Position numbers and translations under genes: made by a program
Virus record (IMG/VR): IMGVR_UViG_3300035698_009402
Span: 51,659-115,658 of that record
Length of the DNA stretch: 64,000 nucleotides
Strand: one strand, 5' to 3'
Source of the DNA: a virus
Lineage: Duplodnaviria; Heunggongvirae; Uroviricota; Caudoviricetes
Notes under the pieces: generated by a model
Told to the model about the DNA's origin: nothing
What the model saw: only the letters and a program-made list of their open reading frames with translations
Database searches by the model: none
Part shown: one piece after another, positions 1 through 64,000 of the stretch
Layout: every line of letters starts with the position of its first letter
Numbering within the stretch: position 1 is the stretch's first letter

Positions 1-315
1 ATTAGCCTTAAAACTAGGTTTGTTACTTATTAATTCCAGAAGGTTTTTAACTCCTAATAGATTGCTATTAAAAAATTCATCACTACTAATAATACTATTA
101 TCTACATGACTTTCTGCAGCTAAATTGAATATAATATCACAATCAGGAAGATACTTTATATCTTTAATATCTTCATTAATATCGCTATTTCTATAAAAGT
201 TATTACTACAATAGCTTCCTTTGTCTATAGTAAATACATTATATATCATATTTAATCTATTAGTTAAGTGAGAACCTATAAACCCTCTATTACCTGTAAC
301 TATTACTTTTTTCAT
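1..315 (-). CDS. NAD-dependent sugar-nucleotide dehydratase/epimerase, N-terminal part (gene runs off the window start)
   Basis: Minus-strand ATG at 315 gives MKKVIVTGNRGFIGSHL...LAAESHVD; Rossmann GxxGxxG and dTDP-glucose-4,6-dehydratase-like motifs. Confidence 0.55.
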   Translation of the reverse strand, partial: MKKVIVTGNRGFIGSHLTNRLNMIYNVFTIDKGSYCSNNFYRNSDINEDIKDIKYLPDCDIIFNLAAESHVDNSIISSDEFFNSNLLGVKNLLELISNKPSFKAN

Positions 316-1306
316 TATTTTTTCTTTTTATACTTTCTATTATTTTCTCAATGTCAGAATATTCTAACTGATAATGCAGCGGATAGCATAACATTTTATT
401 ATATAATTTAGTAGTATTGGTCATAGCTACTATAGGTTTATAATATTTTTTAATTTCTATTAAAGAATCTTTTTCATCAATATGTTCTCTATTTTTAAAT
501 ATCAAAGGCAAACAACTAGATATTTTTGGATCATTAGTTCTACCTAAACATTCTACACCTAAGTATTCTACTTCATTTAAAATAATATCTTGATATATTT
601 TTAGTGTTTTAGATACTTTATCTAATTCAGGATATTGCATTACATATTGTAAATTACCTGCAGCAGCTAATTCGCTTTGTTTGTAATTTCCACCTCTAAT
701 ATACTCATCAGGTATATTAAAATTAACTAATTTTCTAGCTTTATCTTCATATTCTTTATCAACTATTAATAGTCCACCTTCGCCAAACCCTAAAGCCTTT
801 GTATGATGTAAACTAACTACAGACATTTTATGATTATTTATAATGTTGCTGCCACCAAAAAAGGTATAAGGAGCTGCTGCAGCGTCTAATAAATCAGAAG
901 GTTTTTCTACATTTATAAATGTATCTAAATAATATCCGAAATACGCAACTATTAAATCATGACTTCCAGATACTTCATCTTTTACAATTACATTGTTTAA
1001 TAATCCCGCACTTCTAAAATTAAAAGAAGAAGTAGTTAAGCTTCTACCTAATAATCTTTCTGCAATTAATAAAGCAGAGGTAGCACTATTAACCATAATT
1101 ACTGATTTTGAAGAAGATATTTTTAACTTGTCTTTAAAGTATTTCTCTGCTCTTTGTACTACCGGCCCATAGTTAGCATAATGATTAAGTTTATCACTGT
1201 CTGTAAGAATATACTCCAATAATTTATAATTTATGTGCTTTTTAGGTAAAAAACTTATTCTATATTGTTCCATACGAATTCCCAATCTATCCCCGGCGAT
1301 ATGCAA
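290..1306 (-). CDS. DegT/DnrJ/EryC1/StrS-family PLP-dependent sugar aminotransferase
   Basis: 338 aa ORF; family-typical motifs incl. SLHHTKALGFGEGG lysine region; true start may be the internal Met (MEQYRIS) at ~1273. Confidence 0.65.
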   Translation of the reverse strand: MHIAGDRLGIRMEQYRISFLPKKHINYKLLEYILTDSDKLNHYANYGPVVQRAEKYFKDKLKISSSKSVIMVNSATSALLIAERLLGRSLTTSSFNFRSAGLLNNVIVKDEVSGSHDLIVAYFGYYLDTFINVEKPSDLLDAAAAPYTFFGGSNIINNHKMSVVSLHHTKALGFGEGGLLIVDKEYEDKARKLVNFNIPDEYIRGGNYKQSELAAAGNLQYVMQYPELDKVSKTLKIYQDIILNEVEYLGVECLGRTNDPKISSCLPLIFKNREHIDEKDSLIEIKKYYKPIVAMTNTTKLYNKMLCYPLHYQLEYSDIEKIIESIKRKNNEKSNSYR

Positions 1307-2004
1307 TTATTTTGTAAGTGAGTAGTTGTTGAGGGGATAGGGCATACACAAATATTTTGTTTAAATACCTTCCAAGTCCAACTATCCTCTGCAAATACTC
1401 CCGCTCTTTGTAAATCTATTTTATACTGTTTAAATGTTTTGGCTTTAGCAATCATAGTTAAAGTACTACTAGGTACTGTTCTATAATGTTGTCCATCTAT
1501 ATTAAATAGTTCACATAATTTACTTCTATCTATAGTATACCTGTCTGGATAATCATATGGTAAGTAAAATCCATTATATCCTTTAGAAAATAAAGTAACT
1601 AAAGTTTTTCTCCAACCTGTGTTATGTAAGTAATCATCCTCACATATATAAACTAATTCATCTTCAAGAGTTTCTATAGTATCTAAAAAGTACTTAATAA
1701 AGTCTATACAATGATTTACAGCAGTATAGTGATACTCCTTGTAAGGATGATCGTATTCTGCTAATGCGGGAATATCTTTAATAACTAGGTTACAATGACT
1801 ATTATCTGTAAACCATTTTTTAGTTTCTTCAGTAACATTATCACAAACAATATGAACGGTATCATTATAAGATAACTCGTTAAGTAAACTTATCCAACAT
1901 TTTTTCATTATTTCCGGTTTTGTATATTCTAACCATCGTTTTTGTTTTCCACCCAAACTTCCTGGACTTAAATTAGTTTCACAAGCCCTAAAAAATACTA
2001 ACAA
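1255..2004 (-). CDS. hypothetical protein, possible glycosyltransferase of the sugar-modification cluster
   Basis: 249 aa ORF co-oriented inside the sugar-nucleotide gene cluster; acidic EDD motif; no firm family match by eye. Confidence 0.35.
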   Translation of the reverse strand: MLVFFRACETNLSPGSLGGKQKRWLEYTKPEIMKKCWISLLNELSYNDTVHIVCDNVTEETKKWFTDNSHCNLVIKDIPALAEYDHPYKEYHYTAVNHCIDFIKYFLDTIETLEDELVYICEDDYLHNTGWRKTLVTLFSKGYNGFYLPYDYPDRYTIDRSKLCELFNIDGQHYRTVPSSTLTMIAKAKTFKQYKIDLQRAGVFAEDSWTWKVFKQNICVCPIPSTTTHLQNNCISPGIDWEFVWNNIE

Positions 2005-2650
2005 CTTCTACTCCTTTATTTACTCGCACACGTTTATTATGAGGTATACTAGATCTTAAAGTTATCCCCGCAGTAACGCTATTATTATGTCCCAAAGTAA
2101 CCTTAGGCAATATCATTACGCCTGCTCCTATAAAATTATCATTTTTTATTTTTACATGACCTAAAGCACATACATAGGGACAAAATACATTAAAATCACC
2201 TACAACCACATCATGACATAAATCGCATCCTATATTAAATAGATTATAATTACCTATAACAACATCCGTACTAGCTACAAGAGTTTTAGGACAAAAAACA
2301 TTACCTCTACCAATAGTACTTTGAATAGTATTAGGTATAAAATTCGTGAAGTAAAAATTAGGAAATAGTAGATCTAATTCATAATCTTCAAAAAATTTTT
2401 CGAATATTCTAACTATTCCTTGTCTTAAAGGTACTTCTCCTACTGCTAATATTATTTTATCTTCTATACTATTAATATTAGATATATTATAAGTGTTACT
2501 TACATTATTAACATCAATTAACATTTTACTTTCTAAATCTATATCTACTACTATAGGAGTAATATACGTATTAGTTAATATAAAATCATCTAGATATGTT
2601 CTTATCTCCTTATAAAACCCGCCACTACCTATTATAAATAATCTGCTCAT
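1988..2650 (-). CDS. hexapeptide-repeat sugar N-acetyltransferase (NeuD/PglD-like)
   Basis: N-terminal IIGSGGFYKEI like NeuD IIGAGGHAK; left-handed beta-helix hexapeptide repeats in the C-terminal half. Confidence 0.6.
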   Translation of the reverse strand: MSRLFIIGSGGFYKEIRTYLDDFILTNTYITPIVVDIDLESKMLIDVNNVSNTYNISNINSIEDKIILAVGEVPLRQGIVRIFEKFFEDYELDLLFPNFYFTNFIPNTIQSTIGRGNVFCPKTLVASTDVVIGNYNLFNIGCDLCHDVVVGDFNVFCPYVCALGHVKIKNDNFIGAGVMILPKVTLGHNNSVTAGITLRSSIPHNKRVRVNKGVEVVSIF

Positions 2651-3384
2651 TAAACCCTCTCATCTATTGTTCTATATAATTCTGTATGTTCCCATAATTC
2701 TAATAATATTTTTAAGTTATGACTCCAATAATTATTATATTTACTATCACTTTTCATAATTTGTTTATTATCTTTACTTTCATGGTGAATTAAAGTTATT
2801 GGTGTTTGTAGTATATCCCATCCCTTGCTGCGAGCTTTTAAACAATAATCTACATCTCTGTTATAAGTCCATAAATATCTTCTATCAAAATTACCAACAT
2901 CATTTATAACTTGTCGTCTGATATAAATACCACCAAAGGTAGTCCAAGCTACTTTTCTGAGAAAATCATATTGTCCCACATCTTCTTCCGGTTCTTTGAA
3001 AAAAGATTGGCTATCAATATCTATGCCGCTTCCAAAATGGTCAGGACGATTATTAACAAATTTACCTCCTGCACTTTGCACATATGTTTTACCTTCTAAT
3101 TCTGGATACAATAATTTACATCCGAACATACCGTAATTCATATAATCATCTGATTTAGCTAAATCACATAAATCATAATACCATTGGTTATTAGAATCTA
3201 TAGGCATCATATCACTGTGTAAAATTATCACATCACTGTCACAATTATTCCACATCTTTTCAAACATTAAGTCACTACCTATTTTTTTAGTATCTTGCAT
3301 AAATAAACAAGGTATATTATATAATCTTTGTCGTAATTCAGATATTTCCAATTCATTTACATAAGGTATTATAACTAACGTCAT
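2650..3384 (-). CDS. family-2-like glycosyltransferase
   Basis: N-terminal LVIIPYVNE, DSDVIILHSD (DxD-like), DVDYCLKARSKGWDI typical of GT-A/GT2 folds; ATGA overlap with the upstream gene. Confidence 0.5.
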   Translation of the reverse strand: MTLVIIPYVNELEISELRQRLYNIPCLFMQDTKKIGSDLMFEKMWNNCDSDVIILHSDMMPIDSNNQWYYDLCDLAKSDDYMNYGMFGCKLLYPELEGKTYVQSAGGKFVNNRPDHFGSGIDIDSQSFFKEPEEDVGQYDFLRKVAWTTFGGIYIRRQVINDVGNFDRRYLWTYNRDVDYCLKARSKGWDILQTPITLIHHESKDNKQIMKSDSKYNNYWSHNLKILLELWEHTELYRTIDERV

Positions 3385-3385
3385 C

Positions 3386-4399
3386 TTATATTAACCGCTC
3401 TTTCCAAGTAGCAGGAGTTTTTTCTGTAATAAATTCTAAATCAAGATGATAGTCAAAAGGTTTAGCTCCTTGATTTCTAATCCATCCTACTAAAGATTTT
3501 ATAGTATCTTCAGTACTTATTTTTTGTTCATAATCTAATCTTACTTTAGCTTTACCGCTAGAACAATGAGCATGTTTTACTTCATTAGGTCTATGTTCGT
3601 AATATTCAAATTCAGGATAAATATCTAAACTTCTAGCTACAATAAATCCTAGTTCCTTTATAGTAATTGCATTCTTATCTGGTCCTATATTAAATATTTG
3701 ACCAGTTTCAAACTTTCCATCTACTAACTTCCTAATAGCTGCTACACAGTCTCTAACATCACTAAAACTTCTAGTTTGACTACCGTCACCATAAATAACT
3801 ATAGGCTTATTTTGTAATAATCTATTAGCCATAATACTTGCAACATTTCTATAAGGATCTGTGTATCTTTGTCCCGGCCCTACTATGTTGTGAGGTACTA
3901 CATGATTTACTCTAATACCATGAATACTGCTCAATAAATTTAATTGTTGTTCTGCGTGAAGTTTAGCTAATCCATAAGGGTCTGCAGGTTTGCATTTCAT
4001 ATTTTCTTTAAAAGGCGCTTCTATATCTCCATACCTAGCCATACTGCTACAGTTTATAAATAGTTCTACATTATTATGTATAGCTGCGCTAGCCACACTT
4101 ACAGTTCCTGTAAAAATACTTTCAGTTACTAATTTAGGGCTAAACACGCTTAGACCTTCATAAGGTAAACTAGCACAATGAATAACTACATCAATGTCAT
4201 TATTCATATGTTCTTTTAACTTATTTAATTGTAATATATCAAGATACTCAAAAGCTTTTAAATCTTTCAATGGTATGTTGGATTTATAACCTCCAATTAA
4301 ATTATCACAACCAGATACTGTATATCCGTTACTAATAAAATATTTTGCTAAGTTAGAACCCATTAATCCGGCTACCCCGGTAATATAAATATTTTTCAT
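3386..4399 (-). CDS. NAD-dependent epimerase/dehydratase (SDR family, UDP-sugar 4-epimerase-like)
   Basis: ITGVAGLMGSNL Rossmann motif; YGLAKLHAEQ (YxxxK catalytic motif); 337 aa. Confidence 0.7.
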   Translation of the reverse strand: MKNIYITGVAGLMGSNLAKYFISNGYTVSGCDNLIGGYKSNIPLKDLKAFEYLDILQLNKLKEHMNNDIDVVIHCASLPYEGLSVFSPKLVTESIFTGTVSVASAAIHNNVELFINCSSMARYGDIEAPFKENMKCKPADPYGLAKLHAEQQLNLLSSIHGIRVNHVVPHNIVGPGQRYTDPYRNVASIMANRLLQNKPIVIYGDGSQTRSFSDVRDCVAAIRKLVDGKFETGQIFNIGPDKNAITIKELGFIVARSLDIYPEFEYYEHRPNEVKHAHCSSGKAKVRLDYEQKISTEDTIKSLVGWIRNQGAKPFDYHLDLEFITEKTPATWKERLI

Positions 4400-4435
4400 T
4401 TAATCTTATTAAAAAAGGCGGGAGTAAATCCCACC

Positions 4436-5131
4436 TTAATCTACCTCCCTGCAATAACCTGCTTGTGCAGGAAATGCTGAAGAAACCTTATCTACATAAT
4501 TACTATGTATATTAATTCCCATTTTTTGTAGTGTTTTTCTAGTTCTGTAGTAAAGTTCAAAAATACTTACAGGATTCTCAGAATTTCTATAAAAATAAGT
4601 ACTAGTAACTTTACTATATTCAGGAACCCCCATATTAGTACCTACATCTGCAGTGTTTAATAACGTAGAATTAGGAGTTCTATAAACGGTTTTCTTAACA
4701 AGAGGTACAGTATAGGAATCAAATATCATATCAGAAAATACAGTATTCTTTTCTGGAAATATAGCTACTCCAATAACTCCTAAATTACTAGAACCTTCAC
4801 CCAGCTTTACAGCATAACTATTAGATACATTTTCATCAAATTGAAATCTTCTTTCAGTTTCACTATTTACTCTAAAACCTTTTACTATTATACTAGATTC
4901 TTTATTTATTATGTAACCTCTATTCGAAAATTTACCTGTAGATCCATTAACGACGTCTAACCCATCTACTGTTATTAAAGCTTCTATTCTAAAGTTATTT
5001 CTATTTTCTATTTTTATAGAATAATTAAATCCTTGTCTTGATTCTATATAAGTATTTCTATCTTTATTATATTCAGTAAAGGTATTATCATTATCAGTAA
5101 CAACACTAACTTTTACATTATTTTTATACAT
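4436..5131 (-). CDS. hypothetical protein
   Basis: 231 aa ORF, co-oriented, last gene of the leftward block; no recognisable motif. Confidence 0.45.
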   Translation of the reverse strand: MYKNNVKVSVVTDNDNTFTEYNKDRNTYIESRQGFNYSIKIENRNNFRIEALITVDGLDVVNGSTGKFSNRGYIINKESSIIVKGFRVNSETERRFQFDENVSNSYAVKLGEGSSNLGVIGVAIFPEKNTVFSDMIFDSYTVPLVKKTVYRTPNSTLLNTADVGTNMGVPEYSKVTSTYFYRNSENPVSIFELYYRTRKTLQKMGINIHSNYVDKVSSAFPAQAGYCREVD

Positions 5132-5225
5132 ATTTTCTCCTTTACTTCATATGTTTACTTGTATCTACATTGATACTATATTAAGTATATTTGTATTTTA
5201 ACCAGATTGCAAAATAAATTTTAAT

Positions 5226-5474
5226 TTATCTATCTTTTCGTATTTTTCTATAATGAGTCTGATCATCATTCTGCAACTTTTGTAGTCTTTCTTTACGTTC
5301 TTTAGCTACTCGTTTAGCACTTTGCAAATCTGCTAATCTTCTTTTTTGAGATTTACTAGTATAATACTTCTTATCCTTCATAGTTTGAAAGAAGTTTTCT
5401 TTTCCTAACTTTTTCATCAAAGATTTGTATGCTTTATTTACATTATTATTTCTTACTTTTACTTTCATATCCAT
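5226..5474 (-). CDS. rpsU: ribosomal protein bS21 homologue (phage-encoded)
   Basis: 82 aa very basic protein; KVKVRNNNVNKAYKSLMKKLGKE...KKYYTSKSQKRR aligns with the bS21 pattern (VxVRENE..AL.RFKR...EfYEKPS.rRKR). Confidence 0.5.
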   Translation of the reverse strand: MDMKVKVRNNNVNKAYKSLMKKLGKENFFQTMKDKKYYTSKSQKRRLADLQSAKRVAKERKERLQKLQNDDQTHYRKIRKDR

Positions 5475-5785
5475 CCAATTTCATATAAGGTCATTAGTAC
5501 TGTATCATTAGAAAATTTACCTTCTAGCTTAAATACTAGCTGTTCATTTTTTAAATATAAGAAAGTAGGGTATTTTGCTATAGAAAATTTATCGTCATAA
5601 ACTTTATTATTTACTTCAGTAGAAATTCCTAAACTTGCTAACTTATCCATTTCATATCTTACATATGTTTCTGTATTAGCATTGTAGTATCCTACTACTT
5701 TAGTTATATTTTTTTTTATTACTTTTATTTTAGACTTTTGCAAATCAGTTAAAGGTAATAGGTTTATTATAGAATCTTTATTCAT
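5465..5785 (-). CDS. hypothetical protein (thioredoxin-like fold? no CxxC)
   Basis: 106 aa ORF overlapping the bS21 gene start (ATGA); weak thioredoxin-like C-terminal pattern. Confidence 0.35.
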   Translation of the reverse strand: MNKDSIINLLPLTDLQKSKIKVIKKNITKVVGYYNANTETYVRYEMDKLASLGISTEVNNKVYDDKFSIAKYPTFLYLKNEQLVFKLEGKFSNDTVLMTLYEIGWI

Positions 5786-5834
5786 TATTTACTTTAAATA
5801 GTGTGGAAAACTATTTGTCTCCTTAAAATAAGAT

Positions 5835-5863
5835 TTGCTTACTTGCCAAAAATTTGTGATAAT
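5835..5863 (+). promoter_or_regulatory. sigma70-like promoter TTGCTT-N17-GATAAT at the divergence point between leftward and rightward gene blocks
   Basis: TTGCTT at 5835-5840, 17-nt spacer, GATAAT at 5858-5863; first rightward CDS at 5968. Confidence 0.4.
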
Positions 5864-5967
5864 TGTTTTATCGCAGTAATTTATACATTGTATAAAAAAA
5901 AGCTGCGTAAGGCAACCAGTTTTTTAAAAAATTTTTAAAACTGTTATTACAATTATCAGGAGAATAA

Positions 5968-6168
5968 ATGAATTATACTAAGCTATCAGAAGCTAAACAA
6001 TATTTTTACGCAGCTAGAGAACAAGAAATACCAATGGCTGTGGATATTCTAAATGACTATGAAGAATTACTTGACATGGGGCAAGATTTTGCGGCTAATC
6101 ATATGTTATTAGAAATTTATAAACAAGTATTACTAATTGAAAAGGATGATATTAATGTCAACACGTAA
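5968..6168 (+). CDS. hypothetical protein
   Basis: 66 aa; first rightward gene after the promoter at 5835; AGGAG-like RBS. Confidence 0.4.
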   Translation: MNYTKLSEAKQYFYAAREQEIPMAVDILNDYEELLDMGQDFAANHMLLEIYKQVLLIEKDDINVNT

Positions 6169-6451
6169 GAAAAAGAAAAGTGATTTCGTAAATTATGATT
6201 TTGGGTCTACACAAATAGCTATTAGAGAATCTAAGAATTTAGCTAGATGGAATCCTAAAATGTCGGTAGCAACAATGGAGAAAGCAAGAAACGTAATTTT
6301 TAGCGAAATAATGGAACAAGAGTATAACAAAGCAGTAAATCATATTAACACTACTTTTACTAGCATTGAGAATAAATTTTATTATAAATCAGAAAATTAT
6401 TGGGGAGATACTGTTCCTATTAGGCTAGCAAGGGAGAATAACTTTGAGTAA
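6137..6451 (+). CDS. hypothetical protein
   Basis: 104 aa ORF, overlapping-start arrangement with its neighbours. Confidence 0.4.
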   Translation: MKRMILMSTRKKKKSDFVNYDFGSTQIAIRESKNLARWNPKMSVATMEKARNVIFSEIMEQEYNKAVNHINTTFTSIENKFYYKSENYWGDTVPIRLARENNFE

Positions 6452-6656
6452 GTTTTTATTAATAGATGATAGTATTAATAATTTAATGGCTATTAAAAGA
6501 AAAATTAATGACTATGAATTAGAGGTAGAACTTGCTGCCTCTATTATGCTCAATAAAAATCTTAAAAACGATGAATTAATCGAAATGTTACATTTTCTGA
6601 TAAAAGCAGTAGAAAATAAAGAAGTTAAAAAAGTAGCAGAACTAACAAAGCACTAA
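6444..6656 (+). CDS. hypothetical protein
   Basis: 70 aa ORF, translationally coupled to the upstream ORF. Confidence 0.4.
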   Translation: MSKFLLIDDSINNLMAIKRKINDYELEVELAASIMLNKNLKNDELIEMLHFLIKAVENKEVKKVAELTKH

Positions 6657-6720
6657 ATTTTTTAAAAAACAATTTGCTATGATGTTAAAAAATTTCTATC
6701 TTATAAAGGAATAGGGAAAA

Positions 6721-7197
6721 ATGTTAGACAAAATTATAAGTGGAGGTCAATCAGGAGCTGATGTAGCTGGTCTTGATGCTGCTATAGAATTAGGCATACC
6801 TACTGGAGGTACTATGCCTAACAAATTCAAAACTGAAAATGGTAATAAACCAGAGTATGAAAAATTATATAATATGATTGAAGATGGTCATAGTAATTAT
6901 ATATTTAGAACAGAACAGAATGTTATAAATAGTTCTGGTACTTTACTATTAGGAAATATAAATAGTGCGGGTACTAAATTAACTATTAAATATTGTTCTT
7001 GGTTTAAGAAACCTTATTATATAGTACCTTTTCCTAATATTGAATTAAAGAAACTCAGTTTATCTGTTTGGATTTATCATAATAAAATTAATATATTAAA
7101 TGTAGCTGGTAATAGAGAATCTACTAATCCAGGTATATATAATTATACTAAATATTATTTACTTAAGGAGCTATATGAATTTAATAGAACATTTTAA
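6721..7197 (+). CDS. SLOG-family protein (PF12694 'putative molybdenum carrier'-like)
   Basis: N-terminal IISGGQSGADVAGLDAAIELGIPTGGTMP matches the GGQTGVDRAALDAAlelgIpcGG signature. Confidence 0.5.
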   Translation: MLDKIISGGQSGADVAGLDAAIELGIPTGGTMPNKFKTENGNKPEYEKLYNMIEDGHSNYIFRTEQNVINSSGTLLLGNINSAGTKLTIKYCSWFKKPYYIVPFPNIELKKLSLSVWIYHNKINILNVAGNRESTNPGIYNYTKYYLLKELYEFNRTF

Positions 7198-7543
7198 AGA
7201 TAAAACTATGGGATATTTAATAACTGATCCTGTAGACTATATGAATACTGATTTAGAAATCTTAATAAATGACGACTTTACTATTGCTGGACAGTATATA
7301 GGGACAGCTAATATAGTAATAGCTCAGCATTATATACATTATTATCTATATGATAATGAAGTATTTGGAGATAATTTTGCTGATTATTCTGATATTTCTA
7401 CTAAAGTATGGAATATAGTATTAAATGAATTAATTGAAGAACACTTAGTAGAAGAAACCCCTGACAGTAAAAGAAGGAATTTTATAGTAATAACCAATGA
7501 AGATTATACACCTAGTGAACCAATACAAGAATTGGTACAATAA
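7175..7543 (+). CDS. hypothetical protein
   Basis: 122 aa acidic ORF. Confidence 0.4.
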   Translation: MNLIEHFKDKTMGYLITDPVDYMNTDLEILINDDFTIAGQYIGTANIVIAQHYIHYYLYDNEVFGDNFADYSDISTKVWNIVLNELIEEHLVEETPDSKRRNFIVITNEDYTPSEPIQELVQ

Positions 7544-7913
7544 CTATAATAATAATTTTTATAACAACCTATTAGATATAGCTATTAAAGTATCTGTTGT
7601 AGATAATAAAATTCAAACCAGTAGTTGTAAATATAAAGATAAAATATTTTATATCCGTATAAATACTAGACAAGCTACTGAAGATATTCTAGAATACAGT
7701 TTATATAATACAGACTTTGAAATAGGAGACTACATAGGAACATATGAGGATAAGTTAACCATAATTATATGCCATGAGTTAGCTCATGTATATAGTTTTA
7801 TAGATGCAGGTATGTATAAACATATTGTAGAACAAAATCCTCATGGAGATAATTTTCAAAATCATTACAGAATATTACGAAACCATTTTGTAAATTATCG
7901 AGAAGCCGCCTAA
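7497..7913 (+). CDS. HExxH zinc-metallopeptidase-like (SprT-like) small protein
   Basis: IICHELAHVYSF motif; one of three small HExxH proteins in this window. Confidence 0.4.
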   Translation: MKIIHLVNQYKNWYNNYNNNFYNNLLDIAIKVSVVDNKIQTSSCKYKDKIFYIRINTRQATEDILEYSLYNTDFEIGDYIGTYEDKLTIIICHELAHVYSFIDAGMYKHIVEQNPHGDNFQNHYRILRNHFVNYREAA

Positions 7914-7959
7914 AATTAGGGGCTATAATTAATCTTGCTTATAAAAGGAGAATATAAAG

Positions 7960-8340
7960 ATGAATACAATATTACTAAATTTTGACCAACTTTTTAATGG
8001 ATGTGCTGATTGGCAGGACACTATTAGAAAAACTTTCGGACTACCTTTTAACGTAGTTAAACAAGGGAATGACTTAGTATATGAATTAAGTTTAGCTGGA
8101 TATGCTAAAGAAGATATTGAAGTTAATGCAGAAGCCGGCGTAGTTAGAATAAAAGCTTCTAAAGACGATGATGAAGTAGAATATAAACATAAAGGATTAA
8201 CTTATAGAGATATAATGTCTTCTATTCCTGTTCCTAATATGTATATAGTATCTAAAGTATCTTATAAAGACGGTTTACTGAGGATTCATTTTTCATTAAC
8301 CAATACACCTAACAAAACTAAGATTACCATTGAAGACTAA
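7960..8340 (+). CDS. small heat-shock protein (Hsp20/alpha-crystallin family)
   Basis: 126 aa; alpha-crystallin domain pattern (ELSLAGYAKEDIEVNAEAGVVRIKASK ... LLRIHF). Confidence 0.7.
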   Translation: MNTILLNFDQLFNGCADWQDTIRKTFGLPFNVVKQGNDLVYELSLAGYAKEDIEVNAEAGVVRIKASKDDDEVEYKHKGLTYRDIMSSIPVPNMYIVSKVSYKDGLLRIHFSLTNTPNKTKITIED

Positions 8341-8365
8341 GGTAGTAAATATAAAAAACCAATAA

Positions 8366-8590
8366 TACGAAGTCTATATAGGTAGACCTAGTATTTTTGG
8401 TAATCCTTATCCTGTAGGGAAAAACAGAACCAGAAGTATAGAATTATTTGAAAAGTATTTCCTAGAGAGAGTAAAAACCGATAAAATATTTGAATTAGAA
8501 GTAAAAAACTTAAAAGGTAAAATATTAGGATGTTTTTGTAGCCCTAATTTATGCCACGGAAATATAATCATTAACTATTTAGAGAAGTAA
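8366..8590 (+). CDS. DUF4326-like ORF lacking a canonical start codon
   Basis: Open frame after an in-frame TAA at 8363; YIGRPSIFGNPYPVGKN...LGCFCSPNLCHGNIIINYL matches the DUF4326 pattern; no ATG/GTG/TTG in frame. Confidence 0.3.
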   Translation, partial: YEVYIGRPSIFGNPYPVGKNRTRSIELFEKYFLERVKTDKIFELEVKNLKGKILGCFCSPNLCHGNIIINYLEK

Positions 8591-8591
8591 A

Positions 8592-9185
8592 ATGATCAGC
8601 ATTGACAGATACCATACATTAGTATTAAACGCGGACTATAGTCCTATCAACGTGTTAAAACTTGCTACTATTCCAGTGCAGGATGCTTTAACACGAGTAT
8701 TCAATGGTACCTGTCATGTAGTAGAAACTTATGATAGAACCATTAAAACTCCTAATATAGAGAATCAAATTCTTCTTCCTAGTGTTATTGCTAGGAATCA
8801 GTTCGAGCATTTACCAAAAGAAATTACTAGTAACCCAGTAGCTGAGTATCTTTATTATAGAGATCACGCGGTTTGTGCTTACACAGGTGAACCCCTTACT
8901 CTTAGAAAAGGTAGACATAATACTTTAACTATTGATCACGTAATCCCTAGAAGTAAGGGTGGTACCAATACTTGGGATAATGTAGTTGCTAGTTTAGGTA
9001 GTATAAACTTAGCTAAAGGCGATAGTATGCCTACAGGAATGTGGAAACCTAAAAAGAGAGCTTATAAACCTTCTTATTACGACCTAGTTAATGCTAGGAA
9101 AAAATTTCCTATTGTAGTATTTAATGAGAATTGGATTCCATACTTAGGTGATTGGGAAGGTGAAATTGAGGTTAGGAAACTATAA
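8592..9185 (+). CDS. HNH endonuclease
   Basis: TIDHVIPRSKGGTNTWDNVVASLGSINLAKG is an HNH motif (H-N-N/H with conserved Asp/Asn). Confidence 0.65.
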   Translation: MISIDRYHTLVLNADYSPINVLKLATIPVQDALTRVFNGTCHVVETYDRTIKTPNIENQILLPSVIARNQFEHLPKEITSNPVAEYLYYRDHAVCAYTGEPLTLRKGRHNTLTIDHVIPRSKGGTNTWDNVVASLGSINLAKGDSMPTGMWKPKKRAYKPSYYDLVNARKKFPIVVFNENWIPYLGDWEGEIEVRKL

Positions 9186-9661
9186 TGGCTATTTATAATG
9201 TAGGAAATATGTGGGATAGATTAAAAGAACCTCACAATGAAATATTTCTAGTTACTACTAATAATGTTTTAAAAACTAATGGTGAATTAGTAATGGGGGC
9301 TGGAGTAGCAAAACAAGCTACTCTACGATTCCCTAAAATAGCTTTTATTATGGGAGAAACTATCAGAAAACTACCTACTGATTATAACTTCTTTATTTTA
9401 GATGAAGTACCTTCATGGAATACTTTATATGGTCAGCATATTTATGTAGGAGCTATACAGACTAAAAGACATTATAGAGATAATAGTGATATTGAATTAG
9501 TAAGAAATAGTATTAAGAAACTAAATGAATTTGCTAATACTATTAATACTAATATCAATTGCCCTTTACCTGGAGTAGGGTTGGGGGGTTTAAAAGCTGA
9601 AGTAGTGAAAAAACTAACTAATAGTTCTCCTAATAATGTTAAATACTGGACTTTGCCCTAA
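9185..9661 (+). CDS. macro-domain protein (ADP-ribose binding/processing)
   Basis: LVTTNNVLKTNGELVMGAGVAKQA resembles NAANxxLxxGGGVxxAI; C-terminal CPLPGVGLGGL resembles FPxIGTGxxGxP. Confidence 0.5.
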   Translation: MAIYNVGNMWDRLKEPHNEIFLVTTNNVLKTNGELVMGAGVAKQATLRFPKIAFIMGETIRKLPTDYNFFILDEVPSWNTLYGQHIYVGAIQTKRHYRDNSDIELVRNSIKKLNEFANTINTNINCPLPGVGLGGLKAEVVKKLTNSSPNNVKYWTLP

Positions 9662-9759
9662 GGAGGTATATTATGAAACACAAAAAACCTATAACTAAGA
9701 AGAAAAAAGATAAAAAAAAGTCCTATAAGTAAATTATGTTATTTTATAGTTGCAGAAAA

Positions 9760-9793
9760 GGGTTAGTAGGGTTATACTCTACTAACCCTTTTT
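9760..9793 (+). terminator. rho-independent terminator
   Basis: 10-bp stem GGGTTAGTAG/CTACTAACCC with a 9-nt loop, followed by TTTTT. Confidence 0.6.
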
Positions 9794-9811
9794 GATTGGA
9801 GAAAGAAGAAA

Positions 9812-10279
9812 ATGAAAACATTACTAATAACATTACTAACCTTATTGTTATCAACAAACATATCATATAGTAAAGACACAGAAACAGAAATTCAAATGAC
9901 TAAAGTTCCTACTACTGCTAACTGTAGTATATTATTATCTGAAAAAGAACATATTAGTTTAAGCGCTAGATTACGTCAAAATTATAAAGAATTACCCTTA
10001 TTTAACTCTAATACTGTTTTTGCTTTTAATAAAGATAATACCCAGTCAATAACATATTCAATAGTTTTATATGTTAATCCCGTAAAAGAATCTTATACTT
10101 TATTAGAGTTTCAAACAATAACAAATTTAATTACTAAAAAGAAGAAAAAAAGAGAATGTATAAGACTTGTAGGTCTTTACTCTCATGAAAATTTTACTGA
10201 CAGCATTAATTTATTAACAGAATTATTAGAAGATAATAAATCTATATTTGATATACCTAATGACTCAGAGCTTAACTAA
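9812..10279 (+). CDS. secreted/envelope-targeted hypothetical protein
   Basis: N-terminal signal peptide MKTLLITLLTLLLSTNISYS. Confidence 0.45.
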   Translation: MKTLLITLLTLLLSTNISYSKDTETEIQMTKVPTTANCSILLSEKEHISLSARLRQNYKELPLFNSNTVFAFNKDNTQSITYSIVLYVNPVKESYTLLEFQTITNLITKKKKKRECIRLVGLYSHENFTDSINLLTELLEDNKSIFDIPNDSELN

Positions 10280-10299
10280 TTATTTAAATAATTTTTTAA

Positions 10300-10327
10300 T
10301 TGCATAATTATTATTTTCCTTTATAAT
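10300..10327 (+). promoter_or_regulatory. promoter-like TTGCAT-N16-TATAAT
   Basis: Upstream of the nuclease/AAA+ gene pair (CDS at 10352). Confidence 0.35.
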
Positions 10328-10351
10328 TGTATTATAATAGAAAGTAGATAT

Positions 10352-11038
10352 ATGCACGATTATTCAAAATTACAAAACATAAAGGCAACAACTTTAGAAA
10401 CTGGAAGAACTTATCATACTCCCGCAGGAGATTTTTCAAGTATTACAACTATACTCGGAGCTACTGCTGATAAAAGATGGATGGATAGGTGGAAACAAAG
10501 TTTAGTTAAGAAATTAGGTAGTGAAGAAGCTGCTATAGCCGAAATGAAATCTATTTCAAAATATGCTACAGATAGAGGTACTAAAGTTCACGAATATGCT
10601 GAAAGATATTTCAACGGAGAAAATATCTTACCTGAATTAACCAAAGATAATGAATACTATGATATTCAGAATATGACTAAATCTCTAATAAAAGAAACAG
10701 AGACTTATGTAGACGAAATTTGGGCACAAGAAATAGCAGTATACAGTGAAAAATTAGGATCTGCTGGAAGATTAGATATGGTAGGTATCTGGAAAGGTAA
10801 ACCTACTATTATAGATTTTAAAACAAGTAAAAAGAAAAAATATGAATCAGGTATAGGTGACTATAAAATACAATGTTGTTTTTACGCTGAATGCCATAAT
10901 GAGATATATAAAACCAATATTAAGAATTATGCTATAATTATAGCTGTTCAAGATTTAGGAGTACAGGTCTTTGAAGGAAGTACCATATATTCTAAAGGCT
11001 TGTTGTTAAATAGAATTAATACTTACCATAGTATGTAA
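10352..11038 (+). CDS. PD-(D/E)xK-family nuclease-like protein
   Basis: GRLDMVG ... IIDFKTSKK (D...(D/E)xK) plus C-terminal Cys cluster CCFYAECH (Cas4/RecB-like pattern). Confidence 0.45.
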   Translation: MHDYSKLQNIKATTLETGRTYHTPAGDFSSITTILGATADKRWMDRWKQSLVKKLGSEEAAIAEMKSISKYATDRGTKVHEYAERYFNGENILPELTKDNEYYDIQNMTKSLIKETETYVDEIWAQEIAVYSEKLGSAGRLDMVGIWKGKPTIIDFKTSKKKKYESGIGDYKIQCCFYAECHNEIYKTNIKNYAIIIAVQDLGVQVFEGSTIYSKGLLLNRINTYHSM

Positions 11039-11063
11039 CTAAGTGGTGAGCAAGGGAGATACT

Positions 11064-12116
11064 ATGGAAAATAAAGATTTTTATAACGTATTAGGAAAAG
11101 AATTTGTAGAACCTGAAATAGATGAAAAATCTATAAAAATAGGAAAGTCTGATAAACTAGATTTAGATGCAAGTGTATGGGCTGTATCAGGACATTATTG
11201 GTCTGGTACAGGGGCTACTGCTGAAACATTGCAGGAAGGGATTTATAGCTGTTATACTAAGATGGATGGAACTCCTTATTTAACAAAGCAAGAAATACAA
11301 GTCGATAAATTAATTGAGTTACCAGATGATCCTACTACTGAAGTATTAAGTCACGTATCAGATTTTTGGAAAAGAGAAGATAAATTCCAGGAATTAGGTT
11401 TTATCTTTAAAAGAGGTATACTATTACACGGACCACAGGGTTCAGGAAAATCTAGTACTATATATAGATTAATGAAGCAAATAGTTAAAGAAGATGGAAT
11501 AGCTTTAATAATCAATAGTCCTAGTAGTGCGGTTGCTTGTATATCTTTAATAAGATCTATAGAGCCTAATAGAAAAATAGTAGCTATTATGGAAGATATA
11601 GATGATTTAGTAAGATACTATGGAGACAGAACTTTAACTTCTTTATTAGATGGTAGCGAAAATGTAAATAGAGTAGTTTTCGTAGCAACAACTAATTATC
11701 CTGAAAGATTACCTCCTAGATTATTACAGCGTCCAAGTAGATTTGATGTAGTTAAATACATAGGAATGCCTACTCTGGCTGCTAGATTTAAGTATATTAA
11801 ATCTATATTATCTGCAAAAGTTACTCCTTCTGAGATAGAAAGAATAGCTGATAAAACAGATGAAATGAGTATTGCTCAAATTAAAGAAGTAATTTTACTA
11901 CTTTATGTATTTGATATAGAGTTAACAGAAGCTGTAAATAGAGTTAAAAACCTAGGAGTAATAGGTAAAGAAGATATCAATGATAATGTATATAGATCTT
12001 TAAAACAGCCTATGTTAGAAGAACAAATAAATATACCTGAAGGACAAACAGCTTTAGATGATAACGGACAAAGCTATAAGTTTGTGGATAGTAAATGGAT
12101 AAAATTAAAAAATTAA
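11064..12116 (+). CDS. AAA+ ATPase (classic AAA family)
   Basis: Walker A LLHGPQGSGKSS; second region of homology VVFVATTNYPERLPPRLLQRPSRFD; start moved to ATG 11064 with GGGAGA RBS. Confidence 0.6.
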   Translation: MENKDFYNVLGKEFVEPEIDEKSIKIGKSDKLDLDASVWAVSGHYWSGTGATAETLQEGIYSCYTKMDGTPYLTKQEIQVDKLIELPDDPTTEVLSHVSDFWKREDKFQELGFIFKRGILLHGPQGSGKSSTIYRLMKQIVKEDGIALIINSPSSAVACISLIRSIEPNRKIVAIMEDIDDLVRYYGDRTLTSLLDGSENVNRVVFVATTNYPERLPPRLLQRPSRFDVVKYIGMPTLAARFKYIKSILSAKVTPSEIERIADKTDEMSIAQIKEVILLLYVFDIELTEAVNRVKNLGVIGKEDINDNVYRSLKQPMLEEQINIPEGQTALDDNGQSYKFVDSKWIKLKN

Positions 12117-12253
12117 CTTTTATAGACATAATTGCAGAAACTAGGGGATAGATTTGAAATAATTGTTCAAGAAAATTTAAGTAGTTTACTATTATTTGAA
12201 ATACGAGCAGATACTAGACTAGGGACTTTCAATGATAGGGATAATAATATAAC

Positions 12254-12730
12254 ATGAAGAAAAAAATAAGTCAAAACTTTACACTAAATGAATTTACAAA
12301 AAGTCAAACAGCTTTACGAGAAGGAATAGATAATTCCCCTACACAAATACACTATAAAAATATAGTAGCATTAGTAGAAAATATACTACAGCCTTTGAGA
12401 AATGAGCCAGATGTAGGTCCTGTAATTATTACTAGTGGTTATAGAAGTGAATTACTAAATAAAAAAGTAAAAGGATCAGATAATAGTCAGCACTGTAAAG
12501 GTGAAGCAGCAGACATAGAATGTTTTGAACTAAGTACTTATGATTTAGCTAAGCATATTGAAATTTATTATGACTTTGATCAGTTAATTTTAGAATTTTA
12601 TATTCCCGGCGATAAAAATAGTGGATGGGTACATGTATCCTATAATAGAAGAAGCAATAGAAAACAAGTATTAACTGCTAGTAAAAATTCTAAAGGTAAA
12701 ACTGTATACACTCCCGGCCTTATTAAGTAA
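12254..12730 (+). CDS. peptidase M15 (zinc D-Ala-D-Ala carboxypeptidase-like) endolysin
   Basis: SGYRSELLNKKVKGSDNSQHCKGEAADIE = M15A H..D...H zinc-binding pattern. Confidence 0.65.
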   Translation: MKKKISQNFTLNEFTKSQTALREGIDNSPTQIHYKNIVALVENILQPLRNEPDVGPVIITSGYRSELLNKKVKGSDNSQHCKGEAADIECFELSTYDLAKHIEIYYDFDQLILEFYIPGDKNSGWVHVSYNRRSNRKQVLTASKNSKGKTVYTPGLIK

Positions 12731-13206
12731 TGTTAGCTCTATTTGGTAGTAAGATAATAATGTATCTTGTACTAGGAGGTATTTTAGTAAGCGTTTTAGT
12801 AGGTGGATATTTTTATTGGCAGCATATAATTCAAGAAAATGCTATATTAAAAAATAATCAAAAAGTACTAGAACAGGGAATACAAACTCAAAGAGATGCT
12901 ATAATTAATATGCAGGAAGAAGTAGCTGAGGTAAAATTACAAAATGAACAAGTAACTCAGAAAAACGAAGCAATATTTAATGATACTTTAAGATTACAAG
13001 AAAAATTAAATAAAAGGTTAGATCTTTTAGCAGTAAAAAAACCAGGATTAATAGAGAAAAGAATAAATAAAGGTACTTCTGATTCTAACAGATGTTTAGA
13101 AATAGCAAGTGGATCGCCTTTAACTGAGGTAGAAAAAAATGCAAATAGAAAATCTCAATTTAATACTATATGTCCCAGTATTGCTAACCCTCTTAGCATT
13201 AACTAA
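12730..13206 (+). CDS. i-spanin-like protein (N-terminal TM, periplasmic coiled coil)
   Basis: TM helix LVLGGILVSVLVGGYFYW then a charged coiled-coil; directly after the endolysin. Confidence 0.4.
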   Translation: MLALFGSKIIMYLVLGGILVSVLVGGYFYWQHIIQENAILKNNQKVLEQGIQTQRDAIINMQEEVAEVKLQNEQVTQKNEAIFNDTLRLQEKLNKRLDLLAVKKPGLIEKRINKGTSDSNRCLEIASGSPLTEVEKNANRKSQFNTICPSIANPLSIN

Positions 13207-13504
13207 TTGTACTCCTTCAACTAAGGTAATAGAAATACAATCCAAACCTATAGAAAAAATTAGATTAGAAATACCTAGTCCTAGACCTGCCAATTTGAAC
13301 GAAGTTCAATGGCGTGTTATCACTAATGAAACCGCAGAAGGCTTATTAGAAGAAAATATAGTTCTATTCGGTATTAGTGTAGAAGATTACAAAAACTTAG
13401 CAACTAATAACGGAGAGTTATTAAGAGTTTTAGAAGGACTATCCAACGTATTAATTGCTTATAGAAATTATTACGAACCAAAAGTACTGACGGAAGAAAA
13501 ATAA
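13139..13504 (+). CDS. o-spanin-like outer-membrane lipoprotein (overlapping reading frame)
   Basis: Lipobox LLALTNC after a signal peptide; starts inside the 3' end of the i-spanin ORF in another frame (Rz/Rz1-like). Confidence 0.4.
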   Translation: MQIENLNLILYVPVLLTLLALTNCTPSTKVIEIQSKPIEKIRLEIPSPRPANLNEVQWRVITNETAEGLLEENIVLFGISVEDYKNLATNNGELLRVLEGLSNVLIAYRNYYEPKVLTEEK

Positions 13505-13506
13505 TC

Positions 13507-13535
13507 TTGCTTGTTAGGCTTACTTATTCTATACT
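13507..13535 (+). promoter_or_regulatory. promoter-like TTGCTT-N17-TATACT
   Basis: Upstream of the CDS at 13569. Confidence 0.4.
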
Positions 13536-13568
13536 TATCAAACAGTTAAACAAAAAAGGAAAATAAAA

Positions 13569-13955
13569 ATGGCTAAAGCACGAAATAACAAGTCCAAATA
13601 TACCTCTAACGGAGAAATTCCCACAACTAATCAGAAACTTAAGAACTCTATTCGTAAGAATAGAGGGTTTAGTTTAGAGAGTTTATCTCAATCTCAAGCT
13701 ATGAAGAATAGTATTTTAGAACTTAAAAACCCTAATCCTGAAGAGAAAAGGCTTCAGGAAAAGTTTAAGCAGGAGCGAGCTATTAGTGTAGCAGTAACTC
13801 CCTACCTTAATAGATATAGGAATCTAGGAATCACTTTTGCTGAAGCTAAGCACTCATTTCTAAAGGATACACTACCTAAGCTTATTGATAAGTATAAGGC
13901 TAAGGGTAGAAAGCTTAGAGAAGCTGAAAGAAAGTTATCAATTAGAGTTACTTAA
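13569..13955 (+). CDS. hypothetical basic protein
   Basis: 128 aa, K/R-rich; promoter-like TTGCTT-N17-TATACT upstream. Confidence 0.45.
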   Translation: MAKARNNKSKYTSNGEIPTTNQKLKNSIRKNRGFSLESLSQSQAMKNSILELKNPNPEEKRLQEKFKQERAISVAVTPYLNRYRNLGITFAEAKHSFLKDTLPKLIDKYKAKGRKLREAERKLSIRVT

Positions 13956-14284
13956 TGACTGATGAAGTATTTACTGTAAGACCTATTAGTAAAAATAAGT
14001 TCAATATTTGTAAATTTGCAGATGATAAAAGAGTTACTGGAGATAAAGATGCTCACAGTAGTTTTACAGTAACTGTTTATAAGAATTATACACATTGTGA
14101 TTGCCCTGGATTTAGGCATCACAAAGATAAGCCAGAAGCGCATAAGCATTGCAGAATTGTGAATTTCGCTACGCGAAATCTAGAACAATATATAGGCTAT
14201 GCCTTCTGGTTTAATTCTTTTGACGATGTTGTATGCAACAATTTTATTAATTTTAAAGATATAGAAAGAGATTTTAATGTATGA
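13955..14284 (+). CDS. hypothetical Cys/His-rich (zinc-finger-like) protein
   Basis: HCDCPGFRHHKDKPEAHKHC cluster; ATGA overlap with the upstream gene. Confidence 0.4.
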   Translation: MTDEVFTVRPISKNKFNICKFADDKRVTGDKDAHSSFTVTVYKNYTHCDCPGFRHHKDKPEAHKHCRIVNFATRNLEQYIGYAFWFNSFDDVVCNNFINFKDIERDFNV

Positions 14285-14531
14285 AATGTTTACGACTAGT
14301 ATTCCTGAATTAAAGTTTTTAGAAGAAATCCATAAACAAGATAAAGAAGATTATTATAAATACGAAAACTCAGATGATTATTCTAATTATGATTTTATTG
14401 ATTATTTAAAAGATGAATATGAATTTGAAGCTTTAGTAAATGTTTATAATAAGGACCCTGATACTCTTACGTACCGAGACGGGTTTTTAGTAGGTAAATT
14501 CGTAAATTCGTGGAACTACTATAATGGATAA
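14277..14531 (+). CDS. hypothetical protein
   Basis: 84 aa acidic ORF; overlapping start/stop. Confidence 0.4.
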   Translation: MYEMFTTSIPELKFLEEIHKQDKEDYYKYENSDDYSNYDFIDYLKDEYEFEALVNVYNKDPDTLTYRDGFLVGKFVNSWNYYNG

Positions 14532-14760
14532 GAATGAGTTTGGAGAAGAGTATTCTAACTTTGTTAAGGATATTCTTCTTCAATATAGTGAAAAAAATAT
14601 AGATAGCAGCGATATTGATTTCGATCATTTAGATGTTTATGGAAAATATCTAGAAGGTAATTGGTTTCCGGTTGATTGTGGAAATTATGATGATGCTTTC
14701 GAGTTAGGGCTGGAATTAGGCACTTTGCTAAAAGAAATAAAAGTGGATTTAGGTAAATGA
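14524..14760 (+). CDS. hypothetical protein
   Basis: 78 aa acidic ORF. Confidence 0.4.
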   Translation: MDKNEFGEEYSNFVKDILLQYSEKNIDSSDIDFDHLDVYGKYLEGNWFPVDCGNYDDAFELGLELGTLLKEIKVDLGK

Positions 14761-14945
14761 GTGAACTAACACATATTTATGATGCTTTAAACTCTAAAGA
14801 TAGGCTTTTTCTAATGAATTATATTTCAGAACTTAAATGTGTTAATAAAGCTTTAACCGATAGAGTAGTGGAACTAAGTAAAGAAGTAAGCAATAATCAG
14901 TGGGAAATTGCTAGTAGATTAGGTCGTCTACAAGACGGAAGATAA
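14757..14945 (+). CDS. hypothetical protein
   Basis: 62 aa ORF; ATGA overlap. Confidence 0.4.
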   Translation: MSELTHIYDALNSKDRLFLMNYISELKCVNKALTDRVVELSKEVSNNQWEIASRLGRLQDGR

Positions 14946-14987
14946 ATAGTAATCGTATAGGTTAACTATTAGAAAAGGAGTAGTACT

Positions 14988-16598
14988 ATGAAAGTAGGTA
15001 TTGCACAATGCAATTTTGTTGTAGGGGATATCCCCGGCAACTATGAAAAAATAGTCAAAATTTGGGATGAGAAAGATAACGAAGATTTCGACGTTATTTT
15101 ATTTAGCGAGCTTTGCCTAACAGGTTATCCTGCACAGGATCTGCTGTTAGACAAGGCTTTTTTGTGTTTGGAGCGAGAATATCATTATAAATTACTTGCT
15201 AAACGTAATTATATGAAAACAAGCATTATTCTTGGATTATGCTTGTTGTCTCATACGTCTAAAATATATAATAGTGCTAATCTTATTTCTAATAAAGATT
15301 TAGGTAAAGCTATTGTAAAAACATATCTTCCTAACTATGATGTATTCGACGAAAAAAGATATTTCACTGGATATGGAATAAATGAGTACAATAATATCAT
15401 TGAAATAGTTGATAAAAAATTTGCAGTATTAATCTGTGAAGATGCTTGGGAAATAACTGACGAAGAATTACAAAAGTTATCTGGAGTATTTGGAATATTT
15501 ATCATTAATGCAAGTCCTTGGGATACTTCTAAAATCAACAATAGACTTAGATTAGCGAAGAAATTATCTAAGAAATTAGATTGTTTTGTGTTTTATGCAA
15601 ATCAAGTAGGTGGTCAAGATGAGTTAGTATTTGATGGTACTAGTTTCATTATGAATAACTTACAAGGTATTGAAGCTCAAGCTAAATCTTTTGAAGAAGA
15701 TTTTATTGAGTTAGATTTTAGTAAAACAAGCATTAAACATAATTACATGTTAGGGATAGGAAACTATTCTCAAATGCTAAGAAAAGCCTTAGTACTAGGT
15801 ACTCGCGATTATTTTAGAAAGAATAATTTTAATAAGGCAGTTATAGGTATTAGTGGTGGAGTTGATAGCGCCTTAGTTGCAGATATAGCTGTTGAAGCGT
15901 TGGGTGCAGAAAATGTTCTTGGAATTGGGATGATGACAAAATTTAATAGTCCTCTCACTTTAAAATTAGCTAGAGATTTATGCGTCCAACTAGGAATTAC
16001 TTATAAAGAAATGGATATTAGTAAAATCATTGACGTATTCAGTGATGAATTAGATTATTCCACAGTTGTTCCAAACTTAAAAATGAGCGGGGTACCTTAC
16101 GAGAACATCCAATCTCGAATTAGAGGAAACATTCTCATGGCGATTTCCAATTCACAAAATGCATTAGTATTAAGTACAGGTAATAAGTCAGAAGTGGCAA
16201 TGGGATATTCCACCCTGTATGGGGATATGGTAGGGGGATTTAATCCCTTAAAAGATGTATACAAAACAGATGTATTCAATTTATCTAGACTAAGCAATAA
16301 AATTCCTTCAGAGATTGTTACTAGACCTCCTACTGCGGAATTAGCAGAAAATCAATTAGATAGTGATAAATTACCTGAGTATAGTAAATTAGACGTTATA
16401 CTCAGTATGTATCTTGAAGGAAATAGTAATATTGAGCACGTTACCAGAAGTTATGGAAAAGAACTTGCAGAAAAAGTATATAAAAGCTTAATATTTAATG
16501 AGTATAAGAGACAACAGTCTTGTCCTGGTATTAGAGTTAGTACCAAACATTTGGGCAAAGACCGTCGTTTTCCAATCACTAATCAGTATAAAGGTTAA
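14988..16598 (+). CDS. nadE: glutamine-dependent NAD+ synthetase (N-terminal CN-hydrolase domain + C-terminal NAD synthase)
   Basis: 536 aa; PP-loop GISGGVDSALVA; N-terminal nitrilase-like domain; GGAG RBS. Confidence 0.8.
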   Translation: MKVGIAQCNFVVGDIPGNYEKIVKIWDEKDNEDFDVILFSELCLTGYPAQDLLLDKAFLCLEREYHYKLLAKRNYMKTSIILGLCLLSHTSKIYNSANLISNKDLGKAIVKTYLPNYDVFDEKRYFTGYGINEYNNIIEIVDKKFAVLICEDAWEITDEELQKLSGVFGIFIINASPWDTSKINNRLRLAKKLSKKLDCFVFYANQVGGQDELVFDGTSFIMNNLQGIEAQAKSFEEDFIELDFSKTSIKHNYMLGIGNYSQMLRKALVLGTRDYFRKNNFNKAVIGISGGVDSALVADIAVEALGAENVLGIGMMTKFNSPLTLKLARDLCVQLGITYKEMDISKIIDVFSDELDYSTVVPNLKMSGVPYENIQSRIRGNILMAISNSQNALVLSTGNKSEVAMGYSTLYGDMVGGFNPLKDVYKTDVFNLSRLSNKIPSEIVTRPPTAELAENQLDSDKLPEYSKLDVILSMYLEGNSNIEHVTRSYGKELAEKVYKSLIFNEYKRQQSCPGIRVSTKHLGKDRRFPITNQYKG

Positions 16599-16608
16599 GG
16601 AGATTAAA

Positions 16609-17796
16609 ATGAAATTAACAGAGCAAGAAATCGTAGAACGTACAGATAAATATTTTGTACGTACTAAAAAAGTAGTAGATCACTTCAATAAAGAAATTAT
16701 CGTAAAATATGCAGTATTTATGCGCACAGACGTTCTTGCTGCACTAAATCCTTGTATAGATTTTATTAAGGAACATTGTCCAGATGCTATTATTGAACGT
16801 AAGTTCAATGAGGGGGAGTTTGTTCCCAGTGAAAAGCCTATGATGCATATTACTGGAAAGTTTAGTGATCTAGTTATGTTAGAAACACTACTACTCCAGA
16901 AATTAGGTTTTACGTGTCTTTGTGCGTATAACGCTTATAATATGTCTAAAGCACTTCCACAAGTAGCGTTCATGGATATGCACGCACGTCATGGAACTGG
17001 TGAAGATATGAACCACCTTGCTACTTATGGATGTAGTGTTGGCAGTAAGGTAGCACAGCAAGAAGGTTCCGAAGGTTTTCTGGGAGGTGCGCAAGATATT
17101 ACTGCCAAATACTTCGATAAACTACACGGAATGGGTACTATGCCCCACGCTCTAGTAGGTCTTGCTAAAACTATGTTTCCAGAACGTAATAGTATGGTTG
17201 CAGCAGTTGAGATGTATCTAGAGGCTATGCCTGAAGAAACTAATATTGTAGCACTTGTAGATTATGATGGTAAAGAAATCACAGACGCTTTAGCAGTAGC
17301 CGACTATATGTTAAGTAATCATCCTGAAAAACAATTAAGCATTAGACTAGATACTCATGGTGGTAGATTCTGTGAAACATTAGATTATGCTTCAAGCGTA
17401 AATGTTGTTAGTCAACATATTAGTGATGGTAAAATGACTGAGTATGAAATTATCAGAACAGTTATGGGTGAGACTGCTTTTATGATGGATAGTAATAATA
17501 TTATTAAGGATAAGATCAGAAAGCTTATGTTTGGTACAGGAGTGTCTGCTGCAAACATTATTAATATGAGAAATTACTTGGATGGAGAGGGCTACAATGA
17601 TGTTAGTATTGTAGCGAGTAGTGGATTTGATGTAATCAAATGTGGAGTATTCCGTGAAGCAAACGTTCCAGTGAATATGATTGGTACAGGTAGTTTTCTG
17701 CCTAAGAAATATACTGAAACATATGCTACAGCAGATATTATCGAATATAATGGAATTAAGAGTGTTAAAGTTGGAAGGGAATTTTTAAATGACTAA
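16609..17796 (+). CDS. pncB: nicotinate/nicotinamide phosphoribosyltransferase-family enzyme (NAPRTase-like)
   Basis: 396 aa from ATG 16609 (AAGGAGA RBS); size and motifs consistent with type II PRTase of the NAPRT/NAMPT family; sits between nadE and Nudix/NMNAT. Confidence 0.6.
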   Translation: MKLTEQEIVERTDKYFVRTKKVVDHFNKEIIVKYAVFMRTDVLAALNPCIDFIKEHCPDAIIERKFNEGEFVPSEKPMMHITGKFSDLVMLETLLLQKLGFTCLCAYNAYNMSKALPQVAFMDMHARHGTGEDMNHLATYGCSVGSKVAQQEGSEGFLGGAQDITAKYFDKLHGMGTMPHALVGLAKTMFPERNSMVAAVEMYLEAMPEETNIVALVDYDGKEITDALAVADYMLSNHPEKQLSIRLDTHGGRFCETLDYASSVNVVSQHISDGKMTEYEIIRTVMGETAFMMDSNNIIKDKIRKLMFGTGVSAANIINMRNYLDGEGYNDVSIVASSGFDVIKCGVFREANVPVNMIGTGSFLPKKYTETYATADIIEYNGIKSVKVGREFLND

Positions 17797-18238
17797 ACCA
17801 TTCATGTGTATTAGTGCAAGTACTACGGTAGTAACTTGTTGGTTAAAGCCTACTGCTAAGCCGGGTAGAGAATTTGTACTTATTGGATATAGGAGTGATG
17901 AAGCAGACGCTTTTCCTGGAGCACCTTGTCTGCCCGGAGGTATGAAAGATAAGGGCGAAAACCTAAAACAGTGCGCTAAGAGAGAACTATTAGAAGAAAC
18001 AGGGTTAGATGTTCCTATTAATAAATTTAGTTTTATCGAACAGTATAGTGATCCAGGCATTGATCCAAGAGGTGAGGTAATTAGTACTACTTGGAGAGTA
18101 GATCTTGGAGAACTTCTTAGAGTTCCTAGAGTTGCAGGAGCTGATGATATTAAAGAAGCTAAGTGGGTTCTTTATAAAGAAGCTATGGAAATGGAACTAG
18201 CTTTTAATCATAATCAAATGCTAAAGGATAGTTATTAA
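17789..18238 (+). CDS. Nudix hydrolase (NAD+/ADP-ribose pyrophosphatase-like)
   Basis: Nudix box GGMKDKGENLKQCAKRELLEETGL (Gx5Ex7REUxEExGU). Confidence 0.65.
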   Translation: MTKPFMCISASTTVVTCWLKPTAKPGREFVLIGYRSDEADAFPGAPCLPGGMKDKGENLKQCAKRELLEETGLDVPINKFSFIEQYSDPGIDPRGEVISTTWRVDLGELLRVPRVAGADDIKEAKWVLYKEAMEMELAFNHNQMLKDSY

Positions 18239-18393
18239 TGGATAAAAGATTAAAAGATAGTAGAGATACTCAAAGAGAATTACTTGAATTAGCTGAATAC
18301 TTATATGAAGAAGTAGACAAAGACGGTTTTGTACGTATTTCAGCAACTGAAGTAGCTTTTAAAATCAATAGCTGTTTATATGAGAGGATCTAA
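18238..18393 (+). CDS. small hypothetical protein (51 aa)
   Basis: ATG overlaps the Nudix stop (TAATG); its stop overlaps the next ATG; fills the gap in the operon. Confidence 0.3.
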   Translation: MDKRLKDSRDTQRELLELAEYLYEEVDKDGFVRISATEVAFKINSCLYERI

Positions 18394-18896
18394 TGAAAGT
18401 AGGTTTAGCAATTATGCGTATGCAGCCTATGCATAAAGCGCATATCAATTTAATTAATCAAATGAATAGTTACTGTGAAACCAGTATCATAGGGTTAGGA
18501 AGCGCACAAGCTTTTGATGAATGGAATCCTTTCACAGTAGAACAACGAACAGATATGATACGAAACGTATTTGGAGATAGAGTAAAAATAGTACCTCTAG
18601 TTGATGTTGGTACTAATAAAGGTACTGATGAGTGGATTAAATATGTAATTGATAAGACAACAAAAATAGGATTACCTAACCCCACAGAGTATTTTAGCGG
18701 TAGTGAAGCTGATAGTGTTTGGTATAAATCTCATTTTGGTACTAAATTGCATATTATGCCTAGAGAAATGTTTGTACATCCAAGTGCTAGTGAAGTTAGA
18801 ACCTTACTAGCAGCAGGTGATACAGCTTGGAAAAAATATATTCCAAGAGTAAATTGGGAAATTGTAAACAATTACCCAGATGATTTCAAATTATAA
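18393..18896 (+). CDS. nicotinamide/nicotinate mononucleotide adenylyltransferase (archaeal-type NMNAT)
   Basis: MRMQPMHKAH matches the archaeal NMNAT (H/T)xGH-type motif GRFQPFHKGH; 167 aa cytidylyltransferase fold. Confidence 0.6.
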   Translation: MKVGLAIMRMQPMHKAHINLINQMNSYCETSIIGLGSAQAFDEWNPFTVEQRTDMIRNVFGDRVKIVPLVDVGTNKGTDEWIKYVIDKTTKIGLPNPTEYFSGSEADSVWYKSHFGTKLHIMPREMFVHPSASEVRTLLAAGDTAWKKYIPRVNWEIVNNYPDDFKL

Positions 18897-18908
18897 GGAG
18901 ACATAGTT

Positions 18909-19493
18909 ATGAAAAAATTATATGTATTGATTGACTGGCAAAATGATTTTGCCAAAAAAGACGGAGCATTGTATGTTCCTAATAATATTAAAGATAAAGA
19001 TATGCATACCTTTTTATGGCGAGGATGTATGTCTAGAGATAGTGTAGGAGTAATGTCTACCCTAGACACTCATTATGAAAATGTTTATCCTAGATTAGAG
19101 GAAAGTAAGCATTTTCCTATTCACTGTATTAAAAACACTTGGGGTTGGGAAAAAGCAGATTCCAAACAATGGGGACTACATAAGATGCATAATCATTGGT
19201 ACATGGAAAAAAATGTATTTAATATGTGGGAGCAACCTGATCTTCTTATACAAGATAATAATACTTTATTTGATATGGTAGATAGAGATATGTTTTTCTA
19301 CTTTTTACGAAAACACGCAGGAGTAAAGGAAATTCATATTGCAGGATTAGCAGCAGATTATTGTGTTAAGTGGGCTATTGAGGGGTTTGTTGAACGTAAG
19401 TTCAACGTGGTGGTACATAAAAATCTTACTGCACATATTAAAACACCTATTGAAGAAGTAGTTAAAAACATGAGAAACGTAAAATTAGTTTAG
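18909..19493 (+). CDS. pncA: nicotinamidase / isochorismatase-family hydrolase
   Basis: N-terminal LYVLIDWQNDF (isochorismatase family VIDMQNDF); catalytic Cys in AADYCVKWA. Confidence 0.6.
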   Translation: MKKLYVLIDWQNDFAKKDGALYVPNNIKDKDMHTFLWRGCMSRDSVGVMSTLDTHYENVYPRLEESKHFPIHCIKNTWGWEKADSKQWGLHKMHNHWYMEKNVFNMWEQPDLLIQDNNTLFDMVDRDMFFYFLRKHAGVKEIHIAGLAADYCVKWAIEGFVERKFNVVVHKNLTAHIKTPIEEVVKNMRNVKLV

Positions 19494-19506
19494 ATGGAGA
19501 AAACAA

Positions 19507-19779
19507 ATGAAAGAAGTAGTATTACTACTATTATTATCAGGTCCTTTACCTGCTAGTTTTAGTTTAGATAATTATGTAGAGCAATTCAGCCCACAAATGG
19601 ATGCCAGAATTGAGTATAAAATGAGACAAGCACCAAAAAAATCGCCTTTAGTAAGAGAGTTTCCAGATATGGAGATTTGTAGGGCTTATTTAAAAAAGCT
19701 TAGGGTATTTTATGATAAAGCTAAAGAACCTATCAGAGAAGATAGTTCTTGTTTAGAAGAAAATAAGAAAAGCTCTTAA
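19507..19779 (+). CDS. hypothetical protein with N-terminal hydrophobic segment
   Basis: 90 aa; VVLLLLLSGPLPASFS signal-like N-terminus. Confidence 0.4.
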   Translation: MKEVVLLLLLSGPLPASFSLDNYVEQFSPQMDARIEYKMRQAPKKSPLVREFPDMEICRAYLKKLRVFYDKAKEPIREDSSCLEENKKSS

Positions 19780-19795
19780 AATAAAAAATTTATGT

Positions 19796-19824
19796 TTGCC
19801 AAAAATACAAATTTCTTATAAAAT
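19796..19824 (+). promoter_or_regulatory. promoter-like TTGCCA-N17-TAAAAT
   Basis: Upstream of the small GC-rich ORF at 19831. Confidence 0.35.
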
Positions 19825-19830
19825 AACAAC

Positions 19831-20019
19831 ATGAATGAGAAAAGACGAAATGCTTTAAAAACATTAGGGCTTGCTGTAGGGGTTGTTTATGCAGCTCCTA
19901 CAGTAACTCGTCTTGATACAGCTAGAGCAGCGTTTCCCAGTCAATGTCCTGGTAGGTCGGGTGGACCTGGTAATGGGTGTTCTAACGGTCAAGGAAACGG
20001 TACAAATGGCGGACACTAG
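19831..20019 (+). CDS. small Tat-signal-like Gly/Cys-rich peptide (uncertain; GC-rich stretch could instead be RNA)
   Basis: KRRNALKTLGLAVGVVYAAP...ARAAF resembles a twin-arginine signal; Gly-rich tail with 2 Cys; promoter at 19796 and terminator at 20155 flank it. Confidence 0.3.
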   Translation: MNEKRRNALKTLGLAVGVVYAAPTVTRLDTARAAFPSQCPGRSGGPGNGCSNGQGNGTNGGH

Positions 20020-20154
20020 CATAACCCGAACAATAAGGGAAAAAATAATTACAATGACTATTAATTCGCATATTAATAAATATAAATTTAGTATTGAAAA
20101 AGATATGACTATCTAGCTATTAGTCGTAAACGCTTTATGTCGTTTATTGTTTTA

Positions 20155-20180
20155 GCTGGGTAGAAATACCCGGCTTTTTT
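20155..20180 (+). terminator. rho-independent terminator
   Basis: Stem GCTGGGTA-GAAA-TACCCGGC followed by TTTTTT. Confidence 0.6.
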
Positions 20181-20346
20181 ATTGGGAGAAATAAATGAAA
20201 ACAGTAAGCTTCTTAAGTGTGCACAGACCTGAATATATTATAGGATATACATGCAATGTATTACAGGGGAAGTTAATATCTTATAAAAAACTAACAAATG
20301 ATAAATTTTGTTATGTTATACAGATAGGAAAAGAAAAGAATATTGA

Positions 20347-20577
20347 ATGTTTGAAGAATTGAATCCTGAAGAGATAAACGTATTATTAACTGCTATAGAA
20401 TTAGAAAATTTACATGATAGATATCCCACCACTAAAGAGGTTTTAGAACAAGAAGGATATGATGTAGCAGATAAGACTAAAGAATTTTTAGATAAACAGT
20501 TTATTGTGAATGAGGAAACCCGAATGTGGCTTCTTCAACAAGGTTATTTGGAATTGAACCCGAAGCATCTACATTAA
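20347..20577 (+). CDS. hypothetical protein
   Basis: 76 aa acidic ORF. Confidence 0.4.
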   Translation: MFEELNPEEINVLLTAIELENLHDRYPTTKEVLEQEGYDVADKTKEFLDKQFIVNEETRMWLLQQGYLELNPKHLH

Positions 20578-20593
20578 AAATTTAAAATCAATA

Positions 20594-20622
20594 TTGCTTA
20601 TTAGTGTTTTATCTTATATAAT
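20594..20622 (+). promoter_or_regulatory. promoter TTGCTT-N17-TATAAT (full consensus)
   Basis: TTGCTT 20594-20599, 17-nt spacer, TATAAT 20617-20622; CDS at 20648. Confidence 0.5.
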
Positions 20623-20647
20623 ATAAAAAATCACATAAGGAATTGCA

Positions 20648-20956
20648 ATGAACGAGCAGCTAGTTTCTAAAGTCAATTTGACCTTGAATAACCTACGAGA
20701 AAAATATAACTGTGTAGAAGGCAAAAAATGGGTTACTGTAGATAAATATGAAAAACTATTTACTGAGCAAAATAAGTCCAACCACAGCGGAGTATTTTAT
20801 AAATTCTGGAAAACCAGATGGTTAGAAGAATGTAATTTTAATCTATACAATAATGTTTTTGATAGTCATTTTAAAGAAACTAAAGACGGTAGAAAATCCG
20901 AAACATTCGCAGTAAAAGCAGAACGTGAGTTCTTAAAACAAGTAAAGAATATTTAA
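20648..20956 (+). CDS. hypothetical protein
   Basis: 102 aa ORF; consensus TTGCTT-N17-TATAAT promoter immediately upstream. Confidence 0.45.
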   Translation: MNEQLVSKVNLTLNNLREKYNCVEGKKWVTVDKYEKLFTEQNKSNHSGVFYKFWKTRWLEECNFNLYNNVFDSHFKETKDGRKSETFAVKAEREFLKQVKNI

Positions 20957-20957
20957 T

Positions 20958-21215
20958 ATGTTATGGACAGCAGAGTTACTTATTGATAAGGAAGTTTCGC
21001 AGGAAGCTGCTACTCACCGTAAGAGCATGAATGAAACTATTGAGAACTGGTTAGTATCGAATAGTGAGTATACTTTAAAGCAGGCTAAGAAAAACGCTCC
21101 ACAGGATATTGAACAAGCTACTGAGTTTGCTATGGAAGTATTACAGATGGTAGCTGATGCTAAGAATAGACTTGGTAGAGTTTGTCCTGATAAGGATCGT
21201 AATAATAAGAATTAA
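20958..21215 (+). CDS. hypothetical protein
   Basis: 85 aa ORF. Confidence 0.4.
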   Translation: MLWTAELLIDKEVSQEAATHRKSMNETIENWLVSNSEYTLKQAKKNAPQDIEQATEFAMEVLQMVADAKNRLGRVCPDKDRNNKN

Positions 21216-21220
21216 TAATT

Positions 21221-21297
21221 GGACGAGTAGCCCTCTGGTGAAGGCAGCGGTCTTTTAAACCGACATAGGATGGGTTCGATTCCCTCCTCGTCTACCA
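21221..21297 (+). tRNA. tRNA, anticodon loop CUUUUAA -> UUU (Lys); T-stem has only 3 clean pairs
   Basis: 7-bp acceptor GGACGAG/CUCGUCU, GGTTCGATTCC T-loop, encoded CCA; hand-folded. Confidence 0.5.
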
Positions 21298-21309
21298 GTT
21301 TTGGGTATC

Positions 21310-21384
21310 GAATGTATAGTAGAATGGTTCTGCAACGGGCTTTTAATCCGCTCATAAGGGGTTCGATTCCTAGCGTGCCTGCCA
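21310..21384 (+). tRNA. tRNA-like element or pseudo-tRNA (Lys-UUU-like anticodon arm; acceptor stem does not pair)
   Basis: D-arm GTAG/CTGC, anticodon arm with CUUUUAA loop, GGTTCGATTCC T-loop and ...GCCA end, but 5'/3' acceptor strands are not complementary. Confidence 0.25.
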
Positions 21385-21453
21385 ATTTAAAGAGAGTTTA
21401 TAATGAAAAAATATGAAAGTCAGTTTTTCTAAGTATTAACTTAGGAGGACTAA

Positions 21454-21705
21454 ATGAGTAGAACATATAGAAGAAAAAACTTAAAAAAACTTAGACATTT
21501 TTATTGGGGTGATAGTAGCGATCCTACTTTTCACAGAGATAGTCATCATTACTCTAATAGATGGGCTAAAGCAGTAAAAAATCATTCTAATAGTGAAGAA
21601 AGAGCGTATATCAGAGCTAGTTTACATAAAGCTAAAAATGATTACAAATACGATATTCAAAATCGTAAAAAATATTTAAAAAGGTTAATTTGGTGTTATG
21701 ACTAG
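21454..21705 (+). CDS. hypothetical basic protein
   Basis: 83 aa, K/R/H-rich; GGAGGA RBS. Confidence 0.4.
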   Translation: MSRTYRRKNLKKLRHFYWGDSSDPTFHRDSHHYSNRWAKAVKNHSNSEERAYIRASLHKAKNDYKYDIQNRKKYLKRLIWCYD

Positions 21706-22459
21706 TATTCAAATCTATAGTGACTTACATTGCGAATTTGGTTATAAAGTTAAGCCCGAAGACTGTGAGGCAGATATTGTTATCTGTGCTGGAGACTTTA
21801 GTAATAACTTAGATCATATTAAGTTAATGAGAGAGTGGCATCCTAGTAGCAAGATTATTTATATTGCGGGAAATCATGAGTTTTATGGTACTGAACCTCT
21901 TGGAGATAGATACAATAATATCTGTCTAGAATGTATAAATCAAGATATATTTTTCCTACAAAATAACCAAGTTATAATAGATAATATACTATTTGTTGGA
22001 GCTACTTTGTGGACAGATTTTAATTTATACAATAATTATAAATTTGATAGATTAGGGTTTGCTTTATTAAACGATAGCAGACTTATTAGGTACTCCAAAA
22101 ATAGTATCATGAGAGATACTCATTGTACACAAGAATTTAATCATTCTATAAAATGTTTGGAGTATTCTTTAAAACAAAAAAAGTATGATAAAAAAGTAGT
22201 TATTTCACATCACGGTGTTAGTCTACAAAGCGTTCATCCAAAGTATACTCAAAAAGATGTAAACAGTTGTTTTAGTAGCGATTTAACTTCCTTTATTGAA
22301 AAACATCAACCTGATTTATGGGTTCATGGACATACTCATGATAGTCATGATTACCTTATTGGAAACACTAGAGTCTTAACTAATCCTAAAGGTTATGAAC
22401 GTTATACTGGAGAAATTGAGAATAAAGAGTGGAATAGGGGTTTAGTTGTTGAACTATAA
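21698..22459 (+). CDS. calcineurin-like metallophosphoesterase
   Basis: VICAGDFSNN, IAGNHE, HGHTHDSHD metallophosphoesterase motifs. Confidence 0.6.
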   Translation: MTSIQIYSDLHCEFGYKVKPEDCEADIVICAGDFSNNLDHIKLMREWHPSSKIIYIAGNHEFYGTEPLGDRYNNICLECINQDIFFLQNNQVIIDNILFVGATLWTDFNLYNNYKFDRLGFALLNDSRLIRYSKNSIMRDTHCTQEFNHSIKCLEYSLKQKKYDKKVVISHHGVSLQSVHPKYTQKDVNSCFSSDLTSFIEKHQPDLWVHGHTHDSHDYLIGNTRVLTNPKGYERYTGEIENKEWNRGLVVEL

Positions 22460-22710
22460 AATAGAGTTTAGTGAAATAACAAAAGTTTATAGTTTATATA
22501 CAACAACTAGCCCTTATTTTTGTTTACAAAGTAATTGTATAATTGATTTATTAGAAAAAAAAGATAGATTAATAGAATTTTATGAAAGAAGTTTACTTAA
22601 ATGACTCACTGGATTATAGAACAAAATGTGTTTTCAGAAGATTGTTTTAATAGTTCTGGATTTTATAAATGTAATGCACCAGATATTATGAGTTCAATTA
22701 ATAAACTAAT

Positions 22711-22801
22711 GGAGAGTAAATCAGTCAGGGACTGAGCCTGTTTGCTAAACAGTTCGTGCTACTAATACTAGCATGGGGATCGGGACCTCTGCTCTCCGCC
22801 A
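22711..22801 (+). tRNA. tRNA-Ser (anticodon GCU), type II, unusual T-loop AUCGGGA
   Basis: Acceptor GGAGAGU/GCUCUCC + G + CCA; anticodon stem CUGU/ACAG with loop UUGCUAA; long variable arm; 91 nt. Confidence 0.55.
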
Positions 22802-22806
22802 TTTTA

Positions 22807-22897
22807 GGAAAGGCAAGCCAATAGGCGGTGGCCGCTGTTTTGAAAACAGTTAGGACTAATCAGTGTCGTGAGAGTTCGATTCTCTCTCTTTCCGCCA
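22807..22897 (+). tRNA. tRNA-Ser (anticodon UGA), type II
   Basis: Acceptor GGAAAGG/UCUUUCC + G + CCA; anticodon stem GCUGU/ACAGU, loop UUUGAAA; T-arm GAGAG-UUCGAUU-CUCUC; 91 nt. Confidence 0.65.
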
Positions 22898-22914
22898 TTT
22901 TAAAGGATAATAAA

Positions 22915-23112
22915 ATGCATAGACAAACTTTTACAGGATATATGGACTTAACTACTTGGGACTGGGATATAGAAAGTGGTGCTGGAGGCGATATATATCC
23001 CAGTGAATCCAGTTGTCGTGAAAACAATAAAACACATATAGAAGAATGCGGCATAGTACAAGTTACTGTAACAATAAATAAAATAATTAAAGAAGCACAA
23101 GATGAATATTAA
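22915..23112 (+). CDS. hypothetical protein
   Basis: Start trimmed to the ATG at 22915 because the longer ORF overlaps tRNA-Ser (22807-22897). Confidence 0.3.
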   Translation: MHRQTFTGYMDLTTWDWDIESGAGGDIYPSESSCRENNKTHIEECGIVQVTVTINKIIKEAQDEY

Positions 23113-23224
23113 AGATATGGTTAAGGATAAGAAAGTGCGTTTTACTTTCTATAGAGCAGGGAATCTTTATTACGAAACTGATGATGGTTTTGAGTTTCCC
23201 GTACCTATTGAAGATATTGGATAA
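23102..23224 (+). CDS. small hypothetical protein (40 aa)
   Basis: ATG overlapping the upstream stop; MNIKDMVKDKKVRFTFYRAGNLYYETDDGFEFPVPIEDIG. Confidence 0.3.
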   Translation: MNIKDMVKDKKVRFTFYRAGNLYYETDDGFEFPVPIEDIG

Positions 23225-23865
23225 GCAACTTTCCCTTCAGAAGAAAAAGCTATTATGTTTATGAGATATATTAGAAAACATTTAAAGACTTTGGAAGAGG
23301 AATAATGAATAAAGAAGATTTAGTAGGAGTTGTATATTCTCCTAAGTATGGGGGAAATATAGATTCATCGGTAGATAGATTAGATACTAAACTGGTGGAG
23401 CTAGTTTTGTGAAAAAACTTTCCCGAAATACAAAAATATATAAAAACTAAGTATCCTAAGATTTATACATCTAATGTTTTAGATTTTAAGGTTGAGTGGT
23501 TGCCACAAAAAATACTAAATTTATTGTAAAAGAATATGATGGATGGGAATCTGTAGTAACTATGGATGAAATAGATTGGTTATCTACTTAATAAGATAAC
23601 CTATAATAAAATGTAGATAACTGAATATACTAGTTAACATTTTCAGTAAAACTCGTTTATTAATTTAGTAATATTATTTAGCTGAAATATTACAAACAAT
23701 ATAATGCTTGCAGCTATGAGCGTTATTAATGAAATTAATAAAAGGGGATCTACAACCAATTACCGGTTTGGGTCGTCCGGTCAGTAACAAGCAAGAAATA
23801 TAAGACACGATTAGGTTGCGTAAGTTGTATTTCTCTAGAGTTAGATACTGATAAAACCCTGCAAC

Positions 23866-23940
23866 GGTGGAGTAGCTCAATGGTAGAGCGATAGGTTGAA
23901 GCCCTGTGCGTAGTAAGTTCGATTCTTACCTCCATCACCA
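23866..23940 (+). tRNA. tRNA-Phe (anticodon GAA)
   Basis: GGTGGAGTAGCTCAATGGTAGAGC 5' end; anticodon loop UUGAAGC; T-arm GTAAG-TTCGATT-CTTAC; encoded CCA. Confidence 0.8.
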
Positions 23941-23959
23941 ATTATTAGGAAAAATAATT

Positions 23960-24313
23960 ATGCCTTGGATAAATAAAACAAGAAATGAAGTAGCAAGGTA
24001 TAAAGTAGAACATTATTCCGTAGGAGTAGGGGGTAGTTATACTAAGCATTTAAATAAAGCAAAATTTATTAGAAAAGATGCTACCAACTATATTAATGAA
24101 CTTAATAAAATAAGCAAACAAAATCGTGAAATAGCGCAAATATTAAAATTAATAATAAAAGATGAGCTAGAATTACAAAAAGCAGCAGATTTCGTAGTTA
24201 AGTGGATAGAGGGAGATCCTAAATATTATTGTCATAAACCTACATATGCTTCTAAAGAATTAAGTAATAGAATTGACAGTGTGTTTTCTATGGTAGAATT
24301 TGATAACAATTAA
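23960..24313 (+). CDS. hypothetical protein
   Basis: Start moved to ATG 23960 (the longer ORF overlaps tRNA-Phe); 117 aa. Confidence 0.4.
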   Translation: MPWINKTRNEVARYKVEHYSVGVGGSYTKHLNKAKFIRKDATNYINELNKISKQNREIAQILKLIIKDELELQKAADFVVKWIEGDPKYYCHKPTYASKELSNRIDSVFSMVEFDNN

Positions 24314-24374
24314 CTGTATTATTAATTCAAGCTCTTCTATACTGTTTTATAACATACAACAGTAAAAGGAATGA

Positions 24375-25559
24375 ATGAAACAATTATATAATCAAACATC
24401 AAAGATAATGGGAATTAGTGGAGAAACTTATTATACTGTTGACGGATCTATTAGTCATGTACTATTAGATCATATGATACCCGCTGGAGACCCTATTACA
24501 TTAATTACTAGAAATCATCCTAGTACAAAAATAATAGTTCATTTACCTCCCGGAGCTATATGGGATCAGACAGACGACCCTAATACTCCCGAAGATGAAA
24601 AAACTTCTGCACGACAGATAGGCCCTCAATCCTGTCAGAAAATATTTAGAAGAAGCACTGGATTATTCAATTTTATTGAAAATATTCCAGATGTTAGTTC
24701 TGAGCCAAAACCTGCTTTTGATAAAGTTATGATAGTAGCAGGGCAAAGTTTAGCAAAACCTTTTCACAATGATTATAGTTATAATGGGTTAGCAGAAAAT
24801 ACTAATTCTAAAATAAACATTATAAACGCCGCTTACGGTGGGAGTAGTGTTTTTCAAACAGGATCTAGTACTAATTACTGGTTAGAAAGTGATTTAAGTA
24901 ATGGTCCTAGACTTACAGAATCTATAGCAAATATACAAGGACATACTGCTGACTATATTTTTTGGTCTCAGGGAAACGGGGATACTCTTAATTTACGAAA
25001 TGAAGAATATACTGCTAGTAAGTATGCTGAGGGAGTATTAAAGATACTAACAGTGTTGGGTCATCCAAATATACCTGTTTATGTACAAAATGTAAGTTAT
25101 ACTAGAAATGTTTCATTAAGTTCTGGTTTTGAGAAATTAAGAGAAGCATATAGACAAGTTAAAGCAGTTAATAATATATTTATGTACGATAATTACGATA
25201 TTATTTCTACAGATGGTACTCATCCAGATATTAGCAGTAAAATAATAGCAGGAAAAAGATTAGCTAAAGTAATATCAGGTACGGACAGTCAACCTTATGT
25301 TACTAGTAAAGTTAACATAGCAGATAATATAACTAATTTAACTTTTAGTGAAATTCTTAAGCCTGTTAGTTTCAGGGGTTTACATTCTACTAGTAATATA
25401 GATAAATTAATTTGGCTAAATTATACTACTTTACAAATACATCACGCACCAGAAACGGTAGTTCCTGTATTTAGTTACCCATACGGTAGTGGGTGGGATT
25501 TAGATTTATCAGATATACCCAGTAATAATGATTTTTGTTTACAAAGCTTTAAGGTATAA
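24375..25559 (+). CDS. SGNH/GDSL-family hydrolase-like protein (possible virion-associated esterase)
   Basis: 394 aa; DGTHPD (SGNH block V DGxHP), FWSQGNGD and AGQSLA blocks. Confidence 0.45.
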   Translation: MKQLYNQTSKIMGISGETYYTVDGSISHVLLDHMIPAGDPITLITRNHPSTKIIVHLPPGAIWDQTDDPNTPEDEKTSARQIGPQSCQKIFRRSTGLFNFIENIPDVSSEPKPAFDKVMIVAGQSLAKPFHNDYSYNGLAENTNSKINIINAAYGGSSVFQTGSSTNYWLESDLSNGPRLTESIANIQGHTADYIFWSQGNGDTLNLRNEEYTASKYAEGVLKILTVLGHPNIPVYVQNVSYTRNVSLSSGFEKLREAYRQVKAVNNIFMYDNYDIISTDGTHPDISSKIIAGKRLAKVISGTDSQPYVTSKVNIADNITNLTFSEILKPVSFRGLHSTSNIDKLIWLNYTTLQIHHAPETVVPVFSYPYGSGWDLDLSDIPSNNDFCLQSFKV

Positions 25560-25574
25560 AAAATAAATTCACTA

Positions 25575-25603
25575 TTGCTTCTAATAGTAAAATAAAATAT
25601 TAT
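25575..25603 (+). promoter_or_regulatory. promoter TTGCTT-N17-TATTAT upstream of tRNA-Cys
   Basis: -10 ends ~21 nt before the tRNA 5' end at 25625. Confidence 0.45.
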
Positions 25604-25624
25604 AAGGAATAAGAAATTAATTTA

Positions 25625-25698
25625 AGCTTGGTGGCGGAGTGGTAACGCGGCGATCTGCAAAATCGTTTACAGGAGTTCGAATCTCCTCCAAGCTTCCA
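25625..25698 (+). tRNA. tRNA-Cys (anticodon GCA)
   Basis: Acceptor AGCTTGG/CCAAGCT; anticodon loop CUGCAAA; T-arm AGGAG-TTCGAAT-CTCCT; CCA; promoter at 25575. Confidence 0.8.
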
Positions 25699-25769
25699 AT
25701 TATTCTCGCGTGCGGAAACATACTATATCTAGAATAATGCAGAGGTTCAACTCCTAAGAGGATAGCTTA

Positions 25770-26027
25770 ATGACACGTTATTACACAATTTATGACACAG
25801 ATAATAGTCTAATAAATATTATTAATAATAGTTTAAATCCTAAAATTAGGAGAAAAGCTATATTAGAATATTTATCTATACACGAAATTTTATATATTAA
25901 TTCTAAATATTATTCTAACTATGTAAATGCTAGAGATATTAAGTATTTACTAAATAGAAAGTTAATATCTCTTAAAAGAGATACATACAAAATAGAAAGA
26001 AGAACTAGTTATATAGAGTTAAAATGA
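25770..26027 (+). CDS. hypothetical protein
   Basis: 85 aa ORF between tRNA-Cys and tRNA-His. Confidence 0.4.
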   Translation: MTRYYTIYDTDNSLINIINNSLNPKIRRKAILEYLSIHEILYINSKYYSNYVNARDIKYLLNRKLISLKRDTYKIERRTSYIELK

Positions 26028-26189
26028 ATGTCAGATATAAAATTCAATACAATAGAAGAAATAATCAAACATATTTCCTCAAAACATGCTGAACGTACTT
26101 GGGTAGGAATAGGCTACAGTAAACAAGATTTAATAAACGATTTAGCAAACATTAATAAATTACGTGGCAATGATGTAACGGTAGCATAG
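26028..26189 (+). CDS. small hypothetical protein (53 aa); 3' end overlaps tRNA-His
   Basis: ATG overlapping the upstream stop (TGAATG); overlaps tRNA 26164-26236 by 26 nt, so doubtful. Confidence 0.25.
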   Translation: MSDIKFNTIEEIIKHISSKHAERTWVGIGYSKQDLINDLANINKLRGNDVTVA

Positions 26190-26236
26190 TAGACTGTGAA
26201 TCTACTCGTCAGGGTTCAAATCCCGTTGTCACCCCA
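26164..26236 (+). tRNA. tRNA-His (anticodon GUG), no encoded G-1, C73
   Basis: Acceptor GTGGCAA/TTGTCAC + C + CCA; perfect anticodon arm GTAGA-CTGTGAA-TCTAC; short T-stem. Confidence 0.55.
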
Positions 26237-26241
26237 ATTAT

Positions 26242-26325
26242 CCAAGAGTTGAACAGGTGGTGAGTTCCAGTGTCTGTAAAACACTCGCTTAAGCTAAGTA
26301 GGTTCGATTCCTACCTCTTGGACCA
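26242..26325 (+). tRNA. tRNA-Tyr (anticodon GUA), type II
   Basis: Acceptor CCAAGAG/CTCTTGG + A + CCA; anticodon arm AGTGT-CTGTAAA-ACACT; long variable arm; T-arm GTAGG-TTCGATT-CCTAC. Confidence 0.7.
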
Positions 26326-26347
26326 ATTATAAAGAAAGAAAAATAAA

Positions 26348-26503
26348 ATGTACTTAGTATGGGCTTACTATGATTATTATCCTTCGGGACCTGATGATTT
26401 GCAAAAGATATGCTACTCTAGAGAGCAGGCAGAACGATATATAGAAGAAAACCTTTCTGATACTCATTATGATAACGTGGAGATAACAGAATATCATGAC
26501 TGA
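26348..26503 (+). CDS. small hypothetical protein (51 aa)
   Basis: ATG at 26348; its stop overlaps the start of the exonuclease gene. Confidence 0.3.
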   Translation: MYLVWAYYDYYPSGPDDLQKICYSREQAERYIEENLSDTHYDNVEITEYHD

Positions 26504-26993
26504 TATAGTAGTGGACGTAGAGGCGGACGGACCTTGTCCGGGTCTTTATAGCATGATTTCTTTTGGGGCTGTAGAACTTTCTACTATGAAGGGGTTTTAT
26601 GTAGAGTTAAAGCCTATCAGCGATCATTTTGATTCTGGAGCATTAAACGCTTGTAATTTTACTAGAGAACAGACTATGGAGTTTCCTAGTGCTGAACTAG
26701 CTATGACACAATTTGATAAGTGGTTGAAACAATTTAATAAGCCGTTAACTTTTTGGAGTGATAATAACGGTTTTGATTGGCAATTTATTAATTACTATTT
26801 TCATCTATGCAATAGTAATAATCCTTTTGGATTTAGTTCTAGACGTATTGGAGATTATTATTGTGGACAAGAAAATAATGTTAGAGCTAATAGACATTGG
26901 AAGAAACTTAGAAAGACTAAGCACACCCATAATGCTTTAGATGATGCTATGGGAAATGCAGAAGCTCTTAAGGTAATACTTAATAGGAAGTAA
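26496..26993 (+). CDS. DEDDh-family 3'-5' exonuclease (DnaQ/RNase T-like)
   Basis: VDVEADGP (Exo I DxE), C-terminal HNALDDAMGNAEA (Exo III H-x4-D). Confidence 0.6.
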   Translation: MTDIVVDVEADGPCPGLYSMISFGAVELSTMKGFYVELKPISDHFDSGALNACNFTREQTMEFPSAELAMTQFDKWLKQFNKPLTFWSDNNGFDWQFINYYFHLCNSNNPFGFSSRRIGDYYCGQENNVRANRHWKKLRKTKHTHNALDDAMGNAEALKVILNRK

Positions 26994-27133
26994 ATGACTA
27001 AATGACTGAGTTAGAGAACTTATTTAAGAGGTTAGAAGATAAAAATACTATAAGTTTTCATGCAACCGTAGAAAAAGGCGCAGATTTAGAAAAAGTGGCT
27101 AAAACTATAAATAAAGTATTAGACCATAGAGAT

Positions 27134-27206
27134 AGCTGAGAAGGTCGGTACCTAGTTAGTTTTCATAAGACTGATGTAGTGAGTTCAACTCTCACCTTAG
27201 CTACCA
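27134..27206 (+). tRNA. tRNA-Met (anticodon CAU; initiator, elongator or Ile2 not distinguished)
   Basis: Acceptor AGCTGAG/CTTAGCT + A + CCA; anticodon arm TAGTT-TTCATAA-GACTG; T-arm GTGAG-TTCAACT-CTCAC. Confidence 0.7.
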
Positions 27207-27225
27207 ATTAAGAAGAAAGATACAT

Positions 27226-27645
27226 ATGAAAGATAAAAAATTTTATAAAATATGCGCTTCTTTTTATATAAATATATTAATAGCTAAACTTAAGGAAGAA
27301 AATTTATCTCCATATGATAGTAAAAATCTTCCGGAAGATTTTTACGATCTTATGTGTATGGTATATTATGAGGCAGTAAACAAAGAAGCTGCTAAACTTA
27401 TACTAGAAGAAATGTGGAATACTAATAAAATTCCCGGGGTTATAGCCTATGAAAAAGATTTATATGTAGAGTTTATTGATACTTCTAATTTTATTACTGA
27501 ATTAATTAATAACAATCTTGATAAAATTGAGAAATATAATAACGGTAATGAAAAAATTCTAAAGTGGTTTCTAGGTCAAGTTATGCAAGAGTTTAGAGGT
27601 AAAATAAATCCCAAAGAAATAGAATTACAAACAAAAAACTACTAG
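27226..27645 (+). CDS. GatB/YqeY-domain protein
   Basis: C-terminal ILKWFLGQVMQEFRGKINPKEI resembles the YqeY/GatB C-terminal motif (gfLmGqvMk.tkGkAnp). Confidence 0.45.
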   Translation: MKDKKFYKICASFYINILIAKLKEENLSPYDSKNLPEDFYDLMCMVYYEAVNKEAAKLILEEMWNTNKIPGVIAYEKDLYVEFIDTSNFITELINNNLDKIEKYNNGNEKILKWFLGQVMQEFRGKINPKEIELQTKNY

Positions 27646-27657
27646 AAGGATAACAAA

Positions 27658-27837
27658 ATGATTAAGAGTTTGCAGTTAACATGTTTAGATGAAGGTAGTG
27701 ATACTTTTAGCATTTATAAAACCTATACGGATATTGTATTAGCAATAAGAATGGACGATAAGGTATCTGCAATTTTCTTAGATAGAGAAGATTTACCAAA
27801 ATTAATTGATTTTTTAGTAGAATTGCGTGATGAATAA
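27658..27837 (+). CDS. small hypothetical protein (59 aa)
   Basis: ATG 27658 preceded by an AGGA RBS. Confidence 0.3.
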   Translation: MIKSLQLTCLDEGSDTFSIYKTYTDIVLAIRMDDKVSAIFLDREDLPKLIDFLVELRDE

Positions 27838-28042
27838 TAAATACAAAGCATGTGAAATGGATCTAACTTCAACAGGATATTTTGCTTTTATTATTGAATA
27901 TTCTTACCAAAGAGGTTTAATACTGAAAAAATAAAAACATTTTTGAACATGCTTTGAAGTCTAAATTACTCAATTGTCATAATGATAAACAAAATTTCAT
28001 AATTATCATTCCTAATAAAGATACTGTAAACGTAGTCGTTAA

Positions 28043-28735
28043 ATGAATAAAGAACAATTAGAAAAAGATATCCTAGACGAACAACTATTAGAATACTTAC
28101 CAAATAAAAACGTAGTTTTTGCGGTTTTACACGGTAGCAGGGCTTACGGATTAAGTACTAAAGATAGTGATTATGATGTTAAATTCGTCTGGATTGAAGA
28201 TTATGAAACCTATACAGGAATATCAGAAGTAAAAAATACTGGATATAGCGAACAAAAGGATAATGTAGACGTAAGCGGTTGGGAATTGAAGCATTTTCTT
28301 AATTTAGTTAGAAAAAATAATATGACTACTATGGAAACTTTATTTTCTCCTATACTAAGTGTTGATATAGATAACTATTTAACCTTAATTTTAGAAGTTG
28401 CAGCAAACTTTAATAGAAAAAGTTTAGGTATTCAGTATCATAAAGCTAGTAAGAGTTATTACTACAAATACTTAGAAACAAGTAAACTTAAATATTTAAT
28501 TAACTCTTTTAGATGTTTTAATAACGCAGTATATATAAGAAAAAATTGTAAAATACCACCTATTACTGCTAAAGAATGTTATGATAATATCCTTCTTAAG
28601 GGGGTACATTATGATATAACTAACTTTAATACTTTATTAGATGATTTTAATTATGAGTGGTACTCTACAGATCATCAAATAGATACTAAAGTATTAAACG
28701 ATATATTTAGGGAAACAGCTCTTAGCAGTAAATAA
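28043..28735 (+). CDS. Pol-beta-superfamily nucleotidyltransferase-like protein
   Basis: VVFAVLHGSRAYGLSTKDSDYDVKFV = hG[GS]x9-13Dh[DE]h NTase signature. Confidence 0.5.
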   Translation: MNKEQLEKDILDEQLLEYLPNKNVVFAVLHGSRAYGLSTKDSDYDVKFVWIEDYETYTGISEVKNTGYSEQKDNVDVSGWELKHFLNLVRKNNMTTMETLFSPILSVDIDNYLTLILEVAANFNRKSLGIQYHKASKSYYYKYLETSKLKYLINSFRCFNNAVYIRKNCKIPPITAKECYDNILLKGVHYDITNFNTLLDDFNYEWYSTDHQIDTKVLNDIFRETALSSK

Positions 28736-28778
28736 GTATTGCTAAGAACTGTTTTTTCTTATAAAATTATAAATATGT

Positions 28779-28863
28779 TGGGAAGTGGCGGAACTGGTAG
28801 ACGCGCTAGACTGTTAATCTTGTGCCGTAAGGCTTGGGGGTTCGAGACCCTCCTTCTCAGCCA
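28779..28863 (+). tRNA. type-II (Leu-like body) tRNA with Asn-type anticodon loop CUGUUAA (GUU), anticodon assignment uncertain
   Basis: TGGGAAGTGGCGGAACTGGTAGACGCG closely resembles a bacterial tRNA-Leu 5' half; anticodon stem CTAGA/TCTTG (one mismatch), loop CTGTTAA; 12-nt variable hairpin GCC-GTAA-GGC; T-arm GGGGG-TTCGAGA-CCCTC; G + CCA. Confidence 0.5.
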
Positions 28864-28871
28864 AAAATTAT

Positions 28872-28958
28872 TCCTGGGTGGCAGAGCGGTAATGTTCCTC
28901 ACTGTTAATGAGTGGACTTCGTAAGAAGCGTAGGTTCGATCCCTACCCCTAGGAGCCA
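28872..28958 (+). tRNA. type-II tRNA, anticodon loop CUGUUAA (GUU) or alternative fold UAA (Leu); irregular acceptor/T junction
   Basis: Acceptor TCCTGGG/CCTAGGA + G + CCA with one extra nt after the T-stem; variable hairpin CTTC-GTAA-GAAG; T-arm GTAGG-TTCGATC-CCTAC. Confidence 0.4.
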
Positions 28959-28966
28959 AAATTTAT

Positions 28967-29041
28967 AGTAGAGAATCCGATTGGCGAGGAACGCGCCTGA
29001 TTAGCGTGTGGTAGAGGGTTCGATTCCCTCCTCTACGACCA
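28967..29041 (+). tRNA. tRNA, anticodon loop CUGAUUA -> GAU (Ile?), pyrimidine at 37
   Basis: Acceptor AGTAGAG/CTCTACG (A1-G72 mismatch) + A + CCA; anticodon stem CGCGC/GCGTG; T-arm GAGGG-TTCGATT-CCCTC. Confidence 0.5.
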
Positions 29042-29061
29042 AATATACTAAAGGAAAATAT

Positions 29062-29475
29062 ATGACTCGTATTAATATAGTTGATCCTATAGAATTAATG
29101 GATCAACATTTAGTAGCTGAATATAGAGAAATCTTGATGATAGGATCTTCATTACAACGGTCTTTAAGAGGTAAGAGTTGGAATAAGAATAAGATACCTG
29201 ACTCATTCAGATTAAATAAAGGTCATGTATTATTTTTCTACGATAAAGGTCTATATTTACAAAAACGGTATGAACAATTAAGAAATGAAATGATTAGGAG
29301 AGGAATGTCTCCTAATCCCGATAGAAAATTCAATGTAGAGTGTTTTCCTAATTTCATATATAGAAATGATTGGACTCCTTCCGACAAAGATAGAAACATT
29401 ATTAGAGAACGATTATCTTTTAGGATATCAGAAAAACCTAATTGGTATAGATATGAGGGTAAATTAGTTGAGTAG
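29062..29475 (+). CDS. denV: pyrimidine-dimer DNA glycosylase (T4 endonuclease V family)
   Basis: MTRINIVDPIELMDQHLVAEYREI closely matches T4 EndoV [24 protein letters not shown]; start trimmed to ATG 29062 to clear the tRNA at 28967-29041. Confidence 0.7.
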   Translation: MTRINIVDPIELMDQHLVAEYREILMIGSSLQRSLRGKSWNKNKIPDSFRLNKGHVLFFYDKGLYLQKRYEQLRNEMIRRGMSPNPDRKFNVECFPNFIYRNDWTPSDKDRNIIRERLSFRISEKPNWYRYEGKLVE

Positions 29476-29540
29476 CTCAATGATAGAGCAGGGTCCTGAT
29501 AAGACCAAGACTTAAGGTTCGATTCCTTTTTTAGCTACCA
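29466..29540 (+). tRNA. tRNA-Ile (anticodon GAU)
   Basis: TAGCTCAATGATAGAGC D-arm; anticodon arm GGGTC-CTGATAA-GACCA; T-loop TTCGATT; A + CCA; 5' end abuts the denV stop. Confidence 0.6.
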
Positions 29541-29563
29541 ATTTAAACGTAGTTTAATATACT

Positions 29564-29719
29564 ATGTGTTTATACTGTAAATCTAAAGAAAAATATAAAA
29601 GAAGTAAAAGAAGTAAATTAGTGCATTATGAATTTGTTTGTAATGATTGCTTTGATGCTGAAAATAAAATGTTACAGCTAACATATCAAAAATATAAAGA
29701 ATATTTAAACGGAGTTTAA
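29564..29719 (+). CDS. small zinc-ribbon-like hypothetical protein (51 aa)
   Basis: CLYC...CNDC paired Cys motifs. Confidence 0.35.
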   Translation: MCLYCKSKEKYKRSKRSKLVHYEFVCNDCFDAENKMLQLTYQKYKEYLNGV

Positions 29720-29862
29720 TAACGTGGAATATAATATAGACAAAGGTATAATTATAGAACAGTTAACTCAGGTTATAGAGTCTATGAGTGGTAAAGATTT
29801 AATAAAACTATATAACGAGCATTTTGATACAAATCATTATGCAGATGAATACGGATATATTT

Positions 29863-30336
29863 ATGAAAAACGATAATATTATATTTTTAGACATGGATGG
29901 AGTTTTAGCTAGTGCTAGAATCTTTCATGCAGCTAATGATTCGGGTATGTGGAGCAGTATTGATATTCATGCTGCTAAATTTTTGGACCGAATTTGTTAT
30001 AAGTGGCCAGCTAAAATTGTTATTAGTAGTACTTGGAGATATTTAACAGATCAAAAAAACTGGCCTTATATTTTTCAAGGAACTGATTTGTATAGTCATT
30101 TTCATAATCAGTGGAAAACTCCTAGAACTGACAAAGGATTTAGAGGCGATGATATTAATAAATGGATGGATTCAGTAAATTTCAAAGGAAACTATCTAAT
30201 TTTTGACGACAGTAGCGATTTTTACGACGATCAAAAGAAAAATATGATTCACACTGATGTAGATGATGGTATGCTTACTAAACATTATAGACAGACAATT
30301 GACTTATTATATGGAAGATATGGTGTTAAATTATGA
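29863..30336 (+). CDS. HAD-superfamily hydrolase-like protein
   Basis: Motif I IIFLDMDGVLAS (DxDG[VT]L) near the N-terminus. Confidence 0.4.
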   Translation: MKNDNIIFLDMDGVLASARIFHAANDSGMWSSIDIHAAKFLDRICYKWPAKIVISSTWRYLTDQKNWPYIFQGTDLYSHFHNQWKTPRTDKGFRGDDINKWMDSVNFKGNYLIFDDSSDFYDDQKKNMIHTDVDDGMLTKHYRQTIDLLYGRYGVKL

Positions 30337-30746
30337 GACGAGTAACTTTAAAAGAAAAAATAATGAACGCTACGATTGAAGAATGTAATTTATCTATAGA
30401 TGAAGGGTTTTTAACTTTATGGTTGACTCTAAAATTAGAAGATGGTTTTTCAAAAGCTTTTGGCGGATATAATTTAGGAAAAACATGTTCTTTCTTCACA
30501 GACGAAGTAAAACTTTTTAATAAACAAGATTTTTTATCAGATAATAAAGATAATTGTAATTTGGCTAATTGGTTTATTAACAGTTGTATGTATACTGTAG
30601 GAGTACATAATTTAAAAGATTTTAAAGGTAAAAATATTAGAATCAAGGTAGAAAATCCAGGATTTGGACGAACTATTGTAAGAATTGGTCATATTATCGA
30701 AGATAAATGGTTTTTCCCTAAAGAAGATAGAGAGTTATTACAATGA
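30333..30746 (+). CDS. hypothetical protein
   Basis: 137 aa ORF; ATGA overlap. Confidence 0.4.
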   Translation: MRRVTLKEKIMNATIEECNLSIDEGFLTLWLTLKLEDGFSKAFGGYNLGKTCSFFTDEVKLFNKQDFLSDNKDNCNLANWFINSCMYTVGVHNLKDFKGKNIRIKVENPGFGRTIVRIGHIIEDKWFFPKEDRELLQ

Positions 30747-30913
30747 TTTTAGTAATTCCAGATAATTTTGAATGTGATACAGAATTATTAATTAAATGTG
30801 ATGTAATTATAGAAATTACGAATAATAAATATATTATTACAAAAAACAGAAACGGCCTTTCAGGTGATTCTTTTGAATCATTGGAAAAGGTACTTGAATG
30901 TATAGGAAAATAA
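30743..30913 (+). CDS. small hypothetical protein (56 aa)
   Basis: ATG overlapping the upstream stop; fills the gap before rtcB. Confidence 0.3.
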   Translation: MILVIPDNFECDTELLIKCDVIIEITNNKYIITKNRNGLSGDSFESLEKVLECIGK

Positions 30914-30914
30914 A

Positions 30915-32135
30915 ATGTTACTTAGAGGAAAACACGCAGAAATTAAAACTTGGACAGAAGGTGTTCATTTGGACGGTAATACAGTAGGTCAGCTAATTAA
31001 GACCGCTAGTTTGCCTATAATTTATAAACATATTGCTGTGATGCCTGATGCTCATTTAGGTATTGGTAGTACTGTGGGTAGTGTTATTCCGACAATTAAA
31101 GCGATTATTCCTGCTGCTGTCGGGGTGGATATTGGTTGTGGCATGGTAGCTGTAAAAACTACTTTACATGCTGATGATTTACCTGATAGTTTAAAAGAAT
31201 TAAGAATGGAAATAGAAGCTAATATTCCTCATGGAGGTCCTGGCAAGAAGGGAAGTTGGGGAGATACTAGATATTCTAGTTGGGAACATCGTCCTACTAA
31301 TATTAGTGTTAAATCTAATAAATTTGCTAAGACTTTCTTAAATATTAGAAAGCATAATCAAATTGCTGAAGCAGATAAAAATAATGCTAGTACTCAATTA
31401 GGTACTTTAGGGAGTGGTAATCACTTCGTAGAAGTGTGTTTAGATGAAAAATCTAATGTATGGGTTATGCTACATAGCGGATCTAGGGGCATTGGTAATA
31501 GAATTGGAAGATACTTTATTCAGAAAGCTATTAGAGAATGTGAAAACTTAGATATTAAATTAGTTGATAGTAACTTAGCTTATTTAATAGAAGGTGGGAA
31601 GCATTTTGACGATTACATTGAAGGAGTTAATTGGGCACAGAACTATGCTGCTTTCAACAGAGAGATAATGATGGAGCAGGCTTTGTTATCTTTGAAAAAT
31701 ATCATAAAAGTACCTTTTACTTATGATGTTAAAGGAATTAATTGTCATCATAACTATGTAACTAAAGAGCGTCATTTTGGAGAAGATGTATATGTAACTA
31801 GAAAGGGAGCTGTTAACGCAGAATTCGGTAAGTTAGGTATTATTCCAGGAAGTATGGGTACTAAAAGTTATATTGTTAGAGGAAAAGGCAACGCTGATTC
31901 TTTTAATAGTTGCTCTCATGGGGCTGGTAGGGTATACTCTAGAAGTCATGCAAAGAAAAATTTCACTTTGGAAGATCATTTAAAAGCTACTGAAGGAGTA
32001 GAATGTCGTAAAGATATTGGAGTAATTGATGAAACTCCTGCTGCTTATAAGAATATAGATGAAGTAATGGCTGCGCAGACAGATTTAGTAGATATCGTAC
32101 ATACTTTAAAACAAGTTGTATGTGTGAAAGGATAA
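30915..32135 (+). CDS. rtcB: RtcB RNA 3'-phosphate/2',3'-cyclic phosphate ligase
   Basis: 406 aa; HSGSRGIGNRIG, CHHNYV, SCSHGAGR motifs typical of RtcB. Confidence 0.75.
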   Translation: MLLRGKHAEIKTWTEGVHLDGNTVGQLIKTASLPIIYKHIAVMPDAHLGIGSTVGSVIPTIKAIIPAAVGVDIGCGMVAVKTTLHADDLPDSLKELRMEIEANIPHGGPGKKGSWGDTRYSSWEHRPTNISVKSNKFAKTFLNIRKHNQIAEADKNNASTQLGTLGSGNHFVEVCLDEKSNVWVMLHSGSRGIGNRIGRYFIQKAIRECENLDIKLVDSNLAYLIEGGKHFDDYIEGVNWAQNYAAFNREIMMEQALLSLKNIIKVPFTYDVKGINCHHNYVTKERHFGEDVYVTRKGAVNAEFGKLGIIPGSMGTKSYIVRGKGNADSFNSCSHGAGRVYSRSHAKKNFTLEDHLKATEGVECRKDIGVIDETPAAYKNIDEVMAAQTDLVDIVHTLKQVVCVKG

Positions 32136-32136
32136 T

Positions 32137-32799
32137 ATGTTTAAATATAATTTACATCAGGAAGTAGAAACCAACGATAAAGGTCGAGATTTTATCGTTG
32201 GTGATCTTCATGGTTGTTATGATGCACTAATAACTCAAATGAAATTTGTTAATTTTAACCAGCAAATAGATAGACTTTTTTCAGTTGGAGACCTAGTAGA
32301 TAGAGGTACTCAAAATATAGAGTGTTTATCTTTATTAAATAAACCTTGGTTTTACGCAGTTATGGGTAACCATGATGAGTTTTTTTGGCAAGGCGTATTA
32401 GAGGATTATAGAATAAATCTTTGGGTGGCTAACGGAGGGGGTTGGGCGGCAGATATAGATATGTGTACGCTATCAGGGTATGCAGAAAAAGTAAAAAATC
32501 TCCCCTTAGCTATTACTATTGATAATAAAATTGGTATATGTCATGCTGAACCCGGTATTGCTTATAAACATAATAATAGTTGGAAACAGTATGTTATGGA
32601 CCCTACTACTCAACAAAATAAGATGTGGGGTAGATATGCAGTTACAAATAGTGTAAAAGCTGAATATACAGATATTATTCGTAGTTACCACGGACATACC
32701 CCTTTAAAAATAGTAAAAGATTTAGGACAAGCAAGATTTATTGATACAGGAGCTTGTTTTGGGTATCACCTAACCTTAGAGGAAATTGATTATACATGA
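32137..32799 (+). CDS. PPP-family serine/threonine phosphatase (lambda-phosphatase/ApaH-like)
   Basis: GDLHGCYD, GDLVDRG, GNHDE metallophosphatase signature. Confidence 0.65.
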   Translation: MFKYNLHQEVETNDKGRDFIVGDLHGCYDALITQMKFVNFNQQIDRLFSVGDLVDRGTQNIECLSLLNKPWFYAVMGNHDEFFWQGVLEDYRINLWVANGGGWAADIDMCTLSGYAEKVKNLPLAITIDNKIGICHAEPGIAYKHNNSWKQYVMDPTTQQNKMWGRYAVTNSVKAEYTDIIRSYHGHTPLKIVKDLGQARFIDTGACFGYHLTLEEIDYT

Positions 32800-33020
32800 G
32801 AGCATACAGCACAATTCATAGGAACTATGATGCGGATATTCAGCCAGCTGGTAATAGAGTATATTACAAAAGCGAGGCTGCATATACTGCTATTGAAGGT
32901 AGAAATAACTTTATAGTATGTGTTATTGAATTAGAAGAAGGACAAACGGAATTAAATTTTAAAAGAACCTTTGTATCTCTTAGAGTAGATGTTCCTATTA
33001 TTAGAAAGATGAGTGGATAA
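32796..33020 (+). CDS. hypothetical protein
   Basis: 74 aa; ATGA overlap. Confidence 0.35.
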   Translation: MRAYSTIHRNYDADIQPAGNRVYYKSEAAYTAIEGRNNFIVCVIELEEGQTELNFKRTFVSLRVDVPIIRKMSG

Positions 33021-33199
33021 TGATTTTCAATGAATGGCAAAATAAAGGTGTTTTAACGGTGTATGAATTACGAAAGATATTAAATCAATTACCAGAGAAC
33101 ATGCAAATTAGGATTTCTGACGATACAGAAAATAATGACATGGATGTACAAATAGTTGAAGTTTTAGAAGATTGTTTATATTTGGCAGGACAATCCTAA
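33020..33199 (+). CDS. small hypothetical protein (59 aa)
   Basis: ATG overlapping the upstream stop; ends just before the tmRNA promoter. Confidence 0.3.
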   Translation: MIFNEWQNKGVLTVYELRKILNQLPENMQIRISDDTENNDMDVQIVEVLEDCLYLAGQS

Positions 33200-33216
33200 A
33201 AATTAAAAATTTACAT

Positions 33217-33245
33217 TTGCTTTAAGCAGTAAATTTTAATATAAT
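33217..33245 (+). promoter_or_regulatory. promoter TTGCTT-N17-TATAAT driving the tmRNA
   Basis: Exact consensus; predicted TSS ~33252 at the start of the GC-rich tmRNA region. Confidence 0.55.
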
Positions 33246-33251
33246 AATGAA

Positions 33252-33665
33252 AGTGACGTTGAGGAAATATTTGTTGAAACAAATTGAACGATAGACAACA
33301 CCTCGGGGCAGTACCGAGCGCCTCCACCACGAACACACATTCGGGTCGTAATATCGGATAGATATACTTCGAGTGTTGCTCTGATAGGTCGCAGAATGTG
33401 TGTTTTTGATGGGGGCGAAATAGAATCGACTGATATTTATTAGGTAAGTTGAGAATATTTTTTAGTCACTACGATAAACGCAAATGATAATACTTCATAT
33501 GCAATGGCTGCGTAAGTAGTCAAGCGGGGTCAGTAGCCGTACCTAGCACCAGAAATCGGCTACATTTATAATAACTCATATGGCCAGTATTTAGCAATGC
33601 GCTATCGAAGGGGCCACTCTGTCTGACAGCAGGGAAGAAATATTTGTCAAAATATTTAGATATTG
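33252..33665 (+). ncRNA. ssrA: two-piece (circularly permuted) tmRNA precursor: acceptor piece ending CCA at 33329, intervening segment 33330-33410, coding piece from 33411 with tag ORF 33480-33515 (A)NDNTSYAMAA*
   Basis: Consensus promoter 33217-33245; T-arm CTCGG-GGCAGTA-CCGAG + CGCCTCC + A + CCA at 33302-33329; downstream GGGGGCGAAATAGAATCGAC (tmRNA 5' acceptor motif, complementary to CGCCTCC); GCA AAT GAT AAT ACT TCA TAT GCA ATG GCT GCG TAA tag frame; intervening ACACACATTC/GAATGTGTGT helix; GC-rich, ORF-free; 3' boundary approximate. Confidence 0.6.
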
Positions 33666-33832
33666 TGTTATTTTAAATTCAAATTTTCAGTTTGTTTCCG
33701 CTTATGCCCTTTTCTCTTAAGGCATTATACTTACTTATCTCAGCAAGAGTAGCTACTTAGTGGAGATATAGATTTAGTATTAAAGAGATAAAAACTCTAA
33801 GCAAGTTTTTAGGCAAATTGAAATACTTATAT

Positions 33833-33910
33833 GCTGTGGTCGTCTAAATGGAGTAGGATACTTGGTTTTCACCCAGGTTAATGCGAGTTCGAGTCTCGTT
33901 CGCAGCCCCA
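33833..33910 (+). tRNA. tRNA-Glu (anticodon UUC)
   Basis: Acceptor GCTGTGG/TCGCAGC + C + CCA; anticodon arm CTTGG-TTTTCAC-CCAGG; T-arm GCGAG-TTCGAGT-CTCGT. Confidence 0.65.
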
Positions 33911-34016
33911 ATTTATGTTACGCTCAAACAAGTAATTTATTGAAAAAGCTAGAAGTAAATAAATGAAAGTGTGGTCAGAGATCCTAATATACGATAAGGA
34001 TAGAAAATAATAAACT

Positions 34017-34098
34017 GAAAACTAGCCAGTAGGTTAAGTATTAGTATATTCTTAAAGAATATTAAGAAGTGGAAGTTCGAATCTTCTTCCGTAACACC
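34017..34098 (+). tRNA. tRNA-like fragment or pseudo-tRNA (T-arm + UAA-type anticodon hairpin, no pairing acceptor stem)
   Basis: GGAAG-TTCGAAT-CTTCT T-arm followed by ...ACACCA; hairpin ATATT-CTTAAAG-AATAT; no complementary 5' acceptor strand found. Confidence 0.2.
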
Positions 34099-34126
34099 AA
34101 TTTATGTTATACTGTGATAACTCGTT

Positions 34127-34390
34127 ATGTCCGATGAAGTGCACTTCTATACGCTAAAGGATGAACTCAGTATAACAATAATGACAAAAAGAGCAGAAAG
34201 ACGTAATCATAAACGTAGGATTTGGAAAAAATTATACACAAAAGCTAAATTAGTGTATAACGACAGAGAAGAGTGGGCCATTCACTATACAAATAAAGGA
34301 TTAAGAACTCCTTGTAGTTGTCATATGTGCGGAAATCCTCGTAAGTATTATAAACAAAAAACTATACAGGAACAAATAAATGGCTTATAG
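34127..34390 (+). CDS. hypothetical basic Cys-containing protein
   Basis: 87 aa; CSCHMCGNPRK zinc-binding-like motif. Confidence 0.4.
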   Translation: MSDEVHFYTLKDELSITIMTKRAERRNHKRRIWKKLYTKAKLVYNDREEWAIHYTNKGLRTPCSCHMCGNPRKYYKQKTIQEQINGL

Positions 34391-34556
34391 AAAAATTGTG
34401 GTAAATGATATTACTTATGAATATGTCATAGGTAAACAATATACCAAAATAAAAGATTTTGATATTATTCGTAATGAAGATATAGGTACTCAAATAAGGT
34501 ATTCTGACAAATATTTAATCGGCCCTAGACATGTTGCTTTTTACATAAAAAATTAG
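34380..34556 (+). CDS. small hypothetical protein (58 aa)
   Basis: ATG overlapping the upstream stop region. Confidence 0.3.
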   Translation: MAYRKIVVNDITYEYVIGKQYTKIKDFDIIRNEDIGTQIRYSDKYLIGPRHVAFYIKN

Positions 34557-34711
34557 AAGAACATAATGTAACTTGTAAGTGTGGCTATTCAGGATGTAAT
34601 CAAAAAAATGTTATGCTCTTAGCAGACCCTTTTCAAATAGAAATACATAATAAAAAAGAGTATTATTATTTTTGTGAAAATTGTTACAAAGAACGTTCTT
34701 ACGAAATATAA

Positions 34712-34788
34712 CTGGGTATAGCTCAATCTGGCAGAGTGCCGCACTAGGACTGCGGAAGTTGTAGGTTCGAATCCTACTACTCAGACCA
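34712..34788 (+). tRNA. tRNA-Pro-like (C1-G72, A73) with anticodon AGG (A34, unusual for bacteria/phage)
   Basis: Acceptor CTGGGTA/TACTCAG + A + CCA; D-arm GCTC/GAGT; clean anticodon arm CCGCA-CTAGGAC-TGCGG; T-arm GTAGG-TTCGAAT-CCTAC. Confidence 0.55.
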
Positions 34789-34800
34789 ATTAGAAAGTAG

Positions 34801-35277
34801 ATGATGAATATAATTACCGCACCTGAATCCATTTATAATACCCTCGGTCCTAAGCTATTCTTAGCAGGTAGCATCGAAATGGATAAAGCAGAGAAATGGC
34901 AAAAGAAAGTAATCGAACATATCTCTACTTATACAGGTACTGTATATAATCCTAGACGTGAAAAATGGGATAGTACTTGGGAGCAGAAATTAGGCGATAA
35001 TGAATTTACTAAACAGGTAAATTGGGAATTAGATGCTCTTGCAAATAGTGACGTAATTTTTATTTATTTTGACCCTAACACTATCAGCCCTATTACTTTG
35101 ATGGAATTTGGTATTCATATTGAATATAAATATACAATAGTATGTTGTCCAGATGGATATTTTAGAAAAGGTAATGTAGAAGTAGTTTGTAACAGATTTG
35201 GATTACCTGTATACAATACTTTGGAAGATGCTCTAACGAAGTTAGATGCAGTATTAGAACAGTGGCAACGAGACTGA
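34801..35277 (+). CDS. nucleoside 2-deoxyribosyltransferase-like protein
   Basis: PF05014-like pattern: LAGSIEMD ... DPNTISPITLMEFGIHI (conserved Glu in the xxExGxx motif). Confidence 0.45.
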   Translation: MMNIITAPESIYNTLGPKLFLAGSIEMDKAEKWQKKVIEHISTYTGTVYNPRREKWDSTWEQKLGDNEFTKQVNWELDALANSDVIFIYFDPNTISPITLMEFGIHIEYKYTIVCCPDGYFRKGNVEVVCNRFGLPVYNTLEDALTKLDAVLEQWQRD

Positions 35278-35335
35278 GACATCACGGGAGGCTTGGACCC
35301 CTCGGAGCTGGGTTTGATTCCCAGGTCACTGACCA
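35260..35335 (+). tRNA. tRNA-Pro (anticodon UGG)
   Basis: Acceptor CAGTGGC/GTCACTG (C1-G72) + A + CCA; anticodon loop CTTGGAC; T-arm CTGGG-TTTGATT-CCCAG; 5' end overlaps the stop of the preceding CDS. Confidence 0.65.
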
Positions 35336-35431
35336 ATTGGAAACGCTCCTCCTTCCTAGAAGTAGAGTATGCTTGGTTCTTAGCCCACCAAGTAAGAGCG
35401 TTTCCAGTAATATTTTATAATAAGGAAAAAT

Positions 35432-35896
35432 ATGATAAAATTGATACTTATAGTAATAATTTTTTTCATTAGTACAACTGCTTTAGCTAAGGTATATGAT
35501 TGTAATTTAGCGAAAACAGATCAAAAATGTTTAGCATGTAATATATATCACGAGGCTAGGGGAGAATCTGTACACGGTAAATTAGCTGTAGCCTTAGTAA
35601 CTAGAAATAGAGTTATTAGCGATAAGTACCCAGAAAACTATTGTAAGGTAGTATATCAAAAAAAGCAATTTAGTTGGACACATGATGGAGCATCAGACAA
35701 AACTTACGAAAAAGATGTTTGGCTAAATGCACAAAATATTGCTAAAATAGTTTTACAAGATCAAGAAATGGAATTAATAGGATTACCAGAAAATACTCTA
35801 TGGTATCATACAGATACCGTAAACCCTTATTGGGCTAATAAGTTTAAAAGAGTATTACAAATAGGAAGGCATATTTTTTATGTTGACAATAGATGA
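35432..35896 (+). CDS. SleB-like cell-wall hydrolase (Hydrolase_2 family)
   Basis: Signal peptide; CLACNIYHEARGESVHGKLAVALVTRNRV and YCKVVYQKKQFSW match the SleB domain. Confidence 0.6.
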   Translation: MIKLILIVIIFFISTTALAKVYDCNLAKTDQKCLACNIYHEARGESVHGKLAVALVTRNRVISDKYPENYCKVVYQKKQFSWTHDGASDKTYEKDVWLNAQNIAKIVLQDQEMELIGLPENTLWYHTDTVNPYWANKFKRVLQIGRHIFYVDNR

Positions 35897-36314
35897 TACA
35901 ATAGGGTTAGTTACTTTAGCTCATGACGGGCAGACTTATGACGGTAAAGGGTACGAATATCACTTAATTAAAGTGTATGAAAAATGTAAAGAATTATTCT
36001 TCGTAGATGATGAGTTAGCTAAAGCTTGTCTATTACACGATATTTTAGAAGATACATACTACAAAAGAGTAGATTTGTATAATCTTGGGTTTACTAACAG
36101 AACACTAGATATTATTGATCTAGTAACTAAAGATAAAGATTTAACTTATTACGATAACATTACTAGAATTATCCTTGCAGATAATAAAGAAGCAGCTATT
36201 GTAAAATATTGTGATAATTTAGTAAACTTAGATCATTCAGAAAAAATGAATCAAAAACTTAAAGATAGGTGGACTATTTCGGCTATTAGATTAAAGGATC
36301 ACTATAAATTATGA
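35880..36314 (+). CDS. HD-domain phosphohydrolase (RelA/SpoT-like (p)ppGpp hydrolase-type HD domain)
   Basis: LAHDGQTYDGKGYEYHLIKV ... LLHDILEDT = H..HD...D HD-domain metal-binding pattern. Confidence 0.5.
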   Translation: MLTIDDTIGLVTLAHDGQTYDGKGYEYHLIKVYEKCKELFFVDDELAKACLLHDILEDTYYKRVDLYNLGFTNRTLDIIDLVTKDKDLTYYDNITRIILADNKEAAIVKYCDNLVNLDHSEKMNQKLKDRWTISAIRLKDHYKL

Positions 36315-36523
36315 TAGTATATCTATCCTTAAGTTTTGTGGTAGCTTTTTGTTTAAGTATTTATTACCCCAAAAACATTGATAAAATTCGTAATAATCGT
36401 TTTACTTACTGGTCTATAATGCTAATACTAATATTAAGTATCCCAGGACTTTTAGTATTACTATTTTTTATATGTTTGGTCATAGGTATTAAACAATTTA
36501 TAAAACAAGTAAAAGAAAAGTAA
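36311..36523 (+). CDS. small membrane protein
   Basis: 70 aa with two hydrophobic helices. Confidence 0.35.
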   Translation: MIVYLSLSFVVAFCLSIYYPKNIDKIRNNRFTYWSIMLILILSIPGLLVLLFFICLVIGIKQFIKQVKEK

Positions 36524-36524
36524 A

Positions 36525-36602
36525 GCGTGAGTGGGCAAATTGGTAAAGTCACTGGTTTTAGACGCCAGGGTTCTGAGGGTTCGAGTCCCTCCTTACGCAC
36601 CA
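36525..36602 (+). tRNA. tRNA with anticodon UAG (Leu-decoding) but type-I body (6-nt variable loop)
   Basis: Acceptor GCGTGAG/CTTACGC + A + CCA; anticodon arm CTGGT-TTTAGAC-GCCAG; T-arm GAGGG-TTCGAGT-CCCTC. Confidence 0.55.
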
Positions 36603-36697
36603 ATATATGAAAAGATAGAAATATCCTTCCCAGATGATGGCGCCAAATAATATCTAAAAAAGATCGCTTATGTTTGTGATAGTGATTTTTCATATAA

Positions 36698-36783
36698 CCT
36701 AGTGTGGCGGAACGGCATACGCAGCAGACTTAAAATCTGTGGTCAGAGATGGCATAAGAGTTCGATTCTCTTCACTAGGACCA
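36698..36783 (+). tRNA. tRNA-Leu (anticodon UAA), type II
   Basis: Acceptor CCTAGTG/CACTAGG + A + CCA; anticodon arm GCAGA-CTTAAAA-TCTGT; 15-nt variable arm; T-arm AAGAG-TTCGATT-CTCTT; 86 nt. Confidence 0.7.
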
Positions 36784-36806
36784 ATTTTTAGGAAAGAAAA
36801 AACATA

Positions 36807-37106
36807 ATGATAACTTTATTTGTAATTTTCGCAGTACTAATAGTGGCTTGGATTGTTATAACTACCGGAGATTTATTATTTAATTCGTATAATGAAGTAT
36901 TAGATAATTTACTAGATTTAGATTTTAGACCTAGTTATATAGTAGAATATATTCTGTATTTTCCAGGTATTATTTTATTGTTAATTTTTTCCCTTATATA
37001 TGCATTAGCAAGGGGGGTAGTTTTTGTAATCGAAAAAGTTAGTAATTATTGTGAATCTAAGTTGAAAGAAGCAGATAACAAGTATTTAGAAAATAGAAAC
37101 AAGTAA
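36807..37106 (+). CDS. membrane protein
   Basis: 99 aa, two predicted TM helices. Confidence 0.4.
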   Translation: MITLFVIFAVLIVAWIVITTGDLLFNSYNEVLDNLLDLDFRPSYIVEYILYFPGIILLLIFSLIYALARGVVFVIEKVSNYCESKLKEADNKYLENRNK

Positions 37107-37109
37107 AAA

Positions 37110-37184
37110 GTCTTTGTAGCATTATGGTAATGCGTCCGCCTCTAAAACGGAAGAAAACGGGTTCAATTCCTGTCAAAGACACCA
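37110..37184 (+). tRNA. tRNA with anticodon loop CUCUAAA -> CUA (candidate amber suppressor); alternative fold has a 9-nt loop
   Basis: Acceptor GTCTTTG/CAAAGAC + A + CCA; D-arm GCAT/ATGC; anticodon stem TCCG/CGGA with a C-A closing mismatch; T-arm ACGGG-TTCAATT-CCTGT. Confidence 0.5.
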
Positions 37185-37293
37185 AATAAGGAGAGTAATT
37201 ATGGAATACGATATCTAGACTTATATACCGCCTTAACTAATTTATTATGTAATGGCTAAAAATATTAAATAAATTAGAAAAGGAAATTATATA

Positions 37294-37692
37294 ATGAGTT
37301 ATAAATTAAAAATAAAAGCAAAACATTTAGCTGAAGAAGCTAAAATAATTAAGCATGAAGAAAGAAAAACTAAACTTTATGCTAGAAAACTAAGAGAACT
37401 ACAAAAACCAGTAACTATATTAGAAAAGAAATTACAAGACTTACATTACCATAGAATATGGGATGTTAGACGAGAAGTAAGAGCTACTAATTTAGCTAGA
37501 GCATATATTTCAGGTAAAAATTACTCTCAAGTAGAAAGTAATAATCACTATCATGTGTGGAATACTACTGGAGTAAGTAATAAAGTTTACTACCAGCCAG
37601 ATATTCAGTTATTGAACAGAGTTCGTAATATGGTATCTAAATATAGTGAAAAAACTGATATAAAAGTTATTATAGACTGGTTACAAACTTAA
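37294..37692 (+). CDS. hypothetical basic protein
   Basis: 132 aa; followed by a GC-rich hairpin (37696-37716). Confidence 0.45.
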   Translation: MSYKLKIKAKHLAEEAKIIKHEERKTKLYARKLRELQKPVTILEKKLQDLHYHRIWDVRREVRATNLARAYISGKNYSQVESNNHYHVWNTTGVSNKVYYQPDIQLLNRVRNMVSKYSEKTDIKVIIDWLQT

Positions 37693-37695
37693 AAA

Positions 37696-37716
37696 GCGGG
37701 GAGTTTAACTCCCCGC
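37696..37716 (+). terminator. GC-rich hairpin (terminator or RNA-processing structure) between the CDS at 37294 and the tRNA at 37722
   Basis: GCGGGGAG-TTTAA-CTCCCCGC; no T-run on the plus strand (the A-run upstream would give a T-run on the minus strand). Confidence 0.3.
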
Positions 37717-37721
37717 TACAT

Positions 37722-37798
37722 GCCCAAGTAGGCCAATTGGCAGAGTCGCTAGATTCAAAACCTAGATGTTGCGGGTTCGAGTCCCGCTTTGGGTACCA
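37722..37798 (+). tRNA. tRNA (Trp-like D-arm); anticodon ambiguous: CAA with an A-C closing mismatch, or UCA-containing 9-nt loop
   Basis: Acceptor GCCCAAG/TTTGGGT + A + CCA; D-loop CAATTGGCAGAG like tRNA-Trp; anticodon stem CTAG/CTAG with loop ATTCAAAAC; T-arm GCGGG-TTCGAGT-CCCGC. Confidence 0.5.
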
Positions 37799-37949
37799 TT
37801 TTATAGAAAGAAAGTTAATGATTCAATTTTTAGCGGATAAGCATGTACAATTATTTATTGATCCTAAATCTCATAATATATTTGATTTAGCTAAATCTAT
37901 ACAGAAGTTGTCTTTTGAACAAACAAATGAATACTATATCACTTTATAT

Positions 37950-38025
37950 GCTCGCCTAGTGAAACTGTATATAACATGAGTCTACGAAACTCAAGATAGG
38001 GGTTCGATTCCTCTGGCGAGTACCA
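37950..38025 (+). tRNA. tRNA-Arg (anticodon ACG)
   Basis: Acceptor GCTCGCC/GGCGAGT + A + CCA; perfect anticodon arm TGAGT-CTACGAA-ACTCA; T-loop TTCGATT. Confidence 0.7.
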
Positions 38026-38102
38026 TTTTATAAAAAATCAGAGATTGCTTAAAACCCAAAAATCAATTATTATAACTTTAATGAAATTAAATAAGGAATG
38101 AA

Positions 38103-38429
38103 TTGTTGGAATTTATTGTCGCGTTAGATGTTAATTCGATTGATAATGTTAAATTTAGAGAATGGATAACTACTATAGTACAGGAAGATCCTTGTTCTAA
38201 CAATTCTCTTATAACAATTTGGGCAGAGCAGTTAAAAGATTTATTCCCTAATGATAAAGATGTAGATCAAAAAATCGACTTATTTTACGATAATAATTAC
38301 AATATTAATTTTTTGAGAATTATTGATCCAGAACATGAAATCTTACAAGGATTTTGTGATGCTTTAGAAATTCTTAATAAAATTAAAATTAAACCTAACG
38401 ATACTTTAACTATATATTATTGGTGGTAA
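38103..38429 (+). CDS. hypothetical protein
   Basis: 108 aa (TTG start in the ORF track). Confidence 0.35.
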   Translation: MLEFIVALDVNSIDNVKFREWITTIVQEDPCSNNSLITIWAEQLKDLFPNDKDVDQKIDLFYDNNYNINFLRIIDPEHEILQGFCDALEILNKIKIKPNDTLTIYYWW

Positions 38430-38677
38430 TGATGATTAAAGTTCAAAAGTTTGTAGACGTTCAAGATATTGAAAACACAATGCTGCACGATTTAATTATG
38501 CAGAAATTAATGGTAGATTACGAACTTAACCAAAATAGTTTAATGTTGTTAACTTTATCCAACTTAGAATTTCATAGTGATAAAACAGAAACTTTTACAA
38601 AGTGTTTATCATATTTTAAACAGTTATGTAAATTATGCGATGAAACAGAAGAATGTTATATTCATGTATGGTGGTAG
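38420..38677 (+). CDS. hypothetical protein
   Basis: 85 aa ORF; overlapping start. Confidence 0.4.
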   Translation: MVVMMIKVQKFVDVQDIENTMLHDLIMQKLMVDYELNQNSLMLLTLSNLEFHSDKTETFTKCLSYFKQLCKLCDETEECYIHVWW

Positions 38678-38684
38678 AATCAAT

Positions 38685-38760
38685 GCCAAATTAGTGTTAA
38701 CGGTTAGCACAACTGTTTTGTAATCAGTAAGTGGGGGTTCGACTCCTCTATTCGGCACCA
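38685..38760 (+). tRNA. tRNA-Thr (anticodon UGU)
   Basis: Acceptor GCCAAAT/ATTCGGC + A + CCA; D-arm GTGT/GCAC; anticodon loop TTTGTAA; T-arm GGGGG-TTCGACT-CCTCT. Confidence 0.65.
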
Positions 38761-38773
38761 ATAAAGAGGTAAT

Positions 38774-39049
38774 ATGGTACATCCAAGAGTTTGGGCATTT
38801 TTAATGCTAATAGCTATCACATTAATCATTGTAGCTCCAGTTAAAAGCGCACAACCAGATATTTACAAATTAAAACAGTTTATTAACTATTGCAGCTATC
38901 AAGCAAGTGTAAGAGTACTAAACGCTAAAACTATAGAAAGATGCGATACTGCTTCGGAAACATTAAAGTCTATGTTAGGAAGTATTCATAATTGTAAGAG
39001 AAATAGAAACTGCAATTATGATAAGTACAGAGAATTTATGAATAAATGA
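38774..39049 (+). CDS. secreted Cys-rich small protein
   Basis: Signal peptide MVHPRVWAFLMLIAITLIIVAPVKSA; 6 Cys. Confidence 0.4.
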   Translation: MVHPRVWAFLMLIAITLIIVAPVKSAQPDIYKLKQFINYCSYQASVRVLNAKTIERCDTASETLKSMLGSIHNCKRNRNCNYDKYREFMNK

Positions 39050-39486
39050 ATCAATTAGAAGATGCAGTAGATCTTGTACTGTTCCATACTCAAGGTAAAA
39101 GACAAGGTAAAGGTAAATTTTGTAGTCATATGGGCTTATATATCTACCGTACTTTATTAGAAAAGTATAAAACTTTACCAGACTCCATTTCTAATGCTTG
39201 TATATTAGTAAATTTTTACAACGATACAGATAAACCTAAAGGTATATTTTTAGCTAGACAAGGGTTTAGTTTAAAAACTGAATTTTTAGTAAGTATGTTG
39301 CACCGTAATGAAGATGAAATTTTAGAGACTAGATACATAAACAGAGTAATTAAATTACACGACATTTGGGCTTGTCGTATTCTGTGGGCTAAATACTTGT
39401 ATCTAAAAAATAAATATAGTATAGTAAAACCAGATTTATCTGAAAAATATAGTAATCACCACATTAGTTTATTAAGTCAGATATAA
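39046..39486 (+). CDS. hypothetical protein
   Basis: 146 aa; ATGA overlap. Confidence 0.45.
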   Translation: MNQLEDAVDLVLFHTQGKRQGKGKFCSHMGLYIYRTLLEKYKTLPDSISNACILVNFYNDTDKPKGIFLARQGFSLKTEFLVSMLHRNEDEILETRYINRVIKLHDIWACRILWAKYLYLKNKYSIVKPDLSEKYSNHHISLLSQI

Positions 39487-39492
39487 AAATAT

Positions 39493-39586
39493 GCTCCTAT
39501 AGTTTAAAAGTAAAACAGCAAGCTTATACCTTGTATTAGCGGTAGATGACCGCATGATGTTGGTTCAAATCCAGCTGGGAGTACCA
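39493..39586 (+). tRNA. unusually long (94 nt) tRNA; anticodon arm GCAAG-CUUAUAC-CUUGU gives UAU (Ile/AUA?) with a 24-nt variable region containing hairpin GCGG-UAGAUGA-CCGC
   Basis: Acceptor GCTCCTA/TGGGAGT + A + CCA; D-arm GTTT-AAAAGTA-AAAC; T-arm GTTGG-TTCAAAT-CCAGC. Confidence 0.4.
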
Positions 39587-39593
39587 AATTTAC

Positions 39594-39671
39594 GGTCTAG
39601 TATCATAATTGGAGTAATGAATTTCCCTGTCACGGAAAGGTATGTGGGTTCAAGTCCCATCTAGATCGCCA
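39594..39671 (+). tRNA. tRNA-Asp (anticodon GUC)
   Basis: Acceptor GGTCTAG/CTAGATC + G + CCA; anticodon arm TTTCC-CTGTCAC-GGAAA; T-arm GTGGG-TTCAAGT-CCCAT. Confidence 0.75.
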
Positions 39672-39685
39672 TATAGAGAGAAGCT

Positions 39686-39904
39686 ATGATTATTTATGAT
39701 TTCGATGAATTACCTGAGTTTGCTAAACAAGCGGTAGAGAAAAGATTTAGTATACCTGAAGAAGGAATTTATCTACAAAGAAATTGTGAATATGAATGGT
39801 TTATAGAATATCCCTGCATGTTTGATATAGAATTAGATATGAACGATTGGATATTAGAAGATAATGAAGATGATTACTTAATATCTGTAATCATAGATAC
39901 TTAA
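39686..39904 (+). CDS. hypothetical acidic protein
   Basis: 72 aa between tRNA-Asp and tRNA-Arg. Confidence 0.4.
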   Translation: MIIYDFDELPEFAKQAVEKRFSIPEEGIYLQRNCEYEWFIEYPCMFDIELDMNDWILEDNEDDYLISVIIDT

Positions 39905-39981
39905 CGGTTTCGTAGCATAACTGGATAATGCCTCTGGCTTCTAACCAGACGATTGAGGGTTCGAATCCTTCCGAAACCACC
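39905..39981 (+). tRNA. tRNA-Arg (anticodon UCU)
   Basis: Acceptor GGTTTCG/CGAAACC + A + CCA; anticodon arm TCTGG-CTTCTAA-CCAGA; T-arm GAGGG-TTCGAAT-CCTTC. Confidence 0.75.
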
Positions 39982-40235
39982 AATATAGGAAAAAAGAAAA
40001 TGGAATTATTAGCTATAATTGCGGCAGCCGTATTTGTCGTTTCTATCACCTCTTTTATTTCTTATAATATATAATGATAAACTGTTTCTTATATAAAACA
40101 GTAGCAAAACAACATTATTTAATAGCAAAGTTTGATAAAATAACTCCTAATCATTACCATAAGATTTTATTTGTAGTGAAAAAAGAAAACAAATACGGAA
40201 AAGATTGTTATTATTTAACAAATAACAAATTATAA

Positions 40236-40309
40236 GTTGGTCTAGTGTAATGGCAACACGACTGCTTCCAAACCAGTAGATGTGGGTTCGATTCCTACGA
40301 CCTTCGCCA
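40236..40309 (+). tRNA. tRNA-Trp (anticodon CCA)
   Basis: Anticodon arm ACTGC-TTCCAAA-CCAGT like E. coli tRNA-Trp; T-arm GTGGG-TTCGATT-CCTAC; G + CCA; acceptor has two U-U mismatches. Confidence 0.6.
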
Positions 40310-40325
40310 ACAAGAAAGGGCTAAA

Positions 40326-40475
40326 ATGGATTATTATATTTACAGGAAACAAGATGGAAAATTAGTTTCATTTATTGAACGTAAGAATAAATCTAAAAAA
40401 GAATATATAGCTTTAAGGGAAAAACTAAGAGACAATGAAGAAGATTTTTATTTCTTCACTAAAGGAATTTAAGGG
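40326..40475 (+). CDS. small hypothetical protein (49 aa)
   Basis: ATG 40326 with an AAGGG RBS after tRNA-Trp. Confidence 0.3.
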
Positions 40476-40517
40476 TTTGTTGTGGGTTGTTTTATATAAA
40501 CCAATCCTCATTATTTT

Positions 40518-41177
40518 ATGACATATAGATTATTAGATTTATTTTCAGGACCAGGAGGTTCGGCAGTAGGATATAATAATGCAGGATTTTCTGAAATAGT
40601 GGGAGTAGACACAGAAAATATATCTAAATATCCTTTTGAGTTTATTAATAAGGACGTATTTTGCTTAGATATAGATTTTATGAAATCTTTCGATTTTATA
40701 CACGCTAGCCCACCTTGCCAAGCATATAGTAGCGGAAGTATATCGGCTAGAAAAAAGGGAAAAGAATATCCAGATTTAGTAGCGCCTACCAGAGAATTAT
40801 TAAACAGTTTAAATATTCCTTATATTATAGAAAATGTACCTAATGCTCCTTTAATTAACCCCACGGTATTGTGTGGAACTCAATTTGATTTACGAGTTTT
40901 TAGGCATAGATTGTTTGAAAGTAACATAAGAATTTATGGCAAGGGGAAATGCAGTCATAAAGGGCTAAAAGTTAGTTACAGGGAAAACGATGGCGGTAAT
41001 ATGTTTGGAGTTGCTGGCCATCAGTACGGTAATAAAGAACAATGGAATCAAGCTATGGGCGGACAATTATCTTTTATTGCTAGTAAAAGATTAATGGCTC
41101 AGGTAATACCTCCTGCATATACCGAATTTTTAGGTATGCAGGTTATTAAGTATTTGGAGAGTAAACCTGTAGGGTGA
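40518..41177 (+). CDS. DNA (cytosine-5)-methyltransferase (compact)
   Basis: Motif I LDLFSGPGG, motif IV PPCQAYS (PCQ catalytic Cys), motif VI ENV (YIIENVPN); 3' end overlaps tRNA-Ser(GGA) by ~22 nt. Confidence 0.6.
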   Translation: MTYRLLDLFSGPGGSAVGYNNAGFSEIVGVDTENISKYPFEFINKDVFCLDIDFMKSFDFIHASPPCQAYSSGSISARKKGKEYPDLVAPTRELLNSLNIPYIIENVPNAPLINPTVLCGTQFDLRVFRHRLFESNIRIYGKGKCSHKGLKVSYRENDGGNMFGVAGHQYGNKEQWNQAMGGQLSFIASKRLMAQVIPPAYTEFLGMQVIKYLESKPVG

Positions 41178-41242
41178 CAGGCGCGTCTTGGAAAGGCGTA
41201 GGGCGTTAAGTCGCTGGGGATCGAGACCTCTGCTCTCCGCCA
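41156..41242 (+). tRNA. tRNA-Ser (anticodon GGA), type II, unusual T-loop AUCGAGA
   Basis: Same acceptor (GGAGAGU/GCUCUCC) and T-arm as tRNA-Ser at 22711; anticodon arm GCGTC-TTGGAAA-GGCGT; 5' end overlaps the methyltransferase stop. Confidence 0.6.
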
Positions 41243-41247
41243 ATAAC

Positions 41248-41322
41248 GCTTTTGTAGTATAATGGATATTACACGGTCTTGGTAAGACTGAAATCAGAGT
41301 TCGATTCTCTGCTGGAGCACCA
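41248..41322 (+). tRNA. tRNA-Thr (anticodon GGU)
   Basis: Anticodon arm CGGTC-TTGGTAA-GACTG; T-arm CAGAG-TTCGATT-CTCTG; acceptor GCTTTTG/CTGGAGC + A + CCA. Confidence 0.65.
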
Positions 41323-41342
41323 TTTAAAAGAAAGGCTAAAAA

Positions 41343-41612
41343 ATGTCTATTATGTACTTAGAACAAGAGATACTCATATTTTCTAATATTCTAGAAGATA
41401 TACAGTTGATTGAAGATAAAGAAGATGCTAAAGCAGTTAATAGAATTTATCGGAAGAGATTTGATAATTTATGGACAATATTTAATTCTCACTGTGGTGA
41501 AATGAATAATTTAAGAAAAGCTAATGAAATATTAATAGATGAAATAACTAAAGAAAAGTTAAAAGTTACAGAACAAGAATTGTGGGTAGACCCACTAAAT
41601 AAAATAGAATAG
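41343..41612 (+). CDS. hypothetical protein
   Basis: 89 aa ORF. Confidence 0.4.
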   Translation: MSIMYLEQEILIFSNILEDIQLIEDKEDAKAVNRIYRKRFDNLWTIFNSHCGEMNNLRKANEILIDEITKEKLKVTEQELWVDPLNKIE

Positions 41613-41777
41613 TTACCGTATTAGGAAGTAGCGTCAACTGCTCCTATGTAGTTCTAGAAACTAAAGTTTGACGACTTGAAAGCACACAGGACTCATACTC
41701 CTGCAGAGAGGAAGGTAGTTTCCCCTCACCTGCTGTAAAGCGGGGAAGTGTAACTGAGCAAGGTAATAACTAAATTA

Positions 41778-41853
41778 GGGGGCAGGGCATGTGTACCCGG
41801 AGGTTCCTTGCAAGAACCTAGCCTGGAGGGTTAGAGTCCCTCTGTCTCCACCA
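41778..41853 (+). tRNA. tRNA-Ala (anticodon UGC) with G3-U70
   Basis: Acceptor GGGGGCA/TGTCTCC (G3-U70 identity pair) + A + CCA; anticodon arm GGTTC-CTTGCAA-GAACC; T-arm GAGGG-TTAGAGT-CCCTC. Confidence 0.7.
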
Positions 41854-41859
41854 TATTAA

Positions 41860-41934
41860 TGAAGGATCTTCTAACGGTAGGAAACCTGGCCTTGAACCAG
41901 GATAATGTGGGTTCGAATCCTACTCCTTCATCCA
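41860..41934 (+). tRNA. tRNA-Gln (anticodon UUG), U1-A72
   Basis: Acceptor TGAAGGA/TCCTTCA + T + CCA; anticodon arm CCTGG-CCTTGAA-CCAGG; T-arm GTGGG-TTCGAAT-CCTAC. Confidence 0.6.
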
Positions 41935-41940
41935 ATTAGC

Positions 41941-42014
41941 TGCTCTGTAGTGTAATGGTAGCACGCAATACTCTGAATGTTGTAATTCTGGTTCGATCCC
42001 AGAGAGAGCATCCA
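41941..42014 (+). tRNA. tRNA-Gln (anticodon CUG), U1
   Basis: Acceptor TGCTCTG/GAGAGCA + T + CCA; D-arm GTGT/GCAC; anticodon arm CAATA-CTCTGAA-TGTTG; T-arm TCTGG-TTCGATC-CCAGA. Confidence 0.65.
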
Positions 42015-42224
42015 ATTAGGTAATTAAATATTACCAAAGGAGAACATGGCCAAACGATATATACCCTCTCAAGTTAAGTTAACTAATACTTTAACGTATG
42101 ACCATCAAACTAGTCATGAAGGTAAGTTCTTCTTTATTAGTAGTAAATGGGATAGCATAGCTAATTCTCACGGCATAACTGCTGGAGATTTAAATTTAGT
42201 AATAACATACTATAATATAAATTA

Positions 42225-42782
42225 ATGATAATCAATATTGTAATATGGTCAATACTTACTTTAGTACCTTTAATACCTACTATAATTCTTTTTAAAATGT
42301 TTGAGAGTAGTGCTAGTTTTCAAGATATGAAAAAAGGCATCAAATTAGGTGGAGCGGCTGCTGCTTATTTTATATTAGTAGGTTTTGCGTTCACTAGTTG
42401 GTATGGGCTACAAGAACCTATAATAGATCAACAATCCATTATAAAAGAAGATTTATCAGGTATTTGGACTTGTGAGTATACTTTTAAGATAAAAGAAGAA
42501 TTAGTAACAGGTACTGGTACTATGTATATTTTATTGGATGAAAATAATAATATAGTAATTCACGGTCAAGATAGCAGTGGAATTAATTGGGAATCTAGTC
42601 AAGTATTATTAAACTCTAACAAGATGATTTTTATATTCAATAGTAATTTAACTAACAATTTAGGAATTACTTGGATAAATTTTGTAGTTAAAGAAGATAA
42701 AATAACTGATTTCATAGGTAATTGGGTTATTGTTAGTGATAATAATTTAAAAGGAAGTATAGTCTGCCATAGTTCCTTATAA
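42225..42782 (+). CDS. membrane-anchored hypothetical protein
   Basis: Two N-terminal TM helices then a beta-rich domain. Confidence 0.45.
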   Translation: MIINIVIWSILTLVPLIPTIILFKMFESSASFQDMKKGIKLGGAAAAYFILVGFAFTSWYGLQEPIIDQQSIIKEDLSGIWTCEYTFKIKEELVTGTGTMYILLDENNNIVIHGQDSSGINWESSQVLLNSNKMIFIFNSNLTNNLGITWINFVVKEDKITDFIGNWVIVSDNNLKGSIVCHSSL

Positions 42783-42783
42783 T

Positions 42784-42857
42784 GCGGGTATAGCGTAAAG
42801 ATAACGTGATTGGTTGCCAGCCAGTAGTTCTGAGTTTGAGTCTCAGTGTCCGCGCCA
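42784..42857 (+). tRNA. tRNA-Gly (anticodon GCC); its 3' 18 nt are part of the 109-bp direct repeat
   Basis: Acceptor GCGGGTA/TGTCCGC + G + CCA; anticodon arm ATTGG-TTGCCAG-CCAGT; T-arm CTGAG-TTTGAGT-CTCAG. Confidence 0.75.
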
Positions 42858-42948
42858 TTTGAGTAAAAGTAAAAAAAAATAAAGATTGCTATAAAGGGTT
42901 AATTATAGTATTATATCTTTAGAAATTAAAAAAAGGAAGAAATTTTTG
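42840..42948 (+). repeat. 109-bp direct repeat, copy 1 (includes the 3' 18 nt of tRNA-Gly-GCC)
   Basis: GTCTCAGTGTCCGCGCCATTTGAGTAAAAGTAAAAAAAAATAAAGATTGCTATAAAGGGTTAATTATAGTATTATATCTTTAGAAATTAAAAAAAGGAAGAAATTTTTG; identical to 43542-43650 by eye. Confidence 0.7.
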
Positions 42949-43019
42949 GGACCTATATACGTAGCTAGCCATGTAGCAATTTGTGCTTAGGGCGCGTATA
43001 TAGTGGGTAGGAGGCTAAA

Positions 43020-43490
43020 ATGTCAGCGCAAACGGTTGCCGACGATATTCTGAAAATCGCAAAGCGGCGTGGGATGAAATTGACACCCATGCAACTGATG
43101 AAGCTCGTCTACATATCTTACGGTTGGTATCTCGCGATGCACAACGCAAAGCTGTTCAATGATCGCATTGAAGCTTGGAAGTATGGCCCCGTGATTCCAA
43201 ATCTTTATCAAGCAACTAAACGGTTTGGAAAAAATGAAATCCCCTCGGAGATGGTCGCGGATAGCCCTATCAACAACCAGAGCATGGAGCCATTTTACGA
43301 AAGTATCGTTGAGAATTACGGGAAATATTCTGGGATTGCCCTTTCAAACCTGACACACAGGCAAGGGACACCTTGGCATAAAGTATTCCAGCCCCCCGTG
43401 ATGGGTATTGAGATTCCTGACCCATTAATCCTTGAACATTATCAGCAGGGCCTCGATGCAAGACAAGCCACCACCACCGCCACCATCTGA
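43020..43490 (+). CDS. Panacea-domain (DUF4065, GepA/SocA-like) protein in a GC-rich insertion
   Basis: DILKIAKRRGMKLTPMQLMKLVYISYGWYLAMHNAKLFNDRIEAWKYGPVIPNLY matches DUF4065 (KLQKLLYyaqgw...LF.e.ieAWk.GPVvp.vY); GC ~50% vs ~30% around it. Confidence 0.5.
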   Translation: MSAQTVADDILKIAKRRGMKLTPMQLMKLVYISYGWYLAMHNAKLFNDRIEAWKYGPVIPNLYQATKRFGKNEIPSEMVADSPINNQSMEPFYESIVENYGKYSGIALSNLTHRQGTPWHKVFQPPVMGIEIPDPLILEHYQQGLDARQATTTATI

Positions 43491-43541
43491 ATGGGCCGAG
43501 GGCGAAGAGTGGAAACAGGATGCCGAAGCCAAGGCTGAAAG

Positions 43542-43650
43542 GTCTCAGTGTCCGCGCCATTTGAGTAAAAGTAAAAAAAAATAAAGATTGCTATAAAGGG
43601 TTAATTATAGTATTATATCTTTAGAAATTAAAAAAAGGAAGAAATTTTTG
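43542..43650 (+). repeat. 109-bp direct repeat, copy 2 (carries a duplicated tRNA-Gly 3' fragment)
   Basis: Perfect copy of 42840-42948 located 702 bp downstream. Confidence 0.7.
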
Positions 43651-43700
43651 TGGATTGAATATTGGTCTTATGTAGGCTTTATGTATTTAGTAAGTTTTGA

Positions 43701-43775
43701 ACAACTAATCGCGGGTATGGTATAAAGGTAGTGCCTCAGCCTTCCAAGCTGATGAAGACCGGTTCGAGTCCGGCT
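43701..43775 (+). tRNA. tRNA-Gly (anticodon UCC)
   Basis: Acceptor GCGGGTA/TACCCGC + T + CCA; anticodon arm TCAGC-CTTCCAA-GCTGA; T-loop TTCGAGT. Confidence 0.7.
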
Positions 43776-43804
43776 ACCCGCTCCAATTAATAAAGGGTTA
43801 AAAT

Positions 43805-44209
43805 ATGCTAACAAGGTTAGATTTTTTAGAAATGGAAGAAGTAAACGTTTCTAAACTAAGTAGTTATGAAGGATATTGGTATTTAGCAAGTCCTTTTGCA
43901 GGGTTAGATAGAAAACAAGCATTAAATCTAGTAGCAGAAGCTACTTTTCATCTATTAAAAGAGAGAATTTTTGTTTGGTCGCCAATTTTGCATACTTCAT
44001 CAATTGACGATAATTATAGTGAAAGTAATGAAGAATTAGGCTGGAATCATTCAGATTTTTTAAAGTATGATGCTAGTTTGATGAAACATGCGCAAGGATG
44101 TATATTAATTAATAACGAACAATCATTAAATTCTAAAGGTATGTTTAGTGAATATTGTTATTTTAAAAATACTATGAAACCTTGCTTTAAGTATACAATG
44201 CTCGCTTAG
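43805..44209 (+). CDS. hypothetical protein
   Basis: 134 aa; its TAG stop overlaps the first nt of tRNA-Val. Confidence 0.45.
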   Translation: MLTRLDFLEMEEVNVSKLSSYEGYWYLASPFAGLDRKQALNLVAEATFHLLKERIFVWSPILHTSSIDDNYSESNEELGWNHSDFLKYDASLMKHAQGCILINNEQSLNSKGMFSEYCYFKNTMKPCFKYTMLA

Positions 44210-44273
44210 TTTAATGGCAGAACGACGTCTTTACACGGCGTATACGATGGTTCGATTCCTTCAGTGAGTACCA
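44200..44273 (+). tRNA. tRNA-Val (anticodon UAC)
   Basis: Acceptor GCTCGCT/AGTGAGT + A + CCA; anticodon arm ACGTC-TTTACAC-GGCGT; T-arm GATGG-TTCGATT-CCTTC. Confidence 0.7.
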
Positions 44274-44289
44274 ATTTAAGAGGCTAATT

Positions 44290-44690
44290 TTGAAAAATAA
44301 GCATAAGAAGATAGTTAAGGATTTGGTCGGGTACATAAGTGCTCGACCTTTTTGTGTCGGAAATGCAAGAGTTGCTGCCTGTATAATCTATAAAAACAGA
44401 GTTTTTATGGGGAAAACAGGAGAAAAACAGGTACTACTACTCTTAAGTATTTTAAAGAGTATAGCATTTTTCTCCATGCAGAGGTAGACGCTATTAAAAG
44501 AGCAAGTAAAGTTTTGACTGATGAAGAACTTCAAAAAGCTACTTTGTACATAATAAGGGTTCACAAGAACGGTAAATTGGCTCTAGCCCGGCCATGCAAA
44601 AAAGGGTGTCAACAGTTGATTAATGCCTATGGTATTAAAACTGTAATTTATACAACAGATACGGGATTACAAAAGTTGACAAATATGTGA
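44290..44690 (+). pseudogene. cytidine/dCMP deaminase-like gene split by a -1 frame change (pseudogene, sequencing error or programmed frameshift)
   Basis: Frame A gives the N-terminus (VGNARVAACIIYKNRVFMG); frame A-1 (open from 44394) continues with HAEVDAIKRA ... PCKKGC zinc-binding deaminase motifs; the shift lies in the A-rich run GGGGAAAACAGGAGAAAAACAGG (~44405-44435). Confidence 0.4.
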
Positions 44691-44718
44691 CTAACAATTC
44701 CGTAGTCAGGAGATAAAA

Positions 44719-44856
44719 ATGTTTAGTAAGTTAATCAAAAGATTTCAAGAAAATAGAACTATGTCAGCATTGAATAGTTTAGACGACGCTACCTTAAAAG
44801 ATATAGGTATTCACAGAAGTGAAATCCCTTCTTTGGCAAGAAATCTGAATAAATAA
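44719..44856 (+). CDS. DUF1127-family small protein (45 aa)
   Basis: C-terminal LNSLDDATLKDIGIHRSEIPSLAR matches the DUF1127 signature (L.D..L.DIGL.R.dI), a family abundant in alphaproteobacteria. Confidence 0.4.
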   Translation: MFSKLIKRFQENRTMSALNSLDDATLKDIGIHRSEIPSLARNLNK

Positions 44857-44914
44857 GTAGGATAAGCCCTAGGTAGCTATGCTCCTAGGGTTTTCCATTT
44901 GTGTAAATAAAAAT

Positions 44915-44943
44915 AAATTCTATTTGCTTTGAAGAGTTTTTTA
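44915..44943 (+). promoter_or_regulatory. promoter TTGCTT-N17-TATTAT
   Basis: Upstream of the CDS at 44999. Confidence 0.45.
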
Positions 44944-44998
44944 AACTATTATACAAGTAATCCAAGGAAAACCTTTATTAGAGAGAGAGAAGTTTTAT

Positions 44999-45466
44999 AT
45001 GACTAAAGAAGAATTTAACAAATATATGACAGAAATTCATAATGAAATTGAGTTATATATTAAAAATAATATGTTAATAGGATATTCCTGTGAGTTAAGA
45101 TTAGATTGGTCTGTACGCAGACGTAGAAGTAACGGCGGTAAGGCAGTTAAATCTGGTAAAATTGGTGTTAGTTATGCTATGGTTGTTTTAAATTCTAGAA
45201 TAAACTCACTACAGTTTAATGAGTATCCTAGCTTTAGCAAGGATATCCATATAGGAAGTATTACTACTACTGATTGGAAAGATATTTGTCTGTTAATTAG
45301 CTGCCATGAACAGGCTCACGCATTTAGAGCCGCTAAAGTAGGTGGTAATATCGACGGTCACAATAAAGAATGGAAAGCAGCTTATAAACAGTTGAGAGAG
45401 AAGTTTTTAAACAGTAATGATACTATAACCAGTAAAGGTCAAGTATCTGATAAAATATCTAATTAA
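44999..45466 (+). CDS. HExxH zinc-metallopeptidase-like small protein
   Basis: LISCHEQAHAF motif; TTGCTT-N17-TATTAT promoter at 44915. Confidence 0.45.
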   Translation: MTKEEFNKYMTEIHNEIELYIKNNMLIGYSCELRLDWSVRRRRSNGGKAVKSGKIGVSYAMVVLNSRINSLQFNEYPSFSKDIHIGSITTTDWKDICLLISCHEQAHAFRAAKVGGNIDGHNKEWKAAYKQLREKFLNSNDTITSKGQVSDKISN

Positions 45467-45686
45467 GATCATTATGTAGAAAGTTTTAATAAACATGCTT
45501 ACACCAAGGGAGTAAATAGAAATTTTGCTGTGGGAGATACAGTTTGTTACACTCCTGAAAAAGCTGAATTTACATTGATAGGGTTTAATAAAAGAGGCTA
45601 CAAATATCCTATTATACTAAAAAATGAATCTATAAATAGATTGTTTAAAGTAGCTATAGGAGATTTAAATATGATGGTGAAAATAA

Positions 45687-45896
45687 ATGACAGCAGATAA
45701 TGTAGGTAAAATACTAGGATCGGTGTTTTTAATAGGAGTAGTTTTATTCGCTGTTTTTAATTTTAAAGCTTTTATGGCTACTGTTATAGTAATTATAGGT
45801 GTAGTTAGTTTAATAGCTATCTATAGCGGAGTAAGTAACGTAACTAAAGGCGTTATTAATAGAAACACACGATACAATGATCGTCATGATGACTAA
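45687..45896 (+). CDS. small membrane protein
   Basis: 69 aa, two TM helices. Confidence 0.4.
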   Translation: MTADNVGKILGSVFLIGVVLFAVFNFKAFMATVIVIIGVVSLIAIYSGVSNVTKGVINRNTRYNDRHDD

Positions 45897-45922
45897 AACA
45901 ACTTATAAAGATAGGAAAACAA

Positions 45923-47302
45923 ATGATTCAACAGAAAACAATTAAAAAATTAGGTATTTGGGGTGGTGTAGGGTTAATTTCTTTAATCGCTCTAAATAGC
46001 GCTTATTTTAGCACTAGTGAGGGTTATTTATACTATGTACAAAATAAGTTAACAGGAACTACTGAAGTATATAGTGAACCCGGAGTTCATCTTAAGATGC
46101 CTCTTTTTACAAATGTATACGAATATAAGAGAGTAGCGACTATTGATGCTACTACTAATCCGGGAGATTTTACACGTAAACTGCCTGCTATTAGTGTTAC
46201 TTTTGCTGATACTTATACAGGCGAAGTTCCAGCTACTTTTAGGTATAGATTACCTACTGATCCTGAAAACTTCAAGAAACTTCATCAAGAGTTTAGAAGT
46301 TTCTCTAATTTAGTGGATGCTTTATTAGTACCTAATAGTAAGAATGTTGCTGTAGTAACCGCTACACAATACACTGGTGAAGAATTTATTCAAGGCGGAG
46401 TAAATAGATTCAAAGCTCAGATGGAAGATCAATTAAATGAAGGTCTATATGTAACTAAAAGAGAGCAGGTGTCTGTTACAGATTCAGGTTATGCCCCTGT
46501 ATCTAGTACTAATTCTAATGCTAATCTAGTAGAAACACAGACTAGACTAGTATGGAAAAATGTAGTAAAATTAGAAGTTAAAACAGGTCAGCCTAAGAGA
46601 TTAGAAAATCCTATTACTGAATATGGTATTACTTTAGCCCAAGTTACTATTGGTAAGCCTATTCCTGACGAACAACTTAATTCTCTATTACAAAATAAAA
46701 GAATCCAAGTTGGTGAGAAAATTACTGCTCAACAGGAAATTGAAACCAATGCTACAAAAGCAGAAGCAGCTAAACAAGAACGTGAAATTGTAAAGCAAAA
46801 AGCTATCCAGGATGCTCAAAAAGATAAAGAGTTAGCGATTATTGCAGAACAACTACTTGTAGATGTTGAAAGACAAAGAGCTATTAAAGAACTTGTTGCA
46901 CAACAAAAAGAAAAAGACGTAGCAGTAATTCAGAAAGAAAAAGAGCAAGCAATTGCTGTAGCTAACCGAGGTATTCAGCAAGCTAACGCAGAAGCAGCTA
47001 AGTTTGAAGCACAGGCTATTCTAGAAAAAGGTTTAGCAGAGGCAAGGGTAGCAGATGCTCAATTACAGGCTAAGCAAAATAACAAAGATATTTATATGGC
47101 TGAAATAGAGAGAGATATTGCTAGATCTCTATATGGTAATCTAGCTAATTTTAAGGTAGAAATGCCTTATAATGTTATTATGAACGGTTCTGCAAAAGGA
47201 ACTTCTTTACCTAGTAACCTAGATGTATTAACTCAATTTGGTACTTTAGGGATTATGAAGAACCTAGAAGAAAGAAGTAAGAAAGTAGAGGTATCTGAAT
47301 AA
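45923..47302 (+). CDS. SPFH/Band-7 (flotillin/HflKC-like) membrane protein with long coiled coil
   Basis: N-terminal TM LGIWGGVGLISLIAL, SPFH-like core, then ~150 aa of Q/E/A/K-rich heptads (EAAKQEREIVKQKAIQDAQKDKELA...). Confidence 0.6.
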   Translation: MIQQKTIKKLGIWGGVGLISLIALNSAYFSTSEGYLYYVQNKLTGTTEVYSEPGVHLKMPLFTNVYEYKRVATIDATTNPGDFTRKLPAISVTFADTYTGEVPATFRYRLPTDPENFKKLHQEFRSFSNLVDALLVPNSKNVAVVTATQYTGEEFIQGGVNRFKAQMEDQLNEGLYVTKREQVSVTDSGYAPVSSTNSNANLVETQTRLVWKNVVKLEVKTGQPKRLENPITEYGITLAQVTIGKPIPDEQLNSLLQNKRIQVGEKITAQQEIETNATKAEAAKQEREIVKQKAIQDAQKDKELAIIAEQLLVDVERQRAIKELVAQQKEKDVAVIQKEKEQAIAVANRGIQQANAEAAKFEAQAILEKGLAEARVADAQLQAKQNNKDIYMAEIERDIARSLYGNLANFKVEMPYNVIMNGSAKGTSLPSNLDVLTQFGTLGIMKNLEERSKKVEVSE

Positions 47303-47523
47303 TGTCTCTATTTATTATATGGTATATGTCAGGATTAATATTATCTGTATTATCGGTTAGACTAAGTTTCGGATATTTTAGTATGAACTTATTTGGTTTT
47401 AGTTTACTATTCGCATTTTTTGGGCCTATTGTGTTACCTATTCTACTAATAGATAGTGGAAAAAAGTTTATGCGATTACTAAAGGGTAACGATAATGAAG
47501 CCTTATATTCACGCAAGAATTAG
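47302..47523 (+). CDS. small membrane protein
   Basis: 73 aa, two TM helices; ATGTCT start overlapping the SPFH stop. Confidence 0.4.
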   Translation: MSLFIIWYMSGLILSVLSVRLSFGYFSMNLFGFSLLFAFFGPIVLPILLIDSGKKFMRLLKGNDNEALYSRKN

Positions 47524-47710
47524 TGCTAAGAAGTTTGGTGGATTGCCGAAAGATTATTTGGCAATCCACGACTTCATTGATAGTAGTAAAGTCTGTTATC
47601 CCGATATGAAACATAGAGCTATTCTACATTCTAGTTTTGGGTGTTTTTTAGTAGAACAAATGTTCGGTACTACGATTATAAATAGTGACGGCAAAGAAAT
47701 CAGCAGTTAG
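47495..47710 (+). CDS. hypothetical protein
   Basis: 71 aa ORF. Confidence 0.3.
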   Translation: MKPYIHARISAKKFGGLPKDYLAIHDFIDSSKVCYPDMKHRAILHSSFGCFLVEQMFGTTIINSDGKEISS

Positions 47711-47767
47711 AGACGTAGCCGAAGAACATATTATGGAAGATTTAGGTTTTATTCCAACTGTGGAAAA

Positions 47768-47989
47768 ATGGTTGAAAAATTTACCGACAGAAAGATGGAT
47801 GTACGGTGGAGCGAAAGGAAAAGTAGATTGACTGTAAAAGGTATTAAAGAAGTTATTTGTACTAATTGTAGTAGTACGTTAGAATATGAAGAAACAGATG
47901 TTTACTCTACCCGTGATTACTTAGGAGATAGTAATAATGATAAATGTTTAGAGTGTCCCGTGTGTAATAAAGGATTTGTATTAAAATGA
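47768..47989 (+). CDS. zinc-ribbon hypothetical protein
   Basis: CTNCSS ... CLECPVC paired CxxC motifs. Confidence 0.4.
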   Translation: MVEKFTDRKMDVRWSERKSRLTVKGIKEVICTNCSSTLEYEETDVYSTRDYLGDSNNDKCLECPVCNKGFVLK

Positions 47990-48651
47990 AATTAGAAAAA
48001 GTAGTATTTACCGGCGTAGATACGTCTACTGATTTAGATGCTTTAATAGAAATTTGTCAAAAATCAGTAATTCCTGTAGAAATAGCTTTGTTATTTAGCT
48101 ATACCAGATCAGGTAAAGATAATAGATATATGACACAAGAAGAAATTGGAAACACGGTTAGAAAGTTAAAAAATTCCGTAAAGTTAGCTATTCATTTATG
48201 TGGAAAAGCTAGTACTGAATTTATGACAAACTGTTTAGACGCTGATTTATCTATGTTCGATACGGTACAATGTAATAACATTAGAGTACTGGAAAATGAA
48301 TTAGATATGCAATTTGTAGATAATGTGCACATTCCTTATAATCAAAAAGGTTACAAAGAATGTGCAAGAGTAGTTACTAAATACCCTAAGATTAGTGTAT
48401 TACAGGATAGAAGTGGTGGTAGAGGTGTAGCCAGTACTTTCTTAGTTCCTGTTATGGGCGTACAAAACGGTTATGCCGGAGGATTAGGGCCTAGTAATAT
48501 TTTTTCTAAATTACAAGAAATTGATACATTAGTTGATGAAAATTACGTCACTTGGATTGATATGGAGGGTAATGTTAGAGATAGTAAAGATTTATTTGAT
48601 TTAACTAAAGTAGGTCAAGTAGTAGAAAAGGTAAATGAATACCATGATTAA
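47986..48651 (+). CDS. hypothetical protein
   Basis: 221 aa; ATGA overlap. Confidence 0.45.
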   Translation: MKLEKVVFTGVDTSTDLDALIEICQKSVIPVEIALLFSYTRSGKDNRYMTQEEIGNTVRKLKNSVKLAIHLCGKASTEFMTNCLDADLSMFDTVQCNNIRVLENELDMQFVDNVHIPYNQKGYKECARVVTKYPKISVLQDRSGGRGVASTFLVPVMGVQNGYAGGLGPSNIFSKLQEIDTLVDENYVTWIDMEGNVRDSKDLFDLTKVGQVVEKVNEYHD

Positions 48652-49183
48652 ATTTGAAAATGCACTTAAATCTATAGAAGCAAAGCCTAAGTCTTTTAGT
48701 GATAGAAAAGCTGAGTTAGATGCAGAACTCGGTAGCTTTGCTAAAAACAAGTTACAGCCTTTATTTGATAGTTTTTTCGAAGAAGTAACAGATATTCAGG
48801 CGATCCATTGGACACAATATACTCCTTGGTTTAATGATGGAGAGCCTTGTACATTTTCTGTAATGGGTGTTAGTGGTTATACCAGAGTTACAGGACTATT
48901 TAGAGAATATACCGGACTGACTGACCCAGAAGGCAATGATATCTACGATACAGTAAATGCTTCAGAAGAAAATATTTTTAGCAATCCTTACCCTGCGGAA
49001 AGTTTTGATGATGTATTCGGTACATATGAAAAATCTGAAGAAATTAGTCAAGAATCTTTTGATAAATTTAAAGAACTTGCCTCTTTTATCGAAAGTAACG
49101 CAGACTTTATAAAATGTTTAGGAGAAGGTATTGTTGTAGTCACTCTGGGTAAAATAGAAATATTAGAGTATGAACACGAATAA
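48635..49183 (+). CDS. hypothetical acidic protein
   Basis: 182 aa ORF. Confidence 0.45.
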   Translation: MNTMIKFENALKSIEAKPKSFSDRKAELDAELGSFAKNKLQPLFDSFFEEVTDIQAIHWTQYTPWFNDGEPCTFSVMGVSGYTRVTGLFREYTGLTDPEGNDIYDTVNASEENIFSNPYPAESFDDVFGTYEKSEEISQESFDKFKELASFIESNADFIKCLGEGIVVVTLGKIEILEYEHE

Positions 49184-49430
49184 ACATATTGATATGTTAA
49201 AAAATAGTAAAGATATAGAAAAAGATTTTACTGATATATATTACGAAATAATTAAGCAAGAAAGATTAATTGTATACAGTTTGATAGTAGCTTTAAAAAC
49301 TGATTTCCTAAAAAATTCTTTAAAGAATAAGAGTATAGAAGATCATATGACTACTGAAGAAATATTAAACGTATACTTAAGTTTTGAAAATTTATTTTCA
49401 GAACATTATAAAGAGTATAAGAATGATTGA
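49170..49430 (+). CDS. hypothetical protein
   Basis: 86 aa ORF. Confidence 0.4.
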   Translation: MNTNKHIDMLKNSKDIEKDFTDIYYEIIKQERLIVYSLIVALKTDFLKNSLKNKSIEDHMTTEEILNVYLSFENLFSEHYKEYKND

Positions 49431-49626
49431 ATTAGTGTTATTTACTATTTTAGGAACTGTTGTATTAGTGTTACCTATCATAATTTCAAAAAGTATAATA
49501 AATATATTAACAGGTATTTTTATAATAGTATTAATTTATATGTTTGGTAATATGTATGCTACCACACAAAACATTACTTTAGAAGAGATTAAAAATGAAT
49601 TATCACGCAATTACCAACAAAATTGA
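49384..49626 (+). CDS. small membrane protein
   Basis: 80 aa with two TM helices. Confidence 0.35.
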   Translation: MKIYFQNIIKSIRMIELVLFTILGTVVLVLPIIISKSIINILTGIFIIVLIYMFGNMYATTQNITLEEIKNELSRNYQQN

Positions 49627-49810
49627 GGGTGAAGAAGCTACGTGGCATGTAAGCGGCCCTAGCATTAGTAATTATTCATCTCAAACATTTTCTAAAGAGC
49701 AGGCTGAACAAGTAGCTGTCTGGTTAAATGGAGCTTATATTAACGGTAATAGAAAAGCTAAAGAGAAGATAGCCCGAGCATTAGGGCTACCAGGAGGACT
49801 AGCGCAGTGA
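49595..49810 (+). CDS. hypothetical protein
   Basis: 71 aa ORF. Confidence 0.35.
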   Translation: MNYHAITNKIEGEEATWHVSGPSISNYSSQTFSKEQAEQVAVWLNGAYINGNRKAKEKIARALGLPGGLAQ

Positions 49811-50115
49811 CTTATAGACCGTTACCAGATTATCTAACAATTAAATCAAGTGATATTGAAGGATTAGGGTTATTCGCTATTGAAGATATTCCTGCAAAAA
49901 CTCTATTAGGAGTATCTCATCATAATATTATGGGAAAATTTATTAGAACTCCTTTAGGGGGTTTTTATAATCACAGCAAGACTCCCAACTGTTTTAAAGT
50001 TAGACAAGAGAAATTTTCCGGAGGAGATATTATCTGGTATGATTTATACACTTTGACGCAGGTCAAACAAGGGGAAGAACTAACTGTGGAGTATTCATTC
50101 TATGAATTGGAATAA
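49807..50115 (+). CDS. SET-domain protein (putative lysine methyltransferase)
   Basis: NHSKTPNC (SET NHSCxPN motif) and C-terminal EELTVEYSFY (ELTxDY motif); 102 aa minimal SET like viral vSET. Confidence 0.5.
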   Translation: MTYRPLPDYLTIKSSDIEGLGLFAIEDIPAKTLLGVSHHNIMGKFIRTPLGGFYNHSKTPNCFKVRQEKFSGGDIIWYDLYTLTQVKQGEELTVEYSFYELE

Positions 50116-50387
50116 CTTTTGGTGTTTCTTCGAGGTACATAAGCTTACTATAATTAATGAAAATAACTATTACGGAAATAAAACCCAGTATAATTTACAA
50201 TGTACTACTTGTGGTACTGTTAAAATGAAAAGACTGTAAATGATTTGGTGCTTATTCGGTATACACCGATTTAAGAAAGATTTTTTACGAAAAGATCTTT
50301 ATTTTGAAAAACAGTATTATGAACACTATATAGAATGTTACAGATGTACTAACTGTAGGATTCTAAAAGATTAAAAAGGTAAAAATA

Positions 50388-50915
50388 ATGAAAAATCAAT
50401 TTGTAATTAGCGATACCCATTTCGGTCACGCTAATATACTGACATTTAAGAATTTTGACGGAACTATGACTCGTCCAGAATTTTCTTCTGTAGAAGAAAT
50501 GGATGAAACTATGATTGACAATTGGAATAAGGTTGTTAAAGAAAATGACCGAGTTTACCATCTGGGAGACGTAGTGATTAATAAGAAGTATTTTCATCTA
50601 CTACATCGACTAAATGGTAAGAAGGTACTAATTAAGGGAAATCACGATATTTTTAAGCTAAAGGATTACCTAGAGCATTTTGAAGATATTAGGGCATACA
50701 AGATGACTTCAGAAAGAATTATGCTAAGTCATATTCCTCTACACCCTGAAAGTCTGTCTAGGTGGAACGGTAACATCCACGGTCATCTACATGGAAATAG
50801 AGTGCGTCTATCAAATAAGCAAATCGACCCTAGGTACTTTTGTGTTAGTGTCGAACAAATCAACTATACTCCTATGGAACTATCTGAAGCTACAGAAAGG
50901 CTGCTAAATCAATGA
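50388..50915 (+). CDS. calcineurin-like metallophosphoesterase
   Basis: ISDTHFGH, GDVV, GNHD, GHLHGN motifs. Confidence 0.6.
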   Translation: MKNQFVISDTHFGHANILTFKNFDGTMTRPEFSSVEEMDETMIDNWNKVVKENDRVYHLGDVVINKKYFHLLHRLNGKKVLIKGNHDIFKLKDYLEHFEDIRAYKMTSERIMLSHIPLHPESLSRWNGNIHGHLHGNRVRLSNKQIDPRYFCVSVEQINYTPMELSEATERLLNQ

Positions 50916-51103
50916 CATATATTCTAGTTATATTCGTATATTTTAACTCACTTAATACCGATATAGGTGGAATTAGTATCACCACTGAAAAATTTGATAC
51001 TATGAAACAATGTCACACAGTTGAAAATACTATAAAGGATAGTTTAAATATTGTAAATTATCTGCATAGTTTTAAAACTGCCTGCATTGCAGCACAGAAA
51101 TGA
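50912..51103 (+). CDS. hypothetical protein
   Basis: 63 aa ORF. Confidence 0.3.
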   Translation: MTYILVIFVYFNSLNTDIGGISITTEKFDTMKQCHTVENTIKDSLNIVNYLHSFKTACIAAQK

Positions 51104-51372
51104 AGTTATCTGAAGCACAAAAAATGGAAGCATTAGGAATACTTCAATAAGAATGTGCTGAAGTTATTAAAGCTATTTCAAAAATAAGAAGAACAGGATT
51201 TGATTTTAAGCCTTATAACGGAGACGTTAGTAACGAAGACAATTTAAATACTGAAATACAAGACGTATTGACCTTACTTCAAATATTAGATAATAATAAA
51301 TTATGTGAAACACATTTTAAAAATAAGTGTGAAAAACTACAAAAACGGTCTAATCTGAAACCAAAACTCTAA
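51100..51372 (+). pseudogene. MazG-like NTP pyrophosphohydrolase-type ORF interrupted by an in-frame TAA at codon 17
   Basis: MKLSEAQKMEALGILQ-TAA-ECAEVIKAISKIRRTGFDF...: the EALGxLxEExxEV pattern spans the stop at 51148-51150; no start codon downstream of the stop. Confidence 0.35.
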
Positions 51373-51389
51373 GTTAAAAAAATTAGTTA

Positions 51390-51418
51390 TTGCTTCTTAC
51401 TGCTTTTTGTCGTATAAT
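51390..51418 (+). promoter_or_regulatory. promoter TTGCTT-N17-TATAAT (full consensus)
   Basis: Followed by GGAGAAG RBS and a GTG start at 51450. Confidence 0.5.
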
Positions 51419-51449
51419 TAGTTATAAATTAAAAACATGGAGAAGATCG

Positions 51450-51806
51450 GTGATTAACATTAGGGAAATTAGTTCAGTAACTATCTTTACTAAAGTTGCT
51501 AAAATCACCCTTAACGATCTTATCACTTTTGTAACGGGCCACGGTTATGTTCCCGGTATGGAAATAACAGTAAATTATTCTACAGTATATGAATATAATA
51601 GACCAGATGACCAAGAAGAAATAATTAGATATGGCGAAATTGACTATACTTATCAAACTTTAAAAGGCACTATGGACATTGAGACAGTATTAGAAAACTA
51701 TGTCGTCAGATATGCTCAAGGTTCTAAAGTATTTACTATTTCACATATTGATTATGAAAACGAAGTTTTCTCGGTGGAATACACAACACAAAAAAGGAAC
51801 TACTAA
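51450..51806 (+). CDS. hypothetical protein
   Basis: GTG start at 51450 with a GGAGAAG RBS, downstream of the consensus promoter 51390-51418 (the longer ORF in the track would include the promoter). Confidence 0.4.
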   Translation: MINIREISSVTIFTKVAKITLNDLITFVTGHGYVPGMEITVNYSTVYEYNRPDDQEEIIRYGEIDYTYQTLKGTMDIETVLENYVVRYAQGSKVFTISHIDYENEVFSVEYTTQKRNY

Positions 51807-52105
51807 TGACAATCGAACCTATTTCTCCAGAAGGGGCTAGACAAGCACATATTAAAAGCATCCCAGACGTAGTTATTGAAATAGTTAATAAGCTATTAAT
51901 TAAACAATCAATATCTGATACTATTTATATTAATCAAATAGATTTGGTTAGAAGTATTGTAAGCCACAGCGATATTACTGCAAATGAATTATTTGACAAT
52001 CATTGGTTGGACTTTGAAGATATTTATAAGGAAAAAAATTGGGAAGTAACTTACAGCAATGAAAATCGCTCTTCCGGTTGGAAATTTAGTAGGAAAAAAA
52101 CTTAA
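51806..52105 (+). CDS. hypothetical protein
   Basis: 99 aa; ATGA overlap; last CDS before the ORF-poor block. Confidence 0.4.
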   Translation: MTIEPISPEGARQAHIKSIPDVVIEIVNKLLIKQSISDTIYINQIDLVRSIVSHSDITANELFDNHWLDFEDIYKEKNWEVTYSNENRSSGWKFSRKKT

Positions 52106-52160
52106 CAATGATTATTGATCTGTATCAGTAAGGGAAACTCAAAATTTTTAAAATTTCATT

Positions 52161-52189
52161 TTGCTTAAAATGGTAAAATTTAGTAAAAT
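52161..52189 (+). promoter_or_regulatory. promoter P1 TTGCTT-N17-TAAAAT (first of three tandem promoters)
   Basis: Spacer AAAATGGTAAAATTTAG shares AAAATTTAGTAAAAT with the promoter at 56190. Confidence 0.45.
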
Positions 52190-52195
52190 ATAAAA

Positions 52196-52257
52196 ACTGA
52201 GAAAAACAAGGAAATCAAAACTTTCAAGGGAAATGACAAAAAAATAAAAATTCACAG
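52196..52257 (+). ncRNA. predicted short transcript T1 (~60 nt) from promoter P1
   Basis: Between the P1 -10 and the P2 -35; no ORF; A-rich with terminal CTGAG.../...TCACAG. Confidence 0.25.
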
Positions 52258-52286
52258 TTGCTTGAAGGTCAAAAATTTCTTATAAT
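52258..52286 (+). promoter_or_regulatory. promoter P2 TTGCTT-N17-TATAAT
   Basis: Full consensus 97 nt after P1. Confidence 0.5.
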
Positions 52287-52292
52287 ATAAAA

Positions 52293-52368
52293 ACAGTGAA
52301 CGGAAGAATGAAAAATAGCTTGAGGGCTTTTAGTAATCACCGAAAGACAAAAAACAAGAATTTCACTG
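52293..52368 (+). ncRNA. predicted short transcript T2 (~75 nt) from promoter P2
   Basis: Terminal 7-bp pairing CAGTGAA/TTCACTG; no ORF; ends at the P3 -35. Confidence 0.25.
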
Positions 52369-52397
52369 TTGCTTCAAACTATAAAATCTTATATAAT
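52369..52397 (+). promoter_or_regulatory. promoter P3 TTGCTT-N17-TATAAT heading the long GC-rich non-coding block
   Basis: Full consensus 111 nt after P2. Confidence 0.5.
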
Positions 52398-54378
52398 GTT
52401 TAAATGATGAGCAGAAACGAAAAACTACTCTGCGGAGAGTGAGTACCACCAAGTTCATAACGGCAAGATACTTAATATTATGCAAATAAATTAGATCAGT
52501 TGTCTGTGATATCAGATGGATGGAGCAAGTATCGGAATATCGGCGGGACCATGAGGGGCCAGGTGTTCAAAGAATTACTAAGTCTAGTGTTGTTAATACA
52601 GACTATAAAGGTTATGATTAACGTAGGTGAATGACGGGTTCGATTCCCGCCAACTAACGATGGTACAAACATCGCTAGTGCCGGAGCAAAAAACTGCAAA
52701 AATTCAAAAATGCGGCAGCATAAATCAGTGAAAAGGGCTAGAATAAGCCTGCGCTAGTACTTAGTAGCTGTTAAAGTGTTTACATGCAAGGTTAGCACTT
52801 TATTAAAAAAAGACGAACAATCGAACTTGTCTGCCTTTCTATAGAAGGTTATAAGTATCCTGCAATAAACGTAGCAGCAATCTTTATTATAAGCCTTTCT
52901 CCGACTAAGGGAAAGCGAATAAAAGTTTACCTCAGAGTCCGAAGAAACTGGGGCACAGATTACAAATGTTGAGCAGCAATTGCGCTCCATTTAAAGAGCG
53001 CGGGTAGGACAAGTTAGATAAGTCAGAAGTCTCATAAACTTCAGGAGTCAGGAGCAGAACCGGCACCCGCAACCAATTACGGAGAGGTAGTTTAAGAAAA
53101 AACATGCGTAAAAATCCAGTATCGAATCTGGTCTTTCCACCAAAATTGTATAGTAAAATTAATGGTAAAACTTTGACTTAATTGTTACGGTATGCTGCTT
53201 CAAGACCAGCCTATACGATGCTATAAAATATGCGTCAGGAATTAGTTTAAAGGAAGAATGCTCTGCCGTATTAGGAGAGATGATATATCGAAAATGTCAT
53301 TCCTGGCTGTATTAACAAATTAATAGTCGTTAGCGTAAACAGGCAAGAGGAAAGGTCTCGAAATCGGGCAAGATAGTATTTATATTATTTTCGGGTAAAG
53401 TAGGATCATACGCCCAAAGCTACACACAGTTGCAAATGTGACCTTTGTAGAACGGAATACTCCGGTTATTAATATTTTTATGTTAGGGTAGTTTAAAGGT
53501 AAAAACGTATTTATTGGGTCGGACCGATAAATAAAATGACAGTGCCATAGCTGTCCCCAAACACCAATTAACGCTTAGTAGCTTAATGAAAAGCTCTCTT
53601 AACAGAGAGATGATGGCTCACACCCATCCTTCGCGGCCAAATACTGTTATTGGTAGTTACAATTACCAGTAATGAAGCAAGGTGTAACCCTTGCGAGAGA
53701 TAGGTTGGCAGTTGAACCTCAACTAACTGCAAGGTAATACTGTTGCCTACTCAACAGTAGTTTTTAACTTTAACCAACTCGCCTTGGGAATAGCATCCCA
53801 CTTCTCACGAAGTGAGACAAGGTGGTAACATATATAAAATAAGCGGCGCACGCTTTATCAGTTAGACGTGTTTAATGTTCTGGAATACGCCGTTCTCCTT
53901 AAATAGTTATCCGTTTTCGTGTGGCCCGATAATCACACCACTAATTTTGCATTCTTTATCTGCAATAAAAATAAAGATAAGGCGTAGCATATCACGAAAG
54001 AACATCGAAGCTAGTTTTGTATGCGATACTAACTTCAAGAGTTTATGTTCATAGCACTAGGGGTGCATAGTATTCTCGCCCTAAGAATAGCGAACACCAG
54101 TTAGGTAAACAGGGACGCAATATATAGCGATTAGTTCTTAATGTTGGTTGAAAGAAAAAGCCTCTATCAACGCCTAAACCAATTAAAATTACTAGATTTA
54201 TCGGTCTAGTAAGAGTATGACTGAACAACAGATGTTAGAGTCTGTAAGGTATAATCGAGGTTAACTACCTGCCTAGTAAGTAAACGATTAGTTTGAGCGA
54301 AATGACAGAAAATATCTAATAGCTCGATAAAAGTGAAACCAAATCTTTTTATTCACCCCCATTTAACAAGGTTAAAAA

Positions 54379-54621
54379 ATGAAATATATTATTGTATTAC
54401 TACTTTTATTAGGATTATCGGCATGTAAAGATAAAGCTATTCCTATATATTCAGTAAGTGAAATAGTTTTTACTGTTTTAGATAATAATAAAGCACAAAT
54501 ACAACGTATTTTTTGTAAAAGCGATTATTGTCATTATACTGTTAGAATAATAACTAAAGACAAGTATAACAATGTAACATATAAAATGTTAACATTTTAT
54601 GAACATGAATTAAAAAATTAA
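54379..54621 (+). CDS. small lipoprotein-like ORF inside the non-coding block
   Basis: MKYIIVLLLLLGLSACKD lipobox; AT-rich island within the GC-rich block. Confidence 0.35.
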   Translation: MKYIIVLLLLLGLSACKDKAIPIYSVSEIVFTVLDNNKAQIQRIFCKSDYCHYTVRIITKDKYNNVTYKMLTFYEHELKN

Positions 54622-55095
54622 AAAAAGAAATGGCGCGTGTGCCAGAAGATTATGGTGACATAATTCAAAGGGATAAGTCCTTCCCGTGTTACTGCAAAGT
54701 AGCATAAAGCACGCAAGTCCCAATTTGTCGATGAACCAATCATCGAAGTATCGGTTAAAACGGTACTAGGGGCAGACAGTTAAGTAGATAGTTCTTTGGT
54801 AAGAATGTGGTGTAGGTAATACTGGCATCTAATAGGAGGTGGAACTCCGGCTAACAATCCAACTTAACAAAAGCTGACTTAATAAGGGATAGATACGGCG
54901 ACAGTCCTTGATTGTCTCAATAATGTGCGAGTGATAATAAACGAGTGCGAGTATCAATATTAGAGGTATACGTTAGAAGCGCAATCTTAAAATATAGTTG
55001 AGTAGGTGGATAACTGAAAAGCATGAGGTGTGTAGTATTTTGTACCTAACAAGGTATGAAGCGACAGAGGTAGCACATCTTTCGGCACATAACCC

Positions 55096-55171
55096 TTGCG
55101 GGTAGGCTAACGGTATAGCCATTTGTCTTTGAAACAAACGTATGCGGGTTCGATCCCCGTTTCGCAAACCA
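55096..55171 (+). tRNA. tRNA-Gln (anticodon UUG), U1; isolated inside the ORF-poor block
   Basis: Acceptor TTGCGGG/TTCGCAA + A + CCA; D-arm GGCT/AGCC; perfect anticodon arm TTTGT-CTTTGAA-ACAAA; T-arm GCGGG-TTCGATC-CCCGT. Confidence 0.65.
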
Positions 55172-55501
55172 TAAAAAACGCAAAGACTACCTCGATAAAT
55201 AACGAAAGTGCTTTAATGCAACACCGTAAGGAATGTTGTCGCTCAAAGATCGCAAGTTGGAGAGTGTTATTAGTACGAAAATCATAAGAGTTAGCGACTC
55301 CTAACAGCTGTAAAAGGTTGATGAAAATAGGACTAATGAGTAGTTATTTATGACAGTGCGCAAGCGATGCACTTTAAAAAACGAAAGCATAGAAGATAGA
55401 TAGTCAGCGGAAGCGGTTATCTGGATAAGCAAGGAACCTCGTAAGGGATAATCTTGTTAAGACTTCTACTAAAAGGTATAATCTCAGCCTTTATTAAAAG
55501 A

Positions 55502-55528
55502 CCTTCTGATTCGTCGGAGGGTTTTTTT
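55502..55528 (+). terminator. rho-independent terminator closing the GC-rich non-coding block
   Basis: Stem CCTTC/GGAGG, 9-nt loop, then GTTTTTTT; CDS at 55542 follows. Confidence 0.5.
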
Positions 55529-55541
55529 GTACCTAAAATAA

Positions 55542-55799
55542 ATGAAGGAGAAAAATATAATGAATTTTGCAGAAGCAACACTAACAGCTATTAGAAATAT
55601 GTTTAAAAGCAAATCATCTTTGAATAAAATAATGTTATGGTTTTTTGGCGGAAGTATTCTTACATTATTAATAGCAATACCTATATGCATAATAGAAATA
55701 AGTATATTCCCAATGTTATTTTTACTAGCAGCTTTTTTCGTAGTAAGTATGTTTTCACTAGTGGTTTTTTTAATGTTAGAAATAAAGGAACTACTATAA
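55542..55799 (+). CDS. membrane protein
   Basis: 85 aa, two TM helices; first CDS after terminator 55502-55528; GGAG RBS. Confidence 0.4.
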   Translation: MKEKNIMNFAEATLTAIRNMFKSKSSLNKIMLWFFGGSILTLLIAIPICIIEISIFPMLFLLAAFFVVSMFSLVVFLMLEIKELL

Positions 55800-55997
55800 A
55801 TGCTAGATAAATGGACTTATAATGATAATGTATGGGAAGACACTTACTACTCTAAAACAGTAAAAGGTTGGTTAATTCATATTAATAGTATTACCAGTAG
55901 TAGAAAAGGTTGTTTATTGCCTCTAGAAAACGGTATGACTTACTACGATAACGGTGTAATAGAATTGACACCTTTATACCATGAACATTTTGTATAG
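55800..55997 (+). CDS. hypothetical protein
   Basis: 65 aa; ATG abuts the upstream stop. Confidence 0.35.
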   Translation: MLDKWTYNDNVWEDTYYSKTVKGWLIHINSITSSRKGCLLPLENGMTYYDNGVIELTPLYHEHFV

Positions 55998-56189
55998 GAG
56001 AGATTAATTGCATATCAGCATGGACGGAAAAATAATATATTTAACACTTAAATATTTAGATGAGGAAGTATTGCTAGAAATGAATATAGACGATGTTTCT
56101 GTAAAAGAAAAGAGAATAGCATACTTATTAGCTGAGAGATTAGAGTCAAAATTTAACCAGCCATAACTCAAATTTATATTTATTCATCA

Positions 56190-56218
56190 TTGCTCGAAAC
56201 TATAAAATTTAGTAAAAT
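56190..56218 (+). promoter_or_regulatory. promoter TTGCTC-N17-TAAAAT
   Basis: Upstream of the CDS at 56246. Confidence 0.4.
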
Positions 56219-56245
56219 AATACAAATGACATAAGGAAATTGAAA

Positions 56246-56680
56246 ATGTTAAAAAATGTGGAATTTACAGATTACACTAAAAGAATAGAGTATACCAGTA
56301 ATTTCTGGAGTGAGTCAGTGCGAAAATATGTGGACACAATGTATGATTCGGTTTATAGCGTATTCGAAGGTGTTTATGTATCTGATAATTTAAATCTTAA
56401 CCACAGCATAGAACAAGAGTTAGATAATTCTACCGAAGCCTATAGCGTTGCAGATGATATTGACCAGATTCTAAAATACCACAAAGACTTAATAGATAGT
56501 GATCGTAAGTTTGTGTTACTTTGCGTTATTATCTTTAAAGAACATCAAAGTCCTACAGGTGATTGGCGATGGCATAAATGGGGTGAATATATCGGCACTC
56601 AAGAACCTACTTCAGAGTATCTGTATGATGAACCTGACATTGATCACGTATATATTTATGAATTTATAGAGATTAAATAA
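56246..56680 (+). CDS. hypothetical acidic protein
   Basis: ATG 56246 with an AAGGAAA RBS; promoter TTGCTC-N17-TAAAAT at 56190. Confidence 0.45.
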   Translation: MLKNVEFTDYTKRIEYTSNFWSESVRKYVDTMYDSVYSVFEGVYVSDNLNLNHSIEQELDNSTEAYSVADDIDQILKYHKDLIDSDRKFVLLCVIIFKEHQSPTGDWRWHKWGEYIGTQEPTSEYLYDEPDIDHVYIYEFIEIK

Positions 56681-56883
56681 TGCTATATAATAAAAATCTA
56701 GCTTTAGTAGGTTATGATACTGCTTCATTACCTTTTAATTATAGATTAACAGATTTAGGCCCAGATTATGAATTAGGTAGATTTGGGAAGTTAGAATATA
56801 ATATTGATCGTGATAATTTAGGAAATTATATAGTTACAAGAAAATTAGGAATGGTTTTGGAGTCGTTACGTTATGCTGAGTAA
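56680..56883 (+). CDS. hypothetical protein
   Basis: 67 aa; ATAATG overlap. Confidence 0.4.
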   Translation: MLYNKNLALVGYDTASLPFNYRLTDLGPDYELGRFGKLEYNIDRDNLGNYIVTRKLGMVLESLRYAE

Positions 56884-57181
56884 AATACTAAATAAACTAT
56901 TCAATAAACAAGAAGATACTTATGTAGAACCTCATTATTTTAAGTATTTAAGTGCTTCTGTTAGAGCTTTCTTAATGGATTCACAAGATGTTAACAAATA
57001 CTATGTCGATGATTATTACTGGATTCATACTAGAACAAGCTTAGGCGTATGGATACATGGAGAATTATCTGAAAATATCTCTCTACATTCTAATAAAGGC
57101 GTAGAATTAATTATTACAGAAGCAGACAAAGAGTGTTTAATATATTACTATGAAACATATAAAGAAGCGATAAAGTGTTAG
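56873..57181 (+). CDS. hypothetical protein
   Basis: 102 aa ORF. Confidence 0.4.
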   Translation: MLSKILNKLFNKQEDTYVEPHYFKYLSASVRAFLMDSQDVNKYYVDDYYWIHTRTSLGVWIHGELSENISLHSNKGVELIITEADKECLIYYYETYKEAIKC

Positions 57182-57292
57182 AAGTAGACGATGAATGGTA
57201 TATAGTAATGTATGCAGAAGATTTAGTTAGTCAGAAATTCAGCACTAAGCATCAAGCAATGAATTTCTATAAAGAAAAAGTAAAAGAAGGGT

Positions 57293-57490
57293 TTGAAAAT
57301 GTTAAAATCTACTATAATGCAGAAATTAGTATCCAAGTGGTGTAGTATCCCTAAAACTAATTGGGATATTGTTACATTTTTAGGAATATTTAGTGTTCTA
57401 ACTGTTATTCTTTTGCCTATTACTTGGCTTACTTTGTTTTGTTGGGCATTATCTGTATTGCTAGGCGTATTTATTATGAAAGTACTTTAA
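57293..57490 (+). CDS. small membrane protein
   Basis: 65 aa, two TM helices. Confidence 0.35.
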   Translation: MKMLKSTIMQKLVSKWCSIPKTNWDIVTFLGIFSVLTVILLPITWLTLFCWALSVLLGVFIMKVL

Positions 57491-57723
57491 TGACTTTAAA
57501 TGAATATGTTAAAAAATATAAATTAAAAGTTGATGTATATCAATGGGTTTGTTGTATAACAAATTGGGATAACTTAATAAGATGCAAGAATTTTTATAGT
57601 AAACAATATGGTCGAAAACAGTATATAGATGCTATCTGGGTTATAAGACAAGAAGAGCAAGAAGATAGAAATAAACAAAGATTAGAAAGTTTTAATGCTA
57701 AAGTGAGGTTATATAGTCAATGA
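57424..57723 (+). CDS. hypothetical protein
   Basis: 99 aa ORF overlapping the previous one in another frame. Confidence 0.35.
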   Translation: MAYFVLLGIICIARRIYYESTLMTLNEYVKKYKLKVDVYQWVCCITNWDNLIRCKNFYSKQYGRKQYIDAIWVIRQEEQEDRNKQRLESFNAKVRLYSQ

Positions 57724-57974
57724 TTTTAAATGAATATCTAGAAAAAAGCAATGAACACCTTAATTATGGTAGCATTCTAAAAGATAGCTGGTGGAATAAA
57801 GGGCTGTGCGTATATACTAATACTGCAGATTTAATTATCCACGAAAAAACCTTAGAAGTTTTACAGATTATCACTGATGAGGATGATAATTACGTGAAAG
57901 ATGAATATGTAGATAAATATAAAAAAACATATCCAAATGTTAAAGTATTTAAAATGAGTAAATATGACTTATAG
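57720..57974 (+). CDS. hypothetical protein
   Basis: 84 aa; ATGA overlap. Confidence 0.4.
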   Translation: MILNEYLEKSNEHLNYGSILKDSWWNKGLCVYTNTADLIIHEKTLEVLQIITDEDDNYVKDEYVDKYKKTYPNVKVFKMSKYDL

Positions 57975-58218
57975 GGAATACTTAAGTTTAATAGATAATA
58001 GTAAACTAAAAGATTTTGATAAAGTTAGAAACAGTATTAATATGGATTTTAGTTACCGCCGTATTAATAAAAAAAATAGTATAGAATTTCATCAAAAATT
58101 AAATGATAGATTTATTACTGAGACACATGCTTGTTTAGATACATATTATAGAGATACTAGAAAGCATAGTTGGATTAATATTATTACGGAGAGTTTTAAA
58201 AGTGCAAGCAATTATTAA
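57964..58218 (+). CDS. hypothetical protein
   Basis: 84 aa ORF. Confidence 0.4.
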   Translation: MTYREYLSLIDNSKLKDFDKVRNSINMDFSYRRINKKNSIEFHQKLNDRFITETHACLDTYYRDTRKHSWINIITESFKSASNY

Positions 58219-58384
58219 TAATTTAAAGTATTTAAATAACGAGAATCTTCGAGGTCTTAGGCTTACTAGAAGTTATTTTATGGATAAAGATGATCCTATT
58301 AGCATAGGACATATAGAAGATCTTAATAACAGAATTAAGGAATTAGAAGAATTAAACGATAGTTTAATAGGAGTAGTACATTGA
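58202..58384 (+). CDS. hypothetical protein
   Basis: 60 aa ORF. Confidence 0.35.
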   Translation: MQAIINNLKYLNNENLRGLRLTRSYFMDKDDPISIGHIEDLNNRIKELEELNDSLIGVVH

Positions 58385-58661
58385 ATGATCGGTACTTAAT
58401 TATTTTAATACTTATAGTATTCTCCCCTTTAATTCTTGCTATTGCTCTTAACGAAAATACTTCGGAAATAATTAGACAATGTGAGACTACTTTTAAATCG
58501 TCTGAAGATATTTTAGAATGTATTGAGGTGTCCGTTGAAGAAAATAACAAATGAGATAACAGAACTTAGACAAAATATTACTTTAGCAGCCACAGAAGAA
58601 GAGAAGATTAAGGCTACTAAAGAGTGGTTAAACTTTTTAGCAAAATGGTATAGGGAAAATT

Positions 58662-58868
58662 ATGATTAACGATAATGCGCTATGGGCAATTTTTTGGGTA
58701 TGTTTATTTACTGCATTGACAGCTAGAGCGATATTTGTATCAGAACCTCCACATCAAGTTAGTGTGGAAAGTTCTATTATTAAAAGATGTAGCATAGCTT
58801 TTGCAGATAGAGAAGATGTTTTCAAATGTATAGATAAATTTGTAGAAAGGAAAACACTAGATGATTAA
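58662..58868 (+). CDS. small membrane protein
   Basis: 68 aa with an N-terminal TM helix. Confidence 0.35.
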   Translation: MINDNALWAIFWVCLFTALTARAIFVSEPPHQVSVESSIIKRCSIAFADREDVFKCIDKFVERKTLDD

Positions 58869-59304
58869 AGAAGTAATCGCAGCTATGATGTTACATTTAA
58901 GTCTAGACTATGCTAATATTTCTTATGTAGATGAACAGTCTATGTGTAGGCAGTTTACTAACCCAGATAAAATTAGTTACGAAGATTGCGATAAAACAGA
59001 AGAAGAAAGAGGTTGGGGGATATCTGGATTAACTATAGGTCAAAATATTTGGTTGGATAAAGATATAGATTATACTAAATTAGTTAATCAAAGCGTAATT
59101 TATCACGAGTTAGTTCACGTAAAACAATCAGAAGAGTCTACAATATTTCCTTGTGGAGGGTATAGAGAAAAAGATGCTTATACCCGACAATACAAATGGC
59201 TAAAAGAGCAAGGCTATGAGGGAACTTTTGAAAATATGCTTAATGAATTAGGATTGAATATGTTAATGTATATATTTAACACAGAATGCGGAATGGGAAT
59301 GTAA
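58861..59304 (+). CDS. HExxH zinc-metallopeptidase-like small protein
   Basis: VIYHELVHVKQ motif (third HExxH protein in the window). Confidence 0.45.
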   Translation: MIKEVIAAMMLHLSLDYANISYVDEQSMCRQFTNPDKISYEDCDKTEEERGWGISGLTIGQNIWLDKDIDYTKLVNQSVIYHELVHVKQSEESTIFPCGGYREKDAYTRQYKWLKEQGYEGTFENMLNELGLNMLMYIFNTECGMGM

Positions 59305-59368
59305 TATGGTACAAGAAGTTCTTATGATGTTAGATCAGAACAGTTACTTTGTGTAGATAGGTTTAAAA

Positions 59369-60244
59369 ATGAAAAAAGAGATTGATAAGTTAAATATTTT
59401 ATCTAGTAAGTTTATTTTTTGGGATACAGATCATACAGGTTTTTACTATAAAGGACCTGAAGGTGTTTATTATTACAATAAAGAGCATAATTTTAAAGCT
59501 AAACTTCATTACGGAGATAGAGTTGAATTTTACTACGATATTTTAGTTGCTGCCAGATATGTCTATAAGTTAAACACTAATTTTGAATATAAGGAACTAG
59601 AAGAGAAACTAATTACAATAGCAAAAACTAAGACATCTTCATATAAGTTTGGAAAAGATATTGTAGCAGATACTATAGTAGAAGAAAATACTGGTATTAA
59701 GGAAAATACTGGTATTAAGGAAAATACAGTATATATAATAAATAAAAGAGATTTATACTACGATATTTGGACAATATACCCTACTATATTTATGTATATA
59801 CGTGATAATATCTACTATTACTTACAAGGAGAAAATTTTGTAAGAAAAAATAGAGATATTAGAGAAATTGATTCTGCGTATATGGATCAGGAGCATATAG
59901 AGTATCCTTATAATAAGTACGATACTTTATTTGAAAAGTTTGTAAAATTAGATGTTCAAATAATTCCTAAGTATTGTTTGGTTAACAACGTAACTCAAGA
60001 GGAATATGATGAAAAAGTAGATTGTTTTACATATTCTTTCGATTCTATTACATACTGTAGTGATCAAGATATTCCAACAGAAAATTTAAAAAATGTAAAT
60101 ATAAAATATGTAAATATAAAATATGGTACTGCGCAGGATATTACTTTATTTGACGTTAAAAGAGTGAATAAAGAATCTACTACAAGACGAAAAATAGTAG
60201 AGTTAAATAGCATAATTCTCAGTACCATAAAGGAGATTAAATGA
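59369..60244 (+). CDS. hypothetical protein with short in-frame tandem repeats
   Basis: 291 aa; ENTGIK x2.5 (18-bp tandem repeat at ~59683-59730) and NVNIKY x2 (~60093-60128). Confidence 0.5.
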   Translation: MKKEIDKLNILSSKFIFWDTDHTGFYYKGPEGVYYYNKEHNFKAKLHYGDRVEFYYDILVAARYVYKLNTNFEYKELEEKLITIAKTKTSSYKFGKDIVADTIVEENTGIKENTGIKENTVYIINKRDLYYDIWTIYPTIFMYIRDNIYYYLQGENFVRKNRDIREIDSAYMDQEHIEYPYNKYDTLFEKFVKLDVQIIPKYCLVNNVTQEEYDEKVDCFTYSFDSITYCSDQDIPTENLKNVNIKYVNIKYGTAQDITLFDVKRVNKESTTRRKIVELNSIILSTIKEIK

Positions 60245-60588
60245 ATAATTACACGCAACAAATGGAAAAAGATTTAGTAGATAGATATGCTAACAAAACA
60301 GAAGAGTTGACAAACAATGCTTTTATAGATAACCTACTGAGGGAAAAAGATTTTCAACACTTATCTATTAAAAGTATACGAAGTAAATTAGTCAGCTTAA
60401 AAATATATAAGGCGGAAGATAAAAGATCTTCCCGAGCTGACTTAGATAAGAAAACATTAATATCTAGAGTTACTGAGTTAGTAGATGGTGATCCCGATAT
60501 TATGGATGGGTTAAAAAACGCGAGTAAACCAAGTATTAAGAGTATTTTAGATTATTTAGAAAGAAATATTAACAATGACAATTTATAA
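60241..60588 (+). CDS. hypothetical protein
   Basis: 115 aa; ATGA overlap. Confidence 0.45.
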   Translation: MNNYTQQMEKDLVDRYANKTEELTNNAFIDNLLREKDFQHLSIKSIRSKLVSLKIYKAEDKRSSRADLDKKTLISRVTELVDGDPDIMDGLKNASKPSIKSILDYLERNINNDNL

Positions 60589-60717
60589 AAATGGACAATA
60601 TACTGAAATTTAACTTTTTTAGTATATAAGAACAAGGTAGTAAGATATTTATGGCAAGAAAAATGCTTTATACTAGCCGATGAGTCGGTAAATTTATTTG
60701 GTTTTCGTAGAGAAATA

Positions 60718-60966
60718 ATGTCTGAAGATTACAAGACAGCCTTAGCATACTTTATTAAGTCAGACGAAGCATCTATGGATACTAGACAAGCCTTTCTAAA
60801 ATTATCCAATAAAGAATACGAGACAAGAGTAAAAGTACAGATGATTGAGATAGGTAAACATTTTTGGTATTCTAACACGGTTACAAAAAGAAGAAGTATT
60901 GATTCTAAAAATATAGAAGTTGTTGATACTGAAAGGAAACAAATTGTTAACACAAACGCAGTTTGA
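60718..60966 (+). CDS. hypothetical protein
   Basis: 82 aa ORF. Confidence 0.4.
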   Translation: MSEDYKTALAYFIKSDEASMDTRQAFLKLSNKEYETRVKVQMIEIGKHFWYSNTVTKRRSIDSKNIEVVDTERKQIVNTNAV

Positions 60967-61267
60967 TAAATAGGTAACGAAGTTACGTTCCGGGGAGTAC
61001 AAACAAGGAATAGAATATCTTAATAGGGATAACAGGTATTGTTATTTGGGGGTTTTAGCTGAAACACTAGAATTACCTAAGAAAAATGTAGGTTATATAA
61101 CTTATTATAAAATATCTGAAGAAAAAGAAGTAGTGGTGGATTTAGAAAGTAAGTGGCTTACAGAAAGTATGGAGAGAGAATTAGTAGGATTAAACGACAG
61201 AGATAGAAAATCTTTTAACTATATAACAGATTGGCTAGAAAGGAATAAGAGTGAGATAGTAAGATGA
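60944..61267 (+). pseudogene. paralog of the 63224-63544 gene with an in-frame TAG replacing the conserved Trp codon (pseudogene or amber-readthrough gene)
   Basis: TTG-LTQTQFDK-TAG-VTKLRSGEYKQG...YCYLGVLAETL vs the paralog MLTQTQFNKWVTKLRSGEYKQG...YCSLGVLAETL; TAG at 60971-60973 aligns with TGG; the ORF track only calls 61046-61267. Confidence 0.35.
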
Positions 61268-61494
61268 GTTTAAAAAATTATATATTAGCAATTGAAGATT
61301 TAATGGAGGAAAGAGATGACTTAGGTCAGCAAATTAGAGACGTTTTCAAGGAAGCTAAAGACGAAGGTTTTGACGTTAAGACAATGCGTCAAGTTATCAA
61401 ACTAAGAAAAATGGATGAAGAAGATAGGTTAGAAGAGCAACTTCTAATTGAAACTTATCTAAGAGAGGTAGTGCAAGATGTACGAGATAGTTAA
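61264..61494 (+). CDS. hypothetical acidic protein
   Basis: 76 aa; ATGA overlap. Confidence 0.4.
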   Translation: MSLKNYILAIEDLMEERDDLGQQIRDVFKEAKDEGFDVKTMRQVIKLRKMDEEDRLEEQLLIETYLREVVQDVRDS

Positions 61495-61828
61495 AAGAGA
61501 GACACATAAAGATGTACGTTATGTATTAACAGCAAATACTGTACAAATACATACAGGAGATATTTTGTTAATGATTATTCCTGTTGTGGTTATTGAACCA
61601 AATAAATTTATGTGGTGGAGTTTAAAAGATTATTTTGGCGAATTTACTCTAAAGGTTAAAAAGAAAACTATTACATATTACGAAGTAATATTTATTAATG
61701 GACAGCGAAGTTATAACGTATCAAAACTTACTGTTAGTAAAGAGCCTTTTGATAAAGTACTTAGCGTTACTAAAGTTACTGGAGAAGTACCTGATCAACT
61801 TTTTGATAGTATGGGGATATCTTTTTAA
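61478..61828 (+). CDS. hypothetical protein
   Basis: 116 aa ORF. Confidence 0.4.
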   Translation: MYEIVKRETHKDVRYVLTANTVQIHTGDILLMIIPVVVIEPNKFMWWSLKDYFGEFTLKVKKKTITYYEVIFINGQRSYNVSKLTVSKEPFDKVLSVTKVTGEVPDQLFDSMGISF

Positions 61829-62160
61829 TGCAGATAATGGATAAAGATAGTGTTTATGAATATTCATATAATGCATCCCATAAATGTATATCAGTTAGGC
61901 TAAACAATGTAAGAATTTGTACTTTATACCAAATAGAACCTAATGTACATACTTGTTGGGAAGTAAATAATGGACACAGAGGAGAATTTACTTTATATAA
62001 GAAAATTACTCCAGGCTATAAAGTAACAACAGAGAACTCTATATATTATGCAAGACAAATAAAGCTAACTACATTCGCCTGCGCAGACACTTTTGTTAGT
62101 ATAGAAGCAGTAGAGGATATCCCTAATTACTGTAGATCAGTAATGCAGTTAAAGGTATGA
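61828..62160 (+). CDS. hypothetical protein
   Basis: 110 aa; TAATG overlap. Confidence 0.4.
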   Translation: MQIMDKDSVYEYSYNASHKCISVRLNNVRICTLYQIEPNVHTCWEVNNGHRGEFTLYKKITPGYKVTTENSIYYARQIKLTTFACADTFVSIEAVEDIPNYCRSVMQLKV

Positions 62161-62332
62161 AAATAACATCTGATGATAATTATAGTTATACTATCAAGGT
62201 AAGTATGGTGTACTTATATCTACTAAAGAAGGAATTGACTTAGGGATTTTTCCTAATTTACCTATTAGTAAAAAAATGTCTTGGAAAGTAAGTAATAATG
62301 AGGGTTGGGTAAGAATGGATAAAATATCATAA

Positions 62333-62584
62333 ATGTGGTTTATAATTTTAACATCTGCTTTAGTTATTGTAATTGCATTATATTTAATTAGAAGTTATAA
62401 AGTAGATTGTTTCATTGACGATATATTAACTGATGTTATATTAGCTAAAAAAGAAATCTACTGGGAATATTTTAATAACATAAATAGAAATAGATTACTA
62501 TACTATAGATTTGGGTTAGGAAACTTCCGAAAAATAGAATACGAAAACGAAACATATAAGCAATTACAGAAGGATAAGAGATAA
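62333..62584 (+). CDS. small membrane protein
   Basis: 83 aa, N-terminal TM helix. Confidence 0.35.
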   Translation: MWFIILTSALVIVIALYLIRSYKVDCFIDDILTDVILAKKEIYWEYFNNINRNRLLYYRFGLGNFRKIEYENETYKQLQKDKR

Positions 62585-62781
62585 TGTTTGATAAATTCAG
62601 TGAAATATATAATAAGTATAGACGAAGGTATTTCTGGTTACTACTTATTGTTACTGGATTACTCTTATTTACTACTGGAGCAGGTATTTTAGGGTATTCA
62701 ACTATAACTTCAGTACATATATTTATTAATGTATTCTTACTTATGGCTAATACCTATTTACTATCTAGATGGGATGATTAA
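62584..62781 (+). CDS. small membrane protein
   Basis: 65 aa, two TM helices. Confidence 0.35.
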   Translation: MFDKFSEIYNKYRRRYFWLLLIVTGLLLFTTGAGILGYSTITSVHIFINVFLLMANTYLLSRWDD

Positions 62782-63015
62782 ATGACTGATAAAGAAGAAA
62801 TCGCTAAACTACGAGCCGAAAACGAGAAAATGAGGACGACATTAAGCCTCCTAGGAAATATTAAAAGTGACCAGATACAGAAAGGAGCAACTGTCCACAC
62901 TATGCTGTCTCTGATGGACTTAATGAGTGCTGCCGCCCTGAGAATCCTTAGTAGAGAAGGGGTAGAAATGATTGACAAAACCACTAACGAATACACTGGA
63001 ACAGGAAAAATATAA
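62782..63015 (+). CDS. hypothetical coiled-coil protein
   Basis: 77 aa ORF. Confidence 0.35.
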   Translation: MTDKEEIAKLRAENEKMRTTLSLLGNIKSDQIQKGATVHTMLSLMDLMSAAALRILSREGVEMIDKTTNEYTGTGKI

Positions 63016-63224
63016 TGACGTTTTTAATAAAATTTCTACAAAATTTTATCGGTTTTACCCTAATCATAGGATTGTTAGTTGGAGGTATTTTGTTATTTAT
63101 ATTTGTAATAGCTGATATAGCTTCAATTATAGGAGGATATACTGTTCTTATTATTCCGTTTATTATAATATCTGCGGGCGCATATCATGCAATAGTAACA
63201 GAACTTGAAAAAGAAGGTAGATAA
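63015..63224 (+). CDS. small membrane protein
   Basis: 69 aa, two TM helices. Confidence 0.35.
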   Translation: MTFLIKFLQNFIGFTLIIGLLVGGILLFIFVIADIASIIGGYTVLIIPFIIISAGAYHAIVTELEKEGR

Positions 63225-63544
63225 TGTTAACACAAACGCAGTTTAATAAATGGGTAACGAAGTTACGTTCCGGGGAATACAAACAGGGACGAACAAGATT
63301 ATTGAATGATAATTGTTATTGCAGTTTAGGAGTATTAGCTGAAACTCTTAATTTATCTAAAAGAAGAAGTATTATTTTTACAGAAACCTACTTATTCGAA
63401 AATGATGCTATTAGTTTAAGTATAAGATATGTACCTAAATCTTGGCAAGAAATATTAATTCGTATGAATGATAAACAAGGTAAGTCTTTTTCAGAAATCG
63501 CAGATTTTTTAGAGGAAAATAAAAAAGAATATGTACAAAATTGA
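63224..63544 (+). CDS. hypothetical protein (intact paralog of 60944-61267)
   Basis: 106 aa; N-terminal 40 aa about 80% identical to the upstream paralog. Confidence 0.45.
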   Translation: MLTQTQFNKWVTKLRSGEYKQGRTRLLNDNCYCSLGVLAETLNLSKRRSIIFTETYLFENDAISLSIRYVPKSWQEILIRMNDKQGKSFSEIADFLEENKKEYVQN

Positions 63545-63716
63545 TTGTTATAAAAATTATGAAGTAGTTAGAACTATTTATGCTAAAGTAGTAAAGACTA
63601 AGTTATGGAAAGATAAAGATAGTTGCGATTATTGTATTTCTTTACTAATAGATGAAGCACCTAAAGGAATCCCTGTTTACGATGAAACCACTATCTTAAT
63701 AAGGAAATTACGATGA
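63531..63716 (+). CDS. hypothetical protein
   Basis: 61 aa ORF. Confidence 0.35.
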   Translation: MYKIDCYKNYEVVRTIYAKVVKTKLWKDKDSCDYCISLLIDEAPKGIPVYDETTILIRKLR

Positions 63717-63922
63717 GGTTTAGATATAAAAATAAAGCATTTATAGTAGTCGATGATTTTATATGTGTTTCAGAGGGAATGTACGTTAATATAGAAGACA
63801 TACTTTTAGCAGCGCAGCGTTGTATTGATAACGAAACAGTAGAAACTGCTATAGAGCATAGATCAGGAAAACTATATTCAGAAGATAAAAGTGCTTCCTC
63901 TGAACCATTTAATCCGTTATAA
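63713..63922 (+). CDS. hypothetical protein
   Basis: 69 aa; ATGA overlap. Confidence 0.35.
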   Translation: MRFRYKNKAFIVVDDFICVSEGMYVNIEDILLAAQRCIDNETVETAIEHRSGKLYSEDKSASSEPFNPL

Positions 63923-64000
63923 TAAGGAATCGAATAGTGAGAGAGTTTAAAAAAACAGTTTTGTTAGTAGCTTTGATGCTGCTTATAATCTCAGGAAGTG

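Follow-up and report, generated by a model that had tools for sequence, protein, structure and literature searches.

A phage operon predicted to pair L136-type Vio4NAc synthesis with glycosyltransferases of its own

What would a bacteriophage do with genes both for making a nucleotide-activated amino sugar and for transferring it? The question is raised by the left end of the window, the whole stretch of 64,000 nucleotides analysed here, whose source is a large uncultured aquatic phage, with PHROG hits, peptidoglycan hydrolases, 30 tRNA genes and relatives in IMG/VR. An initial annotation had placed seven leftward open reading frames in this region, and all of them exist on the minus strand, at coordinates essentially as it gave them. 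Six abutting or overlapping genes between positions 1 and 4399 make up a sugar-synthesis and glycosyltransferase operon, and the features of the region are as follows:

1–315, minus strand: RmlB/R141-type NDP-glucose 4,6-dehydratase (SDR1), first 105 residues, with an ATG at 315 and running off the left edge
290–1273, minus strand: L136-subfamily DegT-type PLP sugar 4-aminotransferase, 327 aa (338 aa from an alternative TTG start at 1306)
1255–2004, minus strand: predicted GT-A-fold glycosyltransferase (GTA3), TTG start, from an AF2 model and Foldseek
1988–2650, minus strand: NeuD/PglB/PglD/VioB-type left-handed beta-helix N-acetyltransferase, predicted to act on an NDP-4-amino sugar (Pfam Hexapep, TIGR03570)
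2650–3384, minus strand: predicted GT-A-fold glycosyltransferase (GTA5), from an AF2 model and Foldseek
3386–4399, minus strand: extended SDR (SDR2), NDP-sugar 4-epimerase-like (Pfam Epimerase, 3.4e-44)
4415–4437, minus strand: terminator-like hairpin between the DUF7918 gene and SDR2, with a 9-bp stem, 5 GC pairs and a T-run
4436–5131, minus strand: DUF7918 protein (Pfam DUF7918, 1.3e-7, 32.3 bits, cutoff 27)

The gene packing from 4399 down to 1 is operon-like, with start/stop junctions at 3386/3384, 2650/2650, 2004/1988, 1273/1255 and 315/290. The operon as initially drawn stands for this part, whereas the DUF7918 gene is split off by the hairpin; the same-strand unit begins further right, at about 5915, where a sigma70-like promoter lies (5915–5887), also takes in a 106-aa open reading frame and ribosomal protein S21, and runs past the left edge. 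Chance does not account for the arrangement: L002 and L003, two related contigs, and tens of independent contigs in IMG/VR have the same genes in conserved order. The island is surrounded by genes of early type and of DNA metabolism (PC4, dNMP kinase, ligase), and structural genes are not adjacent to it. Transmembrane segments are absent from all enzymes of the operon, which also fits a remodelling of the host surface, as O-antigen glycosyltransferases, whose substrates are Und-PP intermediates of the host, are soluble too.

The hairpin may serve as a partial terminator or attenuator. Since it stands only about 15 nt from the SDR2 ATG, transcription of the sugar genes would have either to pass through it or to start at a promoter within the DUF7918 gene. 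Two proteins had been left unassigned at the outset; one of them, GTA3, belongs within the sugar cassette, and the other, the DUF7918 protein, is probably outside the system, because the hairpin separates its gene from the rest and because a homolog was found in only one of the 84 related loci, that of the closest relative, L002. A PDB sequence search with the DUF7918 protein returned no match.

Three enzymes carry the biosynthetic reading. The dehydratase-like fragment matches Pfam Epimerase (3e-16), has TIGR01181 (dTDP-glucose 4,6-dehydratase) as its best NCBIfam match and contains a Rossmann motif (TGNRGFIGSH) and AAESHVD, its catalytic residues falling beyond the left edge. Its full-length ortholog in L002 (positions 10950–11882) matches TIGR01181 at 2.9e-78, and its top ten PDB matches are all dTDP-glucose 4,6-dehydratases (8e-60 to 2e-38); with STDEVYG and YAASK motifs and a match of 1.7e-40 to Mimivirus R141 (6vlo), it is by sequence clearly RmlB/R141-like.

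The aminotransferase proposed for the neighbouring gene keeps its family in profile searches (Pfam DegT_DnrJ_EryC1, 1.8e-13, 50.9 bits, cutoff 19.8) and can be placed more sharply. With the single sequence, the best PDB match is L136 (7mfo), at an only moderate 2.4e-28 over residues 16–323. The family profile, however, matches Mimivirus L136, a UDP/dTDP-viosamine synthase, over its full length at 9e-108, the next structure following at 3e-33 and the other solved sugar aminotransferases all at 1.8e-20 or worse, so that the likeness to giant viruses first noted is apt. The PLP lysine is retained, K159 of an HHTK motif aligning with the position at which the second L136 sequence (7mfp, 7mfq) has lost its lysine. 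Orthologs in syntenic contigs are 59% (P0001) and 46% (P0002) identical; among 185,579 species genomes, a pattern-limited scan picked up only four cellular relatives of the aminotransferase, all weak. In natural fusions, L136-like aminotransferases are joined to PglD_N and Hexapep domains, and in others to Methyltransf_24; acetylation, amination and methylation therefore appear functionally linked. By analogy with L136, the product most likely has the viosamine configuration at C4, a stereochemistry (viosamine or its galacto isomer Fuc4N) that, like the nucleotide carrier, is not readable from sequence.

The acetyltransferase likewise stayed with the family first assigned to it. Hexapep lies above its cutoff (1.2e-9, 37.8 bits, cutoff 27), and TIGR03570 (NeuD/PglB/VioB) covers the full length (residues 3–208, 2.7e-22) at 79 bits, below the curated cutoff of 161. 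Its best solved relatives, WeeI (4m9c), VioB (7txp) and PerB (4ea7), are all 4-amino-sugar N-acetyltransferases, and the catalytic histidine is retained (H146 in LCHDVVVGD, aligned to AHDCVIGD and SHGVILGD). Together, the three assignments support the viosamine/Qui4NAc-type pathway that had been suggested for the locus.

The enzymes that would use this sugar are recognised mainly by fold. GTA3, with neither a Pfam nor a PDB match by sequence, gives an AF2 model of pLDDT 90.6 whose top Foldseek matches in the PDB are GnT-I, the LH3 GT domain, GnT-II, AvpGT, TarS and WrtF. Its EDDYLH motif is invariant among 56 homologs at D123, D124, Y125, L126 and H127 and nearly invariant at E122; its best BFVD match is a phage protein, 45% identical, fused to a cytidylyltransferase-like domain. 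Among relatives it always lies between acetyltransferase and aminotransferase, in the fixed order Hexa-GTA3-DegT-SDR1, and is presumed to be the transferase for the 4-acetamido sugar. GTA5, proposed as a GT2-like transferase, shows GT2 signals by sequence at sub-threshold level only; its model (pLDDT 96.2) has the GT-A fold and matches ppGalNAc-T2/T3, GlfT2, majastridin and STIV A197 (E about 1e-6, TM up to 0.68), with D51, H56, D58 and H200 invariant among 287 homologs. High-confidence models and conserved acidic and histidine motifs thus point to both proteins being GT-A glycosyltransferases. Directly upstream of GTA5, in 78 of the 84 related loci, is SDR2. Its best PDB matches are UDP-glucose, UDP-GlcA and UDP-GlcNAc 4-epimerases (2e-28 to 7e-23), in line with its earlier description as an epimerase, and it carries GVAGLMG, CSSMARYG and Y142xxxK146; the Asp-Glu pair of dehydratases is absent.

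Among the 44 distinct relatives in IMG/VR, 17 have the four-gene cassette of acetyltransferase, GT-A, aminotransferase and dehydratase; its gene order never varies, and it adjoins an almost invariant core of SDR, GT-A, GT2-like and GT4 genes. GTA5 is present in 83 of the 84 related loci (those from IMG/VR, 80 in number, have it by construction), and GTA5, p272 and GT4 are each found in 82–83 of the 84; the core transferases are about 45–60% identical between marine and freshwater contigs. A tblastn search of 50,697 deposited phage records, those of Pelagibacter phages included, found no match to GTA5, p272 or the S21 of the window. In L002 and L003 the operon extends past the point where the window ends, with a small membrane protein (TM81), a Methyltransf_24 methyltransferase, a GT2-like gene and a GT4 gene, and the methyltransferase-like and GT2-like genes also occur on a scaffold that shares 99.9% identity with the window. 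The leftward extension recovers the full-length dehydratase in L002; a nucleotidyltransferase, also sought there, is absent from the syntenic relatives, and the Pfam annotations of the loci examined contain no sugar nucleotidyltransferase (NTP_transferase), initiating phosphoglycosyl transferase (PGT), Wzx flippase, Wzy polymerase or ligase. The missing nucleotidyltransferase does not, in our view, refute the pathway: the published list of the nine genes of the Mimivirus cluster has none either (PMC9614988).

We envision the following route, of which the biosynthetic part, from NDP-glucose to NDP-Vio4NAc, is well supported by sequence comparison. With no nucleotidyltransferase in the window or its syntenic relatives, the pathway would start from the host pool of UDP- or dTDP-glucose. 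SDR1 would convert this to NDP-4-keto-6-deoxy-glucose, the L136-type enzyme would aminate C4 to give an NDP-4-amino-4,6-dideoxyhexose, most likely viosamine, and the PglD/VioB-type enzyme would use acetyl-CoA to form NDP-Vio4NAc (= Qui4NAc), the activated form of a rare sugar. GTA3 would then pass on the Vio4NAc, the SDR2–GTA5 pair would add a second, epimerised sugar, and the Methyltransf_24, GT2-like and GT4 proteins from beyond the left edge would complete and methylate a short hetero-oligosaccharide. The acceptor is the weakest step. Because the enzymes are soluble, lipid-carrier initiation and export are lacking, the core transferases are conserved and the cassette is swappable, we propose that the glycan is built in the cytoplasm on an acceptor that is conserved and encoded by the phage, and whose exposed sugar the variable cassette would diversify. 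By analogy with Mimivirus fibrils or glycosylated mycobacteriophage capsids, a virion protein is the most likely acceptor. Taken as a whole, from synthesis to virion acceptor, this reading has about an even chance of being right.

Among acceptors, we rank a phage protein above the host envelope, and the envelope above DNA. Envelope remodelling, which we consider rather unlikely, would use the same NDP-sugar, with the soluble transferases acting on undecaprenyl-PP-linked O-antigen, capsule or glycoprotein intermediates and the job being finished by an initiating transferase, a flippase and a ligase of the host; the altered surface could block superinfection or stop progeny from re-adsorbing. 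Pelagimyophages, a lineage that, like these contigs, has S21 and an Asp/Asn beta-hydroxylase, are rich in LPS-type glycosyltransferase and sugar genes for which the same role has been proposed (PMC7029224), O-antigen transferases are typically soluble and thus compatible with enzymes free of membrane segments, the cassette-plus-core layout resembles O-antigen loci, and the island lies in an early region with a sigma70-like promoter. Against this, PGT, Wzx, Wzy and ligase are absent from all loci examined, core transferases so similar in marine and freshwater contigs are hard to square with hypervariable host acceptors, and four transferases plus a methyltransferase suggest that a whole glycan is built rather than tweaked.

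That the sugars are placed on hydroxymethylated pyrimidines of the phage DNA, evading restriction and CRISPR, is very unlikely. The dNMP kinase, PC4 and DNA ligase genes just downstream in relatives and a weak 'GT4-conflict' Pfam signal in the GT4 gene would suit it, as would a C5-cytosine methylase-like open reading frame at 40518–41177, which is nevertheless 35 kb distant and covers only the first third of its profile. To our knowledge, DNA glycans consist of one to a few sugars, simpler than the output expected of an island that has an N-acetylated amino sugar, four transferases and a methyltransferase. Diverse sugars are indeed attached to 5hmC by phage GT-A and GT-B enzymes (bioRxiv 10.1101/2023.12.21.572611); yet neither a thymidylate-synthase-like hydroxymethylase nor a TET/JBP dioxygenase was found among the 25 of the window's 39 Pfam families that have the most matching members, or within 10 kb on either side in relatives. 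It is distinctly improbable, if less so, that the same enzymes yield a different product, be it the C4 epimer (4-amino-4,6-dideoxy-galactose, leading to Fuc4NAc), another acyl group added by the LbH enzyme, or a mere top-up of a host pathway with no glycan specific to the phage. Homologs go under the name 'dTDP-4-amino-4,6-dideoxygalactose transaminase' in several sources, NCBIfam gives weak matches to both WecE and PseC types, and stereochemistry is not predictable at such similarity to L136; the family profile, however, favours L136 over the other solved aminotransferases, WecE-type ones included, by at least 70 orders of magnitude, and dedicated transferases of the phage's own argue for more than a boost to the host pool.

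Mycobacteriophages that glycosylate their virions carry one or two glycosyltransferases beside structural genes and use host sugars, whereas here a full sugar-synthesis cassette sits in a non-structural region. The glycosylation of capsid and tail-tube proteins by their enzymes (Freeman et al. 2023, as cited in PMC12619734) is the model for the proposed acceptor. The non-structural location of the island and the terminator-like hairpin ahead of the operon count against the reading proposed above.

The closest parallel in chemistry is Mimivirus (APMV), where R141, L136 and N-L142 make UDP-Vio4NAc for glycans on the virion fibrils, the cluster holding five putative glycosyltransferases (L137–L140 and C-L142) and a methyltransferase (R132) being added later (PMC9614988). 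Both systems share the same three steps (4,6-dehydratase, PLP 4-aminotransferase, PglB/PglD-like acetyltransferase), an aminotransferase of the same narrow subfamily, genes for several glycosyltransferases and for a SAM methyltransferase in the same cluster, and a gene list without a nucleotidyltransferase. In contrast to Mimivirus, the present genome is tailed-phage-like with a bacterial host, its dehydratase is nearer to prokaryotic RmlB (8e-60) than to R141 (1.7e-40), its acetyltransferase stands alone rather than fused to a glycosyltransferase, its glycosyltransferases, small GT-A proteins, belong to no Pfam family, and neither a pyruvyltransferase nor a fibril protein was identified in the phage. 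With bacterial Qui4NAc/Vio4NAc and bacillosamine routes (RmlB-VioA-VioB, PglF-PglE-PglD, WeeI) the operon shares an RmlB-type dehydratase and the NeuD/PglB/VioB acetyltransferase architecture with its catalytic histidine, whereas its aminotransferase is not VioA- or PglE-like, and RmlA, an initiating phosphoglycosyl transferase, Wzx and Wzy are missing from it.

The 'LPS-related' auxiliary gene clusters of pelagimyophages and further large phages of aquatic origin (PMC7029224) and the 'moraphages' with four core glycosyltransferase groups (PMC12619734) offer a likeness in genes, not a lineage assignment. Neither paper has the dehydratase–aminotransferase–acetyltransferase route or an L136-type enzyme. 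They resemble the present phage in being large and aquatic and in carrying S21 together with several genes for glycosyltransferases and deoxy-sugars, whose function there is only inferred, and the likeness extends to the Asp/Asn beta-hydroxylase, a gene carried by the relatives L005 and L006.

The sugar genes lie in a minus-strand block that occupies the window's leftmost 5.8 kb, with plus-strand genes filling the remainder and the two sets diverging at ~5786-5967. For the left end, the initial annotation had proposed a leftward series of two SDR proteins, an aminotransferase, an acetyltransferase and a glycosyltransferase beside unassigned ORFs, and both its coordinates and its family guesses were borne out by ORF calls and profile searches. 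From right to left, the block comprises:

5465-5785 (-), 106-aa ORF, the rightmost gene of the block
5226-5474 (-), ribosomal protein S21 (Pfam 2.9e-10; TIGR00030 above cutoff)
4436-5131 (-), DUF7918 protein, between S21 and SDR2
3386-4399 (-), SDR protein (SDR2)
2650-3384 (-), 244-aa ORF (GTA5)
1988-2650 (-), hexapeptide protein (acetyltransferase)
1255-2004 (-), 249-aa ORF (GTA3), TTG start
290-1273, or 290-1306 from a TTG start (-), DegT-family protein (aminotransferase)
315-1 (-), second SDR protein (SDR1), first 105 residues

Leftward of 4399, all neighbouring genes overlap or abut. Between the DUF7918 gene and the first sugar gene stands a hairpin (4437-4415; a 9-bp stem followed by a T-run). 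The DUF7918 gene has a good Shine-Dalgarno sequence (AAAGGAG), carries this terminator-like hairpin directly past its stop codon, and has a relative in only one of 84 related loci, that of the closest syntenic contig, L002. DUF7918 was considered as a pathway component or acceptor; a pathway role is disfavoured because of this single conserved relative and the hairpin. The S21 gene, just upstream of the sugar genes, lies beside the island in 34 of the 84 related loci.

The SDR1 fragment retains the NAD-binding GxxGxxG motif of extended SDR proteins (TGNRGFIGSH, residues 7-16) and an AAESHVD segment, matches Pfam Epimerase at 3e-16 over profile positions 1-104, and finds TIGR01181 as its best NCBIfam match. 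Its 105 residues end before the catalytic positions, which are present in the L002 ortholog (10950-11882) as a Thr-Asp-Glu triad and a YxxxK motif (STDEVYG and YAASK). This full-length ortholog matches TIGR01181 at 2.9e-78; it scores below the curated equivalog cutoff (263 against 365 bits) but still far ahead of other families. Its ten best PDB matches are all dTDP-glucose 4,6-dehydratases (8e-60 to 2e-38), among them Mimivirus R141, with epimerases starting only at 3.5e-21. By homology, the dehydratase is predicted to be RmlB-like, not PglF- or PseB-like, and its substrate would thus be NDP-glucose and not UDP-GlcNAc, a distinction that follows from established knowledge of these families.

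The aminotransferase scores above the gathering score of Pfam DegT (50.9 against 19.8 bits), and Mimivirus L136 is the solved structure that it matches best (2.4e-28). Its PLP lysine K159 (HHTK), invariant among 20 homologs, aligns with the L136 lysine that is replaced in a second deposited L136 sequence (7mfp). A profile built from the phage family matches L136 end to end (9e-108; positions 3-341 of 344), the next structure following at 3e-33 and all remaining solved sugar aminotransferases at 1.8e-20 or worse; the window and L002 enzymes are 59% identical. L136 forms UDP/dTDP-viosamine (PMC9614988) and was earlier seen to cluster with unexplained 'environmental sequences', away from bacterial viosamine synthases (PMC4691112). 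The L136-like subfamily counts 581 cluster representatives at E<=1e-30 among 1.84 billion, and only four weak cellular relatives came out of 185,579 species genomes in a pattern-limited scan. The phage enzyme is a predicted NDP-viosamine-type 4-aminotransferase, with the gluco product most likely.

The third enzyme contains the hexapeptide repeats of a left-handed beta-helix, scoring 37.8 bits with Pfam Hexapep, whose cutoff is 27, and matches TIGR03570 (NeuD/PglB/VioB) at 2.7e-22 over positions 1-196 of 202, remaining below the curated cutoff of that family (79.4 against 160.8 bits). Its solved relatives, WeeI, VioB and PerB, are all 4-amino-sugar N-acetyltransferases, and we regard it as a putative divergent member of the NeuD/PglB/PglD/VioB group. 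A conserved turn histidine, H146, falls within LCHDVVVGD, the aligned segments being AHDCVIGD in WeeI and SHGVILGD in VioB; it is presumably the catalytic base, as in PglD. His136 of N-L142, the Mimivirus acetyltransferase, lends support to such a role for the aligned residue (PMC9614988).

Together, these enzymes would convert NDP-glucose to a 4-keto-6-deoxy sugar, then to a 4-amino sugar and finally to a 4-acetamido-4,6-dideoxyhexose, the end sugar being most likely Vio4NAc (Qui4NAc). We hold this biosynthetic half of the proposal with high confidence. Independent support for tying amination, followed by N-acylation, and methylation to the same sugar comes from natural fusions in which L136-like proteins are joined to PglD_N plus Hexapep, to a GNAT domain or to a Methyltransf_24 domain. 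Such L136-like fusion proteins are P0293, P0286, P0310, P0409, P0278, P0346 and P0297, a further partner among them being a beta-keto-acid cleavage enzyme domain; this diversity suggests unexplored and varied amino-sugar tailoring pathways.

AlphaFold2 models of GTA5 and GTA3 (pLDDT 96.2 and 90.6) adopt GT-A folds of the Rossmann-like alpha/beta/alpha type, and structure searches with both gave >90 PDB matches at E<=1e-3, with glycosyltransferases ranked at the top. The GTA5 model resembles polypeptide GalNAc-transferases, GlfT2 and the STIV A197 glycosyltransferase; that of GTA3 resembles GnT-I, the LH3 glycosyltransferase domain, AvpGT, TarS and WrtF, with the nucleotidyltransferases IspD, KdsB and UGPase among its lower-ranked matches. 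GTA3 has a DxD-type motif, EDDYLH, in which D123, D124, Y125, L126 and H127 are invariant and E122 nearly so; in GTA5, the invariant D51, H56, D58 and H200 form a putative metal-site motif. Neither protein reached the gathering score of any Pfam or NCBIfam glycosyltransferase family, the sub-threshold matches being Glyco_tranf_2_3, rhamnosyltransferase and MftF. On the motif and the ranking of the model's matches, we favour GTA3 as a putative transferase over a nucleotidyltransferase. An uncultured-virus protein, A0A218MKF4 in BFVD, shares 45% identity with GTA3 and bears an added cytidylyltransferase-like domain, a fusion by which that phage may couple the transferase to activation of the donor it uses. 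The nearest PDB relatives of SDR2 are UDP-hexose and UDP-hexuronate 4-epimerases, and the acid pair of dehydratases is absent. That SDR2 is another dehydratase, or else a decarboxylase, was rejected on the lack of the Asp-Glu/Glu signature and on its best matches, which are 4-epimerases.

The leftward continuation of the operon is drawn from relatives and from one gapped scaffold. Past the dehydratase, L002 and a second related contig, L003, encode an 81-aa membrane protein, a 256-aa protein (p256), a 272-aa protein (p272) and a GT4 transferase, followed by Fe-S, PC4, dNMP kinase and NAD-ligase genes. An exact-protein look-up matched only a 983-bp contig and a 6.1-kb scaffold; the latter is 99.9% identical to window positions 2234-3776 and carries p256 and p272 homologs beyond a gap of 3,245 N. 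An aminotransferase query returned no IMG/VR relative, so that the window itself seems to be missing from that collection. Pfam scans of the family members found Methyltransf_24 in 19 of 22 p256 proteins and Glyco_tranf_2_4 in 24 of 26 p272 proteins, and profiles of the two families gave only weak PDB matches (methyltransferase, 0.1; ThuS, 0.011; GmaR, 0.068). The 81-aa protein (L002:11882-12127), placed between the dehydratase and the methyltransferase, has one very hydrophobic segment (KD19 3.18) and is the sole membrane protein of the island, none of the enzymes having a TM segment; a small ORF occupies its place in L003 and in two further relatives, L005 and L006.

GTA5 homologs were found on 80 IMG/VR contigs. 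These contigs, most of them from marine (Tara) and other aquatic metagenomes, share, by a tblastn survey, a nearly constant core made up of SDR2, GTA5, (methyltransferase), the GT2-like p272 and GT4. Of the 44 distinct contigs whose upstream sequence reaches far enough, 17 carry the full cassette of acetyltransferase, GTA3, aminotransferase and dehydratase; in those 17 it keeps this fixed order and stands directly upstream of the core, whereas in the window and L002 it lies downstream of GTA5 instead. Contigs without the cassette hold other genes at that site, such as methyltransferases and other DegT and SDR proteins. In the mechanism that we propose, GTA3, embedded in the cassette, would most plausibly transfer the acetamido sugar, the SDR2-GTA5 pair of epimerase and GT-A transferase would add another sugar, and the downstream enzymes would extend and methylate the glycan.

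The weakest step of this scheme is the acceptor. Neither profile searches of the window ORFs in 1-5785 nor the precomputed Pfam annotation of L002, L003, L005 and L006 showed a phosphoglycosyl transferase for initiation, a flippase or ABC transporter, or a polymerase or ligase, and a sugar nucleotidyltransferase was likewise absent from those four relatives. Because the core transferases stay conserved between habitats that differ widely, export machinery is absent and Mimivirus offers a precedent, the acceptor would most likely be a conserved phage-encoded molecule, with a virion protein favoured. Remodelling of the host envelope is the role given to pelagimyophage sugar genes (PMC7029224), and it stays plausible here since O-antigen transferases are soluble as well. 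Hypermodification of DNA would be a less likely use of the sugar, since no hydroxymethylase or TET gene is nearby: neither a ThyA-like hydroxymethylase nor a C5-MT with a TET/JBP dioxygenase was found among the best 25 of the 39 Pfam families matched in the window, or within +/-10 kb in the four relatives. Among the relatives, L005 (13775-14398) and L006 (14005-14685) carry a gene of the Asp/Asn beta-hydroxylase family (2OG oxygenase) at or shortly past the GT4 end, followed by a 441-451-aa protein; the oxygenase is absent there in L002. In such relatives, a coupling of protein hydroxylation to glycosylation is conceivable.

Several features, its 30 tRNA genes included, mark the window as phage DNA. 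It has a GC content of ~30%, and 122 of its 147 candidate ORFs, many of them short, are co-directional. Strong PHROG matches include the NAD synthetase (1.8e-120) and RtcB (3e-145); Pfam families include Peptidase_M15_3, SleB-type cell-wall hydrolase, GapR, SprT and HNH, and relatives were located on IMG/VR contigs up to 173 kb, IMGVR_UViG_3300021958_000023 of this lineage measuring 173.5 kb. An origin from a giant virus was rejected on the PHROG matches, the peptidoglycan hydrolases, the bacterial S21 and the many short, co-directional ORFs. Window positions 1-6000 had no blastn match in 50,697 phage records, and tblastn of GTA5, GTA3, p272 and S21 against deposited phages gave at best partial matches (23-31%), with none for S21. 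The aminotransferase had a single match among deposited phages, in the 735-kb huge phage LR756501, which is without the remaining cassette genes. The core genes of pelagimyophages include S21 and the Asp/Asn beta-hydroxylase (PMC7029224), the latter found in L005 and L006; this parallel is one of shared genes and does not establish the window's membership of that group.

Phage sugar and glycosyltransferase genes are already known in general terms, and each enzyme described here belongs to a known superfamily; a full-text search returned no paper discussing viosamine synthesis in a bacteriophage. What goes beyond routine annotation is the tie of phages to giant viruses through the L136 subfamily and the layout of a conserved core with a swappable cassette in many uncultured phages. 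Virus-made rare bacterial-type sugars and autonomous glycosylation have been shown mainly in giant viruses, and sugar genes in phages tend to be written off as 'LPS-related AMGs'. In the present case a phage has a complete, self-consistent predicted route to a 4-acetamido-4,6-dideoxyhexose together with its own putative transferase, and this modular island turns up in dozens of viral contigs from marine and fresh waters. The Mimivirus aminotransferase has abundant relatives, some in phages and, by the pattern-limited scan, few in cellular genomes. We advance only tentatively, as an idea that we would sooner doubt than accept, that widespread uncultured large aquatic phages coat their own virions with a methylated bacterial-type oligosaccharide, which a four-transferase core would build, a swappable cassette would vary into O-antigen-like 'serotypes', and whose Vio4NAc cassette would use the narrow L136 subfamily. 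If true, phages would be a source of, or exchange partner for, the 'environmental' L136 relatives reported in 2012-2015, and phage glycosylation would be linked with the fibril glycosylation of giant viruses. That large aquatic phages may make glycans, and that a variable cassette may diversify them, are testable ideas; the aminotransferase, the acetyltransferase and the two small GT-A transferases are also candidate enzymes for chemoenzymatic synthesis of NDP-Vio4NAc-type sugars.

Several other features of the window deserve mention. Thirty tRNA genes (e.g. 37110-37184, +) are dispersed among small ORFs at 21221-55171 (+), including tRNA-Ile(TAT) and an amber-suppressor tRNA with a CTA anticodon, called as tRNA-Pyl. 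An alternative genetic code, considered in view of the CTA anticodon, was rejected, as TAG ends the acetyltransferase at its conserved length and is used as a stop elsewhere too. The T4-type late promoter TATAAATA was not enriched in the window (23 matches against 27 expected), and expression timing is therefore uninformative. The plus strand further holds a block resembling one for NAD synthesis and salvage (14988-19493), an RNA-repair set (28043-32799) and two single ORFs:

14988-16598 (+), glutamine-dependent NAD synthetase, NAD block
16498-17796 (+), 432-aa protein with a weak QRPTase_N match
18909-19493 (+), isochorismatase/nicotinamidase-like protein, NAD block
24375-25559 (+), 394-aa protein with a SASA (sialate O-acetylesterase-type carbohydrate esterase) domain, 1e-8
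28043-28735 (+), RlaP nucleotidyltransferase
30915-32135 (+), RtcB ligase
32137-32799 (+), metallophosphoesterase
40518-41177 (+), 219-aa ORF inside the tRNA region, covering positions 1-113 of the 324-position C5-cytosine DNA methylase profile

The window also encodes a NUDIX protein and, outside the RNA-repair set, a HAD_SAK_2 domain protein; a TROVE/Ro60 protein is encoded by the relative L002. The 219-aa ORF is perhaps a methylase that has been truncated or split, and the SASA protein could be a glycan-deacetylating enzyme.

Follow-up and report, generated by a model that had tools for sequence, protein, structure and literature searches.

The DNA between 20.6 and 44.3 kb of a 64-kb window (the whole stretch that was analysed) is likely to be a translation-takeover island, combining translation autonomy with RNA repair, of a large and probably virulent phage of 31% GC. 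As read directly from the sequence, one 23-kb block holds ~34 tRNA genes representing 20/20 amino acids, a tmRNA and an RNA-repair operon centred on RtcB. The features given below with coordinates lie on the plus strand unless noted, and co-directional transcripts of the block would carry small ORFs alternating with 34 CCA-encoding tRNAs.

tRNA genes were searched for with ARAGORN (default and lowered threshold), with Rfam at the gathering threshold and with our own scan, which required a 7-bp acceptor stem, a T arm, a discriminator and CCA. At default settings, ARAGORN called 30 tRNAs, all on the plus strand, 29 of them in 21221-44273 and one tRNA-Gln at 55096-55171, where the initial annotation had placed it. 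Rfam gave 27 tRNA matches in the window, including one at 28967-29038 that is absent from default ARAGORN, and lowering the ARAGORN threshold added two genes, Met(CAU) (27134-27206), whose MFE fold is a clean cloverleaf, and a poor Lys-like one (21312-21384). Our scan returned 37 strong matches on the plus strand vs 4 on the minus strand, and recovered a tRNA-Ser(GCU) (22711-22801) and a Pro(UGG)-like gene with a degenerate D arm (35260-35335). The total comes to 34 tRNA-like genes, ~30 of them solid (intact cloverleaf, 43-66 bits in Rfam) and 4 or 5 degenerate, plus one fragment consisting of a T arm and ACCA (34020-34099). Thirty-four tRNAs within 23 kb of 31% GC DNA are far beyond chance. 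This count agrees with the initial annotation (at least 34 plus-strand tRNAs), whose isoacceptor list (Ser x3, Gln x3, Gly x2, Thr x2, Arg x2, Pro x2) was correct and now extends to Leu x3, Ile x3, Asn x2 and an amber suppressor (CUA); its statement that most of the genes encode CCA proved too low, as all of them do.

ARAGORN and Rfam agreed (Rfam bits in brackets) on tRNA-Lys(UUU) (21221-21297, 39.7), Phe(GAA) (23866-23940, 61.4), Cys(GCA) (25625-25698, 65.2), His(GUG) (26164-26236, 47.2), Ile(GAU) (29466-29540, 51.4), Glu(UUC) (33833-33910, 44.3), Pro(AGG) with A34 (34712-34788, 63.4), class II Leu(UAA) (36698-36783, 54.3), Arg(ACG) (37950-38025, 49.2), Thr(UGU) (38685-38760, 52.8), Asp(GUC) (39594-39671, 56.1), Arg(UCU) (39906-39982, 66.2), Trp(CCA) (40236-40309, 49.4), Thr(GGU) (41248-41322, 53.9), Gln(UUG) (41860-41934, 55.3), Gln(CUG) (41941-42014, 43.2), Gly(GCC) (42784-42857, 51.7), Gly(UCC) (43711-43785, 53.0) and Val(UAC) (44200-44273, 57.6). 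Another Ile(GAU) gene (28967-29041, 42.4) was found by ARAGORN at low threshold. ARAGORN further called Ser(UGA) (22807-22897), class II Tyr(GUA) (26242-26325), Ser(GGA) with T loop AUCGAGA (41156-41242) and Ala(UGC) with G3:U70 (41778-41853). The Met(CAU) gene is elongator-like (A1-U72; cloverleaf MFE z -2.0). The class II tRNA-Ser(GCU), called by neither ARAGORN nor Rfam, is supported by its fold and an acceptor paired at 7/7 positions; it has an unusual T loop (AUCGGGA) and 76% identity to Ser(GGA). The Lys(UUU)-like gene, seen by lowered-threshold ARAGORN only, ends in CCA, lacks a cloverleaf MFE and is probably a pseudogene, and the fragment at 34020 has the same trailer as tRNA-Glu.

Several tRNAs have unusual architectures. 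A tRNA-Asn(GUU) (28779-28863; ARAGORN; Rfam 46.8 bits) carries a long, class-II-like variable arm, U1-A72 and G73; a second long-arm tRNA-Asn(GUU) (28871-28958; ARAGORN; Rfam 37.1 bits), with a slightly irregular acceptor/T junction, resembles a tRNA of Erythrobacter phage XM05; and tRNA-Ile(UAU) (39493-39586; ARAGORN; Rfam 55.7 bits) combines a long variable arm with A73 and has homologues in other phages. These class-II-like Asn(GUU) and Ile(UAU) tRNAs form conserved families. Across phages, the long-arm Asn family shows double changes in 19/25 pairs, its observed paired fraction or covariation score being reached by 0/500 shuffles, and its anticodon loops are invariant and canonical (CUGUUAA). 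Short variable loops are found in tRNA-Leu(UAG) (36525-36602; ARAGORN; Rfam 54.5 bits), similar to short tRNA-Leu of other phages, and in tRNA-Leu(CAA) (37722-37798; ARAGORN; Rfam 48.2 bits). The amber suppressor tRNA (37110-37184; ARAGORN; Rfam 61.4 bits) is weakly like phage tRNA-Lys.

Codon usage, counted over 9,892 phage codons, is covered by the anticodons present. For each of the top phage codons (per 1000: AAA 62, AAT 54, GAA 52, TTA 50, GAT 50, ATT 43) a cognate or wobble-decoding phage tRNA is present, which holds for all heavily used AT-rich codons and supports the earlier proposal that the array serves AT-rich codon usage. The Lys, Asn and Ile(GAU) genes are duplicated; otherwise there is almost no redundancy. 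Compared with a Rhodobacterales MAG locus taken as proxy (1,009 codons), the phage uses, per 1000, TTA at 50 vs 5.9, ATA at 31 vs 5.9, AGA at 26 vs 3.0 and AAA at 62 vs 14.9, and its tRNAs would match A/T-ending phage codons poorly or rarely served by a GC-rich host. Release of the tRNAs would fall to host RNase P and to trimming at the 3' ends, in which a phage DEDD exoribonuclease may take part; once aminoacylated, the elongator set would reach 20/20 amino acids and all sense codons save perhaps CGG, without an initiator. We propose that, because the set is near-complete and codon-matched, phage translation depends little on the tRNA pool of the host.

The RtcB 3'-phosphate/5'-OH RNA ligase (30915-32135; Pfam 424 bits) is full length, and D72, C75, N169, H170, H187, H279 and H335 align to the catalytic residues of the P. 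horikoshii enzyme, all of which are kept, so that both the gene and its conserved ligands are as the initial annotation expected. It is followed by the lambda-type (NinI-like) PPP Ser/Thr phosphatase likewise recognized there (32137-32799; PDB 1g5b 131.6 bits, phrog_246 218 bits), a type that is generic in phages. RtcB is preceded by a standalone Swiss-Army-Knife (SAK) HAD phosphatase (29824-30336; Pfam HAD_SAK_2 65 bits; DMDGV motif) and an OB-fold protein of unassigned function (30333-30746) whose start and stop overlap its neighbours; from the HAD gene through the ORF preceding the tmRNA, genes overlap or abut. The same co-directional block encodes RlaP, an RNA-ligase-associated Pol-beta nucleotidyltransferase (28043-28735; Pfam PF10127 113 bits; HGS...DYDV motif), and a DEDD-type 3'-5' exoribonuclease (Rv2179c/RNase T-like; 26496-26993; Pfam 42.9 and 27.4 bits; DVEAD motif); these two genes and the SAK-HAD had escaped the initial annotation. 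Together, the SAK-HAD phosphatase, the OB-fold protein, RtcB, the lambda-type phosphatase and the nearby RlaP would reseal and rebuild ribotoxin-cut tRNAs. The substrate of RtcB, a 3'-phosphate, would be destroyed by a 3'-phosphatase. The pathway is chemically incomplete, because RlaP gives a 3'-OH and the phosphatases would strip the 3'-phosphate that RtcB needs. The 3'-OH end left by RlaP is not sealable by RtcB (PMC12776372). The ORFs scanned yielded no polynucleotide kinase, RtcA, Archease, CCA-adding enzyme or SmpB, and those scanned against Pfam yielded no PrfH. The earlier reading of tRNA repair and translation buffering is partly supported: it gains from the repair genes and the codon supply, but an RNA role is not supported for the lambda-like phosphatase, which scores only 27-29 bits against the Pnkp phosphatase module.

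The tmRNA that had been noted inside the array was recovered at 33213-33606 (85 and 74 bits) as a permuted, two-piece (alpha-type) molecule with tag ANDNTSYAMAA, and would rescue stalled ribosomes. Consensus promoters are few in the block: a near-consensus TTGCTT-N17-TATAAT (20594-20622) just upstream of the array, and a predicted promoter dedicated to the tmRNA (33217-33245); the motif of the former recurs at 33217, 51390, 52258 and 52369. The tRNA-Gln(UUG) at 55096-55171 is nested in the variable linker of a GOLLD RNA (55023-55490; Rfam 169.7 bits, gathering 150).

The block also carries accessory genes. An HD-domain hydrolase related to RelA/SpoT hydrolases (small-alarmone-hydrolase-like; 35880-36314; TIGR00691 31 bits, phrog_990 96 bits) and a captured SocA/Panacea antitoxin-domain gene (43020-43490), both new relative to the initial annotation and co-directional with RtcB, would counter other toxin systems. 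The antitoxin cassette, of 48% GC, lies between two perfect repeats of 109 nt (42840-42948 and 43542-43650), the first of which starts with the last 18 nt of tRNA-Gly(GCC); its capture, at the 3' end of a tRNA, was mediated by microhomology and is visibly recent. The identity of the cassette to a Rhodobacterales MAG is 73% (nt) and 80% (aa), and this one captured cassette makes Rhodobacterales the best clue to a host that is most likely a marine alphaproteobacterium. A further host clue is a 35-nt piece of the tmRNA that matches, at 94% identity, sequences from Rhodobacter and Mesorhizobium phages, which may be ssrA-derived attachment sites. Two further translation-related calls were upheld, a standalone GatB-tail/YqeY domain protein (27226-27645; Pfam 86.6 bits; NCBIfam GatB C-terminus), whose ORF ends in TAG with an in-frame extension to 27837, and a minus-strand bS21 homologue (5226-5474; phrog_21469, E 8e-6). 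Also present are a second metallophosphoesterase (21698-22459; Pfam Metallophos 44 bits, phrog_1649 153 bits), a DenV-like pyrimidine-dimer DNA glycosylase (29062-29475; Pfam Pyr_excise 57 bits) that runs 10 nt into the following tRNA at its 3' end, together with a nucleoside deoxyribosyltransferase, a cell-wall hydrolase and part of a methylase. tRNAs punctuate the ORFs. A side finding is an unexplained 2-kb stretch that holds no ORF.

Counter-defence, which the initial annotation stressed, could instead be the primary driver and codon matching secondary, the tRNAs being mainly nuclease-insensitive replacements for those cut by anticodon nucleases or CCA-targeting toxins, and the odd architectures (long-arm Asn and Ile(UAU), short-arm Leu, Pro A34, altered Ser T loops) evasion devices. 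This is a possibility that we judge rather doubtful: RNA-repair and antitoxin genes are indeed interleaved with the tRNAs, the unusual architectures are conserved among unrelated phages, and T5 tRNAs evade host tRNA-targeting defence systems via anticodon-loop changes (PMC10264068), but a set that is near-complete and tracks phage codon frequencies is not required by evasion alone, and the long-arm Asn anticodon loops are neither variable nor atypical.

Less probable still is a role for the RtcB operon beyond dedicated tRNA repair, for example on damaged rRNA (as RtcB2-PrfH), on phage transcripts or in the maturation of the adjacent tmRNA or GOLLD-type RNA. The phosphatase would then be an ordinary protein phosphatase acting to reprogram signalling in the host, and the location of these genes among the tRNAs would merely point to a shared accessory-gene region. 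RlaP and SAK-HAD, both repair-specific families, lie <3 kb from RtcB, PrfH and SmpB are both missing from the ORFs scanned against Pfam, and a two-piece tmRNA needs no ligation; these observations outweigh, in our view, the full-length lambda homology of the phosphatase, the unrelated accessory genes (from DenV to the methylase fragment), the scarcity, among the IMG/VR RtcB loci scanned, of any with more than a handful of tRNAs nearby and the separation of rtcB from tRNAs in DSS3Φ8 and CcrRogue (PMC5648845). Finally, degenerate copies (21312, 35260, 28871), the fragment at 34020 and the recent capture at a tRNA 3' end are what a largely non-adaptive accretion would leave, with tRNAs picked up by illegitimate recombination, many decaying and serving no coherent function. 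Such an origin is very improbable given ~30 intact cloverleaves, full amino acid coverage with almost no redundancy, CCA kept in every tRNA gene and the covariation of the Asn family across phages.

A translation-takeover island, as we prefer to read the block, is not a new idea: tRNA repair and translation support have already been put forward in print for the tRNA/RtcB/RlaP kits of jumbo phages, which pair tRNAs with RtcB, RlaP, SAK-HAD and calcineurin-like or HD phosphatases (PMC7824862), and the present repair genes resemble that kit of Iyer et al. 2021. The grouping of tRNAs, tmRNA and RtcB gene in one region resembles Lacusarx, whose tRNA region holds 24 tRNAs, a tmRNA and rtcB (PMC5648845), and phiCbK-like phages and DSS3Φ8 are alike in kind. 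Because this kind is already known, the block is a new member and not a new system, though unusually complete for a module described from big phages of Alphaproteobacteria.

At default settings, every ARAGORN call in the window, 30 tRNA genes in total, was on the + strand: 29 lie within 21221-44273 (the array), and the other is a tRNA-Gln at 55096-55171. Rfam at gathering thresholds gave 27 tRNA matches, including one at 28967-29038 that ARAGORN did not call. Our own scan, which combined a 7-bp acceptor stem, a 5-bp T stem, a discriminator and CCA, returned 37 strong hits on the + strand vs 4 on the - strand and recovered two + strand genes overlooked by both programs: a tRNA-Ser(GCU) at 22711-22801, a paralogue of tRNA-Ser(GGA) (76% identical, same AUCGRGA T loop), and a tRNA-Pro(UGG)-like gene at 35260-35335, in which the acceptor and T stems are perfect and the D arm is degenerate. 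The former was missed because A replaces U at T-loop position 54, a feature present in both Ser(GCU) (22774-22801) and Ser(GGA) (41215-41242). Lowering the ARAGORN threshold added an elongator-type tRNA-Met(CAU) at 27134-27206 (+ strand), whose minimum free energy fold is a clean cloverleaf, and a poor Lys-like gene at 21312-21384 (+ strand); a T-arm/ACCA fragment at 34020-34099 (+ strand) has the same trailer as tRNA-Glu. The total, 34 tRNA-like genes (~30 solid) plus one fragment, essentially matches the ~36-gene array of the initial annotation, whose isoacceptor list was also correct. An RF00005 score above gathering or a default ARAGORN call was obtained for 30 of the 34 in-region genes, the others being those at 21312, 22711, 27134 and 35260. 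All 34, as well as the tRNA at 55096, end in an encoded CCA, and mean GC of the tRNAs is 50% vs 31% for the window. The set provides elongator tRNAs for all 20 amino acids and contains no initiator tRNA. The tRNA-Pro at 34712-34788 carries the anticodon AGG; to our knowledge, A34 is unusual in bacteria outside tRNA-Arg(ACG).

These tRNAs match the AT-rich codons of the phage. Across 9,892 codons from 52 ORFs, each of the most used codons (per 1000: AAA 62, AAT 54, GAA 52, TTA 50, GAT 50, ATT 43, TAT 39, GTA 36, TTT 35, ACT 34, ATA 31, AGA 26) has a phage tRNA to decode it directly or through wobble, with Lys, Asn and Ile(GAU) in duplicate, and CGG (4 uses) is the only codon that may lack a reader. 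At a Rhodobacterales MAG locus, a small proxy of 1,009 codons, six of these codons (per 1000: TTA 5.9, ATA 5.9, AGA 3.0, AAA 14.9, ACT 4.0, GTA 7.9) are 4-9 times rarer than in the phage. The array also encodes a suppressor tRNA(CUA) at 37110-37184 (61.4 bits). Stop codons in the window are TAA 49, TGA 20 and TAG 10, and only 3 TAG-joined ORF pairs were found, all marginal and none dividing a recognisable gene. We therefore rejected TAG reassignment in the window, which is without late genes, since TAG is an ordinary stop for 10 of 79 ORFs and splits no gene. The GatB/YqeY ORF (27226-27645) ends in TAG, which is followed by 64 more in-frame codons through ORF 27658-27837.

Interleaved with the tRNAs is a kit of RNA-directed genes. 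The RtcB gene (30915-32135) matches PF01139 at 424.4 bits over its full length (profile positions 1-426 of 426), and alignment places D72, C75, N169, H170, H187, H279 and H335 at the P. horikoshii catalytic positions D95, C98, N202, H203, H234, H329 and H404, which comprise the metal-binding Asp/Cys/His residues and the guanylylated His. The initial annotation had made its RtcB call hinge on retention of the metal ligands, and all seven residues are retained. From its sequence, the protein is predicted to be a GTP/Mn-dependent RNA ligase that seals 3'-P or 2',3'>P to 5'-OH ends. The neighbouring lambda-phosphatase-like call (32137-32799) was likewise borne out by a full-length match to PDB 1g5b (131.6 bits), a 218-bit match to the NinI-like phrog_246 and the motifs GDLHG, GDLVDRG and GNHD, corresponding to the family pattern GDxHG / GDxVDRG / GNH[DE]. 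A Pnkp-type RNA end-healing function for this phosphatase was not supported: TIGR04075 gave 28.8 bits vs a cutoff of 750, PDB 4j6o gave 26.7 bits, and the region is without a kinase. Overlooked at first were several + strand genes that all lie in the array's co-directional block: a nucleotidyltransferase of the RNA-ligase-associated type, RlaP (PF10127, 28043-28735, 113 bits vs cutoff 23), which ends 2.2 kb upstream of RtcB; a standalone Swiss-Army-Knife HAD (SAK-HAD) phosphatase (PF18143, 29824-30336, 65 bits vs cutoff 27.5), whose FLDMDGVL fits the DxDx[TV] nucleophile motif; profile matches to a DEDD 3'-5' exoribonuclease (26496-26993) and a SocA/Panacea antitoxin-domain protein (43020-43490); and a small HD-domain hydrolase related to RelA/SpoT hydrolases (35880-36314; TIGR00691 31 bits, phrog_990 96 bits). 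The latter is a candidate small alarmone hydrolase, an enzyme class also capable of removing the pyrophosphate that toxSAS toxins put on tRNA CCA ends.

The genes from SAK-HAD up to the tmRNA (29824-30336, 30333-30746, 30743-30913, 30915-32135, 32137-32799, 32796-33020 and 33020-33199) overlap or abut, so that the run containing the SAK-HAD, RtcB and phosphatase looks like one operon, and its last ORF stops 13 nt short of the tmRNA. Between SAK-HAD and RtcB, this run encodes a protein (30333-30746, + strand) that structure modelling predicts to have an OB fold and that belongs to an uncharacterised family of 463 representatives with no Pfam entry. An Archease assignment for this ORF was rejected, as it has no hit in Pfam, NCBIfam or PDB sequences and its modelled fold is of the OB rather than the Archease type. 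A tblastn search of phages with the OB-fold family gave no match, and the only near-identical sequence found elsewhere was a 99%-identical gene copy on a 638-bp ENA metagenome contig (ERZ27315400). RtcB requires a 5'-OH end together with either 3'-P or 2',3'>P. RlaP appends one or two nucleotides and its product ends in 3'-OH, a 3'-kinase or trimming step being stated to be missing (PMC12776372). The repair chemistry is hence incomplete as encoded, since RlaP leaves 3'-OH and RtcB needs 3'-P; kinase, RtcA, Archease and CCA-adding enzyme were not found among the scanned ORFs, and the HAD and PPP phosphatases would strip a 3'-phosphate, not supply it. Candidates for the missing step between RlaP and RtcB are the OB-fold protein and the phosphatases of the RtcB operon.

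Altogether, the best-supported reading is tRNA provisioning for AT-rich codons combined with an RNA-repair and anti-toxin kit. Codon supply and replacement of nuclease-cleaved host tRNAs are not mutually exclusive readings of such an array. The tRNA-repair and translation-buffering strategy initially proposed is partly supported, through the RNA-directed gene kit inside the array and the tRNAs matching AT-rich codons, and it is not novel. Two further calls that touch translation were confirmed: a standalone GatB-tail/YqeY domain at 27226-27645 (86.6 bits), and a bS21 homologue at 5226-5474 (- strand) that matches phage bS21 (phrog_21469, E 8e-6). A nucleotide-sugar epimerase (3386-4399) lies in the same minus-strand block as bS21. 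Upstream of the array, an NAD+ salvage/synthesis cluster (14988-19493) encodes NadE (glutamine-dependent NAD synthetase, 222 bits), a nicotinate phosphoribosyltransferase-like protein and an isochorismatase/nicotinamidase-like protein, which fits known phage counters to NAD+-depleting defences.

The tmRNA is a permuted, alpha-type molecule (RF01849, 85.1 bits vs gathering 50, matched at 33213-33564; RF04321, 74.3 bits vs gathering 47). Its acceptor piece lies upstream of the coding piece and ends ...GCGCCUCCACCA (the CCA end) at 33318-33329, with GGGGGCGAAAU from 33411 on; the tag ORF reads ANDNTSYAMAA*, that is, with an Ala-Ala-stop end. SmpB had no match among the scanned ORFs, and the partner of the phage tmRNA is presumed to be the SmpB of the host. 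A phage-specific near-consensus promoter, TTGCTT-N17-TATAAT, occurs in six copies on the + strand, including one at 20594 just upstream of the array and one at 33217 directly before the tmRNA. A generic sigma-70 promoter scan found 102 sites vs 104.5 expected and is uninformative in this AT-rich DNA.

The tRNAs are dispersed, alternating with ~45 small ORFs in a tight arrangement: in 17 cases a Shine-Dalgarno sequence and start codon follow 12-23 nt after the CCA, eight ORF stop codons lie 0-7 nt ahead of a tRNA 5' end, and four Pfam-matched ORFs extend 10-22 nt into the next tRNA (those at 29466, 35260, 41156 and 44200). The overlapping ORFs encode a DenV-like glycosylase, a nucleoside deoxyribosyltransferase-like protein, a C5-methylase-like fragment and the product of ORF 43805-44209, whose Pfam match is weak. 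The C5 cytosine DNA methylase-like ORF (40518-41177, 219 aa) may be truncated, because only the first third of the profile is matched (positions 1-113 of 324) and it runs 22 nt into tRNA-Ser(GGA). The layout of 21200-44300 resembles tRNA 'punctuation': RNase P cleavage at the ORF-tRNA junctions would leave upstream mRNAs without a stop codon or without a 3' UTR, and this could be why the phage carries a tmRNA of its own.

Several tRNAs of the array depart from the usual architecture. Both tRNA-Asn(GUU) genes (28779-28863 and 28871-28958; 85 and 88 nt) and the tRNA-Ile(UAU) gene (39493-39586; 94 nt) have a long, base-paired variable arm, and the variable loops of Leu(UAG) and Leu(CAA) are short; short-arm tRNA-Leu is also found in DSS3P8, a Vibrio phage and others. 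Neither artefacts nor introns account for these features; in the long tRNAs, introns were ruled out because the additional nucleotides form a covarying variable arm. The long-arm tRNA-Asn (window 28779-28958; elsewhere loci L117, 5995-6083, L118, 5996-6081, and L119-L124) is also present in the Caulobacter phages CcrColossus and CcrPW (annotated there as an 89-nt tRNA-Asn), in Erythrobacter phage XM05 and in five uncultured IMG/VR viral contigs. It is the sole tRNA-Asn in the window and in the XM05 locus. In a 9-sequence alignment of this family, 93.7% of cells are paired, and both partners have changed in 19 of 25 pairs; in 500 shuffles, neither the paired fraction nor the covariation score of the real alignment was ever reached, and slid controls fell to 37-51% paired. 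U1-A72, G73 and the anticodon loop CUGUUAA are invariant. The G3:U70 pair in the tRNA at 28779 was rejected as an alanine identity element and is probably incidental, because the long-arm Asn family does not conserve it. The long-arm tRNA-Ile(UAU) (window 39493-39586; loci L126, 301-393, and L127, 303-393) has counterparts in Levilactobacillus phage ENFP1 and Acinetobacter phage qsb1; in this family, the stem of the arm covaries and its loop, AGAUG/AGAUA, is mostly conserved. We found no description of long-arm phage tRNA-Asn or tRNA-Ile families in the open-access literature.

What the arm does can be read in several ways. Bacterial tRNA-Asn is marked at its acceptor end by U1-A72 and G73, GatCAB recognising U1-A72, and the long-arm Ile(UAU) has A73 and C4-G69, fitting Ile; G73 with a long arm is also a signature of SerRS substrates. 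A73 with a long arm resembles the Leu-charged nematode nev-tRNA(UAU) (PMC3333845, PMC7609411), and UAU is a favoured anticodon of nev- and allo-tRNAs alike (PMC3333845; PMC5389517, PMC7609411). By analogy, the extra arm could lead to mischarging with Ser or Leu, as in nev-tRNAs (PMC3333845) and allo-tRNAs (PMC5389517, PMC7609411), which likewise join a long variable arm to a class I amino-acid anticodon (GUU and UAU in the phage). Unlike these, the phage tRNAs keep the normal 7/5 acceptor/T geometry, and their acceptor ends fit their own anticodons. A normal Asn and Ile identity would thus be the simplest reading, at least as likely as recoding, because the acceptor-end features match the amino acid named by the anticodon. 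The arm could also make the tRNAs orthogonal to host tRNA-targeting toxins, or it could alter their handling by synthetase or amidotransferase, U1-A72 and G73 fitting the AspRS/GatCAB route; the standalone GatB-tail/YqeY protein, a rare type, is encoded 1.1 kb upstream of the long-arm Asn genes. That the Asn and Ile tRNAs form phage-specific, structurally conserved families with a functional arm is, taken jointly with the punctuation and tmRNA reading, a proposal that we consider rather unlikely.

Beyond the array, a GOLLD RNA (RF02032) lies at 55023-55490 (169.7 bits vs gathering 150, model positions 1-416), and the tRNA-Gln(UUG) at 55096-55171 is nested in its variable linker. GOLLD RNAs occur near phage tRNA islands and their linker sometimes holds a tRNA (PMC12286853). 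The window copy is like those known in its full-model match, linker tRNA and tRNA-island neighbourhood (Kretsch et al. 2025, PMC12286853), but is short, 468 nt vs often >800 nt, and lies 11 kb downstream of the main array, beyond a 2-kb ORF-free region. In this region, ~2.1 kb at 52250-54370 (and also 54620-55020) have no + strand ORF >60 aa, with a GC of 0.37-0.40 vs 0.31 for the window. Two near-consensus promoters (52258-52286 and 52369-52397) stand at its start, and tRNA-like pieces occur within it: a T arm at ~52634-52655 and a 28.2-bit match at 53572-53636 ending GCGGCCA. Between 52.4 and 54.4 kb, we found no Rfam family and no blastn match in phages, and the folding z-score was only -1.6 (weak). 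The ORF-free region upstream of GOLLD may hold one or more large ncRNAs.

The phage comes from a lineage that has no sequenced relatives. A megablast search of INPHARED (50,697 phage records) with 21-45 kb gave no nucleotide match. Among phage, IMG/VR and metagenome sequences, identity to the phage RtcB reaches at most 55-58%, and at most 57% in RtcB-seeded scans of IMG/VR and JGI metagenomes; the best matches are in jumbo or large phages of Caulobacter, Ralstonia, Pseudomonas and Brevundimonas. A search with the exact RtcB sequence returned no record, and no identical contig was found. Two clues point to an alphaproteobacterial host. One is the tmRNA, which is of alpha type and shares a 35-nt stretch, at 94% identity, with Rhodobacter and Mesorhizobium phages, whose copies we read as putative ssrA-derived attachment sites. 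The other is a 593-bp cassette (42949-43541, 48% GC) that carries the Panacea antitoxin gene. Its identity to a Rhodobacterales MAG is 73% at the nucleotide and 80% at the amino-acid level, and over the first 51 residues it has 94% amino-acid identity to a Sulfitobacter MAG. Perfect direct repeats of 109 nt (42840-42948 and 43542-43650), which start inside the 3' end of tRNA-Gly(GCC), enclose the cassette. In the Rhodobacterales MAG, the antitoxin gene overlaps a downstream gene for a putative toxin of 116 aa with a hydrophobic C-terminus, of which the phage retains only about the first 25 codons, and the right junction falls in a microhomology, GTCTCAGTG.CCG..CCA, common to the toxin-like gene and the tRNA. 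The cassette is a recent, microhomology-mediated capture of an antitoxin minus its toxin.

Counting elongator tRNAs for all 20 amino acids, the tmRNA and bS21, this is among the more complete decoding sets encoded by a phage. It is interleaved with a multi-enzyme kit for RNA repair and against toxins, and the locus bears on whether arrays of phage tRNAs are there to supply codons or to evade toxins. Its main interest lies in side leads: the class-II-like tRNA-Asn and tRNA-Ile families, which pose a clean tRNA-identity question; punctuation together with the tmRNA; the RlaP/RtcB operon with its OB-fold protein, a compact locus that bears on how a maker of 3'-OH ends cooperates with a user of 3'-P ends; the antitoxin capture; and the GOLLD with its nested tRNA, a natural system for studying GOLLD function, next to its 2-kb ORF-free neighbour.

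Known systems share much of this logic. T4 Pnkp/Rnl1 repairs PrrC-cleaved tRNA-Lys, a phage enzyme likewise resealing a host-cleaved tRNA, but RtcB joins 3'-P/2',3'>P to 5'-OH directly, and the window has no kinase or ATP-grasp ligase. Against attacks of the host on translation, jumbo phages are described as combining tRNA provisioning with RtcB, RlaP, SAK-HAD in standalone form, and phosphatases of the calcineurin-like or HD type (Iyer et al. 2021, PMC7824862). The same components of this RNA-repair kit (Iyer, Anantharaman, Krishnan, Burroughs, Aravind 2021, PMC7824862) are found here, in a phage known from a 64-kb window (jumbo phages being those with genomes >200 kb); ATP-grasp ligase, polynucleotide kinase, 2H phosphoesterase, CCA-adding enzyme and PTH2 were not seen in the window, and an OB-fold protein lies inside its operon.

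Large siphoviruses of Alphaproteobacteria (Sphingobium phage Lacusarx, the Caulobacter phiCbK-like/Colossusvirus phages and Roseobacter phage DSS3Φ8), all with alphaproteobacterial hosts, carry a 'tRNA region' of 23-28 tRNAs, which in Lacusarx also holds a tmRNA, rtcB and further translation genes (PMC5648845). The window phage resembles the phiCbK-like phages in RtcB (55-58% identical), CcrColossus and CcrPW in the long-arm tRNA-Asn, and DSS3P8 in a similar short-arm tRNA-Leu and a weak GOLLD-region match. It differs from Lacusarx, the phiCbK-like phages and DSS3Φ8 in having no nucleotide similarity to them and 31% GC; tadA and sigA were not found in the window, and it has RlaP, SAK-HAD, SpoT-like HD, Panacea antitoxin, the YqeY domain and an amber suppressor. 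Its 34 tRNAs serve all 20 amino acids vs 13-18 in those phages, and are spread over 23 kb among ORFs whereas theirs are packed into ~4 kb (PMC5648845). The island is thus already known as a kind (PMC5648845, PMC7824862), of which the window copy is unusually complete and unusually dispersed.
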